DNA of 64,000 nt from assembly GCA_905178155.1 (NCBI GenBank), contig CAJINV010000004.1, forward strand, positions 7,818,771 through 7,882,770, written 5' to 3'. Positions 1-64,000 of this stretch are shown here, in pieces; within the stretch, counting starts at the first letter, position 1; each line of letters opens with the position of its first letter. The notes beneath the pieces were generated by a model. It searched no databases, had not been told where the DNA came from, and saw only the letters and a list, made by a program, of their open reading frames with translations. Made by a program: the position numbers and the translations under genes. The DNA is from Amoebophrya sp. A120 (taxonomy: Eukaryota > Protista > Dinoflagellata).

Positions 1-901
1 CCACAGTTGTCCGACGTGCTTCTTCGCGCTCGCCTGCCAATTGCCTTGCGTGCAAGTTAGCCGGGGCACGCGAAGCGCCGCGGATTTGAAAGGGGCGGGC
101 GCGCGCGCCCCCCTTCCGCGGCTTCTGCGGCCCCCGCCTGAAAAGCGTGCCGGGCGGCCTAGCGCCCTCCCTGCGCCCCGCTGGCCCCGTGCGTAAACGC
201 CCATGGGCCCGGGCGTTCGCCCGCTTGCCCGTTCTTTTCTGCCCCCCGCGCGCCCGTTCGCCCCCGTATCCCCCCATCGCGGCCGCGCTGCCGGCCACTT
301 TGGCGCAGCTTGCCAGCCAAAGACATGGCGCGGCACTGCGCGGACGCAGAAAGCAGGGCGCGCAGCCCCAATCTTCCGCCGCATTAAACCTGGCCGGGCC
401 GACCCGCCCGGGCATGAGTGCGGCCTTAACCGTCGCCCGAGACACAGCTCGTCTGCGGGTCGTCGGTTGCCTTCGCGGGAAACTGAGCAGGCTTTTCTCG
501 TGGGCGTGCCCTTTGACAAATCTCATTCGCGGAATACCGGCAGTTGCCGGCGCAGGCCTTGCGGAGTTCCTGCTCTGTTTGGCACTTGGGCCTATCGAAG
601 ATGTTCATCTTGAAATGCTGCAGAGCCGTGATCCACATCCGCTTCGTCGGCTCGTTTAGCGCAATATATTTATCATTTGCATTTCTATCTACAACTACAT
701 GGACTGCATTGGCATCGAGCTGTGCTTCAATTCATCAATAGCAATCAGGAAATTTCTCCTTGCACCGCTGTGCGTGCGCGTTGATAGCTGCAGTGAGTCT
801 GGCTATCACCGTAAACAAAGCTTTCGCTGCTCCTGAAGATAAAAACACTCACTATCGCTGCCGCACCACCCCACACGACACCCCGCGATCCAAAATCAAC
901 C

Positions 902-3382
902 ATGCCCCTCGCAGCCTCCTTATCATCACTCGACGGAGCAGCCTCCACGCTCTCCTCCTGGCCCCCGGATTTCTCTATTGCCACGGGAAAATTACCAAAG
1001 CCCGACGAGCTCGACCGTGCGTTCTTTCTGAAGTACTTCGGAAAAACTTTTCCGAAGCTCACCGGCGCCAGCAAAACCAAGGACCTTCCCCGCCCGGGCT
1101 TCCTCGCCGAGGTCGGCTGCTTCGGGAAGAAGGGCAACGACGGCGTCAACACGCGACGGAGTCCGGAACTCTACCTCATTCCCCGCCTCGACCCGGGCAA
1201 GTGTCCCCCGAGTAAGCGGTATGGAAGCGTCATGGAAATCAGGGATGAAGTGACTTCGAAGGGCGCGATCACGACGAGTCCAGCCGGCGGTAAGATGCTG
1301 GACGACGAGGAGTCCACGACGACTACGGAGGAGGAGGTGCGGGAGAAAACCGAAGCTGCGAAACACTTCCGGAAAACGGTGTTGAACCTCGCCGCCGGAC
1401 ACGAAAACGACACTAGGGTTTTCGGGTACTGTAACATGGAATCCTGGCAGAAAACGGACCGCGAGAAATTCATGTCCGCCCACCAGATGTGCTTCGGCCA
1501 GGATCGGCCGCGAACGGGGGAGGAGGGTGGAGTCGCGGAGGGTGAAGCTGCAGTAGTTGCGGGGGGTGGTGAGAAGAAAAAGCTGCCTACCGAGGAAGAA
1601 ACTGCAGAACAACTACCCGGAAGTAGAACCTCCGACCAACAGGAGGTGCTCGACGACCTAAAAGCGTCGTTGAAAGAGCGGGACTGCTTCGCCGCAGTCG
1701 CCGAGTGCGACGCCAAGCGGAACTTCAAGTCCTTTTACTTGCGAGAAGAGCCTGGACCAGCAGCAGCAGCAGCATCCGTGGCTGGGAAGGCCGGGCGGGG
1801 AACCGGAGGGCAAAAATCCTCTTCCGGAGATGTTGGTGCAGCTGCGACGACAACGGAGGGGAGGCAGGATGAACCGGCCAGTGGTGCTCAAGAGCCCGCA
1901 TCCTCAACGGACAAGAACGCAAGCGCAGAGGACAAAACTTCTTCCTCCAGCACTGCTAGTGCAACTATCGAGGACCACCACAAGCAGGACGAGAAAGATG
2001 ACAAGGAAGTCGAAAATAACAACAAACCTTTTTTCCGCACCGCCCGGCGTTACGTGGAGCCGTATCCGAGCTTTTTACCGGCGAAAGACGGATTTCAGTA
2101 CAAGCCGAAGTTCGACCTTCGCTCCTTTTTTCCTCCGTCTCAGGGTTACGAGTTTGTAGTGGACCGCACGACGGGGAAGAAGTATAAGCTCGGCAATATT
2201 GACGCAGCGAGCGGGCAAGCCGCGATCCACGAGCAGGTGAAAGCGAGCAAGCAGAGTGCGGATGAGAGTGGGGAGAAGTATCAAATGCAAAAATGTCTGG
2301 GTCTGGAAGAACCCAACTTGTGATGCTGCATTTGGATTCCAAAAAAAATTGTATTGCATGAGTACTAGCAAAGGGAATGTAATTTTTGCTACGCGGATAG
2401 GGCATCTGTCATGCGAAACAGGCATCAAGAACCCCTCGAAAACCCTGTGATGCTACGGCATGCATCACAGAGGACATCATGGCCCATGCAAAACGTGCAT
2501 GACAAGTCTCAGAATCTCCCAGACCCAGACATTTTTGCATTTGATAAGAAGGGCCAGAACACCACCGTGGATGAGCAACTCCCGGAAACCCCGGGTTCCA
2601 AAGCGGCTGGAGCCGCGGTGGCGAAAACGACCCCGGCGGACACGTCGATTGCGCTCCCGGGGGTGGATAAGGAACACACCGAAAACGCGGAGAAGGATTT
2701 GTCGGAGGAAATGTTTGCGTTTTCGAAACCGACGAAAATCGAGAAAGCAGCGGAGGCGGAGGAGGAAAAGCAGATGGAATTAGCGGAGAAAGAGCAGGAA
2801 ACGGTGAAGAAGCCGACCTACGTCTTCACGATCGACCAAACGGTGAATTCCAACCCGGAACAGACCACGCACGTGTTTTTCGGCGTCCGGAGAGATAAGC
2901 CCGAAACCGAGTTGCCGGAAGCTTGGAGGGCCTGTGCGGACTGCGCGGATGACGGAGTGAGTGGGGACGCAAATGAAATCACCAGCTGCGCGCCCTGTCA
3001 GTCCGTGTCTGACAAAGTAAAACAGGTGTGGCCGCCAGCGGAAAGTAATTCCGGGGCGGTAACGGCGACCACCACTCCTGCGGCCCAGGAGCCTTTGGAT
3101 AAAGGCGGACACCCGGTCACGAAGAAAAAGAAGATTCACTGGAAGGAAATCGCGTTCGAGCAAACATTCAACACTACAAAGGAGGACCAGGAGGAGGGCA
3201 CGGGCGGCGCCGGGACCCTGAAGGTGCTGTGCCACGGGAGCAATCTGGGCAGCAGTTGCGACGACGACATGTTGAACGAAGCGACGGGCGGGTTGGGCGA
3301 TGCAGCCGCGGAAGCGACGGAAACCGGGACAGCGGAAGAGGAAGCTTTTGCGGAGCAGGGTCCGCCGACAGGGGCGGAATAA
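902..3382 (+). CDS. Hypothetical low-complexity protein, 2 exons (start uncertain)
   Basis: ORFs 902..2323 and 2411..3382 share a frame. Removing 2279..2551 (element + one AGAAG) joins ...SGEK|GQNTT. No recognisable domain. Confidence 0.65.
2279..2546. mobile_element. Introner family A
   Basis: TIR tatcaaatgcaaaaatgtctgggtctggaag ... ccagacccagacatttttgcatttgata; direct repeat AGAAG/AGAAG. Confidence 0.92.
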
Positions 3383-3915
3383 AGACAGTGCAACCAAGAA
3401 CAAGTGCGGCCACATGATATGTTTCGATGAGGTTCCAACTGTATGATGATGAAGCACGACACGACCTACAGTTACAAGTTTGTGCTGACGTTTCCGATTG
3501 ATGAAATTGGTTTCGATTTTCAAATCTGCAAATGCCGAGGCAAAATCACATGGAAAATAGGAGGGCCTTTCTTTGCGGCCGTGCTGTTCAAGAACTTGAA
3601 TTCAGGTCTGTTTTGTGCGGGTCGTACAGGTACTTACTCAGGAGCGCAGCTTGCTGTCGGTTCTGGCTCGCAATCTTCGCTTGGACACACGAACATCGAG
3701 AGCGCCGTTATAAGCACTCACCTAACGCAAACGCAATCGTAGCTGTCGGCCCATTTTCAATATATTTCGTTTGATTTGAATAAAAGAATGTGGTTGTTTA
3801 ACGGTGTCACATCAGGCAGGCACAGGCAGCAAGACTGCATGACGTAGGAAAGAAAATGAGTACTAGATTGACATAGCCCCACTTCAACTACAAAGGTTCC
3901 ACACTGAAAAGACTT

Positions 3916-6900
3916 ATGGAACATGCTTCTTCTGGATTACATGCCACTGCCAGGCCCAGGGCCAGCACCTCTCCAAAGCCCACAGCTCCGGAGCCGGAAG
4001 CAGAGCCTGTTGGTACACTACGCGAAGATCATGAACATTCAGGACCCGCTTCCGGCCTCACGCCCGTCCGCCGCAGTCTTACGCCCGTCAGAGCGGCATG
4101 CGATGAGGATGCCATCGTACCCTACGACGGCCCCAGCGAGAGTGCTGCCTCGAGCTGCGCCAAGAGCCAGCAGGAGGAAGTTCATCACAGGCGGCCGCGC
4201 AGGAAGAAGCCGCTGGACCAGGAATCTTGGTGGGAGCAAATGTCGGGCGCCATGGCGGAAATCTTCGGCAGGAAACGGCCGAAGCCGCCCTGCGACGCGT
4301 TTGTCGCGGAAATCCACGATTTCGACGCGAAGTTGCGAAACGGAGACAGCGACACCGAGCCGGGAGATGACGACCCGCTCCCGGATGCTGAGCAGGCGTG
4401 GGAACGCCGACGGGCCAGTGCCAGTTCGCGATCCAGTTTGTCCGCGCAGGTGGAGGACCACCGCATTTTGCAGGCAGTGAACGCAACCAATCAGCAGTCT
4501 CCATTGCCACTAGCGAATGGCCCCGCGGCCGACGAGAACATTGAAGATTTCTTGAGTGCGCGCAGCGAGGCCTCCCGGAGGTCAGTCTTTTCGCCCGAGG
4601 AGGTTCGGAACAACAACAGCAATCAAGGGCCGCCGCGTAGAACAAGTCTACTCAACAGAGACGAGAACTCCACCGGTCGTGAAGGCAGCTCGGCGCTAGT
4701 TGCGGTGAGCGCGGAAAGTAGAGAACCACGAAAAAGCACGAACCGCTTGAAGACACCGGTGAAAGATCTCCGTGTAGAGCAGTCGGCGATCGTGTTGTTT
4801 GACGATTTTGAGGGCCAGCAGCAACAGCACGCGGTAGTCAGTGCGGCAGATCAAGATCCGAGCGAAGTAGTATTAAGCATGGGCGGTTATAATAATGGCG
4901 ACCAGGCGAAAGAACGTCGCTGGCTGCGGTTGCTGGCAACAGAGGACCTCGCGATGCAGAACTGCAAGACGACGCTACCGTACGACCCGGAAAGCGAATC
5001 CTACGCGCCGTTCGAGGTTTTGTTTCACCACCCCGAGATTCTCGAGCCGCAGAAGCAAGTGATGACTGCGATCCTGGAAGCGTGCCTGCAAGGCAAATCG
5101 TGCGTCCTGGAGTCCCCCACGGGCACCGGAAAGACGGCGGCGTTGCTCTGCGCGGCCCTGGAGGCGCAGCGGCAGATTGCGCGCAACAACAAGAGCCGCC
5201 GGGCGCCCCAGATCATCTACTGCACGCGGACGCTCGGGCAGGTGAACCAGATTCCGCGGGAGCTGGCGAAGAGCTGCTACCGACCCACGCAAGTGTGCCT
5301 TGGCCGACGCGATTTCAGTTGTGTCAACCAGCAGGTCCTCGACGCAAAGGGCCAAGGTAACCTGCAGACGAAATGCGTGGTCGCGCGACGAAATGCGCGA
5401 AAGGAAAAGGATCCCGCACTCAACAGAGATGAACGGCTAAACGACGACCAAGGGGCGTCGCAGGTCGCTGCGGTACCGACGTCGACTCCGACGGCGACGC
5501 AGCAGACCGAGCGCGACGCCAGCAAGAAGCTGATCTGCCACTGCGAAGAGCGGGTGAACAGTGCGAGGTTTTGGAAGGAACACTACAAAGACGTGCGGCC
5601 GCCGCCAGGCGACACGTCGGACTTCTACATCAGGGACATCGAGGACGGCAAAAAGTTGGCTCTCGCGAATTATTCGCGCGCGTCTCCGACGAGTAGGAGC
5701 AAACCGGTGGCACCGTCGTTCACCCCGAACGAAAGCCCCGATTTGGACCTAGAGGAGGACGCGGAGGAGGAGGAAGATAAAAATGTTGGTCACCGCAGTA
5801 GTCGCTTCGCCACTGGTTCTCGTGGAAAAAATGGTAACCAAGCGATTGTAGCTGCTGGTCCTGCAGCATCAACGAGTCAATTTCAATTTAATCCCGGCAT
5901 TCTCGCTCAACAGCGCCAAGTTTTTGACCGGCGGAACCACCCATTTGGTTTTTTCCCCGCACGACCAGAAGTTGGCCCGCGCCCACCAGCCCCAGAAGAC
6001 TACGCGGTCTGCAGCTACTACCTGAACAGGTATTTGCAAGGCACCGCGCAGATTGTCATCTGCCCGTACCAGTACCTGACGGACCCAAACGTGCGAGCGC
6101 CGACAAAGCTGGTTCTGAAAGATTCGATCATCGTCGTCGATGAGGCGCACAACATCGAGGGAACGTGCAGAGACGCGGGAAGCGTGAACTTTTCAGAGCA
6201 GTGGCTCGACTTCCGCAACGACGAAGTGGCCACGCGCAGCCCCCTTTTCACCCTGCACTACCACATGCTGGAATTCCGCTGGTTTTCGCGGGAAAAACCA
6301 AAACCGAAGGAGCGACAAGACCACGGCCCAGCGAATAATAATCGTGGTGCCGCACAAGTGCAGCAGCCCAACGAGCAGCAGGAGCCCACGTCAGATGATA
6401 GCAGCGACGGCGCGCCGAGTGAGGGCGAAGACGGGGAGGAGGAAGATTTGCTACAAGTTGATAACAGTGGGCGAGATAATTTTTTGGTATGCAATGACGA
6501 CACGGAAGCGCAGCGTCAACAAAGACTCGCGAATTTGAAGTGGTATCAGTGTCCCGTGACGGGAAAGCGGCGTGTGCAAGCGATTCCGAAGTGCAGGCAC
6601 ATGAGCCGGTACCCCAACGTTTGCCTGTGCAACTTGACGGTGGAAGAAGTCGAAAAAGAAGAGAAGTTCCGCGACTACCTGGCCTACGTCCTGAAGTTTT
6701 TCGACCACGTGCATACCAAGCTCATGAAGTGGAAGGCCGAAAGCAGGGGGGAATTGCTGCAGCACGAAAACGCGTCCAACGTTTCTACGGACCACATCGG
6801 GGATACTAAGTCGCTGGGGGACTACATGACGCCCCAGGATCCGATCTCTTTCATCCGAAAGCTGGGTTTGAAGGACATCTTGCCGACGCCACGTCCTGAG

Positions 6901-9546
6901 ACGACGTTTGGAGGTGCATTTGGAACTACGTCACGGAGGGAGAACCTCTTGGGCAATCCTCACTCGATGTTCCACGACCCTTTTGCTGCGCAGCGCGATT
7001 CTGGTGACCAACAAAGAATTCCAATGCAAACACAGGTGGGTGCGGGTGCTGTTCCGATCATGGGTACTGCTGCGGAAACCAATGTGTCTTTCAATTCAAG
7101 TGTTTCCTCGACACCGGCGTCGAGCTTTGCTGGGTCATTTGCCTATGGGTTCGGGAACAAAATGACTGACCGCTTTGGCAAAGCAAGCGATCGTCCGCCC
7201 CATGGTGTTGGTGCGTCTCAGTTCGAGCCGGTTTCGCAGTTCCATTTTCAAGGCAGACCTTCGTCTGCTGCGGCCACGGCGAGGACGCCCGCGTCTCAGT
7301 TTGGTACATCAGCGGCCTCGCAGGTAAGCTTCCCCGGCGGTGCAGCGTCACAGCGGTTTGTACCCACAACCTCGCAGGTTAATGTCCAAACGTCACAGTT
7401 TTATCGACCTCCGCCTTCGCACTCAGTTCCTGGTCCAGCTGGTCCTGGACAAGGACTGCTGCCTTGTCAACCACCGCCACCCAGCGCAGCTGCAGGCCCG
7501 TCAGTTCCGCAACAGCATGCAGTGTTCAACACAGAAGGTGCTGCTGCATCGCAGATGAAGAGTGCAAGAACAGCTGGCATTCTCGACTTTCTTCGCGAAA
7601 AATCAAGCGCGATGAAAAAGGGACAAAGACAACTCGCAGGAGCAAGGAAGCCGACCGATTCATCTTCTTACCAAGACAACTACCTGGAGCACGACAGCAT
7701 CCACGACTCCTCGTCGGACGATGACGATGATAGGAGTTGCGCTGCGCCCGATGCGAAGAAATTGAAGGTGGATTATAACACCAAGAACCCACATCACCAG
7801 AAGAAGAAGAAGATCCTCGTCGACTCTGCGGAGGCGGAGCTGCAGGCGGAGCTTGCGGAGCATCTGTTCCCGGTCTTGAAGTTGCGGCAGTACCTGGAGT
7901 GGATCAATATCGAGATGCTGCAGTCTGAGTTCAACTACTACGGCATGAAGAACATCATCGGGTACCGTAACAACCAGGAATTCCAGTGCGACGTCGACAA
8001 GAAGTGGTACCAGTTGAAGTTCGACCCGGACCTCGACCGCCGGAAGAAACTGCTGTGGCCGGACTTTTACCCGGTTTTCGAGACGTTTCGGGACCTGAGC
8101 CAGCGCGCGGAGCAGCTGGAGCGGTTTCTGACCTGGCGCGGCCACTACGCCGTCGAGTTCTGCGCGACGCGCAAGGGCGGTTTTTTTCCGGATACCGCCA
8201 AGCAGCACGTGACGGAGCGGTACGCGGGTGTACTGAAAATTCATCTGCTGCACGCGGAGGCGGTGTTTGACGAGATCGCGACCCAAGCGCACTCCATCAT
8301 CCTCGCGTCGGGCACCATGACGCCGTTGGAGGGCGTGACGAGCGAGCTAGGCAAGGCGTTCTGCGACCGGCAGCTGCGGTCCAATTACAACCGCGGCCTC
8401 TACAATCCCCTGGCCGCGAACCACGTGGTGACGCACGAACAGCTGCTCGTGCAGAAGTTGTCCAAGATGGTGCTCACGGGCCGGCCCTACAACGGCACGC
8501 GGAAGATTCTTTACAAGCCGAACAAGAGAGACCCCCGAGAAGACCACCTGCTGGAATTGGGGTGGAGCCTGGTCGTGCTGCTGCTGCAGCTTCCCGCGGG
8601 CGTGTTGGTCTTCTTCTCCACGTACTCGCTGTGCAAAGCCTGTTTCGACCTGTGGAGCGATGCGAGGCGGAGCTCACTGCGTGCAACGGTGGAGAGAATC
8701 TTGCAAGAAAACTACAGAACCCAGCCGGAAAAAGAGCGGGCAAGGATAGCAATGCAGCAGCAGTTCCGCAATGCAATCGGGCCGGAGAACATGAACCGCT
8801 TTGACACGTACGGGGGGAAATCGCTTCTGTCCGTACTGGAAGACATCAAGAAGCACGTTTCGTTCGAGACGAAAGAATCCAACGCCAAGACGCTGACGCA
8901 GGAGTACCAACGCGCGATCCAGGAAAGGGGGGCGGCGCTGCTGTTTGGCGTGATGCGGGCCAAGTGCTCCGAGGGAATCAGCTTCAACGACGACAACGCG
9001 CGGGCGGTGATTCTGATCGGCTTGCCCTACCCGAGTAAAGAGGCTTCGGAGGTAAAATACAAACAGAGATACAACGACCAGAAATCGACGAGACCAACAA
9101 GGCCCGTGACGGTGGCGAAAAATCTTAAACCTGCTCCTGTCGCATCCTCGTCGTCGTCAAAGAATCCACCTGGGAGGAAGAACACTGGTAGAAAAAGAAC
9201 GCTAGTAGTGCACCCCTCTGCAGCTGTAATAGTTGCTGATGAAGGAGCTCCTGCTGCAGCTGAAGAAAACAATACTGAGTCCGAGGATCATCTCCCGCCG
9301 TTGATGATTTCGGGCAACCAGTGGTACGAGCAAGAGTGCTTTCGCGCGGTCAACCAGGCCTTGGGGCGGTGTATCCGGCACAAAAACGACTACGGCTCCT
9401 TGATCCTCTTCGACACCCGCTGGGACGAGAAAAAAAGATCCCTAGCGCCTTGGCTGAAGACCATTGGCATCCGAGACGAAACCGAATCCTACGCCCAATT
9501 CCGAATGAAGTTGAAACTGTTCTACGAAGCATTGCGAAAAAAGTAA
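3916..9546 (+). CDS. BRIP1: FANCJ/BRIP1-like (XPD/Rad3 family) Fe-S DEAH DNA helicase, single exon
   Basis: Motifs LESPTGTGKT, IIYCTRT, CPYQYL, DEAHNIE, ILASGT, SEGISFNDDNARAV, RAVNQALGRCIRHKNDYG; Cys residues at Fe-S-like positions. RTEL1 is the alternative assignment. Confidence 0.85.
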   Translation: MEHASSGLHATARPRASTSPKPTAPEPEAEPVGTLREDHEHSGPASGLTPVRRSLTPVRAACDEDAIVPYDGPSESAASSCAKSQQEEVHHRRPRRKKPLDQESWWEQMSGAMAEIFGRKRPKPPCDAFVAEIHDFDAKLRNGDSDTEPGDDDPLPDAEQAWERRRASASSRSSLSAQVEDHRILQAVNATNQQSPLPLANGPAADENIEDFLSARSEASRRSVFSPEEVRNNNSNQGPPRRTSLLNRDENSTGREGSSALVAVSAESREPRKSTNRLKTPVKDLRVEQSAIVLFDDFEGQQQQHAVVSAADQDPSEVVLSMGGYNNGDQAKERRWLRLLATEDLAMQNCKTTLPYDPESESYAPFEVLFHHPEILEPQKQVMTAILEACLQGKSCVLESPTGTGKTAALLCAALEAQRQIARNNKSRRAPQIIYCTRTLGQVNQIPRELAKSCYRPTQVCLGRRDFSCVNQQVLDAKGQGNLQTKCVVARRNARKEKDPALNRDERLNDDQGASQVAAVPTSTPTATQQTERDASKKLICHCEERVNSARFWKEHYKDVRPPPGDTSDFYIRDIEDGKKLALANYSRASPTSRSKPVAPSFTPNESPDLDLEEDAEEEEDKNVGHRSSRFATGSRGKNGNQAIVAAGPAASTSQFQFNPGILAQQRQVFDRRNHPFGFFPARPEVGPRPPAPEDYAVCSYYLNRYLQGTAQIVICPYQYLTDPNVRAPTKLVLKDSIIVVDEAHNIEGTCRDAGSVNFSEQWLDFRNDEVATRSPLFTLHYHMLEFRWFSREKPKPKERQDHGPANNNRGAAQVQQPNEQQEPTSDDSSDGAPSEGEDGEEEDLLQVDNSGRDNFLVCNDDTEAQRQQRLANLKWYQCPVTGKRRVQAIPKCRHMSRYPNVCLCNLTVEEVEKEEKFRDYLAYVLKFFDHVHTKLMKWKAESRGELLQHENASNVSTDHIGDTKSLGDYMTPQDPISFIRKLGLKDILPTPRPETTFGGAFGTTSRRENLLGNPHSMFHDPFAAQRDSGDQQRIPMQTQVGAGAVPIMGTAAETNVSFNSSVSSTPASSFAGSFAYGFGNKMTDRFGKASDRPPHGVGASQFEPVSQFHFQGRPSSAAATARTPASQFGTSAASQVSFPGGAASQRFVPTTSQVNVQTSQFYRPPPSHSVPGPAGPGQGLLPCQPPPPSAAAGPSVPQQHAVFNTEGAAASQMKSARTAGILDFLREKSSAMKKGQRQLAGARKPTDSSSYQDNYLEHDSIHDSSSDDDDDRSCAAPDAKKLKVDYNTKNPHHQKKKKILVDSAEAELQAELAEHLFPVLKLRQYLEWINIEMLQSEFNYYGMKNIIGYRNNQEFQCDVDKKWYQLKFDPDLDRRKKLLWPDFYPVFETFRDLSQRAEQLERFLTWRGHYAVEFCATRKGGFFPDTAKQHVTERYAGVLKIHLLHAEAVFDEIATQAHSIILASGTMTPLEGVTSELGKAFCDRQLRSNYNRGLYNPLAANHVVTHEQLLVQKLSKMVLTGRPYNGTRKILYKPNKRDPREDHLLELGWSLVVLLLQLPAGVLVFFSTYSLCKACFDLWSDARRSSLRATVERILQENYRTQPEKERARIAMQQQFRNAIGPENMNRFDTYGGKSLLSVLEDIKKHVSFETKESNAKTLTQEYQRAIQERGAALLFGVMRAKCSEGISFNDDNARAVILIGLPYPSKEASEVKYKQRYNDQKSTRPTRPVTVAKNLKPAPVASSSSSKNPPGRKNTGRKRTLVVHPSAAVIVADEGAPAAAEENNTESEDHLPPLMISGNQWYEQECFRAVNQALGRCIRHKNDYGSLILFDTRWDEKKRSLAPWLKTIGIRDETESYAQFRMKLKLFYEALRKK

Positions 9547-10130
9547 ACGATGAAGGTTTTATTGTTGTGTCGCTCGACCACCTTGAAAATGGCTTTTTTA
9601 CGTAAATTTGAGAAGTCAGAAAAAGAAAAAGCAGTAAACGAAGATACAGATCCAGCCGAGGAAAAGACAGAGAACTTCTACGCCATTAACATCATTGAGC
9701 ATGCGTCTGTGTTCTGGAAAATATTCGAAAGCGCCTCGCGGGCCGGAACCAAGTTCATCTAGTGACCCAATTCCGCGGTGCAGTGTAGTGATTCATCCGT
9801 ACCTTTTTTTCCGCTACTGCTTGAAGATCTATCTGTTCAATGCTGGACGAAATTATGGTTCGAAACATGATTTTTAGCGAGACGCAGACCCCAGTGCCCA
9901 TCTGCAAAATTTTTTGTTAATCGCTCTGCTTCTTCATTCACACAAAGATCTTCAGGATGTGATGAAGATACGCGCCGCTTTATTGACGCTAATACCGCCG
10001 GGCGAACTCAGAAGTTTCGCCCAGTGTAAATAGAGTACGTCGATGTCAGCGAATTTTTGCACGAAGAAGGTGATTCAAAGTTGTTAGCCTTTACATTTCT
10101 TCTAGCTCCACGTTACCCGCTCGAGCAGAA

Positions 10131-12054
10131 ATGGTTGTCCCCGCCTCCAACCTTCCCACGCACGCGGGCCCCGTTCCGCCCCCCAAAAACACCATCGACG
10201 AAGATTTTCGCCATGCGGAGAGCGGCTGGCGGTTCCGCGCGGTCCAGTCCCCCATGCTGGAATCGCAGGTGGCGGAGACTATCGCGAACGACGCGGGAAT
10301 CTGGCCCCACCCCTGCATGATATTCGACACGTTTTTGCAGGTATAGGAAATTCTAATTCATCCTGATGTTGGTGGTGTTTATCTGCAGAACATGAAAATC
10401 CAATTTTGAAAATTTCTGCACGCGTAGTTCTTCGCTGGGGAAATCGGCTCATGATGACTTTTGTTTTCAATCATACTTATGACTCTACATATCAATCACC
10501 ACAACTTCCAGGTTTACGATGCTGCCGACAACCTAGTTCTGGACATCAACACGCGCGACGCCTTACGCGGAACCCGTATGGATTTGAGACAGAAACAGGA
10601 GAGCACTGGCAGCAAAACAGAAACAACAAAGACAGCTGGTGTTCCTGAGTTAAAAGTTGTCGCGGAGTCCAGCCATTTGCTTTCCACCAAGGTCGTTTGC
10701 CAGCACGCCGAGAAGTGGGGGTCCAGCCGGGATTTGACCATGGCGAAACAGATCGAGACAGACACCGACTGGACTTTCTCTTCCACCTATTGCCCTACAG
10801 TGATGAATTTAAATTCTACGAAAGACTCCGACAGCCCAACCACAACAAACACCTACGAAACCGACGAGTCCCTCCCCCAATTTTCCGCGAACCAGTCTCT
10901 CCTGCCCATGGCGTTACTGACCCAGCAGCAAAATAACCCGATCGAGTTTTTCACCGCGATTACCTTTTACGAAGACGAATTGGACGACGAGGGGAGTGCG
11001 GCTTTCTCTTTGAAGATCCGGGTGCACAAGCACTTTTTTTTTCTATTACTGCAAAACGAGATCCGGGTGGACAACGTGCTGGCTCGGAAGGTGGAGACGA
11101 TATGGATTGCAAAAATGTCTGGGTCTGGAAAAGTGTAAACTTGTCATGCAGATTTTCCATGACCTCTGGAATGCAGATGCATGGGGTCTGGAATGCGGGA
11201 CTTAGCATGACAGAATCTGCGAGGTCTCTGCCATGCCTATCCTGCATGAGAAACTCCCTTCCAACTTGGTCAAAAGTGGGCAGCTTTTGGCTCTCATGCA
11301 ACACAGATTTTTGCATGCTTCAGATTTACCATGACAAGTTGCCGCCTTCCAGACCCAGACATTTTTGCATTTGATAGACGAGGTATTTCGGCAATTTGTG
11401 CTTCATGAACAAGGAAACGGGGAATAAATGGAACCGGGGGATCCGGCTCATGATGCCGGAAGGAGTTGTGCGGAAGTCTTCGACAGGTGGACAACTCGGT
11501 GAAAAGAACGAGTCGGAAGTTCTTGTTGAGCAAAGTCCAAATTATACCGTCGACACCAGCTGCTCGTCTCCGGCGAAGGAGGTTGAACAACAGCACTCTG
11601 TGATGCAACAAGACCGCATTCTGGAGCCAGGTTCTATCTTACGCGAGTGGAGCTACAGCGAGGTGTCGTTTCCGCAGCTCCGACAGCGGGGGGACCTGAA
11701 TTCCGCGGAGGAGATGGTTTTTTGCCTGCAGAAAGTGAACGAAAAGGATTTGATATGCATTGCAAATATGTCTGGGTCTGGAAGAAAGCAAACTTGTGAC
11801 CACGCGCATTTCACAACACATAAAAATCCGTCATGCAGAGGCAGCAAAAGCTGCCGACTTTCTCTCACCAAAATGGGGCATTTGTCATGCGGATTCGGCA
11901 TTGCGGAAGCTTCTCGAAACCTGTAATGCTAGGGCTTCCATGCCAGACCTTCTGTGTCATGCACAAGCAGCATGACTCTTCCAGGCCCAGACATATTTGC
12001 ATTTGATATTTGATTACAAGGGACGTGACGATATTCGACTGCAAGGCGGCATGA
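10131..12054 (+). CDS. TIPRL: TIP41/TIPRL-like PP2A regulator, 4 exons
   Basis: DWTFSSTY and FYEDELDDEG...KIRVHKHFFFLLL..IRVDNVLARKVET|RYF. One GT-AG intron 10341..10511 and two introners; stop at 12052-12054. Confidence 0.85.
11101..11376. mobile_element. Introner family A
   Basis: Family A TIRs; direct repeat GACGA/GACGA. Confidence 0.92.
11754..12008. mobile_element. Introner family A
   Basis: Family A TIRs; direct repeat TTTGA/TTTGA. Confidence 0.92.
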
Positions 12055-13088
12055 CTGATGAAATTATAGTACAGATTTGGAGTTCTTATAGTACAGATTT
12101 GTTTATCACTAGGACTAGCACGACGCCGACCCGACGCCCACCCGCTGAGTGAATTCTTGACGGCGACATCAGAAGACGATTGGTCTCGCTTACTTTTGAG
12201 CCGCTAGGGGTCGTAATATTGAGTGGTTAATACGAACGGGCTTCCCGCCTCATCAGCGACAACAACAGAAAAAAATATCATGCTCGCGTCAGAGTTAATT
12301 TGAAATGAGTATAACTTTGGCAGTTCGACGAGCGTTTTTTCTAGGCGCGTGCTTTTGTCCTCCTCTCGTCGCCGTGTTCATCAGCAACCGAAATGGATGA
12401 GAGCCAATTTTTATAATCAGTTTTTTCAGAAGATGCACGAGGTTCTTTTCAAGGTCACAACATCTTTCCAGTATAATATCCGGCCGTTGCGCTGGCGCGT
12501 TTCAGACCTATCTTTGGCTGGAGAATTTGAAAATGAACAAGCCAGAGTTCATGTTCCAGGTTAGTAGTGCACAGTCCTTTTTGCAAGAAAGCTGCTGCAG
12601 ATCATCTTCTTGACGCCATTTCTACAATTCCGTTCTTAGTACCCGTACCGGCGTGATTTGAAGACAAAATTTCTGATTCTGGCAAGAAGTTAGTTTGGAT
12701 TCCTGCTTCCACGGAGCTCCAGCTTCTCCATCGATGGGATGTAAGTAGCTCTTTCTGATGATCCTTTCTTTTCAGCGACCTTTATTTCCGGCCTTGATTC
12801 ATTCAGGCTGTTTTTAGAAAGAGTTAGCTAAAGAAGTTCCTGAAGTGGTCTTCACGGAGTACCCTGAGTTTATGATTTCCGCAGACAGTAGTTGTAAATC
12901 ATCTTTTACCATCAACATTTGTCTCCCATCGGCTTTTTAGGATAAAAGTTGATTTCGCACGACACAAAAATCCGTACAGCAAGTAGCAGGTAATTTCGAA
13001 GAACAAAATAAGTCGAATCTTGAACACTTCATGAGCGCTCCTTCCGAGTGGTTCTCCCGACGAACCATTTCTACCGGTCCTGCCGACG

Positions 13089-16000
13089 ATGTCGGACGAC
13101 GACGGCAAAAAAGTTCCCAAGTCGGACGGCAGCCCTAGCCCTGAGACCACAGGACTGCTCCGCGGAGATGGTGCTCTTGGGAAGGACAAGGGCAAGGAGG
13201 CGGACTGGCTCAAAGAGTTGAAGGGAAAAATCCTCGGAAGTAAAGCAGCAAAAGGCAAAGGGAAACAAGATGACGGCAAAGGTGGACCACCTCCGCCAGA
13301 CTCCGATTCCGACCGGAGTGGGAAGAAAGGCGGGGGGAAGAAGGGAAAAGACGACTCCGACAGCGACGGCGGAAAATCAAAGGGGTTTCAGAAAGGAGGC
13401 GGTAAAAAGGGGAATAAAGGTGCTGAGAGTAGTGATGATGACAAGGGTCGTGCTGGAAAGGGTCCGCTCAAAGGGTCCGACAAAGGGATGAAAAGTAGTT
13501 ATAAGGGTAGCGACAAAGATAATAAAGGTTGGAACTACGACAAAGATGGCGACAAAGGTAGTACTGGCAAAGGGACGAACAAGAAGTCCAGTGCTGTTGA
13601 CCAAAAGGGCGATAAGGATCATGGAAAAAATAAGGCTGGGATGAAAGATAAAGGCGGAGATTGGAACAAAGACAAAGGTGGCAACTACAACAAATCTTCG
13701 AAAGACCACAAAGAGGGAAAGAAAGAATCCGGAAATAAAGACATCAAAGGCAAGAAATCCTCCTCGGTTGATAAAGGAACAACATCAAAAACCACGACGG
13801 GCGAAAGCGCTGCGGACAGTAAGCTAAAAAATCTGCTGAGCAGCAAGCCGAAAAAAACGGCGCCGCCAAGCACACAGATCCAAACCAAGACGTCGTTCTC
13901 CACGTTTGTCGAGGAGCAAGATGTAGTGGCAACTACTGATAAGCAACCTGCGTCGAAAATAGAAGACCAAGAATTCCTTCCTGTGTTTGATAAGAAGAAC
14001 GACAAGTGGATTCATGTGAAGAACGAAAAGTACAGAGGAAATAAGTCCCCTTCCCCAGTCCGAAACGACCGCAGCGGGTATAATCGGCAGGACGACAGGA
14101 CGAAAGGCGATGAACAACAACATCAAAAAGGGACGAATAAGAATAGAAACCGCGACCGTCCCGGCCGGCGCAGCAACAGCCGCGGTAGAAGAGACAACTA
14201 CACTAAAAACCGCGGAAAAAACAACACTCGAGGGGACAGAAGCATCCGCCGTGGAGGCACGAACTACGGTAGCAATTACGACCAGGACGACAAGGACGAA
14301 GATATAGTCACAACTTCCAAGCGGGATAGAAGTGATAGTCGCAGGAGGAGCAGGAGAAACAACTACAAGGGACGAGATGACGACCACGCCTGGAATAAAG
14401 GCAGCAGTAGTAGCGGCAAAAATTGGGACGACAAGAGTTATAACGTCGACCAAGATTCAGAGTGGAACAACAGACAAGACCAAAATGACCAAGCTGCAGA
14501 AGAAAAAACCACTGCTTTGGCAGCTGTCGTGGACCACGACGAGAAGAAACAGGATGAAAACTGGGACGATATCCTGTGCAAAAGTATCGTACTCGTATAT
14601 GTAAATGCATTATAAATTTCCCTAGCATGAGAAATAAAAACTTGTCATGCGGATTTACCCTAAGAAAAAAATTTGTAATGCATGAATGCAATTACTACGA
14701 GTACGATAGTTTTGCACAGGATAGACGAGGAGGAGCAGCAACCTTTGGTCCTCGAGGTAAAAGCCGAACCCAGTATCAAATGCAAATATGTCTGGGTCTG
14801 GAAGAGTGCCAGGTTTGTCATGCAGGTTTTCCATGACCCATGAGGTCTGGCATGTAGGACATAGCATGACAGATTCTGTGAGAGTTCCATCATGCCTATT
14901 CTGCATGAGAAACTGCCTCTCGATTAGGTCAAAAGTGGACAGTGTTTGGCAATCATGCAACACAGATTTTTACATGTTATTCAGACTTAGCATGACAAGT
15001 TGCATCCATCCAGACCCCGACGTATTTGCATTTGATACCCAGAGACATCGTGGTCGAGTTGGAGAAGGCGTGTCGGCTGGTGCTGAAGCCCTCGGCCGAC
15101 GGAGACGAGTTATGCAAGAAAAAAACTGTCTTAGTGTAACTTTCTTTGCCCGACAGCATTACAGATTTGCTCTACATGATAGAGAAAACCTGTCATGCGT
15201 GGCTTGTAAGGGAAAACACACATGGAAAGAGGGCTTCATGGCTGTCTGGCATGACAGGCGCAACTCTCTTGCATGTTCTGCATTACAGAGTTACACTTAC
15301 ACCGTTTTTTTCCTGGATACGAGTTCCGCCGCATTTACTCCGCGCAAATCGAGGTGATCGCGGACATTTGGGAGGAGGACGTGGTGCCGAACGCGAAAAA
15401 AGTGGACAAGTGGCTGAAAGAAGTGGTCAAGCCCATGCGCGCCGAAATCGACCGTTTGACGAAGCGCATGGCCTTAAACCCTTCCAGCACGCCGCCGCAG
15501 GAAAACGAGGGAATGTTCCAAAATTTGCGGCCCTTGATCCATTCCGTCGACATGCTGATCCGGAGGGTATTGGAACTATTTTAAAGCGGATTTGGATGCT
15601 GTTTTGTGAAGATTGGTTTCATGATTCGTAGTAATAAGTAGTTTCTCTGGGTCGTATGCAAGATTGAGATTCAGATTTCGATTGATTGAGAAATGACGTT
15701 TTCCATGTGAGATTATAGTTTATGTATGCAATTCCCACCACTATTAAACACAGCGAGTAAAGGAAGACCGAGACAAGGCCAAAGTGCTGGCCCAGCAAAT
15801 CTCTTCGCACGTGGCAACTTACATCCTGTACGCGATCCACTTTAACCCCGATCCGGATCAGCATCAGTACGCAATCACGAAAGCCAAAGACTGGCTGGGA
15901 AACGTCTGGTACGGAGGAGATTGCAGTAGATGACTTCTGTTTTTTGCACGTCTTTTTGTTTTGGTCGACGCCTGCACCAAGGACGGGGTCCGTTCGATGT

Positions 16001-19000
16001 GTTCGATTTTTCTCCATCTACTTATCAAAACCTTTATTCAGGTTTATGTTCGACAGTCGCAAGATCGTGGACGCGGTAAAGGCGGCTACGCCGAACAAGG
16101 TGGACATTACCAGCGTCGTTCCCGTATGAACTGCAAAGGTATCGTACTAGTAGCAATTGCAATACAAATTAGCTCAGCATGACAAAGGGAGTTTGTCATG
16201 CTGTTTTGCCTTGCGATTGAGATTTGTAATGCATGACTGCGATTACTACGAGTGCGATACTTTTGCACAGGATACCCCGACGACGTCTGGAAACGAATCT
16301 CCACGAAGGTGCACGGCCGAAGGTCATCTTATGCCTTGCAAATATGTCTGGGTCTGGACCATTGAAACTTGTGATGCGAAGTCTACTACACTGTGAAAAA
16401 CTACTGTGTTGCAACATGATTGCCAAATTTAAAGTCGTCCACTTTTGACCATATGTTGCGAAGTAGAGGTTTTTTCTCGTGCAGGATATTAGGCATGAGA
16501 AAGATCTCACTGAATCTGTCATGCTATGGAAGCTACAGCCCAGACCTGCCAACATGGGTCGTCATGGAGTACTAAAATCTGCATGACAAAAATCTTCCAG
16601 CGGTGGATCCAGACACGACATTATATTTGCAATTGATACATCTTCCGGCGCCGCGGCCCACGTGGACAACACCGGGAGTGTGCGCGGCCTTCCCAGTGCG
16701 CATATAACCGGGAGTAGTGCGGATGTCGCAGCAGGAGCTGCACCTAAGAAGTCACACTTTGACACGGTGGAGGAGGAGCAGCAGCGAAACCTCGCGAGAT
16801 TGAGGGCAGCGACGGAGCGGAAAAAGGAGGAGATACGGCTTCAACAGGAGCTAGATGAGCTGAATGAACGTGCAGAGAAACAGCGCCAGGAGCGCGAAGA
16901 GAAGGCCCGCCAGAAAAAGGAACGAGAAAGGGAGGAAAAAGCCGCGGCGAAGGAGCGGAAACGGCAGGCGAAGAGAGAGAGGAAACTACTACGAGCGGCT
17001 AATATCGAAGCAGGCGCAGGAACATCAAACAAGTCCAGGTCGCGGGAGAGGGGAAGCACTAGCAAAACGGGGTCGAAGAATCAGGATTGGAACGACAGTC
17101 CCGTGAAAATGGTCGGGGAAGGGGAGTGGGCGGAGGGGGGTGAAGAAGGTGGGAAGAGTGATAAACTTGATGTTCCAGGAGTAGACCACCATGCGGGAGG
17201 AGGTGTTGTAAACAATAAGAACACCGGCACCGGGACGTCCTCTTCGAACGCAAGTAGCAGCTCCAGTGACAACGAATTGGACGAACTGGCCCCGGACATG
17301 CCGAAGCAGTGGCGGACTTTCGTGCAGCGCGCGACGAAAGATGTGGAGCTTTCGGAAGACAATATCTCCGACGAAGACGCCCGGGCCGTGATCGCGCAGG
17401 AGAAGGCGGACAGACTGCGCGCAAAAAAGAGGAAGAAGGGCATCGAGACGCCACCGCCAGAGGAAGCAGCTGCCGAGCAGCCAGTAGCACCCGTTGACGA
17501 TCAATCCACTTTGCAGCAAATAAACGTCGGGGCGGGCCCACCGACACTAAAACCCTTGCAGCTTCCGATAGGAACGCCCTCGAATGTTGGCAACCTGGTC
17601 GCGCCACTGGTCTCAGGAGTGAGAGCAGCGACCAACCTCCCTGGCGCGGCGGTAACCTCCGGCGGGCAGCAGCTCCACCAGCATGGCGGTGGTATGATAC
17701 CACCGCTGCTGCCAACATCAAATTTGCTGCCATTTGGTACAGCTACGTTAATGCCTAACCTAGCCGGAACGATGCAGATGGGTGGAAGTACTAGCAGCAG
17801 TAGTACTAAGGGCAGTGGTTTCAATATTCCGAACGGTAATATGCCAAACAACATGGTCCTGCCAGGGGGCAGTGGCGCCGCGACACAAGTACAAATGGCC
17901 GCGCAGCAGAAATCGTTAATGGACCAGATAGCTGCACAGCAGTCGCAGTTGCTGAAACAGCTTATGGGCAACAAGCAAGGAGGAGGTGCAGGTCCTCCGG
18001 GCATCACTGCGGTTGGCGGCACCGACGGAAGTGTCTCGAAGCCGAGTTACTGGTGGTGCGGAAACTGCAACTACATTTATCAAATGTAAAAATGTCTGGG
18101 TCTGGAAGATTCTGAGACTTGTCATGCATGTTTTGTATTGGCCATGATGTCTGTGATGCATGCCCTAGCACCACAGATTTTTTGAGGGCTTCGCGATGCC
18201 TATTCCGCATGACAAATGCCCTCTCCGCGTAGCAAAAATTGCGTTCCCTTTGCTACTCATGCAATACAGATTTTTTTGGAATCCAAATTCAGCATCACAA
18301 GTTGCATTCTTCCAGACCCAGACATTTTTACATTTGATATCATTGTCTACCACACCATTCACCCCGACCACTGGCACGGCACCCACTGTATGGATTGTAA
18401 AAATGTCTGGGTCTGGAAGCTTGGAACTTGTAATGCTAGCTTTCCATACCTAGAAAATCTGTATTGCATAACTAACAAAAGTCGCAGCCTCTTTTGTCAT
18501 GCAAAAACGCAGTTTCTCATGCGGATTGCCTATGAGAAAGCGTTTTGGGAAGTTGTCATGCCGGACTGCATTCGGAAGTGTTTTCATCATGCACATTTTA
18601 GCATCACAAGTTTCCAGACCCAGACATTTTTGCAGTTCATACACTGCAGTAAATGCCAAACCCCGCGTGAGGAGGTAGAGGCCATGATACCGCCCCAACG
18701 GCGAGAAACCGCGGAAAGAAACCTCTGGCAAGAGTGGAAAACGCCGCATAGGACCTTCCGGAATCCTCCGTGGTTGCGAAAGTACGTGCCTCCCGGGAGC
18801 GCTGGGTCGACGTCGTCCCAGCAAGGGGTATCAAATACCAGTGCCGGAGCTCCTCCGATGAACCCCAATATGTTCACCTCCCAACAAAATCGGAACTACG
18901 ACTTGGCGCAGTTTAATAGTAACACCGGCAACATGAACATCAACCCCTCTTCCGGTGGCTCATTTCATTCTGTCGGAGATCGTGCAGGAGCAATTGGCAA

Positions 19001-22000
19001 ACACTTTGGAGGTCCAACATCTCAACAAGCAGCGATGAACAACTTCCAGCAACAGCAGCCTAATCAGTACGACAGCAACAATGTAGTTCCTACTTCCCAA
19101 AGAAACCCAAACGCCGGCGCCCCTTTTTCTCAACAACATCTTCCCTACGACACCAACACCAGTGCTGCACTGGACGCGGGCCATAGACTGTCACAGGATC
19201 ATTTCCAAGACATTTCGCCGATCCCTCCCCCACCCCCGGAGGAGGGCGTATGCACTGCAAATATGTCCGGGTCTGGGAGGATGCAGCTTTTCATGCTAAA
19301 TCTGGATCATGTAAATATTTGTGTTGCATGATTACCAAAAGCTGTCCATTTTTGACCAAGTTGGGAGTGAGTTTCTCATGCAGGAGAGGCATGGTAGAGA
19401 TCTCACAGAATCTGTCATGCTAGATCCCGCATTGCAGACCTGATGCGTCATGTTGAACCTGCATGAGAAGTCCTATAATCTTCCAGACCTAGACATATTT
19501 GCATTGGATAGGACGACGACGGGGACAATCACGAACTCTCGCAGGACATGGAGATTAGCGAGGCAGTAGTAGATATCAAATGTAAAAATGTCTGGGTCTG
19601 GAAGAGTCATGCTGTTTTTGCATGACACAGCAGGTCTGGCATGGAAGCTCTAGCATCACAGGTTTCGAAAAGCTTCCGCAATGCTGAACCCGCATGAGAA
19701 ATCCCCCATTTTGGTGACAGAAAGCGGGCAGCTTTTGCTACCTATGCATGAGAGATTTTTCTGTGTTCTAGAATGCGCATCACAAGTTCAGATCCTTCCA
19801 GACCCGGACATTTTTGCGATTCATAGTAGAGAAAAAGCCCGACGAAGAACCCGACCGCGCTCTCCCTATCGACCCCGACCTCCCGGAGGAGTGCCAGATG
19901 TCGTACTGGCTGAAGAAAGGCGACCTGGCTCTGCCCCAGGAGCAGGACACCCTGCAGGAGGTGATCGAGAAAAACGACAACCGGGACGTCCAACTTTTAT
20001 TCAAAAGCGCCAGTCCCAAGGCGGGAGCGATGCCAAAGAGTGCAGCTGGGCCGCTTTCCTACTCCGCGACGTCGAGAGACTCCTACGTCCCGCCACCGCC
20101 GCCACCTCCGCCCGTGGAGGAAAATAATAGTACCGGGGCTGAGATGTTTGACCCCAGTGCGCCACCCGCGGTCTCCTCCTCGGAGAATAAGGTACATGGT
20201 GGGGCTTCACAAATAATCGTGATTTTGTTTTTTTTTTCTGGAAGTTTTACATGACAGACTACACGTAGAAGTGCTTTTCGAGTTTTTTCTTCTACCTAGC
20301 TGCAGTTATGGTACAGCAACTTCTACAGGAACCACTACTGTAAAAATTCGCTCTACAAGCATAATTACACAAGACCCCAGTCGATTGAAACGTTTAAAAC
20401 ATCATCACGACACTGACACTCGTACAAAACATATAAACAGATGGAGAATAAAGAAGCTTTATTTCCCAAGTCTGCGGGCATGAAACCATCTTCTGCTTCG
20501 ACCAGTAATTTTCCTCACGAAGATGATCTTCGACGCAGAGGTCAGACGAATAACAGAATGCCACAAAAACTACCTCCTGGAACCAGAGGAGGACCTCCTA
20601 GCCGCCGCGCAGAGCATTCGAGGGACAGGAAAAAGCACTCCCGTGGTCCTCGGCGGGACCATTCCCGCGGGGCAGGACGCCGGGCAGTGGTACCACCAGC
20701 AGCGCGGAACAACAGCGACCGAGGGTCGTCGTACTACGAGCGGGGGCCCTTTGACAGCGACCGCCCGGGTGTGAGGCGAGACAAGAACCGGGATAATTTT
20801 TACGACCGCGGAGAAGCAGTTCATCCGGCGGGCAGAAATCAGCAACGGGGGCGCGACCACCAGTACGATCGGGAGCGACGGTACTAGAGAACTTAAAAAT
20901 GCTCTCTTCCTTCCTTCGCGATGAAAAAGAGAATCCAAATCGTGCTTTATTGTCCAGCGAGGGTTCTTGTATACAAGAAGCGCAGGTAGTTCATGGCTGG
21001 TTGGATGAAAGAAGCCTTAATTCGTCGATCGCGCACAACCATATTGAAATTTCTGTAACCTACTCAATGGCGGTAGAAGTAGATGTACTAGTTCAAATAT
21101 TAGTATTAGTCAAAACTCCTGCAACATCTACACACTACTACAACTGCTCAGGCGTGGAACTAGTGCTTCCGACGCTTCCCGCGGCCGGGATCGTGGTCAC
21201 GCCCCGGACGCCCGCCGCGATCGGGACCGAACGAGGACACCGCAACTAGAGATGATATCAAATGCAAAAATGTCTGGGTCTGGAAGAGTCGGGACTTGTC
21301 ATGCACATTTTGCATGACCCGTGAGGTCTGTGATGCTGGTGCTAGCATCACAGATTTTTTGAGAGCTTCTTGATGCTAATTACGCATGAGAAATTCCCTC
21401 TGCGCGTGCCAAGAACTGACTCCTCTTGCTGCTCATGCAACACAGATATTTTTAGAATCCGCAGACAGCATTACAAGTTGCATTCTTCCAGACCCAGACA
21501 TTTTTACATTTGATAGACGACGAACCCAAGCAACTACGGTACTAAACCGCAGAAGCCGCGCGACTATCAAATGTAAAAATGTCTGGGTCTGGAAGAATGC
21601 GCGATTTGTCATGCTTCTCTGGCATGACTCTTAAATCTGCCATGCAGGTTACCCAAGAGCCCCACTTTCCTATCATGCAAAAACGCAGTTTGTCATGCAG
21701 AATAGGCAACACCTAGATGCTCAGAAACTTGTCATGCTGAGCCAGCACTTATGGCTTCCTCATGATACGCCACCCAGCATCACAAGTTTCCAGACCCAGA
21801 CATTTTTACATTTGATAGTGACTACAATACTACCATGAGCTGCCTGCCCGACCGGTCCGACCGGCATCAGGTCGAAGCCGAGTTTAAGAAGCACATCCAG
21901 CGGCGCTTCCACGCGGACAGCCGAAAGCGGCAGCAGGAGCAGCGAACAGAGGCGTGGGGTGAGAACAAAGCGCGCAGAATTTTGGCAGTAACCAGGGACC

Positions 22001-24397
22001 GATTTTACGGCGTTGCGAACAGCAGTAGCGCCGGCAAGGTCAAAAGTGATGTTGAAGATGACCTGGAGCTTGAGAGAAAAAATCTTGGCGCACGGTACCG
22101 CGGCCCGATCGAGGATTATCTCAGTCCGGGAAATGCTGATGGAAACAAGAACAACGAGCCCTCCTCCTCCTCCAGCGGCACGCCGGCCATTGGGAAGTTG
22201 CAGGAGCTGAAAAATATGAAAGAGGCGAGGGAAAAGATTAAGGAGGCGATGATGTTGAAAGCGAAAAAGCGATCACGGGATATCCTGTGCAAAAGTATCG
22301 TATTCGTAGTAATCGTAGTCATGCATTACAAATCTCCTTAGCGACTTAAATCCGCATTACAAATTTCATTTTTCATGCTGAGAGAATTTGTCATGCGATT
22401 TCTACTAGTACGGTACCTTTGCAATTCATGCGGGAAGAAATGGAGGAAGATGAGGAAGATCGACATCCGTCCTTACCTATCAACTGTAAAAATGTCTGGG
22501 TCTGGAACATTCCGACACTTGTCATGCACGTTTTGCATGAGCCCTGATGTCTGTGATGCATGCCCTAGCATCACAGATTTTTTCGGAGCTTCTTGATGCC
22601 TATTCCGCATGACAAATGCCCTCTCCGCGTTGCATAAATTTCTTTTCTTTTGGTACTCATGCAATACAGATTTTTCTGGAATCCAAATGCAGCATGACAA
22701 GTTGCATTCTTCCAGACCCAGACATTTTTACATTTGATATTACCCAAGCGGCGCAGTGGCGGAAGTAAAAATAGTTCCCGCAAAAGCAAGAAGTCCAAGT
22801 CGCCCGCCGGGAGAAGCAGCAAAAAAGCAAGTAAGAAGAGCAAACACGAAGTAGATGAGGACCACGTGAATTCTCACGAGGGTCCTCCCGGGGAGCCAAG
22901 CGATCAGGAACAACTACACGGTTCGAAAGACCACAGGGGGAAGAAAAAGAAGAAAAGCAAAATCGAGAACAGCCGTGACAGCAACGACAACAAAATGATT
23001 GATGAGAACGAAGACAATATTACCGCTGCAAAGAAAATGAAAAAGAAATTAAAGAAGGAGAAAAAGCAGAGAAAGCTTCAGAACTGTGCCAACGATTTTT
23101 CCCTACAAGAAGACGAAAACCACGGGCCGCGAAGCGGTTCGTCCTCAAGTTCTTCCTTTCACGTTATGCATTGCAAATATGTCTGGGTCTGGAAGGTTGC
23201 AACTTGTCATGCTAATTTTGGATGGGGCAAATATCTGTGTTGCATGATTACCAAAAGCTGGCCACTTTTGGCCAAGCTGACATGGAGTTTTTCATGCAGA
23301 CGAGGCATGATAGAGGTCAGACACAATCTGTCATGCTGGGTCATGTATGACAGAACTCACGTGTCATGGAAAACCTGCATGACAAGTCTTCCAACCTTAC
23401 AGACCCAGACATATTTGCATTTGATACACGTCCAAGCGGAGCAACTTACCCCGAGGAGTAGCAGCAGTCACCACGACGTCGGGTCTTTTCGTCCGGTAGC
23501 GGCAAAAAATACTAGTGGGCAGTTTGCAATCCCCCCGGCTCCGCCCCTCGTCATCGCGGGGAGCGGATCATCGGTGCACCAGCAGCAGCAGCCAATGCTG
23601 CAACCTCGGAAAGACGCGGATTTCCGGCCGCCAGTGCCACCCGCCGGGTTTTCCACCATGCGGACGAACGGCGCGACGACCTACGGAAATTTGGAATTGA
23701 AGCCAAACCCCATGTACAGCTTTGACCACGAGCAGCAGCAGCCAGGGTCCTCGTCGGGACGGAATGGCGCCCTGCAGGGTTCTATGGATTGCAAAAATGT
23801 CTGGATCTGGAAGATTGCAACTTGTCATGCTAAATCCGAATCATGCAAAAATCTGTGTTGCATGAGTGCCAAAAGCTGTCCACTTTCGACCAAGCTGGGA
23901 TGAAGTTTCTCATGCAGGATAGGCATGAAAGAGACCTCACAGACTCTGTCATGCTAGGTCTCGCATTCCAGACCTCAAGGGTCATGGAAAACCCGCATGA
24001 CAAGTTTACACTCTTCCAGACCCAGACATTTTTGCATTTCATAGGTTCTTCGTTTCAAAAGGCAGCGCTGGTTTCAAGGGAAGAAGTTTTGCAGCGGGAA
24101 CAGCAGCAACAGTCGACGGTACTATAACCAGTTTTGATTTTTCAAAAAATGAAATCCGTGTAACGAACAGCATCATGCATGAGACGAGAACATTTGCCTG
24201 TGATGTTGCAATACAAATCTGCTACCTCAACCAAATCAATACAGGTCCTCGTGAAGGAGGCGCGATCCAAGGCGCCGGTATTACTACCGCCGCCAAAGGA
24301 TGTTTTGAGCTCTTCCGAAAGCGAGAAAGAGGGCAAGCCGGATATTCAGAAGGAAACGGAGGTTGCCCGGCAAGCTGTGGATTACGAGGATTTGTGA
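13089..24397 (+). CDS. Large (~2,230 aa) K/G/R-rich protein with putative CTD-interacting-like helical domain and C4 zinc finger; 21 exons predicted
   Basis: Frame is continuous after removing 15 introners and 5 GT-AG introns (15567..15753, 15909..16041, 20192..20440, 20881..21151, 24119..24244). LRPLIHSVDMLIRR...DWLGNVWFMF resembles a CID; WWCGNCNY...HCSKCQTPR resembles a RanBP2-type finger. Could be more than one gene. Confidence 0.6.
14570..14723. mobile_element. Introner family B
   Basis: TIR tatcctgtgcaaaagtatcgtactcgta ... tacgagtacgatagttttgcacaggata; direct repeat GACGA. Confidence 0.92.
14774..15037. mobile_element. Introner family A
   Basis: Family A TIRs; direct repeat CCCAG. Confidence 0.92.
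15111..15319. mobile_element. Introner family F
   Basis: tatgcaagaaaaaaactgtcttagtgtaac ... gttacacttacaccgttttttttcctggata; direct repeat CGAGT. Confidence 0.85.
16125..16274. mobile_element. Introner family B
   Basis: Family B TIRs; direct repeat TCCCG/CCCCG. Confidence 0.88.
16330..16638. mobile_element. Introner family A (longer, diverged)
   Basis: Family A TIRs; direct repeat CATCT. Confidence 0.88.
18078..18339. mobile_element. Introner family A
   Basis: Family A TIRs; direct repeat ACATT/TCATT; opposite orientation to the copy at 2279. Confidence 0.92.
18389..18641. mobile_element. Introner family A
   Basis: Family A TIRs; direct repeat CACTG; splits a zinc-finger Cys codon. Confidence 0.92.
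19249..19510. mobile_element. Introner family A
   Basis: Family A TIRs; direct repeat GGGCG/GGACG. Confidence 0.9.
19574..19825. mobile_element. Introner family A
   Basis: Family A TIRs; direct repeat GTAGA. Confidence 0.92.
21256..21515. mobile_element. Introner family A
   Basis: Family A TIRs; direct repeat GATGA/GACGA. Confidence 0.9.
21565..21817. mobile_element. Introner family A
   Basis: Family A TIRs; direct repeat GCGAC/GTGAC. Confidence 0.9.
22281..22430. mobile_element. Introner family B
   Basis: Family B TIRs, ends ATG; direct repeat CGGGA. Confidence 0.88.
22478..22739. mobile_element. Introner family A
   Basis: Family A TIRs; direct repeat TTACC. Confidence 0.92.
23165..23426. 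mobile_element. Introner family A
   Basis: Family A TIRs; direct repeat CACGT. Confidence 0.92.
23783..24043. mobile_element. Introner family A
   Basis: Family A TIRs; direct repeat GGTTC. Confidence 0.92.
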
Positions 24398-25408
24398 TAC
24401 TGGAACTATCGTGAACGATAGTAGAGGATTTGCAAATGTTTAGAGTGTTTGAGCGGCACCTTTAAAACGAGGAATCAAACTTAATCCAGTTTCAAAAGTT
24501 CTTTCAGTGCCGAACATCGAAGTTGCATCTTCTCGCCGGTAAGACCCAGAATAGTAGGCTCTACTATGTTTAACTTAATATTCGGTAAAAATTTACCCAA
24601 ACGCATGTATCGAAAGATAAAATGAAATGCTATCTTCCCGAGGCGACAACTGACAAAAACGTAGTTGATGACGACAAAAAGTAAAAAGTACTGCACTTCT
24701 GCTAGAAGTTCTGACCCCATTCATATGTCTCTTCGAACTTCATCTGAACAAGAGCAACTTTGCGCGCGACTAATATTTCCGAGAAAAATTTGATTTCTGC
24801 CAAAAACCCAATTCACGACCAGTTTGTTTCTATTTTCTCTACGATTCGCGACCCTGGTTTTTCACCCTGATAGAGAAAGAGCGACCCGCGACCCTGATTG
24901 TTCAGCCTGATGGCAACGAAACAGAAGTTGAGATGAGGAGTTTTGAGAAACAAAGAGTGATGCTTACTGTTCACTAGGTAGTCGCTCTTTGCTTTCTTAT
25001 CTCTGCTTGTTACGCTTTATCATTTGACACAGGACCTCCTTTTGACAAATTACGAGTGACAAAATCATCCCGTTTATTGTTTTCGCTCACGATCGCAACA
25101 CAAAGGAGCCATTCGTTGTAGATGTAAAACGGTGTCTTTCTAGTGTCTCTGTGTTGTCGCAAGCACGATCCAGCATGACCCGACAGTCCGGCCCTTAGTA
25201 AAAAAAGTATGGGAGGGCTGACACCTTGTTTCCAGGAACGAGTGTCGGAAATATCACACGTGGACGACCCTTCAAATTCCGTCCCCAAAAGTTCTGATGC
25301 GCGCTTTCGAAGAAGAGCTAAGACGAAGCGTAGCTGCACGGGGAAATACTAACCACACCGGCCTCGATCAACTGCTTCTGTGGGTGCTTCTCGGGCCGTT
25401 TCTAGTCG

Positions 25409-25666
25409 TATCAAATGTAAAAATGTCCGGGTCTGGAAATTTGTGATGCTGGGTGGCGTATCACGAGGAGGCCGCAAGAGCTGGCCCAGCGTGACAAGTT
25501 TTTGAGCTTCTAGGTGTTGCCTATTCTGCATGACAAACTGCGTTTCTGCATGACAGAAAAGGGGGGCTCTTGGGTAACAGGCATGGCAGATTTGAGAGTC
25601 ATGCTAGACAAGCATGAGCATGGCAAACATACATTCTTCCAGACCCAGACATGTTTGCAGTTGATA
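25409..25666. mobile_element. Family A element outside any identifiable CDS
   Basis: Family A TIRs; direct repeat AGTCG/ACTCG; no convincing host ORF. Confidence 0.88.
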
Positions 25667-26744
25667 ACTCGTCTACTTTTTGCTCAAAGCGCTTTTCGTC
25701 GGTGCGGTACAGACGTTTGCAGAAGGAGTGCAGAATTCCTTGTACAACCAGGAAGTACTACAGTTCAATACAACGGTGAGGAACGGTGTTTTTTGCTGTT
25801 GCATCGGCATAAACTGCTGCTGCCAATGCTCGATTTTGGTGCTAGCGGGGCGGTTGGTGTATTTCTTGGTGTGCTGGATCGCTTTGCCGGCAGGGACAGC
25901 GGTGTTGGTTCATTTGAAAGAACAAGAGCTGCTGCTGTACAACTAGAGGCAAAAAATATAATCGCAACTACGAGGAAAAAAACTCGTCACAACGAATCTA
26001 TTGACGATTATTCGTACCTGCTTCCCCGTTCGAAAAAAGCCGACTAGTCGTGTGTTCAATACTGTCACTGTAGAATGGATCCACCGCGTTGTGCGTGTCA
26101 ATACTGGTGGCCGCGGTTCGGACTTGAGCTCTCCACTACTCGATGATCAGTTTTTTGTTGTCAGTTTTTGCAATCAGCACATGCTGAAGTTCCTTAACTG
26201 GACTCCTCATTTTGAGTAGAAGTCTCGCGCAACGCGCGAACACTGTAAACTGAAAAACTTTATTGCGTAACTTCTTGTCGATCCTTCGTTGTCGCAAGTG
26301 ATTTTCATAAACTTTCCGACTCCGTAATTAATATCTCTCCGTTTTCAAAGTGAAAGTGTGTTGTTACAAGAACCTCGCTTTGTGTGGAAATTTTTTCGAA
26401 AAAGTTTAAGCGATCATCTGTTCATATTGGCCACTTTGCAAGCTTTACACTTTTTCTGTTCATATGTAGTGAGGTCACCGAACGGTTCTAACCAGGGAGT
26501 TTTTTTGACAGCTCCCGCGAAAAACGGCCGGCAGTTTTCAAGCGGCCGGAAGTGTTTTTGGGCATAAAAAATTTTCAATTATCAAGCGGCCGGGGCTTTG
26601 CCGTCAAACAAGCCCGAGCGGATTCTATCGATTCCCGCTTGATAAAACGACGCAGGGGAGCCGGCAAAAGGGGCGCCCTTCTGAGGCGCCCACCGCCTTG
26701 GTTTCTGCCGATTTGGGGCTCCCAAAAAGGGGCGCCGCAAAAAT

Positions 26745-27180
26745 GCCAAGACGAAAAAAAGCGCGAATCCGCATGGTATGGGCCCCATTTTGGTCCACTT
26801 TTGGAGGTCGCAAAGCCGGCCACCAAAATCGGGCATTTGTAATGCGGGGAGCAATCCAAAAGTTGCCAATTTCCAACAAAAAAAACAAAAAGCGGAAAGC
26901 CCGCCAAAAGCTAAAAGCTAACCCGCATGCTATGGGCCCGATTTTGGGGGCCCATGGGGCCGTGCTTGGTGGAGGCCCTGGGGTTGCTATAGCATGCGGG
27001 AAAGCGTTTCGATTCAGGAGGCGGCAGGGGCGCGGCTTTTCAACAAAAAAAGCCAAAGGACGCAAATCCCGCCAAAAGCAGCAAGCCAACCCGCATGCTA
27101 TGGGCCCGATTTGGGGGGCCTACAGGGCCGACCCTGGCTGAGGCCCTTGTGGGGCCATAGCGTGCGGGAAAGCGTTTCTC
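26745..27180. repeat. Degenerate ~155-170 bp direct repeats in GC-rich upstream region
   Basis: ccgcatg(c/g)tatgggccc..atttt/ggg at 26769, 26923 and 27091; gcgggaaagcgtttc twice. Confidence 0.7.
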
Positions 27181-27285
27181 CTCTGAAAAGAGCAAAAAGA
27201 CCCGGCGTCGTCCAGTCAAAAAGACCCCGCGCGACCTCACTACCCCCGCCTCGGCGGCTATATTTGGTACGAATATACTAAAAAA

Positions 27286-28803
27286 ATGGACTTTCTCGAC
27301 GCTATAAACGGCGCCGGCGACTTGGGTGGCGGGTTCGGCTCTCCCGCGATGCCGCCGGAGCTGCAGAAGGCGATGAATACTTTGGAAAATATGGACGAGC
27401 GGCTAGGGAAACTATCCGTACCCTTGCTGAAGCTCCAGTATACATGTGGGTTTAAGTCCTGTTTCCAATCGAGTTTGGAGAGCAGTTCGTCGTGGGGATC
27501 CACGTCATTTCTCGGTGGAGGTTCCTCAAGCGCAGCTTTGGACCACGGCGGGCACTACCAACTGCAAATATGTCTGGGTCTGGAAGACTGCGAGATTTGT
27601 CATGCTCGGCTGGCGTGACTCTCCAGCCTGTCATGCACGTCACCCTTAAGCCTCACTTTCCTCATGCAGAATGACGCAGTTTTGCTTTTGTTTCTCATGT
27701 AGAATAGACAACACGTAGCACGAGCTCGGCAACTTGTTATGCTGGAGCGTCAGTTGTGGCATTCTCAAGATTCGCCAACCAGCATCACAAGTGTCCAGAC
27801 CCAGACATGTTTCCATTTGATAGGCACAACCCACAAGCGACTCTGTCCTGCATTGAACGCTGCGAGGCGCCTATCAAAAGGAAAAGTCCCCCCTCCCCAT
27901 ATCAAAGCGGAAATCTGTGATGCAGATTAGTGGTCACAAATCAGCTCTGTCTTGCAGTAGTGGACTGCCGGCCCACATCAAGCCTGAGTGCGGGAGGTTT
28001 TGGCCTAGGCGCTCAGCGTGACAAAAGTCCATGCTGTAGGCCCAACAGCATCACAAACCGCCGGTATAATGCGGGGGGCCTTCTGGGTTTGCCTTCTTGC
28101 AAGACAGACGCGATTTGTGGCCACAAATCAGCATCACAAATTCCCGAAAATATACCTTTTCGGTATGGGGAGGGGGGATTTTTCCTCTTGATAGCGCCGA
28201 TGACAGAGTTCTCGCAGGCGTGCGAGACAAGGGTAATTATAGGATTTTGGCTTCGTGTTCGTCGTGTTGGTGCTTGGTATATTTTTGCATGGCAGAAAGA
28301 TTCTATGGTGCTCAAGTTCACATGACAAATAAATCCATTATACTATGAAAACAGCTCGACGGCCTGATGAACAAGGTGACGCAGTGTTTCACGAGCAACA
28401 TGGACGAGTCCGGTGCGGAGAAATGTGTACGTGATGCCTTGGGAGATTCAAACCTGCGACAGGTGGAGGACTACCAAATGCAGATATGTCTCGGTCCTCT
28501 GGAACCATGCAAGAACTTGTGATGCTTCATTTCGATTCTAAAAAAAAGTGTATTGTATGAGCGAGAAGAAGAGCTACTTTTTGCTACGTGGAGTAGGCTT
28601 TTCTCATGCGGGATAGGCATCAGGATGCCCTCAAAAAAGCTGTGATGCTGAGGCATGCATCACAGACATCCTGGGTCATGCAAAATGTGCATGACAAACC
28701 TTGCATCGTTCCAGACCCAGACATTATATTTGCATTGGATAACGGCGCGCTGAGCCTAGATGTTCAGAACATCTACCAGAAATACCAGACTGGGATCAAC
28801 TAG
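27286..28803 (+). CDS. FAM136A-like (DUF842) protein, 5 exons
   Basis: Spliced product: LLKLQYTCGFKSCF...SCIERCEAP|MTEFSQACETR|LDGLMNKVTQCF...AEKCV. The Cys pattern resembles FAM136. Three introners and a GT-AG intron 28233..28354. Confidence 0.6.
27556..27822. mobile_element. Introner family A (TAC start)
   Basis: Family A TIRs; direct repeat GGCAC. Confidence 0.9.
27872..28193. mobile_element. Introner family C
   Basis: TIR tatcaaaaggaaaagtccccctccccata ... tatggggaggggggatttttcctcttgata; direct repeat GCGCC. Confidence 0.92.
28472..28741. mobile_element. Introner family A (diverged, TAC start)
   Basis: Family A TIRs; degenerate direct repeat AGGAC/ACGGC. Confidence 0.8.
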
Positions 28804-29319
28804 TAGTAGAGAGTTAATACTCGTCAGCATGAGTAGAACCTGCTGCCGCTGACCACTCTTTATTTTGTCGCAAAAATTGTTGAAAAATGCACTTTTTGTT
28901 TTTTCTGTCTGATTTTCTTCTTCGACACACCTAACGACTTCACGCATCAATGCACTTTTGCTCGGAGATCATTTTCTCCGTGCATCTTGTTGCAGACCTT
29001 GCTGCAGTAGTGTCTTGTTCGCAAAGGAAAAGAAGTCCACCGGACTCTATCCTGCCCCGATCAACATCAAGCGAGGGACGAGAGCTGGGCGATCCAGGTC
29101 TGTGGGCGAGAGTGAATCGAAATATATTTAACGCGACGATAGGAGTGTAGTACTTAGAAAGTTGGGGTAGGGATTTTATAAACTTTTCTACGCGCAAAAG
29201 AAATTACACTCAAGGTCTCTACTCTTGAGCCGCCCCTTCTTTACAATCGTGTAAACTTCCGGACTTGTTGGATTAACCACGACGGTTTAGAATACGTCAC
29301 ATATTCATATTGAATTATC

Positions 29320-32056
29320 ATGCCGGAAGTGCAACCCCTGCCCAACACGACTCCCGACACCAGTCGGGAGAGCCCCCTTGTCATCAACTGGAACGAAAAG
29401 ACGAAATCTTGGAGCTGCCAGTGCCGGACGACCAACCAGTCCTGGCTGGAAATTTCCAGCAAGACCGCCACCTGGAAGGGCTCTTATTGAGAGGAAAAAT
29501 TCCCCCTCCCCATATCAAAACGAAATTTCTGATGCTGGATTTGTGTACACAAATCCGAGCTGTCTGGCTGGAGAGCATTGCAGGCCCATACCAAGTCTGA
29601 GTAGAGAGATTTTGGCCTAGGCACTTGGCATAAAAAACGTCAGCACTGTAGGCCCAACAGCATCACAAACCGCCTGCACAATGCGGCGGTTGTCTGCGGC
29701 GTTGCTTTCTTGCAAGACAGACACGATTTGTGACCACAAATCAGCATCGCAGACTTCCAAAAATATATCTTCTCAGTATGGCGGGGAGGGGGGATTTTTC
29801 CTTTTGATAGCTCTTTCGGCGACGTCTACGTCGCGGTCCACAAGCGGTTCGGGAAAGTATCGCAAGAAAGAGCTGTTTCACTGTGAACTTGTGATGCCTA
29901 GAATGGAGCGCAGAACTACTTGTCTTGCTACACCTGCAAGACCTTGACTCTTTATGGGTATTTTCCCCTTGGAAGCGCGCATGGCAAATTTTCTTTGTTA
30001 TGCGTAAGAAACTTGTGATGCAGATCTTGCAAAATCATCACAGTGAAGCAGTCTTTTCTTGGGATAAAAAGTCGCTCTGAAACAGTGTTTGCTGAGCGGG
30101 AAAAATAATGGTAACACGAACAACAATGTTACCGGTGGCGGGAGTTCTTCGAGCACAGCTGCGAAGAACTATCTTCAAACGGGTAGTAGTTCTACTACTA
30201 CCACGACTTCCCAGCTGCCACCGCAACCGGATATCCAGATGTCAGAGGAGCAGCTATTGACCTTTCAGCGCGAGTTATACGCGTTTCACGCGATTGAAGA
30301 AACCAGGAAGCAGAGGCAGGGGAATCCCCACGTATGCAGGAAAAAAGCTGTGTAAGTGTAAAACTGTGTAGGAAGAGCAGCATCACAAATTCGCTTTTGC
30401 ATTAGAGGCAGGGAAAACCTGTCATGCGCAGCGAGTACGTGGACACACGTATGAAAATAGCCTATCACGCAGATCCAGCATGACAGGTGTAACAGTTTTG
30501 CACTTTCCGCATCACAGATTTACACTCACATAGTTTTTTTCTTGCATAGCACGCGAACCTAGTGCAGTATTTTGGCACATTACTACCGGAGGCGACGGCG
30601 AACACGTCGGCACTGGGGCTGCTGATTGAGCTAGTCGACGGGAACAATCTGTACGAGCTCAGCACGAACGGTCAGTACAAATTTTCAAATTCGGCCAGAG
30701 TCGCGCACTCCCACCAGCTGGCGTCGGCGCTGTTGCACCTGCATGGGGCGGTGAGACTGGTGCACAGGGATGTCAAGCCGCAGAATTGCGTGGTATAAAT
30801 TACGACTTAGTGCTGAAGAGTTGTATTTGGTTTGCGCGAGTAGATGCGTATATTGGTTGATTCGGCATTCATAAGTCCATATAAAAGTACACATTTACAC
30901 CGTAAAAAGCACCTAGAAATGGAGATCATTTGCTACAACAACAGGTTTCCCATCGTCCGACGGATCTTCCCATCTACGGCTTTCCCTACATGCAAAATAC
31001 AAATCTCGCCGATGGGAATTACTACAACGCCCTGAAAGTCTGTGATTTCGGAAAAACGCTCGAATTAATGCCGCCACGAAGAACATCAGCGATGTTGACC
31101 ACTTCCGGCACTACTAGCAGTCCGAGTTTAGTACAGACTTCAACATCTTCATCAGCTCCAGCACCTTTGTACACTGCATTTATCAAAGAGAACGGCGGCT
31201 CTCCGCGGTACATGCCGAGGGAGGCTTTTCAGCAAAACAGTTTCATCACGGAGCGGGTGGATTCTTACGCGTTTGGGTGTTTTCTCCTGGAGATTTTCAC
31301 GCAGAAAGTGCCCTTTCCGGACGTGCAGAACTTGCACGAAATTACGCAATATCAAATGTAAGAATGTCTGGGTCTGGAAGAATGCCAGATTTGTCATGCC
31401 AGTCTGGCATGACGCGATAGTCTGTGTTGCATGGGCACGAAAAAGCCCTCTTACCTGTCATGCAAAAACGCAGTTTGCCATGCGGAATACGTAAGAGATG
31501 GCAGCCAAAAAATTTGTCATGCATAGCTGCGTATTGCAGTGCGTCTATCATTCATTTGTAGCATTACAAGTTTCCAGACCCAGATATTTTTGCAGTTCAT
31601 ACGGAAATGATCACGGGACGGATGGGCGCGACGCCACCGATTCCAGTGGCGCAGATTATCAAATGCAAAAATGTCTGGGTCTGGAAGATTGCGAGATTTG
31701 TCATGCTTGTCCGGCATGAGCAAAAGCTTTGTGATGCGTGTCCAAGAAGACACCCTTTTGTCTGTCATGCAAAAACGCAGTTTGCCATGCGAAAAACGCA
31801 ACACAGAGAAGCGCAGACATTTCTTATGCTTGCCTGTGCATTACAGAGCATTCACTATTCCCGACGCAGCATTACAAGTTTCCAGACCCAGACATATTTG
31901 CATTTGATACAGATACCAGGGAGTCTCTTGCCCTTGTTGCAGCAGTGCTTTCGGCTCCGGCCAGAGGATCGGCCGTGCATGGCGGAGGCGGTCTATTGGA
32001 TTAAGGCGAGGTGGACGGAAATGGTTTCCTCGGCCCCTGTAGTGCTGGGAAGCTGA
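29320..32056 (+). CDS. Protein kinase, TKL/Raf-like, 7 exons
   Basis: After splicing: KGS|FGDVY...GK|VALK, H|ANLVQYFG, HRDVKPQN, KVCDFG, GGSPRYMPRE, DSYAFG, CFRLRPEDRP. Five introners and a GT-AG intron 30793..30944. Confidence 0.88.
29485..29809. mobile_element. Introner family C
   Basis: Family C TIRs; direct repeat GCTCT; inside the kinase Gly-rich loop. Confidence 0.92.
29858..30066. mobile_element. Introner family D
   Basis: tatcgcaagaaagagctgtttcactgtga ... tcacagtgaagcagtcttttcttgggata; direct repeat GAAAG/AAAAG. Confidence 0.9.
30333..30548. mobile_element. Introner family F
   Basis: tatgcaggaaaaaagctgtgtaagtgtaaa ... tttacactcacatagttttttcttgcata; direct repeat CCACG/GCACG. Confidence 0.88.
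31350..31601. mobile_element. Introner family A
   Basis: Family A TIRs; direct repeat CGCAA/CGGAA. Confidence 0.9.
31657..31909. mobile_element. Introner family A
   Basis: Family A TIRs; direct repeat CAGAT; very similar to the copy at 33501. Confidence 0.92.
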
Positions 32057-32560
32057 CGACACTTGTTTTATTTTCCAAAAGTAAGAGATGACAAAAAACC
32101 CAAATGCAAATTTAAAAAGGTTAAGATTAGGCTAGTAAAAAAAGCATTATTTCCCGAAGTCCGCCGCGACGAGGCAGTGGTTCTGTGTTGCAGCAGGTAT
32201 AGTTTGATGAACAAACAGAATTGCCTTCTCTGTTTCTCGTTCTGCGCCATTCCTTTGGTGCACGGCATCACCACGCAGAGGGCCAAGGAGAGAAGTAGAG
32301 ATAGGATAAAAAAAAACAGGAACCGCGAAGATGAAGAACACAAAAAGAGCGTCCTCGTCGTGGAGCACAGTTTTTTTTGACGATGTTGAGACGAGGGAGC
32401 CAACAACATAGTGAGGAAGGTGGAAGTAGTACCTGAACAACTTAGTGAGGAAATCGTTTTAATACACTTGGACGAACTAGCACCTGAACTTGCACTCTTT
32501 CCATACTGAAGTAAAATGATTTCAGAACGTGGTCGCACGCGACACAATTAGCCCAATATA

Positions 32561-35500
32561 ATGACGGTCGAAGATGATCACCGAAGCGCAGCAGGAATTA
32601 CCTCCAGCACGGAGGTCGACCTGCTGGAGCACGAGCGGTACCGGCCGTTTATGCTCAACTCCCTACCCATGCTCTTCGTCGTGACCTCGTTCTGGTTCTA
32701 CTTTGGGCTGGCCTACGCAACCTACCTGATGTTTCTCGTGCCACTGGAGGCGATGCGGCTGGCGCCGAACAACCAAATCATGTTTCTTTCTTTAGAGAAA
32801 ATATCCTGTGCAAAAGTATCGTACTCGTATTGCAATCATGCATATACAAATCTTTCTCTTAAGGTAAATCAGCATTACAACTTTTATCTCTCATGCTGAG
32901 GAAATTTGTAATGCATTTTATACGAGTGCGATACTTTTGCAATTCATAGAAAATGATGTACGGCGTCTCGCTGATCACCGCGCCCTTCTTCGGGCGCTTC
33001 AGCGACGAAACCGAATCGAAATATGGGAAAAGGCGGATCTGGATCTTCTTCGCCTGCGTTTTGATTCTGATCGGGAACCTCGGTTGCGCGGTGGCTTCCG
33101 TCGCGTTGGACACGCCACTTTGGTTCTTCTGCGTGCTGCTCGCGATGCTCGGGAAGCACATGGCCGGCGCGGCGCACTCGGCGATCTTGGCAGACTTGGT
33201 ACCGATATCGCAAGAAAAAAGTGTTACAGTTACACATTGTGTTGCAGGAGCCGCAAGACAGACAACCTTTGTCATGCAGGAAATGCTTGCGAGCCTCGTT
33301 TCCTACGTATTTTCCCTTATGATCTCTGCATTACAAGTTTTGTCTCCCAAACAGAGAAAATTTGTGATGCAGAAACTCCAACAAGTGTGTAACTGATACA
33401 CTTTTTTCTTGTGATAACCGCGGACGCATTCGGGGACCGCGGCGGCGTTGGTGCAGGTCCAGTGCGGAGCGGGGGCGACGTTTGGCTTTGTGGGGCAGTT
33501 TATCAACTGCAAGAATGTCTGGGTCTGGAAGATTGCGAGATATGTCATGCTTGTCTGGCATGACCAAGAAGTTTGTGATGCGTGTCAAAGAAGAGACCCT
33601 TTTGCCTGTCATGCAAAAACGCAGTTTGTCATGCGAAACAGGCAACACAAAGAAGCGCAGACATTTCTCATGCTTGGCTGTGCATTACAGAGCATTCACT
33701 ATTCCAAGCGCAGCATTACAAGTTTCAAGACCCAGACATATTTGCAGTTGATACAGTTTCTGGGGTTGTCAAGACACGGGGTGTACTGGGTGTACCTGTT
33801 CAACAGCGCTGTATTAGTCGTCGTCTCCCTCGTGTTTTTCGCCGTCATCGGAGAACCGAGTTCCATCGGGCTTGGGCGCAGCGGGAACACAGCTGAAGTT
33901 TTGGACGAGGAGGTGGACGAAGATGGTGTTCTAGCAGCTGCTGCAGCAACTAAGGAAAGCTACAAGCAACAAACCTCCGACAAAGACAGAGCCGTGGTGG
34001 CGGTGCCCGAAGTAGCTGAAAAGGAGCGACTATTGGGGAAAAGAAATCGAACCAGCGACTCATTTTGGAACAAAAATTCAGAGAACACCTCCGCAGCACA
34101 GAAAAAAAAGCCTTCTTACAAGAACAGTACGAGTACAACGAAGGAAAATAAGCAGCGCCTCGGGATGTTCTCCCTACTGCAGCTAATCCTCACCGCCAGC
34201 CCAGACTACGCGTCCCAGACCTATGCAAGGTTCCTGTACTCCTGCGCGACGGCATCGATTCCGCTGATTCTTTTCTGGCTCCGGGATGTCGCGGAACTGA
34301 AAGACCGGGCGGATGCAGCGGAGCTGACCGCGCAGGTGTCCATCGTCGCGCAGCTCGGCGTGGTGTTTATCACAAGGAAAAACTCACCTCCCCATATCGA
34401 AAAGAAGAATTGTGATGCTGATTTGTGACCACAAATCAGCCTTGTCTTGCGTACAAGGCAAACGGCGCCCATGTGGCGCATTGTGCAGCAAGTCTGTCAT
34501 GCGGTTTCGCCTATGTCAGACTTGTTTCTCATGCTCAGCTGCTACTCAGCTGCTAGCCGGATGCATACCCAAATGCGCTTAGAATATGGCGACAAGCTCT
34601 TGCTGCAATACAAAGCTCATTTGTGTACACAAATCCAGCAACACAAATTGTCTTTTGAATATGGGGTGGGGGCTTTTTTCACTTTGATAGTGTTGGGCTC
34701 GTTACCGTTTGTGGTGTTTGGCGACAGCAATAGTTCCGCGGAAATGAAAAGGAGTAGAACGGCTAGCAAGGAGGTCGTGGAAGAACATCTTCAAACAGGG
34801 ACGATGATGGGTACGAAAAATTATAACGAAGATGTGGACTCCGAGTTGGAGGACGAAGCTGGTGGAATGTTGACGGAAGGAGTGGCAGCGAGTGCACAGC
34901 AGGGAGGAACTACTACTTCTACTGCTCCTGCGGCCCCTCATCTACTAGCTGGCGAGAAGTACAGTGCGCGGGGACATCAAATGCGAGGAGTAGTATCTTC
35001 TGGACGGGAAACTACCTCCGGGGCGGATGCTTCTTCATTACATCGACTACCGGAGGACGATATTAACCTCGTTCAAAGCAACTTTCATACAGAAGGACAG
35101 CACCTCCAAGCGCCGGCATCTGGCACAGCAGGGGTTGCAACGGGATCGTCTAGTAGTATCCATTCTACGTGTATCCCACGAAAAAACTGTTTCACTGTGG
35201 TGATTTTGCAAGATCTGCATCACAAGTTTGTTGTACATGACACGGAACATTTGCCGTGCGCGCTTCCCAAGAGAAAACACGCTTTAAAATCCAATCTCTT
35301 GCAGGTGTAGCACGACAAACACTTTGGTGCTTCGTTCTCTGCATCACAAGTTCACAGTGAAACAGTTTTTTCTTACTTGCGATAACGTGGTCCACCACGC
35401 CCGACGTTCTGGAGAAGCAGGAATTTCTCGAGTCCGTTAGTAGGAGCAAGAAGTGGTTCTTACTCGGCTGTTGGATGCTGTTGGTCATGTTTATTGGGTT

Positions 35501-37765
35501 AAGCAGCTCGAGCTTCGTGCAGAATTCCAAAAACTCCAGTTTGTTTCTATAACCTGCTCATCTGTTACAATCTCAAACGTTACAATAGAGTCTCGGTTTT
35601 GTATTGCATGATGAGCATGACAGACTCGGACAGCATTCCACTTTCTGCAATACAAATTTCGCAAGATTGTAGTGCGGATTGGGACTCCAGAATTTGTCAT
35701 GCGCAATCCTATTAGAGTTGGCTAGCGAATGCACTTCTTGCATCACAAAATCCAGATTCTATTGTAACAGTTGAGATTGTAACGTCTGAGCCGGTCATAG
35801 TTTCTCCCGCTGTTGTTCCTCGGCGCGGCTCTGTACGGGGCAGGCAGCGGCACCACCGGCGCGGGGGATTTGGCGCTCGCGTTGGGGATACGACCGTCCA
35901 AAATCACGAATGGAATCGCCTTGTCGTCCTACATCCCAGTCGCGACGTACGGGATGGTGTTTGGCACCTTGGCGTTTGCGTTGATTCAGGGTGTTTTCCC
36001 GATTGACGATGGGGATGGTAGTACTGGAAGCAAATTTATCGCTTACGAAAAACTACGTGTTTCACTGAAAGGATGTTGCAAGTTGTTCTTTTGCATCACA
36101 AAATTGTTCTACATCATAGCAAGAGAAACACTTCTCAGATACATTTTCTGCATATACAAGTTTACAGTGAAAAAATTTTTCTCTTGCGATAAAATTGCTG
36201 GCGCTGACAGGAAGCGACAGCACGAAGACCAGGAGGTCATCCTCTTACACGACGGCTGATAGTACTGTAGGTTCTACTCATCTTGACGTTGACACGAATT
36301 TTCTGTTGCTGAAAAGGAGAAACCTGCGGAGGTCCTCTTACTTTCGCGAAACTGGGACGAGGAGAAGTCATACCAGTAGTAGTGCCTCACCAACACAAGA
36401 TGATCATTACGAAGAAAACGTGAACAACGTCTTCCAGCCGATCGGCCACGAGGCGATTATCAAGTGCAAAAATGTCTGGATCTGGAAGAGTGCATGTTTG
36501 TCATGCTTGTCTGGCATGACTCTTAAATCTGTCATGCACGTTACCCAAGAGCTCCATTTTTCATTTTCTGTGATGCAGAAACGCAGAATAGGCAACACCT
36601 AGAAGCTCAGAAACTTGTCATGCTGAGCCAGCATTTGTGGCCTCATCGTGAGACGCCACCCAGCATCACAAGTTTCCAGACCCAGACACTTTTACATTTG
36701 ATAGCGATGCACAAGGCTCAACGTCATTCGAAGATTTTCGAACCAGTTCCGGAGGTTATGAAAGTGCACACCTCGTCCCCCTCCCCCTCATTTGTCATGC
36801 AAAATACCAAATCCAGCCTTTTCCCTTTGGCACTGCTTGCATAATAGGTTCATTCGGAAGCCGAAACACCACTAGAATCGGAGGTCGCGAATTATTTCTC
36901 ATGCAAAAGCTGCATTTATGCCATCACTTGTGTTGCTGCTTATGCGTTTTAAATGCAGGTCGAGTGGAAGTTGTGCACTCTCATAGAGGTGGGGTGGGAT
37001 CCGGATCTAGAACAGGAAGATGACAACGACGCTGGAGTGAATAACATAGGAGATGAGAAACAAACAAAAACCCTGATGAACGAAGGTGATGAAGATACAA
37101 ACCCCGTACTAGAGGACGATTCAACTGCTACGACACCCGCCCCCACTACCACGACCGCGACAAGCAGCCACATTTCCTGGAAGAACCGGGTAACGAAAAA
37201 AGAAGGCTACGTGGCCACCTACTTTGCCGCGGCGCTGTTTATCGTCGCGGCTATGTTCTTTACGCACAGCATCAACCTGCGCCGGGCATGGAAGACCACG
37301 TTGGAGTACCAAATTTCGAAACAACGAAAGAACAATTCTGCGGGGATATCCTGTGTAAAAACGTCCCCACCCCAGAGCTGTAATGCAAATCTGCATGCTT
37401 AAAATGTTTCTCATGCGGAGAGGACACATCAGAGACGTTTCCTAGTGATGATTTGAAATTTGTCATGCTCGAATCAGCATGAGAAACTGGACCTGTGATG
37501 CTGCTCACTTTGCTGAACAGGATTGCACTACGAGGCCAAACTTGTCATGCGCAAAAGCCAGCACCGCTTGTTGATTTGTCTAGCAGAATTGACTATGGGG
37601 CGCGGACGTTTTTGCACAGGATAAGGGGCGGAAGCGGTGGCGGAGCCCTTGGAGCAGGAGGAGGAAACGATCGTAGTAGAGGAAACTGGAGGAGCACCGC
37701 CCAGGATAGATGGAGAAGGAATTCTGGCCGGTGCTAGCGGGGGTGGGAAGAAGTCAAAAATGTAA
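32561..37765 (+). CDS. Major facilitator superfamily transporter, 11 exons
   Basis: Many hydrophobic segments; MFS motif A-like GRFSDETESKYGKRR; AILADLVP. Nine introners plus GT-AG intron 36755..36958; stop 37763-37765. Confidence 0.8.
32802..32948. mobile_element. Introner family B
   Basis: Family B TIRs; direct repeat GAAAA. Confidence 0.9.
33206..33416. mobile_element. Introner family F
   Basis: tatcgcaagaaaaaagtgttacagttacac ... gtgtaactgatacacttttttcttgtgata; direct repeat ACCGA/ACCGC. Confidence 0.9.
33501..33753. mobile_element. Introner family A
   Basis: Family A TIRs; direct repeat CAGTT. Confidence 0.92.
34368..34689. mobile_element. Introner family C
   Basis: Family C TIRs; direct repeat GTGTT. 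Confidence 0.9.
35172..35384. mobile_element. Introner family D
   Basis: Family D TIRs; direct repeat ACGTG. Confidence 0.9.
35548..35799. mobile_element. Introner family H
   Basis: tataacctgctcatctgttacaatctcaaacgttacaatag ... ctattgtaacagttgagattgtaacgtctgagccggtcata; direct repeat GTTTC. Confidence 0.9.
36037..36191. mobile_element. Introner, short D-like
   Basis: tatcgcttacgaaaaactacgtgtttcactg ... cagtgaaaaaattttctcttgcgata; direct repeat AAATT. Confidence 0.85.
36458..36703. mobile_element. Introner family A
   Basis: Family A TIRs; direct repeat GCGAT. Confidence 0.92.
36755..36958 (+). mobile_element. Family G introner relic now a canonical GT-AG intron
   Basis: Left TIR and body match the reverse complement of 55918..56143; right TIR absent; flanks GAGGT/CAGGT. 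Confidence 0.8.
37347..37623. mobile_element. Introner family E
   Basis: tatcctgtgtaaaaacgtccccacccc ... ggggcgcggacgtttttgcacaggata; degenerate direct repeat GGGGA/AGGGG. Confidence 0.87.
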
Positions 37766-38026
37766 AACTAGTATACTGTTATCCTTATCGGGTGGAATGT
37801 TGCAAAATGTTTGATTACTTATTTTATTCTAGATGGCATTTACATTTTTGCCATGTTCACATGAAAGAAGATAAAACACTGCTTACCAAGTAAAAAGGTG
37901 ACAGGCTCCAGTGTATGATTAAAGTAAAAAAGCATCTCTGAATTCTCATAGTCACCACACAACTTTTTTCAAGAAATGAAAAGCAACAAGCATGTTCCAC
38001 CCGGCGACTAGCTGCTGCAGCCGAAG

Positions 38027-38135
38027 TAGCAGCGTGCAAGAACCAGCAGAGAGAGCTGCGATTTTGCGTTTCTTGCAATGCAGATTTTGTTCGTCCCACG
38101 AAATCAAGTCTCCGCGACGCAATGAAAATTGTTCC
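38027..38135. repeat. Dispersed ~110 bp intergenic repeat, copy 1
   Basis: gcagcgtgcaagaaccagcagagagagctg...tcaagtctccgcgacgcaatgaaaattgttcc; matches 40885..40992. Confidence 0.8.
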
Positions 38136-38964
38136 AACGCACTGAAAATTTTCACCCTGAATCTTCTTCGTACGAGGAAAACGAAAATGAGAATTATATG
38201 GCAAGCGAGAGCAATGAGCTGTATGTGTATTCTGTAGTTTAACAGTCAGATGTGGTGTTGTATAGTATTCGGCAGTGTAGTTTCAGCTTCATTAACATAG
38301 TGTGATCCACCAGTAATAAAAAATGGAAGTTCAATGGACTGGTATCTTCAAATTGAGAGCAAAAAATCCTATTTATTGGTCGCAAATACGGGGATACTGC
38401 TTACACCAAGTCGTGGCTTCTCAAGATCTCTCTTGGCGATGTTTGCAAGGATAAATGATCATGACGAAATGACTACACCGACACTGATCCGAGTCTTCCC
38501 TTTTGCCGGTTGCTATCTCGACGGTCGCTCTACGTGGACGAAGTGGCACTACAAATGTGACGCAATTTTTTATCGAGAGAAGTGGCTCTACTTCTTCATT
38601 CCGCATTTCAGTGAAACTACAAAAAGGTAAAAGCAATCTGGCTGTGACTGTATATTAGCATTACGAGATAAAAACGAAATCCGCCTCTATCAGGACGCTC
38701 TTTTACAACTTGACACCTTGCTCGAGCATTTTGTTGCCCACACAAGGTAGGTTCTGTCTCTGTTCGGGAAGACTGGAGAAGAAAATCATACCAGCAGAGC
38801 AAAGAATAGAAGCGCAGTGCTTTGGAGCTTCTTTATCATCTCGCTCCCAGACAAGCAGATAAGGAAGGGAAAACTGTTGCTGCTTGTGTTGAGCTACCTA
38901 GTCCTAAATTTAGCAAGTTCTTGGACTTCTCACCTGGCAAGTAAGTGAGTCAAAGTATAACATC

Positions 38965-39819
38965 ATGGCATCCCTCCGTCGCGTACTTGCCGCCGTCGGT
39001 GCGGGCATGTCATCTCTCCACTTCCGCAGAGAATTACTTTTCGGCGCGCTCCTCCTGGGTGGGCGTGGTGCTTTTGAATCCTCTGGGATGAATGCCAGCC
39101 ACTCTGTTTATCCGTTCGTGGTTGCTGTCCAGGTGCGGCCATCTCGGGAGCCAAGCCAACTTTTGCACAAGATAAAAAGCAAGGATCTGGTCGGGGCGAC
39201 AGATCTTTTTTTCGAAATGTTGAAAGACGGGCCGCTTCTACCCACTCCAGCAGAGTATAAGGAACTGCGACGTGCACTTTTCGAGATAAAGGATTGGAAA
39301 GGTGCTGAGAAGGTGCGCCATGCGTATCCGTATTTGTCGAAGGGTGTCAAGGCGCCGCAGCCGTGTGCAGGTTTGGAAGGAAAGACGGAGCTCGAAGCGA
39401 GTTGCGGCGGCAGCGATGGCCAAGAACAGCACAGGGAGCAGGCAGCTGTATCTGGTAAACAACAAGGGACCACAGCCGAGTATTACCTCCGTCAAGTGAA
39501 GTGCGTAGAGGAAATTCTTTCCATTATGAATAGAAAGGGGATCGAGCCGGACATCTCTTGCTACAACACCCTACTGAGCGCACGCGCCAAGGCTGGCGAC
39601 GCGGCGGGCGCGTTCGCGGTGTTGGAAGAAATGGAAGCCGCGGAGATCGTGCCCGACCTTGCCACCTACAGCACCCTGCTGGAAGCTTGCGCCGGCACAC
39701 AATACGGCGAAATCGTTCTTGACATCATGAAAATTCAGGGGATGATCCGCCGCGACTGCAACGAAAAGCAGGCCAAAGAAGAATTGCTACGAAAAATTGC
39801 GAAGAGTGGTGGGCACTGA
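38965..39819 (+). CDS. Pentatricopeptide-repeat (PPR) protein
   Basis: MNRKGIEPDISCYNTLLSARAKAGDAAGAFAVLEEMEAAEIVPDLATYSTLLEACA is a typical P-type PPR; the N-terminus resembles a targeting peptide. Confidence 0.8.
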   Translation: MASLRRVLAAVGAGMSSLHFRRELLFGALLLGGRGAFESSGMNASHSVYPFVVAVQVRPSREPSQLLHKIKSKDLVGATDLFFEMLKDGPLLPTPAEYKELRRALFEIKDWKGAEKVRHAYPYLSKGVKAPQPCAGLEGKTELEASCGGSDGQEQHREQAAVSGKQQGTTAEYYLRQVKCVEEILSIMNRKGIEPDISCYNTLLSARAKAGDAAGAFAVLEEMEAAEIVPDLATYSTLLEACAGTQYGEIVLDIMKIQGMIRRDCNEKQAKEELLRKIAKSGGH

Positions 39820-40325
39820 GTCCTGGTAGATAGAATGAAAGAGTGATTTACTACACAAAAGCAAACCCTCACCGGCGACACATAGCGCACGACAGTGCTT
39901 CATCTTGTCTCGTCGACGGATGGCTGGGTGTGTGCGCTTGCCGTGTTTGCGCTAAGTACCCGTATTTGTACTAAAGGAGCAAGACGTGCGGCGCTCTACT
40001 GACTGCCACAGAAGCTTTGCTTTCGCTTTTTGATTTATCAACCTGGCCAGCTACATACTCCAGCCCATGTCGTATCCAGATTCAGTTTCCTGGTCACTGT
40101 GAACAATGTACAATGGCAGAACAAATAAGTAAGGCGCAACACAGTAGGAAGCTTTGGTGCTGATGGGAGGACCAACGTCACCAGCAGTTTTTTCGCAGCA
40201 TGGATTGACTTTAAAAGACACACGCTTTCGTCCGAAGCCCAGCTTTCATTCTATTTCTGTTGCAGATCCGGAAAAAATATAGAAGAGGTTTTATTTCACT
40301 TATTCAAATATAGGATGCCACACAC

Positions 40326-40492
40326 ATATCGACTAACATTTTGTGTTGACATTTTGAAAGAAGTAACGTCCAAATATCGATTGACATTTTGAAAGACGTA
40401 ACGCCATATCGATTAACATTTTGAAAGTAGCGTCCTATCGATTGACATTTTGAAAGAAGTAACGTCCACATATCGATACTTAACATTTTGAA
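40326..40492. repeat. Tandem minisatellite, ~30-34 bp unit, ~5 copies
   Basis: Unit approximately atatcgattgacattttgaaagaagtaacgtcc. Confidence 0.85.
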
Positions 40493-40884
40493 TCTGTCTG
40501 GGGGATTGAACTTGAAATAAGGCGAAGTATGTTTTTGTGTCCCGCCACTTCACCTGCGGGGACGGCTTAACGCGGAGAAAATTCACCTGCGGGCACGGCT
40601 TAACTGCTGTGTAAAAACCATTTCTCAAAAACTTTTTCAGGGACGTTTTTCTGGCACATCCGTATAAAGGTGAAGCAGTGGCCAAGGCTTTCGTTAGCAC
40701 TTGAAAAGAGATCGCTGAAAAAGAAAAATTGATGCCTTTGCTGTTCAACTTCTTCTTCTTCATCGTCTCCTTCGCGGCTAGAGAGAAAGAACGGAGAAAA
40801 AGTCACAAACTGAGAGAGCTCAAGACCAAAAGCATTTGTGTCCCGCCACTCTCCGCACGCCGTGTTCTCTCGTCTCAAAATGAG

Positions 40885-40992
40885 AGCAGCCTGCAAGATC
40901 CAGCAGAGAGAGCTGTGATTTTGTCTTTCTTACGATGCAGATCTTGTTCGTCATACAATATCAAGTCTCCGCGACGCACTGAAAATTGTTCC
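40885..40992. repeat. Dispersed ~110 bp intergenic repeat, copy 2
   Basis: Same orientation as, and similar to, 38027..38135. Confidence 0.8.
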
Positions 40993-41134
40993 ATCAACGC
41001 TCAGACTTTTTTTTGTAAAAATCTTCCTTTGAGTGACCACTTTTCTTATAAAAAATCTGGGCTCGTCCACCAAGTCTTCCGGGATAGTACGAAACAAGAC
41101 CACTGATAAGTAGAAGTACAAAAAAGAAAAAGCC

Positions 41135-44100
41135 ATGCGCTCGTATAAAGTCCGTGGCTCGTTGCTGCTCCGAGTGGTTGCGTCCGCCTGCTTAGTTGCC
41201 GTGTCTTTATTGCCGGAATGGACGGCCATTATATGCAGCTTCCTGACAACTACGCGAGTCTTCCTTCCAGGCAGTTTTACTTTCGCGCATGCTGCAAAAG
41301 TGACGGACCTTGCGCGAGAAGACGGAGATGAACCAAAGCAGGAGTACTTGCTGCCACGACCCATCCCGGTGTTGCTTGGCGCAACGTCATCTTCACATGG
41401 GGCAAAGAAGTCAGAATATTATGCGCGAAGGTTGTATGCATCCAAAAATCCACGACCCGCCCGCCTTTCCAGTGCGGCTTTGGCATTGCAGCGGCAGAGC
41501 AAGGTCCTGGCCCAGTTAGAATTTGAGAACCCGGCGGCGTTTAAGCTGCAGAGCTCCATGGAGAAAGTCGATCCAGAAAGCGTAGGAAACGTAGTTTTCG
41601 CAGACCCGCGCAGGGGAGACGGCGCAGTGTCAAGCAGGAGCGCAACGAGTTCGCGTTCTTCCAGTAGAAATAACTTTCCAAAGAAGGACTTGATGCAGCA
41701 CATCCTCCACCTCTGGCAGAAGGAGCGAATCTATCAAATGCAAATATGTCTGGGTCTGGAAGAGTGCAGGTTTTTGTCATGCTGTTTTTGCATGACTCAG
41801 AAGGTCTGGCATGGAGGCCTTAGCATCACAGATATCCATAAGGTTCTGCAATGCCTAATCCGCATGACAAATGCTTTAATTTGGTGACAGAAAGTGGGCA
41901 GCTTCTGCTCCATATGCATGAGAGATTTGTGTGTGTTGCGAAATGCGCATGAGAAGTTTAATTCCTTCCTGACCCAGGCACTTTTGCAGGTGATGGAATT
42001 ACGGAGCTGAACACCCAGGCGAATTCCCCGAGTTTATTACAGTGAAAAATGTCCCCACCCCAGACCCAGAGTTGTCATGCAAATCTGCATGCCAAAAAAG
42101 TTTGTCATTCGAAGCGCCATGAGAGGCACTTTCTAGTCGTGTTTCGGAATTCGGGATGCTATAATCAGCATGATATACTAGATCTGTAATGCTGCTGAAC
42201 TACCTAAACTGGGTTACACTACGAGGACAGACTTGTCATGCCAAACGACCAAAGCTGGCTGATTTGTCTAGCAGGTTTCCCATCTTGACTCTGGTGTGGG
42301 GACGTTTTTACAAATGATAGAGTTCTCTGCTTTCCCAGCTCCCAATAGATGTCCGCCAGAAGGTGTTGCGCGACTATCCTGTGCGAAAGCATCGTAGTCG
42401 TACTAATTGCAAAGATGCATCATGACAAATTTTCTTCCTAAAGTAAAACAGCATTACAAATTCCACTTTTCTTCTTTCCAAAATTTGTGATGCAATTTAT
42501 ACTAGTACGATACTTTTGCAATGCATAGAGACTACGTTGCGGCAAACTTTGAGGACCCGTTTGCCGACGCGGAATCCCCGGAGATGCGGCGGGCGTTCGA
42601 GCAGACTCTGAAGTTTGCCGGCACCTGGCACCGGAATATCAAGTGCAAAAATGTCTGGGTCTGGAAGAATACAAACTTGTGATGCGCATTTCTGAACACA
42701 GAAAAATCTCTCATGCATAGGCAGCAAAAGTTGCCCACTTTCTGTCACCAAAGTCAGGAATTTGTCATTCGGGGGATTCGGCATTGCGAACGCTTCTCGA
42801 AACCTGTGATGCTAGAGCTTCCAACATGCCAGACCTTCTGTGTCATGCAAAAACAGCATGGACTCTTCTAGAGCCAGACATTTTTGCATTTGATACGGAA
42901 CGGACTGGAGCGCAACTGTTTTGACAAGCAGGAGAAGTTTGTGGCAGACGTTTGGCGCAAAGTTTCGGAGAAGGTATGGCCGAAAGTAGCGAGGAAACTA
43001 CCTGAACATCAAACCAACACTGGCGTACTACTACAACAAAGGTCCTCGACCACATCAACGGCAGCAAGCGGGCAGCCGATGCGCAATAGTCCGACGTTTT
43101 TTCCGCAAATGAGCCTGCAGTCGGATCTCGCGCAGCTGGAGGAATTCGCAGCACAGGTTCAGGGGCTCATGCCGACGACCACGCAGGGAAGTAGTAGTAC
43201 TGCAGGACAACCGACGGGAGCAGGACATCAACCGATGAGTCTTCAGAATTCATCCGGAAGTAGCGAAGCTGCTGCAATATTAATTGGTACTTCTTCTTCT
43301 AGCAGCCGACGAGAGCGGCATCCCCTTGTGACAGTGGAAGATGATGTTGATCCCCGTGTTCCTGACTACGTGTTCGACGGGCACGAAGATGATGAGGTAG
43401 ACCCAGAACTGGGTCGTGGGCAAAATACAGCGAGATCTTCCGCTTCTGGCACCATGATCCGAGAAGTGCGAGATCCTAGTCCCAGCACTTCCAGCAGCGC
43501 TTTTACGGTGTCCATGACAGCAAATTCGTCAGTGTTGCTGTCGCCTATAATCCACCAGCAGGAAGAAAACCCGATATTAGAGGGGGGTCTTCTATATGAT
43601 CCGCACAGGAGCATGCCCGATCAATCCTCGCCTGCAGGCACCTCCACCTCCGCAGCTGTTTTTTCCCCGCCTGCCCGGAGCTCGCCCATCAGCACCATCC
43701 CGGAAAACTCACCGCTGCATGACGAAAACACAACAACGAGCAGGAGCTCCACCTCGATCCTGGTTCCTAGCAATGCCAGTGCTGCCACTGGTCCTCTCTC
43801 ACCGTGGTCTACTACTACTTCCAACGGAGACGAGAGCGAGGTCGTGTCTCGTAGTAGTGCCTCAAACTATAGTAGTACTCCACCCTCCACCTCCTCTTCC
43901 TCCCGCTTCGAGCGGGTCTTGCGGCAGGTGATGGCCACGCCGTTGCTCTCGGCCGGCACGATGGCCGAGGCGGAGTTACAAATTGGCCACACCTTAACTA
44001 ACAGCACGGCGGCGACTTCGAACGGGGTAGGTGGAGACGACCGTGATATAATTACAGTACCGCCTGCAGATCAACAAGATGGCAGCAACGTTAACGGCAC

Positions 44101-47056
44101 AACATCCGATCGAAATCGCTTCCACCTGCCGCTGCCCCCGAGCCAAACTTTGTCGCTGCCGATCCCGAAAAATGCTGCGCATGGCCGAGTCATTAGTATC
44201 GGTTCCGTAGCGCAGAACGCGAGACGCGCGTTGACGCCAAGAACCTCGAAGCAGCCACCCTGGCACCACGTCCAGAACATTTATCAAGAGGAGCCGCAAG
44301 AACTACCTTCACAGGACCAGCAGGAGGACTCGGCGGAAGTCTTCACGGACGAGGATGTCATCCAAGGCACGAAAATGCTCTCCAACCTGTGGCGCTTCGG
44401 GCCCAAAGATCTTTATTTCCCGGTGCTGGCTATTGTGCCGCGGATGAACTTTATCCCACGAAAAACCTGTTTCACTGTGATGATCTTGCAAGATCTGCAT
44501 CACAAGTTTGTTACACATGACACAGAAAATTTGCCTTGCGTGCTTCCAAAGGGAAAACACCGCTCAAGAGTCAAGGTCTTGCAGTTGTGGCAAGACAAAT
44601 AGTTCTGTGTTACATTCTATGCATCACAAGTTCACAGTGAAACAGTTTTTTCTTGCGATAAACTTGAATTCCCGAGGCTTTTCGGAGGAGGAGCAGAACA
44701 AGTGTTTTGGGCCGGACTGCTATCCTGAGTAAAAACGTCCCCACACCAGAGTCAAGATTGGGATCTCGCAACACAGGTCGAGAAGTTTTGGGAGTCACGC
44801 ATGACAAGTTCCTCTCTGTATTGTAGTGCTGTTTAGCAAGTGCAGCCGCATCACAAAACCATCTACTCATCCGGTTTTCAGCATTACAAAGTCCAAAACG
44901 CGATTGGAAATGCTTCTCATGGGGATGCGCATTACAAATCTTCCTTTCATTGCAAATCTGCATGACAACTATGGGGTGGGGACGTTTTTACTCAGGATAA
45001 CTGGGAAAAGCACGTGATCGTTGTTGACGCGGACGAGGACACCTGCGACACATTTGACACAACCACCACGAATAGTCTAACGTTAGCCGGTATGCATTGC
45101 AAATATGTCTGGGTCTGGAAGAATGCATGTTTGTCATGCGTATCTGGCATGACTGTTAAATCTGTCATGCACATTAAACCAGAGCGGCCCCATTGTTCTG
45201 TCATGCAGAAACGCAGTTTGTCATTCAGAACCTAGAAGCTCGGAAACTTGTCATGCTGAGGCAGCACTTGTGGCCTTCTAATGATACGCCACCCCGCATC
45301 ACAAGTTTCCAGACCCAGACATATTTGCACTGGATAGCCGGCCACGGACTGGCCATCGGGAACCCGGGTAACTACCACGTGCAGGACCCGCGGGCGCTGT
45401 TCTGCTGCAAGGAGGAGCACGATGCGGGGATGACGTTCTGGGCCCAGAACCGGGGCGCGCCGAGCGTGGACTTGACGGCGATCACGAGTGGGACGGAGCG
45501 AACAGTCCGCGCGCCGGGGCGGGTGGAAGATAATGCTGGCGGAGAAGTACAAGATCATGTTGGTGTTGCTGGTCCTGGTACGTCGACGACGAATCCGTTC
45601 AGTGTACAACTAGCTGTTCCTCGTACAACTGACAACATGAACAACGAGGGACGTCGCACTGAACCGCGGCGACCTGGCTCTACTACTTCGGCAGCGCCGT
45701 CGTCTAATACTTCTTCTCAACGGTATGTTCCACTCGAAATGTATCCAAGGAAAAAAGTGTTACAGCTACACATTCGTATGGAGTTTCTGCATCACAAAGT
45801 TGCTCGACACGGCAAAGAACACCTGTGATGCGCAGAATGTAAGGGAAGAAAAAACTACACGAAGGAAATGAGGCTGGCAAGCATCTCCTGCATGACAAAG
45901 GTTGCCTGTCTTGCTTGTTTCGCATGAAGACCACAATGAGTAACTGTAACTACACTTTTTTCTTCGCATAAAATGGCCTCGAATTTCTTTCACGAAGCCG
46001 CGGACCAGGAGGAGGGCCGAGCGGCTGCTGCGGAAGTGCAAGTAGGTGAAGATCATGTTGGTGTTGAGGGACCACTACAAGCTACGGCGATAGATGTTCA
46101 TCTACAGCAGGGACGTCTTCAAGGAGCAGCAGGTGAAGTTGTGGAACTTGCGCAAGATGATCATGTTGAATACGACCGTGACGTGGAGCGTCGCGCGAGC
46201 CAATTTCTAAGCCGGTTTTCCAGGATGTTTCTGCAGAAGCAAGATTTTAGTAGTAGCACAAGCGGAAAGATGAATCCAAAGACCACGGCCGAGAAACTGC
46301 TCCATATGCGGGAAGCGCGGGTGGGTGCAGTAGTCAAGTGGCGGCAGCTACTGGAAAATATTGGCGAACTGCTGAAGCCGCCAAGAACTCCGCCGAACAG
46401 CAAAATGGGATTGTTTCGAGCCGAGGACGTGTTTCCCTTCCACGCCTACCACGCGCAGTATGGCATCATTCTCAAACGTTACACTCTCAACTGTTACAGG
46501 AACTTGCGATGCAAGAACAGCAACAGCGCAAGGGGCAAGCTTGCAGCTCTCGCATCACAAATGTGACACAGATTGCAATGCGGTTTACCCCTTCGAGAAT
46601 CTGTCATGCGAAGAAGCTCGAGCGTCTGGTGGTTTATGGTATTTCCGCATGACAAATCATGCAACGGCTGAGAATGTAATGGCTGAGAATCCCATACGCA
46701 GCACCGGGAGAAATGCCCGATCCCGAGGTTTTTCTCGACGGCATTTGTCTTGCAAGTGCCGTTATGAACCGCAAATATCGATCTGGGTCTGGAAGGATGC
46801 AACTACTTGTGATGCTGGATTTGGATTCTACAATAAATCTGTATTGCATGAATAGCAAAAGAGGTCCAGTTTTTGCCATGACGAGAGGATATTTCTGATG
46901 CGGTATAGGCATCAAGAAGCCCTCATAAAATCTGTGATGCAGCTAGGGCATGCATCGCAGACTTTAGGAATCATGCAAAATGTGCATGACCAACCTTGCT
47001 CCAGCATCCATCCAGACCCGGACATATTTGCATTTTGATAGCCGTATCAGTACTAA
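41135..47056 (+). CDS. Large hypothetical protein with hydrophobic N-terminus, F-box-like motif and S/T-rich region; 11 exons
   Basis: Frame is continuous across 10 introners to TAA at 47054-47056. The spliced segment SLLSQLPIDVRQKVLRD|YV resembles an F-box. Start uncertain. Confidence 0.65.
41732..41995. mobile_element. Introner family A
   Basis: Family A TIRs, ends ATG; direct repeat GAATC/GAATT. Confidence 0.88.
42035..42319. mobile_element. Introner family E
   Basis: Family E TIRs; direct repeat GAGTT. Confidence 0.9.
42375..42527. mobile_element. Introner family B
   Basis: Family B TIRs; direct repeat GCGAC/GAGAC. Confidence 0.88.
42637..42895. mobile_element. Introner family A
   Basis: Family A TIRs; direct repeat CGGAA. 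Confidence 0.92.
44452..44660. mobile_element. Introner family D
   Basis: Family D TIRs; direct repeat AACTT. Confidence 0.92.
44721..44999. mobile_element. Introner family E
   Basis: tatcctgagtaaaaacgtccccac ... gtggggacgtttttactcaggata; direct repeat ACTGC/ACTGG. Confidence 0.92.
45091..45336. mobile_element. Introner family A
   Basis: Family A TIRs; direct repeat GCCGG. Confidence 0.92.
45742..45970. mobile_element. Introner family F
   Basis: Family F TIRs; direct repeat AAATG. Confidence 0.9.
46459..46696. mobile_element. Introner family H-like
   Basis: tatggcatcattctcaaacgttacactctcaactgttaca ... gctgagaatgtaatggctgagaatcccata; direct repeat CGCAG. Confidence 0.85.
46763..47040. mobile_element. 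Introner family A
   Basis: Family A TIRs; direct repeat GCCGT; followed by a last exon of only ~4 codons. Confidence 0.88.
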
Positions 47057-48000
47057 GTAGCAGGCAGCACTTACTGCTATGAGCGGTGCTGTCATCTGAT
47101 GTTCTGAAGTGATTGACAAGTAGAATTTGTGAATGTACAATAAGTTGGTGCGGTCTATCTCTATTGCGTGGTTTCTATGGTTCACATTTTCCGAAAGCCA
47201 GCACCGAAACTAGAAGCTCTGAGTGCAGGCTGTACACTATCAGTACGAGTTTTGCGACCTTGACCGTGAAATGCACAAGCGTACACTATGAGTAAATTCA
47301 ATACTGTTTCCAAGAACTGCGTCTGCTAAACTTAAGTGCACATAAAAGACGAAAAAACCCGAACCCAAATCAAAGCCGTAAATCAAATTGCGACGTCGAC
47401 TCCAAAACGTAAGTGTTGTAGTTGCAAGAACTTTCAGAGCGAAAAATCGCAAAGAGGATCTGGTTCTGCTCGAATGGAGATCATTTTTCCAAAATGTTTT
47501 CCCGCACGACCGCAGATTGGGTCTTCAAAAGAAACGCTCGGTCATTTGCTAAAACTTTTTCTTCTTTCGAAAATCGATCCGAAGATATCATCTCCTCCCA
47601 AATCTGCTTTATTCCAAATGCCGTTCAAATTAGATTTTTATTCCACCATAATATTTCTTTTTTCATTTATTTTTCGATCCTCCAACCAAATTGAGTATCA
47701 GGTCCAGAAAAAATAGTCAGTGAAGTAGAGACGGATGACCACATAGTAAAACTATACGATTTCTGCAGTGAGAACAGTGAGTCGATAGATTAGGTACTAG
47801 AACTACCGAATTGAAAAGTAGAACTAGAACCGCCCACGGACTAACACATAAGGTAGTTGTGGCTCCTGGTGGCGAGCGCTTGTCTAGTCGTACTAGCTGT
47901 GCTACTAGTGCCAGAACCAACAGTAAGCGTTTCTTTTCGACTTTACTTTTGCTCGGTTGTACTACTATATCGCAAACCTTCAAAAGCATCTTCCGCGAAA

Positions 48001-50350
48001 ATGATGCAGCCACCGACAGAAGAGTTCCAGACCTCCGAGGATTGCGAGGCCATCGGGACTTTTGCAGAAATGGAGATGAAAAGCGACTTGTTAAGGGGAG
48101 TTTACGCATACGGGTGGGAAAGGCCATCCGCAATTCAGCAGCGAGCCATCGTGCCAATCTTCAAAGGTATAGAGAACCGAGTAGGTGGCACGTGACGATG
48201 ATTTTTGGCATGATGGTGCATAAAGAACTGCAGTTGTTCTTGTTGTATCAGTCGATAATCGATCAACGAGTATAACGAAGATTGGCGTAGTAGTAATCGT
48301 GCACCAGGTTATTGTCGAAATGGGAAAACTTCGAAAAGGAAAACTTGAATTTATTGCCGTGAGTTGATCGTTTATTCACATTAGCATTACATCTTTCACA
48401 ACAGGTCGCGACGTAATAGTGCAGTCCCAGTCCGTATCAAATGTAAAAATGTCTGGGTCTGGAAGATTGGGAGACTTGTCATGCATATTTTCATTTTGCA
48501 TGACCCATGACGCCTGTAATGCATGTCCTACCATCACAGATTTTTAGAACCCTTCCTGAAGCCTATTCCGCATGAGAAATGCCCTCTCCGCGTAGCACAA
48601 ACTGTGGTCCTCTTGCTGGTCATGCAATACAGATTTTTCTGGAATCCAAATGCAGCATCACAAGTTGCATTCTTCCAGACCCAGACATTTTTACATTTGA
48701 TAGTCCGGTACGGGAAAGACCGCGGTTTTTTGCTTGGGGGCACTCCAGGTTGTCGTGAAGAAAAACCGTTACCCGCAGGTAAGAAGTAGATCAATATGAT
48801 TTTGTCATCTTCAACATGCTGTTTCGTTTGTCAACATCTACTATTGCTGGAAGAGAAGTACTATTCTTGCAGCTGGGGAAGAAGTATCCTATGCAGTGAA
48901 GAATTTTTGTTGTTCTACTTCTAGGACGTCGCTACGAGTAAGAAAACGTTGAATTTGTCAACATCGCAATCAAAATGTTGAAAACAATCAGTAAAAAAAC
49001 GAGTATCACTTATCGCAGGCGCTTCTCCTCTCTCCCACACGCGAACTGGCAGAGCAGTCACAGAAGATTTGCGTTGCCCTCGGGGATTACATGAACATCT
49101 CGGTCCACTGCTGCATCGGTGGCAAGAGAATACCTGACGACATTCGCGCGCTGGAAGCGGGTTGCCATGTGGTTTCCGGGACGCCGGGGCGGGTGTTTCA
49201 CATGATCCAAGACCGGCACCTGAACACGAAGGGCATGAAAATGCTGATTCTTGACGAAGCAGATGAGCTGCTGAACAAGTAGATATTTGATAATTTTCAT
49301 GGTATTTATGCGAAAATTTCAAATCTTCATCGTGTCAGACTCATGGGCGATGTTGTAAGCAGCCCCATTATTTTTTATCTCTACCAGCCCTACTATTCTT
49401 CGCAGGACAAGGTCGTAAATTTATTAAAATTAGAGCTACCATCAATAATCCAAAAATCACCCAGGGGCTTTAAGGAGCAGATTCACGACATTTACCGGTT
49501 CCTGCCTCCGGGTGTGCAGGTCGTCTGCGTGTCCGCAACTCTGCCGCACGAAGTTTTGGAAATGACCCAGAAATTCATGAACAACCCGTTTCGCGTGCTG
49601 GTCAAGCGCGATGAGCTTTCGCTGGAGGGGATCAAGCAGTTTTTTGTCGCCGTGGAACGCGAGCAGTGGAAGTACGACACGCTCTGCGATTTGTATGACA
49701 CCCTGACGATAACGCAGGCGGTGATCTTCTGCAATACGCAACAGAAAGTGGACTGGCTCGCGGGGAAGATGAGGGAACAGAACTTCACGGTATTCTTAAC
49801 TTGTCATGCTAAAGAAGAATCACATGCAAAAATCTGTGTTGCACGATTATACCAAAAGCTGTGCACAACTTTCGACCAAGTTGAGAGGGAGTGTCTACTC
49901 ATGCAGGATAGGCACGATAATAGAGACCACCTCACAGAATCTGTCTTGCTAAATTCTGCATTTTAGACCTCAGGGGTCATGGAAAATCAGCATGACAAAT
50001 CACTGCAAACTAATATTCTTCAGGTTTCCTCGATGCACGCGGGTCTGGACCAGAAGGAGCGGGATTACATCATGAACCAATTCCGGTCCGGGCAATCCCG
50101 AGTCTTGATTGCCACGGACGTTTGGGGCCGTGGTCTGGACGTGCAGCAGGTGTCGCTGGTGATCTGCTACGACTTACCCACCAATCGTGAGCTGTACATC
50201 CACAGAATAGGCCGATCGGGGCGGTACGGCAGGAAGGGCGTCGCGATAAACTTCGTGAAAGAGGAGGACATCAGAATTCTTCGCGACATAGAGCAGTTTT
50301 ATTCGACGCAGATCGACGAGATGCCGATGAACGTTGCGGACCTGATTTAA
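48001..50350 (+). CDS. EIF4A3: eIF4A-III (exon junction complex DEAD-box helicase), 6 exons
   Basis: [24 protein letters not shown]|[86 protein letters not shown] introns 48167..48404, 48779..49018, 49279..49464, 49790..50023, plus one introner. Confidence 0.93.
48435..48702. mobile_element. Introner family A
   Basis: Family A TIRs; direct repeat GTCCG; inside the Walker A motif. Confidence 0.93.
49790..50023 (+). mobile_element. Family A introner relic now a canonical GT-AG intron
   Basis: Body matches the interior of 23783..24043; both TIRs eroded; begins G-TAT, ends CAG. Confidence 0.85.
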
Positions 50351-50890
50351 GAAGGATCGATAAAAACATCATTTAAGAAGTTTGGGTGGACAACATAATA
50401 GATGAGGCTGTACCTCTACAGCTGCGGAACAAGTGAGCTAGTACACTTTTATCCAAGAAGATGAAAGGCTGAATCGCAAGCGAAAAAGGAAACATAGTCG
50501 CGATTTCGATTTTCAGTTTGTTTTCGTCTGCTTGGTGAGCGGACGAGAGGGTACTATTGCTTGGTGTTCAAGTGTTCAACATTTCTGCTGCCTTCTATAA
50601 TTTTCGAAAAATTTTTTGTTACTGGAATACCACGGGATCTCTCCTTGTGTCCCCCTGAAAACGTTCTTTTTGCTCGTACTTCTTGTTTAAGTAACAGTAA
50701 GTATTTTGCGACAGATTCTTTGTGCGACTGTTTCTTTCTGTGATTCTTTCTTTTTGCGATAAAAATTGCACTTTGGACAGTGTCGTGGTGAAAATCTGTC
50801 GATCTTCCACAGAGTCCGTAAATCGCATTGATAAGTTGAACAAGTAGTAGTGGTCGATTTTCTTGATAACTATCCCATTGCAGCTACAGA

Positions 50891-53800
50891 ATGGCGTCCA
50901 TTTGTTCGCACGGTTGCACCAAGATCATGAAACGTGCCCCCTTGAATATGAATGTCATCTCCGGTCTACTTCTGCTGCTCTGCACCCAGAGCCTCTTCCT
51001 CGTCTTCCCCCTTGCCGCCGCGTGGCACCTGGAGATCCTGGTTACCTCCCCCTGGTTATCGTACAGAAAAGATGAATATCAACTGTAAAAATGTCTGGGT
51101 CTGGAAACTTGTGATGCTGGGTGGCGTATCATGAGGAGGCCACAAGTGCTCGCTCAGCATGACAAGTTTTTGAGCTTCTAGGTGTTGCCTATTCTGCATG
51201 ACAAACTGCGTTTCTACATGACAGAAAAGTGGCGGTCTTGGGTAACGTGCATGACAGATTTGAGAGTCATGCCAGACAAGCATGACAAACATGCACTCTT
51301 CCAGACCCAGACATTTTTACACTTGATAATGAAATGCAGACAGGACAGATTTGTAAAATGCAAAAAATTATTCGAAAAATCTGTCATGGGCGAGCCCGTA
51401 GCGTGCTGCTTAGGATTATCTGCGATAGAGATCAACATTTGTGCAGCGCGTGCCGGTTTCTTGTGTATTTATTTTTGCATTTTACATTACAAATATGACG
51501 ACTGCCTGCTTTTTTCTGTTTGATACTGGCGCAATGAAGAGCGACGGAACATCCTTCGCAACGCGTTGACGAATTGCAAAACGGTTGGGGTCGCTACCCA
51601 GCACAAGGTCACCTACCACTTCTTTATGGGCAACGTGAACGACACAAGACCCAGTTTCGAGGAAGACACCAACCGCGTGCTCTTCGCCGCCGGGCGGTTT
51701 CTGGAAAATGGAGAAACCCTCTCGTCCATCGGACCCGCGGTGGAGGAAAACCAAAACGACCTGGGGGTCAACACAGGAGAGCACCAGCAATTTTCCGACG
51801 CGGTGGTAACTACCGACGATGAGGCGTTTCTCTACGGGTTGCGGGTGAGAACAAACCCAGCAGACACATCAAGTCCTGAAATAGTACAAAGAACTCATCT
51901 CCTGCAGGGGGACAACAACTACAGGGATCTTGTCGTCCTGAACGGCCCAGATTTAGATCCCCCAGTGCAGCGCGACGTCACGTACGTTTTGGAAAGACCG
52001 ACCAGCCGCGCGTTCCGCGTCGCGTACGGGACCAGGTGGGTCTACCTCTACCTGCCCAGCACGGACTTTATCTTTTATCTGGACGACGACTCGTTTCTGA
52101 ACGTGCCGAGGTTGTTTCAACTCCTTGACGGGGTTGCGGTCACCGAGCAGCGTAACATGATGGAAAGGCAGGAAAACGGGGATGAAAACCTGTCCTTGCG
52201 GTACCGAAATGAACGGGATAGAATGCAGTCGATCGTGGTTGGATACATGATGGCAACGGACGTGGACATGGGGCGATACGACGTTTGTGAAATGTAGGTT
52301 AATATATAGATATGTGTTATTCTTGTAGAATTTTTACTTTTTTCTTTGTGTGAGATTTTTTCTTGCTACTTCTCCACTAAGAGTACTTCTACGTGAGTTT
52401 CCTGTACAAATTTTTGTTGTGGGAGGTAAAGAAACACTCTCCGCTCGAATAGAACCTTAACCTCTGGGAAGATTGTATGTTAACAACCGTCAAAACTTCG
52501 ACTGTCCCACTCATCCGACATCACCGCCCCAGGTGCGATCCCTGCGAGCGCTGCCTGAACGACCGTGCGCTGAAGAACTTCTGTGCACAGTTGCCGCACC
52601 TCTCCCTCTATGTATTGCAAAAACGTCTGGGTCTGGAAGGTTGCAACTTGTAATGCTGATTCTGGATCGTGCAAAAATCTGTGTTGCATGAATGCCAAAA
52701 GCTGACCACTTTTGACAAAGTTGAGAGGAAGTTTTATCATGCAGGAAGTTTATCATGCAGCATAGGCATGATACGGATCTCACAGAATCTGTCATGCTGG
52801 GTCCTGCATTCCAGACGACAGGGATCATGGAAAATCTGCATGACAAGCCTGGGAATCTTCCAGACCCAGGCATTTTTGCATTTGATACCCTCGGCGGCTG
52901 CCTGGCGTACATGAATACGTGCAAAATTTACGGGACGGAGACACCCTTGCTGGATTGCATCCGGTATGTATTGCAAATATGTCTGGGTCTGGAAGGTTGG
53001 AACTTGTAATGCTAGCTCTCCATAGTACCTAGGAAGTCTGTATTGCCTAAATCAACAAAAGTCGCAGCCTCTTTTGGAGGAAACACGCAGTTTCATCTCA
53101 TGCGGATTGCCTATGAGAAAGCGTTTTGAAAAGTTGTCATGCCAAATTGAATATTCGGAACTGTTTCCTTCATCCACATTTTCGCATCACAAGTTTCCAG
53201 TAGACCCAGACATATTTGCATTTGATATCCGGGACGCGCAAATGGAGGCAGCCCGTCTCGCGGAGTACTTCGGTACGAAAAAATCTCCGCTTTGGCTTAT
53301 CCCGTGTAAAAACATCCCCACCCCATACCTGTCATGCAATTCTGCATGCCAAGAAAGTTTCTCATGCGGAGCTCTATGAGAAGCATTTTTTATTCGTGTT
53401 ATGGAATTTGTGATGCTAGGATCAGTTTGCTGTGCTAGATCTGTGATGCTTCTGAACTAGCTAAACAGGGTTACACTACAAGGGCAAAGAACTTGTCATG
53501 CGAAACAACGAAAGCTAGTTGATTTGTCTAGCAGATTTCCCATCTTGACTCTGGTGTGGGGACGTTTTTAATCAGGATATGGCTGCTCGGCATGGGCTGG
53601 CTTTTCGGGAAAAGGGTGATCAACTGGATCGCGCGGAACGCCGCGGATTTGAAAAAGCGCGGCGCCGCCGACTTATCCTGAGAAAAAAGTGTTGCAGTTA
53701 AGTACACACCCTGATGAGAGTGAGAGACAAGCAAGACAGACAACCTCTGGCATGCAGGAAAAAATGCTTGCCCGCCTCATATGATTATCCGTGTTTTCGC

Positions 53801-56708
53801 TTATAGTTTTAGTTATAGTCTGCGCATCTCAGGTATTTTCCTTTTCCATGTCGGGTAGCAACTTTGTGATGCAGAAACTCCAACACCAACAAATGGAAGT
53901 GTGTCACTGTAAAACTTTTTTCCTGTGATGCGACTTGATTCTCGGTTACTGGCTGGTTGGGATGGAAGATCTGAATTGGGTGGACACCGGGCCGTACGGA
54001 AATTTTCGCTTTCACGACTACCCCATGCGGGGGAACACGTTCACCCGGGCCTGCCACGACGAAACCATCCTGGTGCACCGCATGACGCCGAAGCGGTGGG
54101 AGCGGGATTTCGATTATGGCGCGCCTAAAGTAGCTTTTTCAAAAGTACTAGAATTTTTTTTTTGATGTTTGTGCGGCACGTCGGCAACTAGCTATACCAA
54201 ACTAGATAGAGTTAGCTAATCAAACTAGGTGGAATTTTGCATGCGTAACCAGTTGTCTAACTCAGAGGTAGTAGCTTGCTCGTCTTCCACGAAGGGCTGG
54301 CCTACGGATCTGTCCGGAACGCTATCGGTACGTCGTGGCGAGCTCGGACATGTTTCTGGTTGCGCGCAAAGTCATCTACTCCGGTTGAAACAACAGGTGG
54401 GCCATCTCATGACGTTCGGCGTCTACTACGAATTTGCGAGCAAGTTCGCAATACGCAAGTGCGGAGGCCACCTGCTGCGGACCGCAGCGAAAAGAGTAAC
54501 GGGCACGCAGGCCTGCCCCAACACGGGGCCCCCAGAGGGGCCGCGAAGTGGCCGGCAAAGTGGCCTACGAAACACCCCCCCAAAAAATCTCCAATACCGA
54601 TGTAACTACCCCTCCCGAAGAGGCCGATCAGTTGGCATCTGCGGAGGGGGGCAAACTCGGACGAAGTTTCCCAATAGATTCGCAGAGGTTTTTTTCCCAT
54701 GTTCGACAGCTAATGCGCCTTCGCAGTGTAGGTAGCGCCATCGTGCGCCAGTGTCAAGATCTGGCTGGATGTCCGGAACCAGGTATCGGAGGTTGGTAAA
54801 TTCCGCACGGTTTTCGTCGTTTCGGGACCGTACACCTAGCCAGAGCTCCGAGTAGAGGACCCTCAGCAAGGCTTGGCGACGGGACTGCTCTGGACAGATC
54901 CGTAGACCAGAGCCTCGAAGAGTACCAGCCTATTTACCTCGCGGCGCCGACGTGCTTTTGCACTTATTCGCAATGGACTTCTCATGCATATTCAGAATTG
55001 CCTAGTTTTATTAACTAGGTTCTGGCACTGAAGCGCTTGCAAAAAAAAAATTCTAGTACTTTTAAAAAAGCTACTTTAGGCGCGCCATATCGATAGAGAA
55101 ACCTGCAGTTTAGACTGCGCGTTTATCGAAATGAAAAATCCTTCCACCCATTAAATTTGTGATGCTGATTTGTGATCACAAGTCATGTTGTCATGCTAGA
55201 AGGGCAAATGGGACGCGGGCTGTAGTGCTGGCTGGCGTGGCAAAGCCTTGCATCTACTTCAGTGCCTCTGACAGAAGGCAATTGGAAGGGGGGAATCTCA
55301 TGACAAATTACCTGCAAGGTGCGGTCTTGTTTGCCAAACAAGACCGCAACTGCGTCTCTTGCCCTTGTAGCAATACAAGCCTTACGCAAGACATCCAGCA
55401 TCACAAATTTCCTGTACGACACTGGGAGGGGGGATTTTTCCTCGCAATAGCGTTGGAGACGGACCCGGAGTTGTCGGACGAAGACAGGCAGAAGATCCAG
55501 GAGGAAGAGGAGAAGGAGGAGAGACTATCAAAGTGAAAAATCCCCCCTCCCCACATCGAAAAGGTATGTTTCTGAAAGTTTGTGTTGCTGATTTGAGCTC
55601 ACAAATCACGTCTGTCTTGCAAGAAGACAGGCGCAGAGGCTTCCGCACCATTATGGAAGCGATTTGGCATGCTGTTGCGCCTAGGGGGCACCCGTTTGCA
55701 ATGCTAAGCAACTAGACCTATAAGTACGCCCCTACCTAGGCCGAGGATCTGGCTGCGATGCCTTACTGCAAGACAAATCCGATTTGTGTACCCAAATCCT
55801 GCATCACAGATTTCCATTTCGATATGGGGAGGGGGGATTTTTCCTTTTGATAGAGACGGAAAGAGTTGGAAATGGCGGACTCCTTGCGCGAACTGGAACT
55901 AAACCCCACCGGGGTGCTATGAAAGTGCAGGACAACTCCCCCTCCGCCTTCATTTGCGCCGTTGCATGAACAGCAACACAAGCGCTGGCAAAGGTCCAGC
56001 TTTTGCATGACAAATTCCTAGGAGACTGTAGTGCAGTTCTGGATCATTCCGGAATCTGTCATGCAAACAGTGCTAACAGGCAAAGGGTGGATTTGGGATT
56101 TTGCATGACAAACGAGGGGGAGGGGGAGCTGTGCACATTCATAGGTGAAGCGGGAGACGCGAATACGCGACGACGATGGGAAGGCTCCTACGGGTGGCGA
56201 GGGAGGACCAGGAGGTGGCAGCCACAGCAGTAATCTCCCTCTGAATCTTCACATGGAGGCGGAGGGGGAAATAGATATGGAGGCGGAAGGGGAACAACAA
56301 ATGGGGGCGGAGGATGAACACATTGGACAGAGTGCGGAAGTATCCTGTGCAAAAGTATCGTACTCCTATTGCAATCATGCATTAAAAATCCTTGTCTTCG
56401 GGTCAATCCGCATTACAAATTTTATTTCTCATGCTGAGGAAATCGAAATTTGTAATGCATTTATACGAGTGCGATACTTCTGCAGTGCATAGGAAGTAGA
56501 TGAGATCGACTTCATGAGCGAGAAACTAGACGATAGTTTGGATGACGCCTTTGTCACGCAAGAGGACGAAAGTGATCACGACGAAAATTTTTACCCAGAA
56601 CCCTCGTCGTACGAGGAAAACGACGAGAATGTTAAGACTATAGAGAATAATGAACTATATTCTGCGGTGGAGCCTTCTGTAACTCTAACTACAGATGTGC
56701 TGTTGTAG
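50891..56708 (+). CDS. GT31/beta-1,3-galactosyltransferase-like glycosyltransferase with acidic C-terminal tail, 12 exons
   Basis: N-terminal hydrophobic segment; spliced ILVTSPW|RNEERRNILR; YRDLVVL; FIFYLDDDSFLNV (DxD); WL|LGMGWLF; AAD|LILGYW. Eleven introners (one nested) and a GT-AG intron 52294..52532. Confidence 0.75.
51057..51525. mobile_element. Outer introner (family I) containing a nested family A element
   Basis: tatcgtacagaaaa...atttgtaaaatgcaaaaa pairs with tttttgcattttac...ttttttctgtttgata; direct repeat CTGGT/CTGGC. Confidence 0.82.
51077..51328. mobile_element. Introner family A, nested
   Basis: Family A TIRs; direct repeat ATGAA. Confidence 0.92.
52609..52887. mobile_element. 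Introner family A
   Basis: Family A TIRs; direct repeat CCCTC. Confidence 0.92.
52965..53227. mobile_element. Introner family A
   Basis: Family A TIRs; direct repeat TCCGG. Confidence 0.92.
53298..53579. mobile_element. Introner family E
   Basis: Family E TIRs; direct repeat TGGCT. Confidence 0.92.
53674..53930. mobile_element. Introner family F
   Basis: Family F TIRs, ends ATG; direct repeat CGACT. Confidence 0.88.
54115..55089. mobile_element. 975-bp TIR element acting as an intron
   Basis: ~48 bp near-perfect TIR tatggcgcgcctaaagtagctttttcaaaagtactagaatttttttt; perfect direct repeat TCGAT; removal gives ERDFD|RETCSLDCA. Confidence 0.92.
55124..55449. mobile_element. Introner family C-like (diverged)
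   Basis: tatcgaaatgaaaaatccttccaccca ... tgggagggggatttttcctcgcaata; direct repeat GCGTT. Confidence 0.87.
55526..55852. mobile_element. Introner family C
   Basis: Family C TIRs; direct repeat GAGAC. Confidence 0.92.
55918..56143. mobile_element. Introner family G
   Basis: tatgaaagtgcaggacaactccccctcc ... ggagggggagctgtgcacattcata; direct repeat GGTGC/GGTGA. Confidence 0.88.
56341..56491. mobile_element. Introner family B
   Basis: Family B TIRs; direct repeat GGAAG. Confidence 0.92.
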
Positions 56709-57250
56709 CGTATTCGGCAGTGTTTCAGCTTTCATCATAGTACATCTAAATTCAAGCTCGATGGCTTTGCCACAAAAAAAGAATCCGTCATCAATGCTCG
56801 AAGACTTGATCATAAATTTCTGCCTGGCTGCTTATCCAGATTTCCACTCATCGGAATGGAATAAAACACATTCTTTATTCTGGCAGAAGTCGATCTCGAT
56901 GTCGATCTCCTGGAACGGAATGAATTGAGATCTGTGTTGGTGTAGATCAGAAGCAATGTGATTCAAGTAGCTCAGAGTCAACAAGCAATGTGTTGATCGT
57001 AGAAGTATTTTTGTGACAAAATCAAAACCGAATGGACGTACAAATTTTGTGTTGCAGGCCAAGCCCTTCTTCCCACTTATGATTTGATGTAGATGTTGTA
57101 GTCTTGGTTTTTTCCCCTCATTGTGTTTTAGAGATAGTACACGACTACTTCGACAGAAATTATCGCTTGAGTTTATCATTCGACTTCGAAGAATTTGTTT
57201 TTGATATGATTTCGAACACAAACCACCAACCCCATAGAAGTACCAAAAAG

Positions 57251-60200
57251 ATGACCCCAACGAGGACCACTTCCGACGACCCTTCCACCCAGCTCTCGCG
57301 CGAGTACCTGGTCCACCAGGGGGCGGCGGTATTATGCCTGAATTGCCCAACAAGCGACAACAGCGGATTCCAGTTCGGAATCGACAACCACCTCTGGCAT
57401 ATCAACTGCACAAATGGCTGGGTCTGGAAGATTGCAACTTGTCATGCTGTTTTTGGACTCTAAAACAATTTGTATTGCATGACCAGCAAGAGGGGCGCAG
57501 TTTGTGATAGACGGACAGGGCATTTCTCATGCGGAAGCATCAGGAAGGGTTCTAAAAATCTGTAATGCTAGGGCATACATCACAGACTATCATGGGTCAT
57601 GAGAAACATGCATGACAAATCTTGCATTCTTCCAGACCCAGACACTTTTGCAGTTGATATGGCAGACCGGCCCGAAATTTATGGGGGTCAAGTTCATCCC
57701 GCCGGGCGTGCATTTCATCTACTACAGCAACAGCAACCTGGGCGACATGGTGGAACGGTGCGGGTTTTTTGTGCACTTGAAGCCGCAGGAAGTGTTGGTC
57801 CGCAAATGGGATCAAAAAACGGAAACGTTGGAGAAGTTAACGGACCTCGACGAGGAGGCGAGGTATGTCGATGGCGTGAGGCATTGGGATATGAAATGCA
57901 AAAGTGTCTGGCTCTGGAAACTTGTGATGCAAGTCAGTCAATAACAAACGCACTTTAATGCGCCGCTTAGCATGACAAGATGCTTCGTGCTTCTGTGCTG
58001 CGTATTCCGCATGAGAAACTGCGTTTTTGCATGACAGGCGAGAGATGCTATTCGTGGCCCCGCAATACAGATTTAAGGGCCATGCCAGATCAGCATGACA
58101 ACTCTCGCAATCTTCCAGACCCAGACATTTTTGCAATCCATATGGGACTTTGATCTCAACCTCGGCGAGTACCCGCTACTCAACGCCGAATCCACGGTCC
58201 ACTACGACCAGTATCGAAAGGAAAAATCCCCCCTCCCCATATCAAAACGAAATTGCTGATGCTGGATTTGTGTAGAGAAATCAGCTTTGTATTGCAGAGA
58301 GGCATTGCGGCCAGATCCCCAGGCTAGGTAGGGGCGTATGGGTCTAGTTGTTCAGCATGGCAGACGGCTCGTCTTTAGGTCCACCAGCGTGACAAATCGC
58401 TTCCATAATGAGGCGGAAGCTTCTGCCCTTGTCTTCTTGCAAGACAAATGTGATTTGTGGCCTCAAATCAGCAACGCAAATTCTCGGAAGCATGCCGGTT
58501 CGATATGGGGAGGGGGGATTTTTCCTTTCGATAACCAGTGGCGGGAGATCACGCGGCACATCAGCAACGGGGTCGTGAAAAAAATCGAGCCGGTGCATGC
58601 GCTGATCGGGACGAAAAGGAAAGATTTGGTGGTGGAGGAAGAAGTGTTGAACCTATCGGGCGACAGCGATAAAAAAACCAAGATTCAGGAAAGCATCGGG
58701 AGCTGGAAGGCGCCGGGGTACGTGCGGGCCGCCGCGGGCGCGGGGGTAGATAGTCTTGAAGGGCGGGAAATAGCGGACAGAAAGATTGACGAAAAAGTTG
58801 TAGCCCCCGCAGATGAGGTATTGTTAAAGAAGGACAACAAGGAAAAGGACAATTATACCGCTGACCATCTTGGGAAAAGCCAACCTGCACCCGAAAGAAG
58901 GGAGCCATCAGGAGGGGCCACTGCGGTTGTTCCACCTCGTCCCGCCCAACCCCCAACATCCGCGGCGCAGCAGCAGCGAGACCTAAAGGAGGATCAGAAA
59001 GAGTACCAGACCTCGGTTCAGAACAACTTCGGCAGGCTCTTTTTCTCCACAATTCCCGCCACGACTTTGTCCGGGGAGGAGCTGTCGCCGGCCGAGATCA
59101 CGAAACGGCACATGGACAAGTCCCACGTACTAGCGAAGATCATTGAGCATGATATCCTGTGCAAAAGTATCGTACTCGTATTGCAATTGTGCATTACAAA
59201 TTTTTTTCTGAAGCTAAATTCGCATTACAAATTTTATTTCTCATGCTGAGGAAATTTGTATTGCATTTATACGAGTACGATACTTTTGCAGTTCATACAC
59301 TAATACGCGGACTTAAATCCGCACTACGTCAAGCACAAAATGGCGAAAAAGGAGCAGAGTAAAAGCACAACTAAAGCAAGTAGTTCTACTATTACTCGAC
59401 CGCCAGCTGGTGCAACTACAACATCATCTACTACACCATCACGACGAGAAGAAGAAGAAGAAACGTTCTCAGAGATGAAGAAAATAAATTCTACTACGGC
59501 AGCATCAGCTTCAGCAAAAGACAGTACGACCGAAAGTGCAAAAAATCATCCCTCTAGTACTGCCAAGAAAATCAACCAGCAAGAATCGATGCGGAAGATG
59601 GGGGAACAGAATATGAAAACCTCCTCTGCTCTGTCGAAGCAGGAACAGCATTTCCAGCTTCTCGCCTACCTGGCGCTTCTGGGCGAGCTGGAACTGGCCT
59701 TTGTCGCGTTTCTGCTCGGACAAAATTACGACGCTTTCGAGCAGTGGAAGAAGTTGCTGAACCTCTTCTGTTCCTGCACGGAATTGATCGCGAAGCAACC
59801 GGTGTTGTACCTGGAGTTTCTGCGAACGCTCTACGCGCAGTTACAGCAGTACTGCAAAGAAAATTCCCCCCTCCCCATATGGAAAACGCATCCTTGTGAA
59901 AATTTGTGATGCAGATTTGTGACCACAAATCAGGTCTGTCTTGCAAGAAGGCACACTCAGGCTGTCCGCCACGTTATGCAGGGGATTTGTAATGCTGTAA
60001 GGCCTACAGGGTAGCCGTCTACCATGCTAAGCGCCTGCACCAATAGGCCCCCTCCTGGGCTCAGGATCTGCGTGCGTTCCTCTACTGCAGCACAGATTTG
60101 ATTTGTGTATCCAAATCCAGCATCAGAAATTTCGTTTTGATATGGGGAGGGGGGATTTTTCCTTTTGATAAGCAGGCTCCGGAGGACTTCTTCATCGGAG

Positions 60201-60720
60201 GCGAAAGTTTGGATTTGAGCGACAATTTTTTGTATGCAATGCAAAAGCATCGTACTCGTATAAATGCATCACAAATTTCTTTCGGTTTCCTCTGCGTGAG
60301 AAATGAAATTTGTAATGCGGATTTACCTGGACAAAGAAATTTGTAATGCATGATTGCAATTACTACGAGTACGATACTTTTGTACAGCATATTTTGGTGC
60401 ACAATGCGATTCAACTGGTGGAAAGGGTGGACATTGTGGTGGAGGAGCAGAAAGGAAGCAGGGTAGAAGAACTTGGTGCGTCTGCTGGGGTCACTGTCCC
60501 CTCGCACCATCAAAACACGAACCAGGAGGAGCAGATCTTCGGGGCGTTGGCGACGCGGGCGCAGCACGTCCGAGAACTGCTGTCTGAGAAGTTTGGGAAG
60601 AAGTTTGAGACCCTGGCCTGGACCGCGAACGCGCCCACGGTCGCGGACCATCTGGAAGATTGCGAGAACGACGACGACATGCCGCAGATTGTCGATCTGG
60701 ACCAACCGTACGCGTTTTGA
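57251..60720 (+). CDS. AAR2: AAR2 (U5 snRNP assembly factor), 7 exons
   Basis: FGIDNHLW|QTGPKFMGVKFIPPGVHFIYYS, FDLNLGEYP, WREITRHIS, EITKRHMDKS, LLGELELAFVAFLLGQNYDAFEQWKKLLNLFC, QLQQ|APEDFF...DNFL. All six introns are introners. Confidence 0.9.
57400..57659. mobile_element. Introner family A
   Basis: Family A TIRs; direct repeat TGGCA. Confidence 0.92.
57890..58142. mobile_element. Introner family A
   Basis: Family A TIRs; direct repeat TGGGA. Confidence 0.92.
58212..58533. mobile_element. Introner family C
   Basis: Family C TIRs; direct repeat ACCAG. Confidence 0.92.
59153..59297. mobile_element. Introner family B
   Basis: Family B TIRs; degenerate direct repeat CATGA/CACTA. Confidence 0.88.
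59850..60170. mobile_element. Introner family C (TAC start)
   Basis: Family C TIRs; direct repeat AGCAG. Confidence 0.9.
60233..60391. mobile_element. Introner family B
   Basis: Family B TIRs; direct repeat TTTTG. Confidence 0.92.
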
Positions 60721-62924
60721 GGGAGGGGAGGTTGACAGATGGTAGTTTTGATGTCGTTCTTGTGGCAGGCACGTGATGTTGTAGTTTTGCTGCGTTAATT
60801 AATCGGCGTAGTGAAGATGTGCCACATTGATGAAACGCTGCAAAGAATTGCACAGACGACGTGAGAACGCTGTCAGAAGATTGTGCTTACAATCAAAGAA
60901 AGAAATAGTGAACGAAAGAACAATTTGTGCTTCCCGTCTGTCGTGATTGTGGATCATACTCTGACTATACGAACGTGGGAGATGAGCGGCTAAAAAGGTC
61001 GTGTGGCAACTAACAAAAACAAGCGATAGATTTTTTAGTGTTCGACGCGAACCGCCGACAGGAGAGCGTCCTTGAAAAACTTGCGCAAACTTCTGCTTTG
61101 GCCGTCCACTGCCAGACTCGTAAAATGGTTTTATTTGTTCGCGTCTTTCTCCGTTCTGTTCTCGTCCGTAGTCGTTCGCAACCAGCGCACACGGCGGCCG
61201 AACAATGCTGACGCGGCTGCAAGGGGCAGAAGGGTCGAGCGCCACGGCAGGCGGCGCGTTGTGCATGGTTTAGGCCGACGCCCAAGGCCTGACGGAAGAA
61301 CGCGCGCCGGCCGCGAAGTGCTTGGCTGCCGTCCAAGCTATGCCCGGGCGCCCTTGCTCTGCGGTTGTCCCACGCCTCGGGCGATTTTAGTGCGCAAGTA
61401 GCCCAGAGGCCGGGCGGCGCCGAGGTGCGTGGGGGTGGGCTCTGCGCGCCGGCACGGGCAGCCGGGGGGGGGGGGGGGGGGGGCCCAGCTCGACGCCGGC
61501 GAAAGCCAAGCTAGAAATAGACTGCGAAAAGCCTGCGAAGAGCGTCGGCGCCAGCGTCCAAACGCATTCGCCCTCACCTATGGTGGAGGGTCTATCTAAG
61601 AATTGAGGACGCTGGTCCGCCGACGCAATCGGGACAGATTCCCGCACCAAATTCCCCCGATGCTAGTGGCGGCCGCGCGCCCCATCGGCGGCATCTGCCC
61701 AGCCGGACACGGAACGCCCGGAGGCGTAGCGGCGCCGTGGTCGAGGGGGCCGGCGGACCCGCCCGGGCCGGGGCGCCCTCGCGAGCCGCCAAGCGCCGAG
61801 GGCCCGGCCCCCCCGCCGGGCGGGGCTGCAACCGGGCGAGCAAGCTTTATTGCCTGCCGCGGAAATTAGGAGAAAGCTGCGGCCGAGACGGGCGACGAGC
61901 ATGGGAAGGACATTACCGAGGCGGCCGCGGATACGAAGTGGGCACGTGGAGAGACACTCCGCAGCCCTACGCGAAATGCCCCCGGCACAGTCTCCGGAAC
62001 CCCCGAGGGAGCAACTCGGGGGGGCGGCAGCGTTGCCAGCAACGAAAGGGGCCCGGCCTTGCGCGAACATGCCGAGCCGGGCGGCCCCAGTGCCAGCCCC
62101 CAGGGGCTGGCCTCGCTGAACAACGGTGGGCGCTCGCGCTCTTGTTCCCGAGAAAATGCGCCGGGCGCCAGCGCCCCAACCCAATGCGGCAGGCGGCGCG
62201 GACGGCCCGCAATCTTGCCCGCGGCGCCCTGTGCCTCGCCGCCCCGGGCAGGCGGGTGGCCGCGCGCAGGGTGGCGCCCGGACTTGACGGAAGCAGCTTC
62301 GGCCCAAGCTTCCCCAACCTCAGGTACCGCGGAAAACGCCAGGAGGGCCGCCGGCATGCAACGAGCGGCAGGCGGCCGGCGGTTGTTGCCTAAAAAATGG
62401 ACTACGGATTGGCTGACGCCTGCCTCGTCGCGGTCCGCTCCGGAAGGGAAGATGGCATCCTTCTCGCAGGGGCCGAGATTCATTCTCTGCACACTCTTGA
62501 GCCTTCGCGCCGGAGCATCTTCAGTCTGTACATGCGTCCTGTTCTTCCATTTCCATCAAGATTCAAGACGAGCCATGGCTTTCTATTGGTGAAGGCAATG
62601 TAACAGTAACACCGGAGAGGGTTACATTCTGTGCAGGCGGTCAGAGAGCGACAAAAAGTGCTACCTAATGTGTGTGGAGGGCATCAAGGTAGTATGCAAA
62701 GAACTCAGTGGAGAAGGCGAGTGAAGAGACGAGTGTCAACGCTGATCTTGGTGCACAGCATGATACTACGCACTATACGTTCATTTTATTCCGTGTGATG
62801 TCGTCTCGTGTTTTTCTCGTACGTAGGCCGCCACATTATACAGAGCCGTCCGACGAGCGCAAAGAAAATAAAGGCGCAAAGAACCTCTACAAAAAGCCGA
62901 ACCACGACGGCGTCTTGAACAAAA

Positions 62925-64000
62925 ATGCCCGCATCTTCGCCCATCATGCCCCGCAGCACGGACCATGTTGCACCCAGACCCAGCGCTCCTTTCATTGTGG
63001 TCAAGCAGAGCCAGGTTCCGGTTGTGTCAATAACTTCGCCGCTCCGAATCGCAGAAGTCGCTCTGGCCGCGCACCAGTGCCGGGTCGTCTTGGGCTACGA
63101 TGCGTCGCAGCTCGCGCAGCTGCGTTTTGAGCGTACTCTATTAGATCGAAATTATACGGAAATAATATAATAAAGTGTGTACGTGTAGTTTTGTGTAGTT
63201 GTCAAATGCCAGTATAGATCATTTGTTGTTCGTTCTTGAACCATTGTAAAAACCAGATGTAAAAAATAAATACACACCACCACAACCCAAGAACTACAAT
63301 CGGAACTCTCAGCCGTCTCGCCCGGCGCAAACCCGCCCAGCGCTCCCGTGAAGCTCAACGCCGAGACCTCGGTGATCGACGGGGCCGAGCTCACCCAGGA
63401 TAATCTGCTGTTTCTAAAGCCCATATGTATTGCAAATATGTCTGGGTCTGGAAGAGTGGAACTTGTAGTGCTGTCTGCGGATTCTAAAAATATCTGTGTT
63501 GCATGAGCAGCAAGAGGAGTCAGCTCTTGGTACGCGGAGATGGCATTTCTCATTCGTAGTTAGCATGAAGAAGCTTTGTTCAAAAAATCTGTGATGCTAG
63601 AACAAGCATCACAGACCTCACGGGTCATGCAAAATGTGCATGACAAGGCCCGACTCTTCCAGACCCAGATATATTTGCATTTGATAGCCCACGCGGGACG
63701 GCAACTGGCTGGCCTTTCACTTTGCGGACCGGAGGGAGGTATGAACTGCAAAAGTATCGTACTCATATTGCAATCATACATTACAAGTTTTCTTCTCAAG
63801 TCAAATCCGCATTACAAATTTTCTTTCTCATGCTGAGGAAATTTGTAATGCATTTATAGTATACGAGTACGATACTTTTGCAGTTCGTAGGAGGCGGAAA
63901 CCTGGCTGGCGGCCTTCAAGGAGTGTCGGGCACAGTATAACAGTGCACAACTCCCCCTCCCCCTCATTCGTATTGCATGAGCAGCAATAGCAATACAAAC
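62925..64000 (+). CDS. Partial gene, possibly PH-domain-containing; 5' end uncertain, runs off the window
   Basis: Putative GT-AG intron 63133..63312, then LFLKP|TRDGNWLAFHFADRRE|AETWLAAFKECR, resembling the C-terminal strand and helix of a PH fold. Confidence 0.45.
63424..63686. mobile_element. Introner family A
   Basis: Family A TIRs; direct repeat GCCCA; reverse orientation of the 21256 subtype. Confidence 0.92.
63740..63889. mobile_element. Introner family B (GTA end)
   Basis: Family B TIRs; direct repeat GGAGG. Confidence 0.9.
63936..64000. mobile_element. Introner family G, truncated by the window edge
   Basis: tataacagtgcacaactccccctccccctcatt matches the family G terminus. Confidence 0.75.

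What the first reader, a model, noticed from the sequence alone, without database searches (positions are those of the whole stretch)
2279..64000. Multi-family system of TAT...ATA inverted-repeat transposon introns lacking GT-AG
Seen: about 69 elements in at least 9 TIR families share TAY...ATA ends and a 5-bp direct repeat. Removing the element plus one repeat restores the frame in every case traced, including the eIF4A3 Walker A motif, the kinase Gly-loop and VALK, and AAR2 and TIP41 motifs. Most offer no in-frame GT-AG solution. Established: MITE-derived introners exist, and non-canonical introns with inverted and direct repeats are reported for Amoebophrya. Inference: these essential genes are functional, so a precise non-GT-AG removal mechanism operates, guided by the TIR hairpin or terminal motifs.
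Basis: partly seen in the sequence, partly recalled or inferred. Interest (0 to 1): 0.9.

Follow-up and report, generated by a model that had tools for sequence, protein, structure and literature searches.

The report
Transposon introns cut at fixed offsets
Genes of the marine parasite Amoebophrya are riddled with small hairpin-shaped transposon copies that are missing from spliced transcript assemblies although they lack the usual GT-AG signals; this is already published, but the joints here show a fixed cut one base before and four bases after the hairpin, likely made by a relaxed spliceosome.

Summary
Observation confirmed; the system is published. The window is Amoebophrya sp. A120 (eIF4A3 100% identical to a named protein). 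It holds 68 complete TAY...RTA/ATG elements with 5-bp flanking repeats (49 perfect), in 7 multi-copy families plus 7 singletons, 28% of the DNA. These are the RNA-seq-supported non-canonical 'introner elements' of Farhat et al. 2021 (PMC7789003).

Added here: in transcript-type contigs, 16 of 16 displayed joints skip element + 5 nt, none readable as GT-AG. Eight joints with imperfect repeats share one compatible cut: intron = N-TAT...ATA-NNNN. The paper's Fig. 3 legend calls that border variable or unknown. In 4 of 4 testable cases an in-frame GT...AG option 3 nt shorter is ignored. The cut puts U,A,U at +2..+4, as in canonical donors, so a relaxed spliceosome is my best guess (about 0.55); a hairpin-measuring endonuclease/ligase is the rival (0.25). 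Branch-point and G-U wobble hints did not replicate in 237 further elements. The scan noted hairpin-bounded non-canonical introns before in other genomes.

The parts
2279..2546 (+). family A element, repeat AGAAG/AGAAG
   Evidence: not in laid stretch
11101..11376 (+). family A element in TIP41-like gene
11754..12008 (+). family A element in TIP41-like gene
14570..14723 (+). family B element
14774..15037 (+). family A element
15111..15319 (+). family D element
16125..16274 (+). family B element, repeat 4/5
   Evidence: joint not among rows shown
16330..16638 (+). family A element
   Evidence: joint not shown
18078..18339 (+). family A element, repeat 4/5
   Evidence: joint not shown
18389..18641 (+). 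family A element
   Evidence: contig piece starts at 18642, fits element+5
19249..19510 (+). family A element, repeat GGGCG/GGACG
   Evidence: piece ends 19246: left letter 3 kept; in-frame GT..AG option not used
19574..19825 (+). family A element
   Evidence: joint not shown
21256..21515 (+). family A element, repeat 4/5
   Evidence: joint not shown
21565..21817 (+). family A element, repeat GCGAC/GTGAC
   Evidence: piece starts 21820: left letter 2 kept
22281..22430 (+). family B element ending ATG
   Evidence: joint 22275>22431, skip 155
22478..22739 (+). family A element
   Evidence: contig length sum 887 exact
23165..23426 (+). family A element
   Evidence: adjacent pieces 23159>23427, skip 267
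23783..24043 (+). family A element; exact removal also readable as GT-AG
   Evidence: length sum exact
25409..25666 (+). family A element, repeat AGTCG/ACTCG
   Evidence: joint 25405>25669: left letter 2 kept
26463..27262 (+). 800-nt singleton element upstream of a start codon, decayed repeat GTTCA/TTTGG and interrupted inverted repeat
   Evidence: found through RNA: joint 26461>27267 with zero ambiguity = cut between letters 4 and 5; fold
27556..27822 (+). family A element starting TAC; removal also readable as GC-AG
   Evidence: joint 27550>27823
27872..28193 (+). family C element
   Evidence: joint 27866>28194
28472..28741 (+). family A element, repeat AGGAC/ACGGC
   Evidence: joint 28470>28746: left letter 4 kept
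29485..29809 (+). family C element in kinase Gly-loop
   Evidence: joint 29479>29810
29858..30066 (+). family D element before kinase VALK, repeat GAAAG/AAAAG
   Evidence: joint 29853>30068: left letter 1 kept
30333..30548 (+). family D element, repeat CCACG/GCACG
   Evidence: joint 30328>30550; in-frame GT..AG option not used
31350..31601 (+). family A element, repeat CGCAA/CGGAA
   Evidence: joint 31347>31605: left letter 3 kept
31657..31909 (+). family A element
   Evidence: joint 31651>31910
32802..32948 (+). family B element in MFS gene
   Evidence: joint 32795>32948
33206..33416 (+). family F element, repeat ACCGA/ACCGC
   Evidence: joint 33200>33417 in two runs: RIGHT letter 5 kept
33501..33753 (+). 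family A element
34368..34689 (+). family C element
35172..35384 (+). family D element
35548..35799 (+). singleton element, repeat GTTTC
36037..36191 (+). singleton element (D-like ends)
36458..36703 (+). family A element
36757..36985 (+). family G element; removal also readable as GT-AG
37347..37623 (+). family E element, repeat 3/5
41732..41995 (+). family A element ending ATG
42035..42319 (+). family E element
42375..42527 (+). family B element
42637..42895 (+). family A element
44452..44660 (+). family D element
   Evidence: joint not shown
44721..44999 (+). family E element, repeat 4/5
   Evidence: joint not shown
45091..45336 (+). family A element
   Evidence: piece starts 45335, fits element+5 and not the GT..AG option
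45742..45970 (+). family F element
   Evidence: adjacent pieces 45736>45971, skip 234
46459..46696 (+). singleton element, repeat CGCAG
   Evidence: piece ends 46453, fits
46763..47040 (+). family A element
   Evidence: joint not shown
48001..50350 (+). eIF4A3 gene: 4 GT-AG introns and one element in the Walker A motif
   Evidence: model = P0006, 392 aa; contig of 1632 nt
48435..48702 (+). family A element in eIF4A3 Walker A
   Evidence: length sum 363 exact; hairpin z=-9; DNA-type contigs hold both junctions
49790..50023 (+). GT-AG intron of eIF4A3 made of a family-A interior that has lost both inverted repeats
   Evidence: 79% over 201 nt to element 23783; joint 49788>50023
51057..51525 (+). 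singleton outer element holding a nested family A copy
   Evidence: joint not shown
51077..51328 (+). family A element nested in 51057-51525
52609..52887 (+). family A element
   Evidence: joint not shown
52965..53227 (+). family A element
   Evidence: joint not shown
53298..53579 (+). family E element
   Evidence: joint not shown
53674..53930 (+). family F element ending ATG
   Evidence: joint not shown
54115..55089 (+). 975-nt singleton element with 50-nt inverted repeat; no recognisable transposase
55124..55449 (+). singleton element (C-like ends)
55526..55852 (+). family C element
   Evidence: joint not shown
55918..56143 (+). family G element; removal also readable as GT-AG
56341..56491 (+). 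family B element
   Evidence: joint not shown
57400..57659 (+). family A element in AAR2 gene
   Evidence: length sum 289 exact
57890..58142 (+). family A element in AAR2 gene
   Evidence: length sum 289 exact
58212..58533 (+). family C element in AAR2 gene
   Evidence: length sum 289 exact
59153..59297 (+). family B element in AAR2 gene, repeat CATGA/CACTA
   Evidence: adjacent pieces 59151>59302: left letter 4 kept
59850..60170 (+). family C element starting TAC, AAR2 gene
   Evidence: length sum 57 exact
60233..60391 (+). family B element, AAR2 gene
   Evidence: length sum 57 exact
63424..63686 (+). family A element
   Evidence: joint not shown
63740..63889 (+). family B element ending GTA; GT-AG at the fixed cut
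63936..64000 (+). family G element cut by the window end

Best explanation
These are inverted-repeat mini-transposon copies with a 5-bp flanking duplication that spliced transcript contigs lack by exactly element + 5 bases, cut one base before the left repeat and four bases after the right one, likely by a spliceosome that has relaxed its G(+1) and AG requirements. Shown: presence in DNA-type contigs, absence from transcript-type contigs, the length removed, the cut position at informative sites, the neglect of in-frame GT-AG options. Inferred: insertion by a DDE transposase supplied in trans (5-bp duplication, TA..TA ends); the terminal hairpin brings the ends together in place of U1/U2AF end definition; the 5' site is read as N-U-A-U; the 3' site is set by a 4-nt distance from the terminal ATA rather than by sequence. 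Because both ends are mirror images, either insertion orientation yields a removable intron, and because 4 + 1 letters of the duplication stay in the mRNA, any insertion site is restored without a scar - which would explain how tens of thousands of copies are tolerated in coding exons.
For: Removal: 16 of 16 displayed joints skip element+5; 8 more elements fit exact contig length sums; 5 more fit on one side - 29 of the 50 elements in the two laid stretches, the other 21 hidden by table truncation. Same contigs splice GT-AG introns; DNA-type run X5 has contigs running from flanks into elements at flank depth 40-47. Cut: ranges of kept left-repeat letters over 16 joints intersect at exactly 4; under independent random cuts the 10 informative sites would all agree with p about 0.007. 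3' site is not AG-driven: positions -1..-4 and +1 are compositionally free; 4 of 4 testable in-frame GT..ATAG options are ignored. For the spliceosome: the cut places T at +2 and A at +3 in 68 of 68 and T at +4 in 65 of 68; all 7 RNA-supported canonical donors here start GTA, 3 of 7 GTAT; in Farhat's Table S4 all 9 top A120 classes start N-T and all 9 top A25 classes start TT, with A25 repeats starting TTA, so both strains would have T,A at +2,+3; snRNP27 is undetected in both strains and its loss goes with +4 U preference in yeasts (PMC10581693 abstract); 83 of 89 spliceosomal proteins and U2, U4, U5, U6 are reported for A120; +2 T deviates in 1 of 265 elements (a probably mis-registered call) against 7 at its mirror position (p=0.07); a family-A interior survives as a plain GT-AG intron in eIF4A3.
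Against: No lariat, branch point or snRNA dependence was seen; nothing here tests the enzyme. The TA at +2/+3 match has about a 1-in-6 chance for one strain. A yTnAy branch-point asymmetry seen in the window (3 vs 17, p=0.003, 1 of 64 tests) vanished in 237 independent elements (44 vs 39), as did a G-U over A-C bias (62:41 then 210:219). Position +5 is mostly C, not the G that U6 prefers. A free +1 and free 3' end are hard for the known second-step chemistry (own knowledge). The upper limit of the cut rests on two sites (33206 in two runs; 26463 in one), all joints come from assembled contigs of two runs of one study whose RNA label is a guess, and contigs show only the dominant form. U1 is reported missing.
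Confidence: 0.55

Rival explanations
1. Same fixed -1/+4 cut, but made by a non-spliceosomal endonuclease plus ligase that measures from the terminal hairpin (tRNA-splicing/RtcB-like, or the unknown machinery of Euglena nonconventional introns).
For: No sequence constraint at either cut; very stable terminal hairpin (z=-9); nearby GT-AG ignored; Euglena introns follow a similar spacer code N3CDG..CHGN5-6|R by unknown machinery (PMC12501133 abstract); U1 not found.
Against: No G-U wobble excess that would show selection on an RNA helix; deviations at the third base pair are mostly C-A mismatches; element 26463 is cut 4 nt after the terminal ATA although its long stem ends about 20 nt earlier, though a short terminal helix could re-form; T,A at +2,+3 in both strains fits a spliceosomal donor.
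Confidence: 0.25
2. The elements are excised from DNA (somatic or stage-specific excision by a transposase) before transcription, so mRNA is made from a clean template.
Against: DNA-type contigs cross element-flank junctions at the same depth (40-47) as unique DNA; a strand-asymmetric 4+1 joint tied to transcription direction fits RNA processing; Farhat found no transposase in A120; all elements tested are on + strand genes, so the strand link is not independently shown.
Confidence: 0.05
3. The joints are reverse-transcriptase template-switch artefacts across hairpins with direct repeats; real mRNAs keep the elements or use other sites.
For: Hairpin plus direct repeat is the known signature of such artefacts (PMC2923612, search listing only); evidence is cDNA-derived contigs.
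Against: Joint 26461>27267 has no shared letters and 28472, 59153 have one; one fixed offset across families; keeping the element adds an in-frame stop in 62 of 67 cases, including eIF4A3 and AAR2.
Confidence: 0.04
4. Ordinary GT-AG splicing at nearby sites, possibly after RNA editing of the ends.
For: 31 of 67 have some in-frame GT/AG pair within 15 nt; 4 of 68 exact removals read as GT-AG.
Against: 0 of 16 direct joints read as GT-AG, 1 as GC-AG; 4 of 4 in-frame options unused; Farhat found possible editing at only 2-4% of boundaries.
Confidence: 0.03

Closest known systems
Introner elements / non-canonical introns of Amoebophrya sp. A120 (Farhat et al. 2021, PMC7789003)
   Same: Same organism (protein identity 100%); repeats start TAT, 7 looser bases, then a run of A; 3-5 nt direct repeats; about 240 nt; many families; RNA-seq supported; 29,850 copies reported.
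   Different: Nothing in kind. The paper describes repeat length as 3-5 nt and the border as variable or unknown (Fig. 3 legend); here the repeat is always 5 and the cut is fixed at -1/+4 at all informative sites. I saw text, legends and supplement tables, not the figures.
Euglena nonconventional introns (PMC12501133; review PMC11282704)
   Same: Non-GT-AG, inverted repeats pair the ends, duplication-like repeats at the joints, cut set by spacers from the paired motif, longer spacer on the 3' side.
   Different: Code there is N3-CDG...CHG-N5-6|R; here N1-TAT...ATA-N4 with no purine rule seen at the exon start. Circular products reported there (title in reference list); untested here.
Fritillaria borealis non-canonical introns (PMC13326754; PMC11282704)
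   Same: Transposon-derived, inverted repeats and duplications, most introns non-GT-AG, removed by a U2-type spliceosome with U6 m6A change.
   Different: There the ends are specific (AG-AC, AG-AT) and U1 is conserved; here both terminal dinucleotides vary freely with the target site and U1 is reported missing.
Micromonas / Aureococcus introners (as reviewed in PMC11282704, PMC7789003)
   Same: MITE-derived introns, one copy of the duplication removed.
   Different: They use canonical splice sites carried by the element or co-opted from the duplication; here only 4 of 68 could.
IS3EU/GingerRoot DNA transposons (PMC10045372, PMC12730594)
   Same: TA..TA termini (TAYGG..CCRTA in rust fungi); fits the integrase-like homology in A120 introners noted in PMC12130899.
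   Different: Duplication usually 6 bp there, 5 bp here; no transposase found in this window, so kinship is only a lead.

Membership tests
Amoebophrya A120 introner elements (Farhat 2021) | Organism is strain A120 | tested here: met
   eIF4A3 exon 100% identical to P0006 labelled Amoebophrya sp. A120; full spliced model identical
Amoebophrya A120 introner elements (Farhat 2021) | Inverted repeat starting TAT, 7 looser bases, then 3 or more A | tested here: met
   TAT 65/68; A at repeat positions 11-13 in 60-62 of 68; definition
Amoebophrya A120 introner elements (Farhat 2021) | 3-5 nt direct repeat at the exon/intron boundaries | tested here: met
   5-bp repeat, perfect in 49 of 68
Amoebophrya A120 introner elements (Farhat 2021) | Repeated families, absent from transcripts, ends not GT-AG | tested here: met
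   7 multi-copy families; 16 of 16 joints, 0 GT-AG
MITE (non-autonomous TIR DNA transposon) | Short, terminal inverted repeats, fixed-length target duplication, multi-copy, both orientations, no coding capacity | tested here: met
   no Pfam or Atlas hit in ORFs of the two long elements
MITE (non-autonomous TIR DNA transposon) | A cognate autonomous transposase exists | not testable with these tools
   no genome held; paper reports none in A120
IS3EU/GingerRoot transposons | TA..TA termini | tested here: met
IS3EU/GingerRoot transposons | Target duplication usually 6 bp | tested here: not met
   0 of 68 perfect 6-bp repeats
IS3EU/GingerRoot transposons | DDE transposase of the IS3EU clade | not testable with these tools
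   none in window
Canonical U2-type spliceosomal intron | GT (GC/GA) ... AG termini | tested here: not met
   0 of 16 joints GT-AG, 1 GC-AG; 4 of 68 possible
Canonical U2-type spliceosomal intron | Branch-point motif near the 3' end | tested here: inconclusive
   window hint not replicated
Canonical U2-type spliceosomal intron | Released as a lariat, needs U2/U5/U6 | not testable with these tools
   no raw reads of this organism on exons
Euglena-type nonconventional intron | N3-CDG ... CHG-N5-6 | R signature | tested here: not met
   signature here is N1-TAT ... ATA-N4, exon +1 free; definition
Euglena-type nonconventional intron | Ends paired by a stable stem, cut at set spacers from it | tested here: met

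The most novel reading that the evidence does not exclude
Amoebophrya A120 removes some 30,000 coding-sequence transposons with a second, non-spliceosomal mRNA splicing pathway that reads no splice-site dinucleotide at all and simply cuts 1 nt before and 4 nt after a TAT/ATA-closed hairpin, making any insertion scar-free in either orientation.
Probability: 0.25. Interest if true: 0.9.

Novelty: already known. Interest (0 to 1): 0.42.

Why it matters
The system itself was described in 2021, with the splicing mechanism left open. A single cut rule (N|TAT... read as 1 nt before the left repeat, 4 nt after the right one) turns an apparently signal-free intron class into a code that can be tested with minigenes and lariat/circle sequencing, lets gene finders place tens of thousands of A120 junctions exactly, and explains why a transposon can colonise essential exons for free. 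If the spliceosome does it, it tolerates a free +1 and a free 3' end, beyond Fritillaria; if not, it is a second nuclear mRNA splicing route.

Tried and rejected
Whole genome not held, so no genome-wide census or transposase/METTL16/snRNA search. No listed holder is on record as RNA; raw-read runs X9, X10, X11 put no reads on exons, so strand, retention level and minor joints were not measured. One search was swamped by repeat joints from the DNA-type run (2268 joints, 21815 pieces not shown); one search hid 14 joints and 634 pieces. Branch-point (yTnAy) asymmetry and G-U wobble bias: seen in the window, not replicated in 237 stranded elements of 257 from loci L001-L150 (20 dropped for weak strand calls; the strand caller got 59 of 67 window elements right, 4 wrong, 4 uncalled). 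Terminal-position asymmetry is only a trend (position 1: 1 vs 7, p=0.07; position 3: 8 vs 4, p=0.39). No covariation between +1 and -1 letters. The motif has no match in viral contigs; no Rfam family in the window. ORFs inside elements 54115 and 26463 and in GC-rich 61.5-62.6 kb have no Pfam or Atlas hit. Search for repeat-less relics in the loci: 14 of 278 interiors lacked one recognisable end, none both. The idea that the eIF4A3 relic keeps its original TAT donor was dropped: its GT aligns to the inner end of the repeat. Roy et al. 2023 (Curr Biol) is not held and may bear on the cut position.


Full report
Observation. Scans of the window give 68 complete elements and one cut by the window end. 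They start TAT (65) or TAC (3), end ATA (64), ATG (3) or GTA (1), and sit between 5-bp repeats that are perfect in 49, 4/5 in 15, 3/5 in 3 and 2/5 in 1. No perfect repeat of 3, 4 or 6-9 bp occurs. The strict scan returns 54 pairs against 0-1 in 20 shuffles. Interiors cluster into 7 multi-copy families and 7 singletons; copies lie in both orientations, one is nested, and together they cover 28% of the window. Removing element + 5 nt keeps a frame open at least 150 nt each side in 55 of 67 outer elements, against 23-26 for out-of-frame lengths and 50-52 for +2 or +8; keeping the element adds an in-frame stop in 62 of 67. Host genes include eIF4A3, AAR2, TIP41, a kinase and an MFS transporter.

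Identity. An eIF4A3 exon is 100% identical to P0006, labelled Amoebophrya sp. A120 (best 120 of 7730 hits listed), and the spliced six-exon model equals it letter for letter. Farhat et al. 2021 (PMC7789003; I read the abstract, sections 10, 11, 12, 16, 36, passages, supplement searches and supplement part 4; the figures are not held) report for this strain that more than 60% of 66,565 RNA-supported introns are non-canonical, that 29,850 are repeated elements in 1,954 families with inverted repeats starting TAT, seven looser bases and a run of A, and 3-5 nt direct repeats, that U1 and snRNP27 were not found, and that the mechanism is open. The finding is therefore a rediscovery.

Removal from transcripts. 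Two lays were possible. The raw-read runs X9, X10 and X11 put nothing on exons; contig runs X1 and X4 (labelled RNA by guess) skip GT-AG introns and so behave as spliced cDNA; X5 covers exons, introns and intergenic DNA at depth 40-47 and behaves as DNA, with contigs running from flanks into the elements. Of 50 elements in the laid stretches, 16 show a direct joint, all skipping element + 5; 8 more fit exact length sums (363, 289, 57, 887); 5 fit on one side; 21 are hidden by truncated tables. None of the 16 joints can be read as GT-AG; one can be read as GC-AG.

The cut is fixed. Where the two repeat copies differ, the transcript tells which letter is kept. The left copy is kept at letter 1 (29858, 30333), 2 (25409; 21565 one-sided), 3 (31350; 19249 one-sided) and 4 (28472, 59153); the right copy is kept at letter 5 (33206, both runs). 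An 800-nt element at 26463-27262, found only through its joint, has a decayed repeat and no ambiguity: the cut lies between letters 4 and 5. The allowed ranges of all 16 joints intersect at that one position; for independent random cuts the chance of agreement at 10 informative sites is about 0.007. The intron is thus N-TAT...ATA-NNNN. Six elements offer an in-frame GT...ATAG intron 3 nt shorter; in the 4 that can be judged (19249, 30333, 45091, 48435) it is not used. The paper's Fig. 3 legend calls the splice sites variable relative to the hairpin and the border unknown; its Table S4 lists nine top A120 classes, all starting N-T, which is compatible with this rule but not proof. Searches for Amoebophrya with splice site/hairpin, with introner, and for dinoflagellate introner boundaries and passages of four later papers showed no statement of the rule; Roy et al. 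2023 was not available, and the paper's Figs S19-S25 could not be seen. Limits: the upper bound rests on two sites, data are assembled contigs of two runs from one study, and all genes tested are on the + strand.

Mechanism. Shown: DNA presence, transcript absence, length, cut. Inferred: a transposase in trans made 5-bp duplications; termini resemble IS3EU/GingerRoot (TA..TA) but those usually duplicate 6 bp (passages), and no transposase is in the window. For removal I favour a relaxed spliceosome (0.55). The cut puts U, A, U at +2, +3, +4, all 7 RNA-supported canonical donors start GTA and 3 GTAT; A25, with unrelated repeats starting TTA and top classes all TT-, would also have U, A at +2, +3; loss of SNRNP27K goes with +4 U preference (PMC10581693, abstract); Fritillaria shows that a U2 spliceosome can take transposon ends (passages); and one eIF4A3 GT-AG intron is a family-A interior without its repeats. 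Against: my two sequence tests for how the 3' end is read failed to replicate. In 237 stranded elements from a second sequence set carrying the same families at up to 96% identity, the branch-point-like asymmetry was 44 vs 39 and G-U vs A-C 210 vs 219. The +2 position is the most constrained (1 vs 7 at its mirror, p=0.07), a hint only. A hairpin-measuring endonuclease/ligase, as suspected for Euglena (PMC12501133, abstract), stays open (0.25). DNA excision, RT artefact and nearby GT-AG use are unlikely for the reasons listed under rivals.

Verdict. Real, correctly read, already known as a system; the fixed -1/+4 cut is a useful and apparently unreported refinement that makes the open mechanism testable. 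Interest 0.42.

Noticed in passing
window 49790-50023: A GT-AG intron of eIF4A3 is 79% identical over 201 nt to the interior of family A but has lost both inverted repeats: possibly an introner turned canonical, or an element decayed inside an older intron.
   Followed up: partly
window 59147-59178; 48435/48702; 49842: Raw-read run X9 has no reads on exons but hundreds of reads matching 30-45 nt of element ends; the flanks at 59147-59178 are the same in a contig of X1. An abundant RNA carrying an element-end motif, source unexplained.
   Followed up: no
window 26463-27262: 800-nt GC-rich element upstream of a start codon with internal 150-170 nt repeats and an interrupted inverted repeat, still removed at the fixed cut.
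   Followed up: partly
window 54115-55089: 975-nt element with a 50-nt inverted repeat; a 93% identical copy appears in a transcript-type contig and several in the DNA-type run; no protein family found.
   Followed up: partly
window 51057-51525: A family-A element with its own 5-bp repeat is nested 20 nt inside the left end of another element, splitting that element's inverted repeat (twintron-like).
   Followed up: no
window 29479-33417: One 5008-nt contig of X1 runs across the kinase and MFS genes, with the intergenic stretch included; overlapping or read-through transcripts are possible, a contig does not show it.
   Followed up: no
window 3979-9546: A 1855-aa XPD/RTEL1-type helicase frame (DEAD_2, Helicase_C_2) has no element in 5.5 kb, while neighbouring genes have one every few hundred bases.
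   Followed up: no
window 40321-40604: Intergenic tandem array of 29-36 nt units and a 23-nt pair.
   Followed up: no
loci L001-L150: A second sequence set in the metagenome collection carries the same families A-G at up to 96% identity, with no overlap to the window's genes.
   Followed up: partly
whole window: All recognised genes and all RNA-supported GT-AG introns lie on the + strand, as in the one-directional gene clusters reported for this genus.
   Followed up: no

Follow-up and report, generated by a model that had tools for sequence, protein, structure and literature searches.

The locus described here lies in a 64,000-nucleotide stretch of the genome of the marine parasite Amoebophrya sp. 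A120 (the window, to whose positions all coordinates refer), where a forward-strand gene at 50891..56708 (outer coordinates approximate) is annotated as GSA120T00023167001 and encodes a 641-aa protein, P0001. Between two of its exons, at 53931..54109 (+) and 55090..55118 (+), sits a 975-bp inverted-repeat element at 54115..55089, to which no strand is assigned. The upstream exon is matched with no differing letters by record 4 of X4, a set of assembled contigs labelled RNA by guess, and the downstream exon, which is 29 nt long as its joints are listed (54109->55090 and 55118->55450), is aligned in the orthologues. A 255-residue query made from the exons found four matches among 1221 candidates: P0001 itself, 100% identical, the A25 orthologue P0002, P0003 from a third close relative, and one Perkinsus protein. 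As all four proteins give weak, sub-threshold matches to Pfam Galactosyl_T (E=0.0017 in the host protein, below the curated cut-off), the gene is likely to encode a GT31-like glycosyltransferase. P0002 and P0003 align across the element junction without an indel, and the host residues KRWERDFD and RETCSLDC on its two sides correspond to ERWANDFERDTCLLDC and KRWAQDFDAETCVLDC in the two orthologues, respectively. It had been considered beforehand that the exons downstream of the element might belong to another gene; since both orthologues align straight through the junction, they are part of the same one. Joined at the X4 joints, the exons form a single open frame in which 588 of 589 compared residues are identical to P0001, itself a transcript-guided model and possibly not independent of X4.

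Several neighbouring genes can be recognized. Directly 3' of the host gene is an AAR2-like gene (window about 57600-59900), and P0003 combines the host-gene orthologue and AAR2 in one predicted protein, indicating that the gene order is conserved and that P0003 is probably a merged gene model. On the other side, at 48000-50350, lies a DEAD-box helicase gene (Helicase_C, E=5.5e-26), which from its sequence we take to be of the eIF4A-III subfamily and which contains both GT-AG-type introns and TAT..ATA elements. Farther away are a DEAD_2/Helicase_C_2 helicase ORF at 3877-9546 (1889 codons, without the motif TGTNATGC considered below), a TIP41-like ORF at 10458-11138 and a PPR ORF at 38914-39819.

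The element begins with TAT and ends with ATA, and its terminal inverted repeats (TIRs) occupy 54115..54164 (left, +) and 55040..55089 (right, -). Each arm is 50 nt long, and 49 of the 50 positions are complementary, the single mismatch being at position 26. The element is flanked by two copies of TCGAT, at 54110..54114 and 55090..55094 (both +), a 5-bp target-site duplication that is exact only at a flank length of 5 when lengths of 2-11 are compared. The coordinates, the 975-bp length, the TAT and ATA ends and the perfect TCGAT repeat given in an earlier note on this DNA all proved exact; its TIR is indeed near-perfect, but measures 50 nt rather than ~48 bp. In a scan of the window with 14-nt seeds and arms 400-8000 bp apart, this was the sole TA-ended inverted-repeat pair with a perfect 5-bp duplication, and the window contains one copy. 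Its first 25 nt find no better ungapped match than 12/25 among the 90 ends of the window's 45 short elements (see below), and its AAA begins at position 13, with C and T at positions 11-12, where 94-96% of the 90 other ends have A. The ends are predicted to pair with a probability of 0.98 (0.51-0.98 for ten other elements), and the fold of the whole element has z=-8.5 relative to 20 shuffles. A structured RNA gene was considered and rejected, since the sole match, to mir-422, scored 25.8 bits where 90 is the cut-off. A TIR 20-mer had no match in viral contigs, and its one match in a metagenome contig (L001) was set aside as chance, since it stops at 20 nt in an AT-rich and unrelated sequence.

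Record 4 of X4 (1379 nt, depth 11.9) skips exactly 980 nt at 54110..55089 (+), that is, the element plus one TCGAT, through the joint 54109->55090, just as the earlier note had proposed for a 980-nt intron; the joint rests on this one contig, with 29 nt on its short side. The same record skips eight neighbouring introns, the nine joints have a common depth of 11.9, and the coordinates of the record fit one molecule. It also joins across a plain GT..AG intron (52293->52533), so the record is derived from mRNA. Five bases fit either side of the joint at 54109->55090, so the cut can slide by 0-5 nt within the duplication; as none of the six equivalent options is GT/GC..AG, the element fails to provide canonical U2 intron ends. 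The expectation that the host frame resumes after the element holds when 980 nt are removed but not otherwise: if the element is retained, a stop follows 18 codons on, and removal of 975 nt also leads to an early stop. All nine TAT-type joints examined skip the element plus five bases. Two spliced elements have imperfect duplications, and in both the fifth base found in the mRNA is that of the right copy; the 5' cut therefore lies one or more bases before TAT. The raw-read RNA runs X9-X11, with 3-6 reads per run, left the exons uncovered. Most likely, then, splicing takes these 980 nt out of the pre-mRNA as a non-canonical intron.

To place the element among its neighbours, we searched for TAT..ATA pairs whose flanking repeat matches at 4-5 of 5 positions. 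This census yielded 50 rows and, with four two-element rows and the 975-bp element dropped, retained 45 single short elements (151-327 bp, median 255). Weak elements escape it: RNA joints show four, at 51057, 53674, 55124 and 55918, that are absent from the census. The 975-bp element was the only long one found, four times as long as the short-element median. What sets it apart is a motif. Strict TGTNATGC/GCATNACA occurs 145 times in the 45 short elements (12.9 per kb), with TGTNATGC at offsets of 33-34 and 41-43, mirrored at both ends, and common to short elements that have different TIRs; it was absent from one GT-AG intron and a 5.7-kb ORF that were checked, and we found no mention of it in the main text of PMC7789003. 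In the 975-bp element there are 0 strict matches, where 12.6 would be expected at the short-element density, and one relaxed match, TCTCATGC at 54980, which bears out the earlier remark that it has few or no motifs. Because an element without TGTNATGC is nonetheless removed, the motif is dispensable for removal. Its mirror symmetry suits a DNA-binding site, and TGTNATGC is more likely a candidate site at which the transposase of the short families would bind at the DNA level.

The window offers other observations on these elements. A 252-bp element at 51077-51328, with its own ATGAA duplication, is nested inside an older one at 51057-51525 that has a CTGGT/CTGGC duplication, and X4 skips both as a single 474-nt joint. 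The element at 53674-53930 is spliced although it ends in ATG rather than ATA (a U-G pair is possible), and thus a terminal ATA is not strictly required for removal. This qualifies the earlier suggestion that TAT/ATA plus a hairpin may suffice, with which the 975-bp element is compatible. Finally, a TAT..ATA element at 55918-56143 has an imperfect GGTGC/GGTGA duplication, and its joint can equally be read as GT..AG at +1, an example of how TAT..ATA elements can pass as canonical introns.

The interior of the element, which is GC-richer, contains a second inverted repeat, its left arm at 54297..54318 (+; offsets 183-204 from the left end, with looser pairing over offsets 148-206) and its right arm at 54889..54910 (-; offsets 180-201 from the right end). 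The arms pair at 20 of 22 positions, a score reached by 0 of 1000 Markov nulls. They are set ~180 nt in from either end, almost in register with the termini, and share their axis with the outer TIR. We considered and rejected a single 200-bp TIR: between the TIR and the inner repeat, at offsets 51-147, the alignment is no better than chance (253/1000 nulls), so that the element ends are bipartite at most. A nested TAT element was also rejected, as the borders of the inner repeat show neither TAT..ATA nor a duplication and its axis is that of the outer TIR. A feature that might encode a protein is an open frame of 168 codons, stop to stop, at 54229..54735 (+), a length reached by 1.5% of 1000 Markov shuffles. 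Relatives of the element in X4 differ from this frame by six non-synonymous codons and one synonymous codon, at only eight differing sites, and over those same eight sites their differences are mostly non-synonymous in every frame with more than one change. Coding constraint is thus unseen on these few sites, and the frame is likely not coding.

Searches for a transposase gave a consistent picture. Pfam, applied to six long and 19 short frames of the element and to six read-through frames, returned nothing below E=0.18; NCBIfam, applied to 11 element frames, gave one irrelevant match at E=0.044 and nothing at E<0.04; and phmmer, with the 168-codon frame, returned 0 matches among 1.84 billion representatives. 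The ESM Atlas held no usable match to that frame, two other element frames had 0 matches among longer proteins (weak evidence), and protein searches of viral contigs revealed no relative of the element frames. Outside the element, none of the 24 frames scanned, among the window's 47 of at least 170 codons, contained a transposase. The earlier observation that the internal ORFs have no transposase motif therefore stands in all six frames by Pfam and NCBIfam.

The element is probably not the only member of its family. X4 records 5 and 6 match its interior with 6 differences in 99 nt and 10 in 178 nt, respectively (~94% identical), which implies that other copies exist and that not all of them are recent. 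Record 5 also has A for G at 54164 and skips or replaces 99 nt at 54195-54293, in the left subterminal region, which makes it a variant of the element's family in length or in sequence. The earlier note had called the element young, which is supported only in part: 11 of the 45 short elements have a TIR as clean over the first 28 nt, the 5-bp duplication is perfect in 34/45 (the census itself required at least 4/5) and imperfect in 11/45 (for example those at 19249, 21256, 21565, 25409, 31350 and 42375), and the X4 relatives are ~6% divergent.

How else might these observations be explained? One alternative is that the element is not spliced at all: exact splicing and a pre-insertion (empty) allele yield the same joined sequence, and thus a polymorphic or very recent insertion would look just as it does here if both the transcript and the gene model came from cells with an empty site. 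No X4 contig covers the bin 54782-54962, and the interior pieces that X4 does contain are from divergent copies. However, efficient splicing would equally leave the interior uncovered, eight other TAT-type elements of the host gene likewise leave together with five extra bases, the X4 exons show no letters differing from the window, and the public gene model on the A120 assembly GCA_905178155.1 calls the element an intron; we regard this alternative as very unlikely. More weight, while still on the improbable side, can be given to the proposal of the earlier note that the element arose directly, by internal deletion, from an autonomous transposon that is still present in A120 and retrievable with the TIR. 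A second in-register inverted repeat is typical of bipartite transposon ends, and this one accompanies a long TIR, a length four times the short median, a GC-richer interior and an open frame longer than nearly all shuffles provide; a similar family, fam38, has been described with integrase-like ORFs (PMC12130899). Against it stand the empty Pfam, NCBIfam, phmmer, longer-protein and Atlas searches, the mostly non-synonymous differences among the relatives (at eight sites) and the statement of PMC7789003 that no transposase was found in A120. Without a transposase trace or a protein relative, the proposal is left with architecture as its ground.

A further possibility, to which we assign an even chance, is that the element belongs to a family already catalogued in A120, for instance fam74, fam169, fam38 or fam196 (PMC12130899), or any of the 1,954 described in PMC7789003, in which case it would be nothing new. 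The families fam38, fam196 and fam74 come close to it in the features given below, introns of 40-1000 nt were clustered in PMC7789003, and the 99 nt skipped or replaced in record 5 suggest that length variants may exist. On the other side, 975 bp is listed in 0 of the 58 A120 rows of the PMC12130899 supplement, though several rows state none; neither the TIR motifs nor the host gene identifier occurs in the supplements of PMC7789003 and PMC12130899 that were searched, which carry no family sequences; and fam38 is said to hold Copia/Gypsy-like ORFs, of which none was detected in the element.

The reading that we favor, and consider quite probable, is that a TIR element with a 5-bp target-site duplication and no transposase of its own inserted into a coding exon of an A120 gene and is removed as a 980-nt non-canonical intron. 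The element is real and well formed, and it is very likely a true intron, of the published kind. In the mechanism we envisage, a DDE transposase acting in trans would have cut the target with a 5-bp stagger and inserted the element, whose termini and duplication most resemble those of the integrase-related IS3EU/GingerRoot group. Pairing of the two TIRs, as predicted for the RNA, would bring both copies of TCGAT together; a relaxed host splicing machinery would then cut each copy once, at matching offsets, so that the element leaves together with five bases and the exon regains its original sequence. The insertion would be tolerated because the paired ends present both duplication copies to the splicing machinery.

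Given the lack of TGTNATGC and the second inverted repeat ~180 nt inside each end, the element is likely to belong to a low-copy family that is distinct from the short ones and has a mobiliser of its own. The earlier suggestion that it is the best bait for the whole system is therefore doubtful: its TIR and subterminal region are unlike those of the short families, and integrase-like ORF remnants are already on record for fam38 (PMC12130899). Used as bait, it would probably retrieve the parent of its own family, not that of the abundant short introners. It is tempting to go further and speculate that there is a second, independent lineage of TA..TA/5-bp-duplication transposons, with bipartite ends of ~205 bp and an integrase-like transposase, whose autonomous element the TIR would retrieve, and that any TAT-started hairpin with a 5-nt repeat may be spliced independently of U1, regardless of family, length or motifs. 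On this view the element turned into a clean 1-kb intron as soon as it inserted. We hold this to be a long shot; if true, a structure-guided splicing route would be exploitable by any such transposon.

Two questions about Amoebophrya introners are open: what mobilizes them, as no transposase was found in A120, and how introns that are not GT-AG are excised when U1 snRNA was not detected (PMC7789003). The element alone answers neither, and similar long families are already in print (PMC12130899). Its value is as a natural control, since TAT..ATA, the 5-bp duplication and the end hairpin are all that it has in common with the short families. As it appears to be precisely removed over 980 nt, it separates the signals for removal from those for transposition, and suggests that TGTNATGC is one of those for transposition. 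What is added here is the lack of mirror-placed TGTNATGC, the second in-register inverted repeat and the ~94%-identical relatives in X4.

Among known systems, the IS3EU/GingerRoot transposons share with the element TA..TA termini, TIRs and a short fixed duplication without a strict target (PMC10045372, PMC6839031). Their duplication is usually 6 bp, in contrast to the 5 bp seen here and in the short elements, and GingerRoot elements are 3.9-12.9 kb long with TIRs of 100-150 bp and an integrase-like DDE transposase (PMC6839031, PMC10045372), whereas no transposase was found in the element. With the 6-bp duplication unmatched and a transposase lacking, we do not file the element under IS3EU/GingerRoot; intron-forming behavior is also absent from the passages of PMC10045372 and PMC6839031 that we drew on. 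In the literature that we covered, no link is made between Amoebophrya introners and this group, an autonomous partner or a splicing mechanism, and deposited family sequences may include this family. The nonconventional introns of euglenids, with TIR-paired ends, TSD-like junction repeats, borders that are not GT-AG and a likely MITE origin (PMC11282704), resemble the element in all of these respects and in their wide length range. They differ in belonging to an unrelated lineage and in their internal CAG/CTG TIR consensus; in euglenids, excision yields circles.

Closer comparisons are found within A120. There, fam38, fam196, fam99 and fam86 are low-copy families of 0.8-1.6 kb with TIRs of about 50-84 bp (PMC12130899). 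The first of these has 5 copies of 808-810 bp, TIRs of 49-53, a 5-bp TSD, TA/TA termini and ORFs with remnants of Copia/Gypsy integrase-like homology (Gozashti et al., 2025; PMC12130899); fam196 is 811 bp with TIRs of 54-57 (supplement of PMC12130899), and fam74 has 49 copies, a 5-bp duplication and ~1060 alignment columns, as read from unlabelled cells of the same source. Compared with fam38, by description, the element is longer (975 bp) and gives no Copia/Gypsy-like Pfam match in any frame. The introner elements of A120 as a whole number 29,850 and fall into 1,954 families; their inverted repeats start with TAT and their direct repeats are 3-5 nt long (Farhat et al., 2021; PMC7789003). The element lies in the same organism and, like them, has a TAT-started inverted repeat, a 5-nt direct repeat where it meets the exons, non-canonical ends, a hairpin and no internal transposase; like them, too, it is probably repeated in the genome. 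It departs from them in length (975 bp, where the non-canonical introns of A120 average 240 nt), in its 50-nt TIR, where the published inverted-repeat motifs are 8-20 nt, and in an A-run that starts at position 13 rather than ~11, the published pattern being TAT, seven variable bases and at least three A (PMC7789003). From the window's short families it differs in having a second inner inverted repeat and no TGTNATGC, yet its ends, duplication and 980-nt skip make it part of the same TAT..ATA/5-bp-duplication intron system, as the earlier note had held. The element is most likely one of the transposon-derived introns already described in A120, and an unusually long one.

Follow-up and report, generated by a model that had tools for sequence, protein, structure and literature searches.

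Introners, the short transposon-like introns of the marine parasitic dinoflagellate Amoebophrya sp. A120, are likely all excised at a single offset within the five-base direct repeats that flank them, without a need for GT or AG at the intron ends, a rule which would settle the intron border left open by the genome paper. The elements have been published already, but the register rule appears not to have been. Our analysis of a window of 64,000 nucleotides (contig CAJINV010000004.1, positions 7,818,771 to 7,882,770 of the forward strand; coordinates below are those of the window) supports the register N-TAT...ATA-NNNN of the original prediction, in which the first base of the donor is free and the acceptor is set by distance rather than by AG.

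At least 67 elements with TAT...ATA inverted repeats and 5-base direct repeats lie in the window, all in host genes on the + strand, whose exons are 100% identical to proteins of Amoebophrya sp. A120; long open frames return in these genes once each element and five bases are taken out. The set analysed comprised 64 elements, with three more (46459-46696, 46763-47040 and the nested 51077-51328) added later. The two direct-repeat copies agreed at 5/5 positions in 46 of the 64, at 4/5 in 15 and at 3/5 in 3, whereas only 1 of 2000 shuffled pairs was identical at 5/5, so the repeats are not due to chance; identity stops at 5 nt, with nothing further outward. Because copies of one family can point either way (e.g. 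38:24, 19:12 and 10:10), any signals must sit in the inverted repeats.

To extend the sample, metagenome contigs were scanned with the repeat end; at least 160 stretches were found in 18 of 64 parts scanned (about 440 estimated). The 155 outside loci (L001-L155) are all contigs of assembly JACKZZ01, in which the same families recur with identities of up to 96% and which contributed 347 elements (repeats 5/5 in 273, 4/5 in 64 and 3/5 in 10). The 64 window elements and 163 from JACKZZ01 that were oriented by a coding model make up the 227 oriented elements used below, and 122 lower-confidence elements served as a held-out set. The introners published for A120 have inverted repeats starting with TAT, followed by seven variable bases and a run of A; they are about 240 nt long, are bordered by direct repeats of 3-5 nt and are removed from transcripts (Farhat 2021, PMC7789003). 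This same arrangement was found here, with TAT at the start of 219/227 oriented elements and A at positions 11-13 in 214-219/227, beyond seven variable bases; the elements also lie in A120 genes, have border repeats of 5 nt, form families and are absent from five gene models. Since their ends match the published description, the TAT...ATA elements are these known introners, and the question is their register.

Several further features of the window were observed. An element of 975 bp from another family (54115-55089), with a perfect 25-base inverted repeat, TAT ends, a 5-bp repeat and a longest internal frame of 168 codons, is also spliced out of P0001. The element at 51077-51328 is nested within that at 51057-51525 and has its own perfect repeat, ATGAA, while the element at 46459-46696, whose inverted repeats have decayed, retains perfect CGCAG copies and continues to be excised (register 4 gives GT...CA); 46763-47040 is a further element beyond the set of 64. 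A frame of 1889 codons at 3877-9543, helicase-like and, we presume, resembling RTEL1/FANCJ, is without any element, whereas the rest of the window holds about one per kb. A repeat that is not one of the elements, at 26463-27172, is about 80% identical to part of locus L061.

In order to place the junctions, we turned to elements whose repeat copies differ, the register being defined as the number of left-repeat bases kept in the exon. The copies are mismatched in 18 of the 64 window elements, of which 11 change the protein and 7 are silent; three of the ten sites put forward for checking by the original prediction (16125, 33206 and 41732) are silent in protein. Eight of the 11 protein-informative junctions were tested (the other three lie at 25409, 31350 and 37347), seven of them against P0001, P0004, P0007 and P0008, which are A120 models, and P0006, which is 100% identical to the window gene. 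The A120 gene models were built from transcript alignments (Farhat 2021, PMC7789003). At 36/36 element junctions listed for five A120 proteins, intron length equalled the element plus 5, as was confirmed separately for 54115; because the element and exactly 5 bases are absent from the models, the original coding sequence is restored. In P0008, 9 bases of open frame at 13235-13245 are also skipped, which probably reflects an artefact of the annotation or an allele with an indel.

Three of the tested junctions, all on the + strand, set lower limits below four. At 18078 (ACATT/TCATT; predicted intron 18077..18343) Tyr in the model requires at least 1 exonic left base; at 19249 (GGGCG/GGACG; 19248..19514) Gly, and at 21256 (GATGA/GACGA; 21255..21519) Met, each require at least 3. 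At 28472 (AGGAC/ACGGC; 28471..28745, +) Glu-Asp in the model and in an ortholog raises the limit to at least 4. Upper limits come from mismatches at repeat position 5, where the original prediction had called for Trp at 44721, Arg at 51057 and Lys at 55918; all three residues match the transcript-based A120 models. Trp in P0006 at 44721 (ACTGC/ACTGG; 44720..45003, +) and Arg in the model and in the ortholog from strain A25 at 51057 (CTGGT/CTGGC; 51056..51529, +, with 51077-51328 nested inside) each allow at most 4 left bases, as does Lys in the model and the A25 ortholog at 55918 (GGTGC/GGTGA; 55917..56147, +), where a GT-AG placement at register 1 fits too. In P0003 the residue at 55918 is Ala, and the region around 51057 is missing.

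The remaining junction lies in AAR2, whose host gene (57083..60717, +; a stop-to-stop frame of 715 codons with six elements removed) was identified by the match of exon 59304-59849 to Pfam AAR2 (E 3e-25). Here a 145-bp introner (59153..59297, +), with terminal inverted repeats and a hairpin fold, sits between the left copy CATGA (59148..59152, +) and the right copy CACTA (59298..59302, +), the two sequences originally described; a fold of 59138-59312 was strong (z=-5.85). Keeping 0-3 left bases produces an in-frame TAA at 59301-59303, whereas registers 4 and 5 give Glu, the residue of ortholog P0003 at the aligned place (VEHEY). Because right base 4 would start this stop codon, at least 4 left bases must be exonic; the earlier claim that left bases 1-4 are exonic therefore stands as a minimum, whereas exactly four does not follow from AAR2 alone. 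With the register common to all junctions, left bases 1-4 would be exonic and base 5 would be intron position +1, right bases 1-4 intronic and base 5 exonic, giving a predicted intron of 150 nt with AT...CT ends (59152..59301, +). P0003 joins orthologs of the neighbours P0001 and AAR2 (50870-60717), and gene order is thus conserved in that genome.

The limits, namely at least 1 (18078), at least 3 (19249, 21256), at least 4 (28472, 59153) and at most 4 (44721, 51057, 55918), leave register 4 as the sole register compatible with 8/8 testable junctions (p=0.013 against uniform random registers; p=0.040 for the seven model junctions without AAR2), with lower and upper limits coming from different junctions and the limit of at least 4 from two junctions only. 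Orthologs keep the predicted residue at 59153, 28472 (Asp), 51057 and 55918. We therefore regard it as very probable that every element is cut out behind base 4 of the left copy and base 4 of the right copy. Outside the window, 0/42 mismatches in the 163 oriented elements create a stop, and so set no limit on the register. No junction-spanning match was found in Pfam searches with 27 of 32 flanking exon pieces (the other 5 having fewer than 20 residues) or in two PDB searches. Under register 4, 104/227 introns are in phase 0, an excess that comes from the outside set only (window, 22/64).

GT and AG signals are needed by nearly all introns. At register 4, G(+1) was present in 71/227 elements against a background of 31% (p=0.94), and AG at -2/-1 in 16/227 against 16.0 expected; only 7/227 have GT-AG, and the ends are thus not those of canonical U2-type introns. 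The AG that stands right behind ATA goes unused at 19249 and again at 21256, where it would have given AT-AG ends. Both a free first donor base and an acceptor not set by AG are supported by these results; "set by distance" holds as a description of the pattern rather than of what measures the distance. In contrast to G(+1), the U(+2) and A(+3) of U2-type donors were found in 227/227 and 226/227 elements. T(+2) exceeded its mirror A(-5) (227/227 vs 220/227, p=0.015, one of 12 positions compared; 120 vs 118 in the held-out 122), and of 8 variants at the donor end, TA was kept with another third base in 7/8, with TAC in 5/8. No covariation between +1 and -1 was found in the 227 elements (p=0.18). 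AT seemed to be avoided at positions 1-3 of the repeat (3 vs 18.5 expected in the 227), a signal that was discarded when it failed to replicate in the held-out 122, in which there were 15.

Ordinary introns of the host offer a comparison. Thirteen GT-AG introns in the window, 7 from models and 6 placed from reading frames, all have donors starting GTA (13/13), with GTAY in 9/13; N-TAT would therefore copy donor positions +2 to +4. The original prediction had also leaned on a G|TAT relic in eIF4A3, where a GT-AG intron (49790..50023, +, borders inferred from the reading frame) has an interior derived from an introner (alignment score 221.5, vs 35.5 for shuffled sequence). The relic is a weak argument for the donor, since most of its left inverted repeat has gone and GTAT is in any case the commonest ordinary donor in the window (5/13); the upper register limit comes instead from the position-5 mismatches. 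A branch A at -7 common to the elements and ordinary introns was not supported, the T(-9)/A(-7) motif occurring in 5/13 window introns and in 1/27 outside predictions, a noisy ab initio set of 27 kept from 1331 candidates; no branch-point signal was replicated between window and outside introns. The inverted repeats of 62 window elements form a stem that holds firmly from position 8 on, is looser over 4-7 and has a pairing of about 0.7 in the terminal triplet; positions 4-7 can pair in 53-78% of elements vs 97-99% at positions 1-3, and a loop at 4-7 beside the terminal triplet could expose the splice region.

The explanation that we favour as a whole, with some confidence, is the fixed register N-TAT...ATA-NNNN served by what is probably a relaxed major spliceosome. 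We infer such a spliceosome from the likeness to host donors, the hairpin and published observations: in Table S4 of the genome paper the nine top non-canonical intron classes in A120 all have T second, and the nine in A25 all have TT, and of 89 spliceosomal proteins all except six are retained in A120, while snRNP27 and U1 were not detected (PMC7789003). Loss of SNRNP27K accompanies +4 U donors in yeasts (Parker 2023). The part of the explanation that assigns excision to a relaxed major spliceosome, with the 3' site measured by the hairpin, we rate as about evenly balanced. In this scheme the hairpin of the inverted repeats would keep the two intron ends close to each other, and the distance to the 3' junction would be set at four bases beyond the stem, perhaps counted from a branch adenosine within the terminal ATA; the terminal T-A-T may, with roughly equal chances for and against, be read as +2/+3/+4 of a host GTA(Y) donor, via U6 and not via G(+1) and U1. 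The strictest version, in which the major spliceosome would require U(+2)-A(+3) alone in the donor, no acceptor sequence and a 3' junction measured from the hairpin, we put forward tentatively, as somewhat short of an even chance.

The same register could also be produced outside the spliceosome, by a structure-reading nuclease and a ligase that count off one base ahead of the hairpin and four behind it, as is suspected for nonconventional introns of euglenids. The lack of any preference for G(+1) or AG and of +1/-1 covariation would fit such enzymes, as would the strong hairpin, the use of both orientations and the failure to find U1 in A120 (PMC7789003); Euglena introns, which pair their ends, are likewise presumed to be spliceosome-independent (PMC11170887, PMC11282704). 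However, T(+2) varies less than the base with which it pairs, a difference not expected from pairing alone; the ends also look like host GTA(Y) donors, and one element-derived intron, in eIF4A3, is now GT-AG with its hairpin partly lost. We consider this route possible but less likely than the relaxed spliceosome.

A register that is variable or leaky, with splicing sliding within the repeat and register 4 merely the commonest outcome, is improbable. It would suit the published record, in which splice sites are called "variable" in the legend of Fig. 3 and 1-5 nt is given in Fig. S23 (Farhat 2021, PMC7789003), and annotated borders are mixed in Dataset S2 of Gozashti 2025 (e.g. AG in 166/547 in one family). 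No junction limits the register on both sides, and silent mismatches are more frequent (35/63) than the 36-43% expected of a neutral intronic copy (p=0.001-0.025; 11/12 at position 1), an excess which could reflect a leaky register, conversion from empty alleles or chance. Against sliding, 8/8 testable junctions fit one register, and two of them pass over a ready AG; aligners themselves slide in perfect repeats, and some register offers an AG in 123/227 elements, although register 4 does so in 16 only. It is very hard to believe that the register only seems to exist because of the way in which gene models were built, of RNA editing or of differences between alleles: the evidence at the junctions consists of annotated proteins only, and possible editing affects 4% of A120 intron borders (PMC7789003), but the models were made from transcript alignments, a GT-AG-biased aligner would not prefer the mostly non-canonical ends of register 4, orthologs agree at four junctions, and the AAR2 stop argument is independent of the models.

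Known systems resemble a fixed-register, GT-AG-free introner in part. In Fritillaria borealis, MITE-derived introns with inverted repeats and target duplications are removed by a U2-type spliceosome without GT-AG (Henriet 2019, as described in PMC11282704 and bioRxiv 10.1101/2025.08.15.670264); there, however, the preferred ends AG-AC and AG-AT are kept, whereas +1 and the last four bases look free in A120. The introners of Micromonas, Aureococcus and Polarella (PMC11282704) similarly restore the host frame via the target duplication, but carry or co-opt GT/GC and AG, neither of which A120 elements need. Nonconventional introns of euglenids (PMC11170887, PMC11282704) share an end-pairing hairpin, junction repeats and a lack of GT-AG; they give circular products, and their pairing is of +4..+6 with -8..-6, in contrast to that of +2 with -5 and the host-like GTA(Y) donor in A120, and the elements thus fall outside the euglenid pattern. 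The TAY...RTA termini of IS3EU DNA transposons (PMC12730594) fit the A120 ends, although IS3EU makes a duplication of 6 bp and not of 5 bp, which separates the A120 elements from it.

The genome paper describes the splice sites as variable and the border as unknown, yet refers to four bases of the repeat that lie upstream of the 5' end; in the sections examined, neither a single fixed register nor a T(+2) rule is stated (Farhat 2021, PMC7789003). In 19 of the 58 A120 rows of Dataset S2 of Gozashti 2025 (PMC12130899), mechanism calls are inconsistent and duplication lengths range over 2-5. No paper stating a fixed register was found in the literature searched, which included parts of PMC11453091 and PMC12005148, the subscription papers Henriet 2019 and Roy 2023 lying beyond the search. 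Both the genome paper and a 2024 review pose as an open question how tens of thousands of non-canonical Amoebophrya introns are spliced.

A fixed register would turn introns of "no clear signature" into a defined class (U+2, A+3 and a four-base tail), and mismatched target duplications provide a reusable means of placing splice sites. If the register holds, intron borders would be corrected genome-wide, and the spread of the elements without target preference would be explained. Known spliceosome structures show pairing between G(+1) and the terminal AG, and of these with the branch point; if excision in A120 is spliceosomal, this spliceosome would dispense with both. Were the requirement to be U(+2)-A(+3) alone, with the 3' junction measured from the hairpin, an element could insert at any site and in either orientation and be spliced out scarlessly, and the same rule would extend to A25, whose repeats start with TTA and whose donors have TT, with TTA...TAA-NNN as the predicted form.
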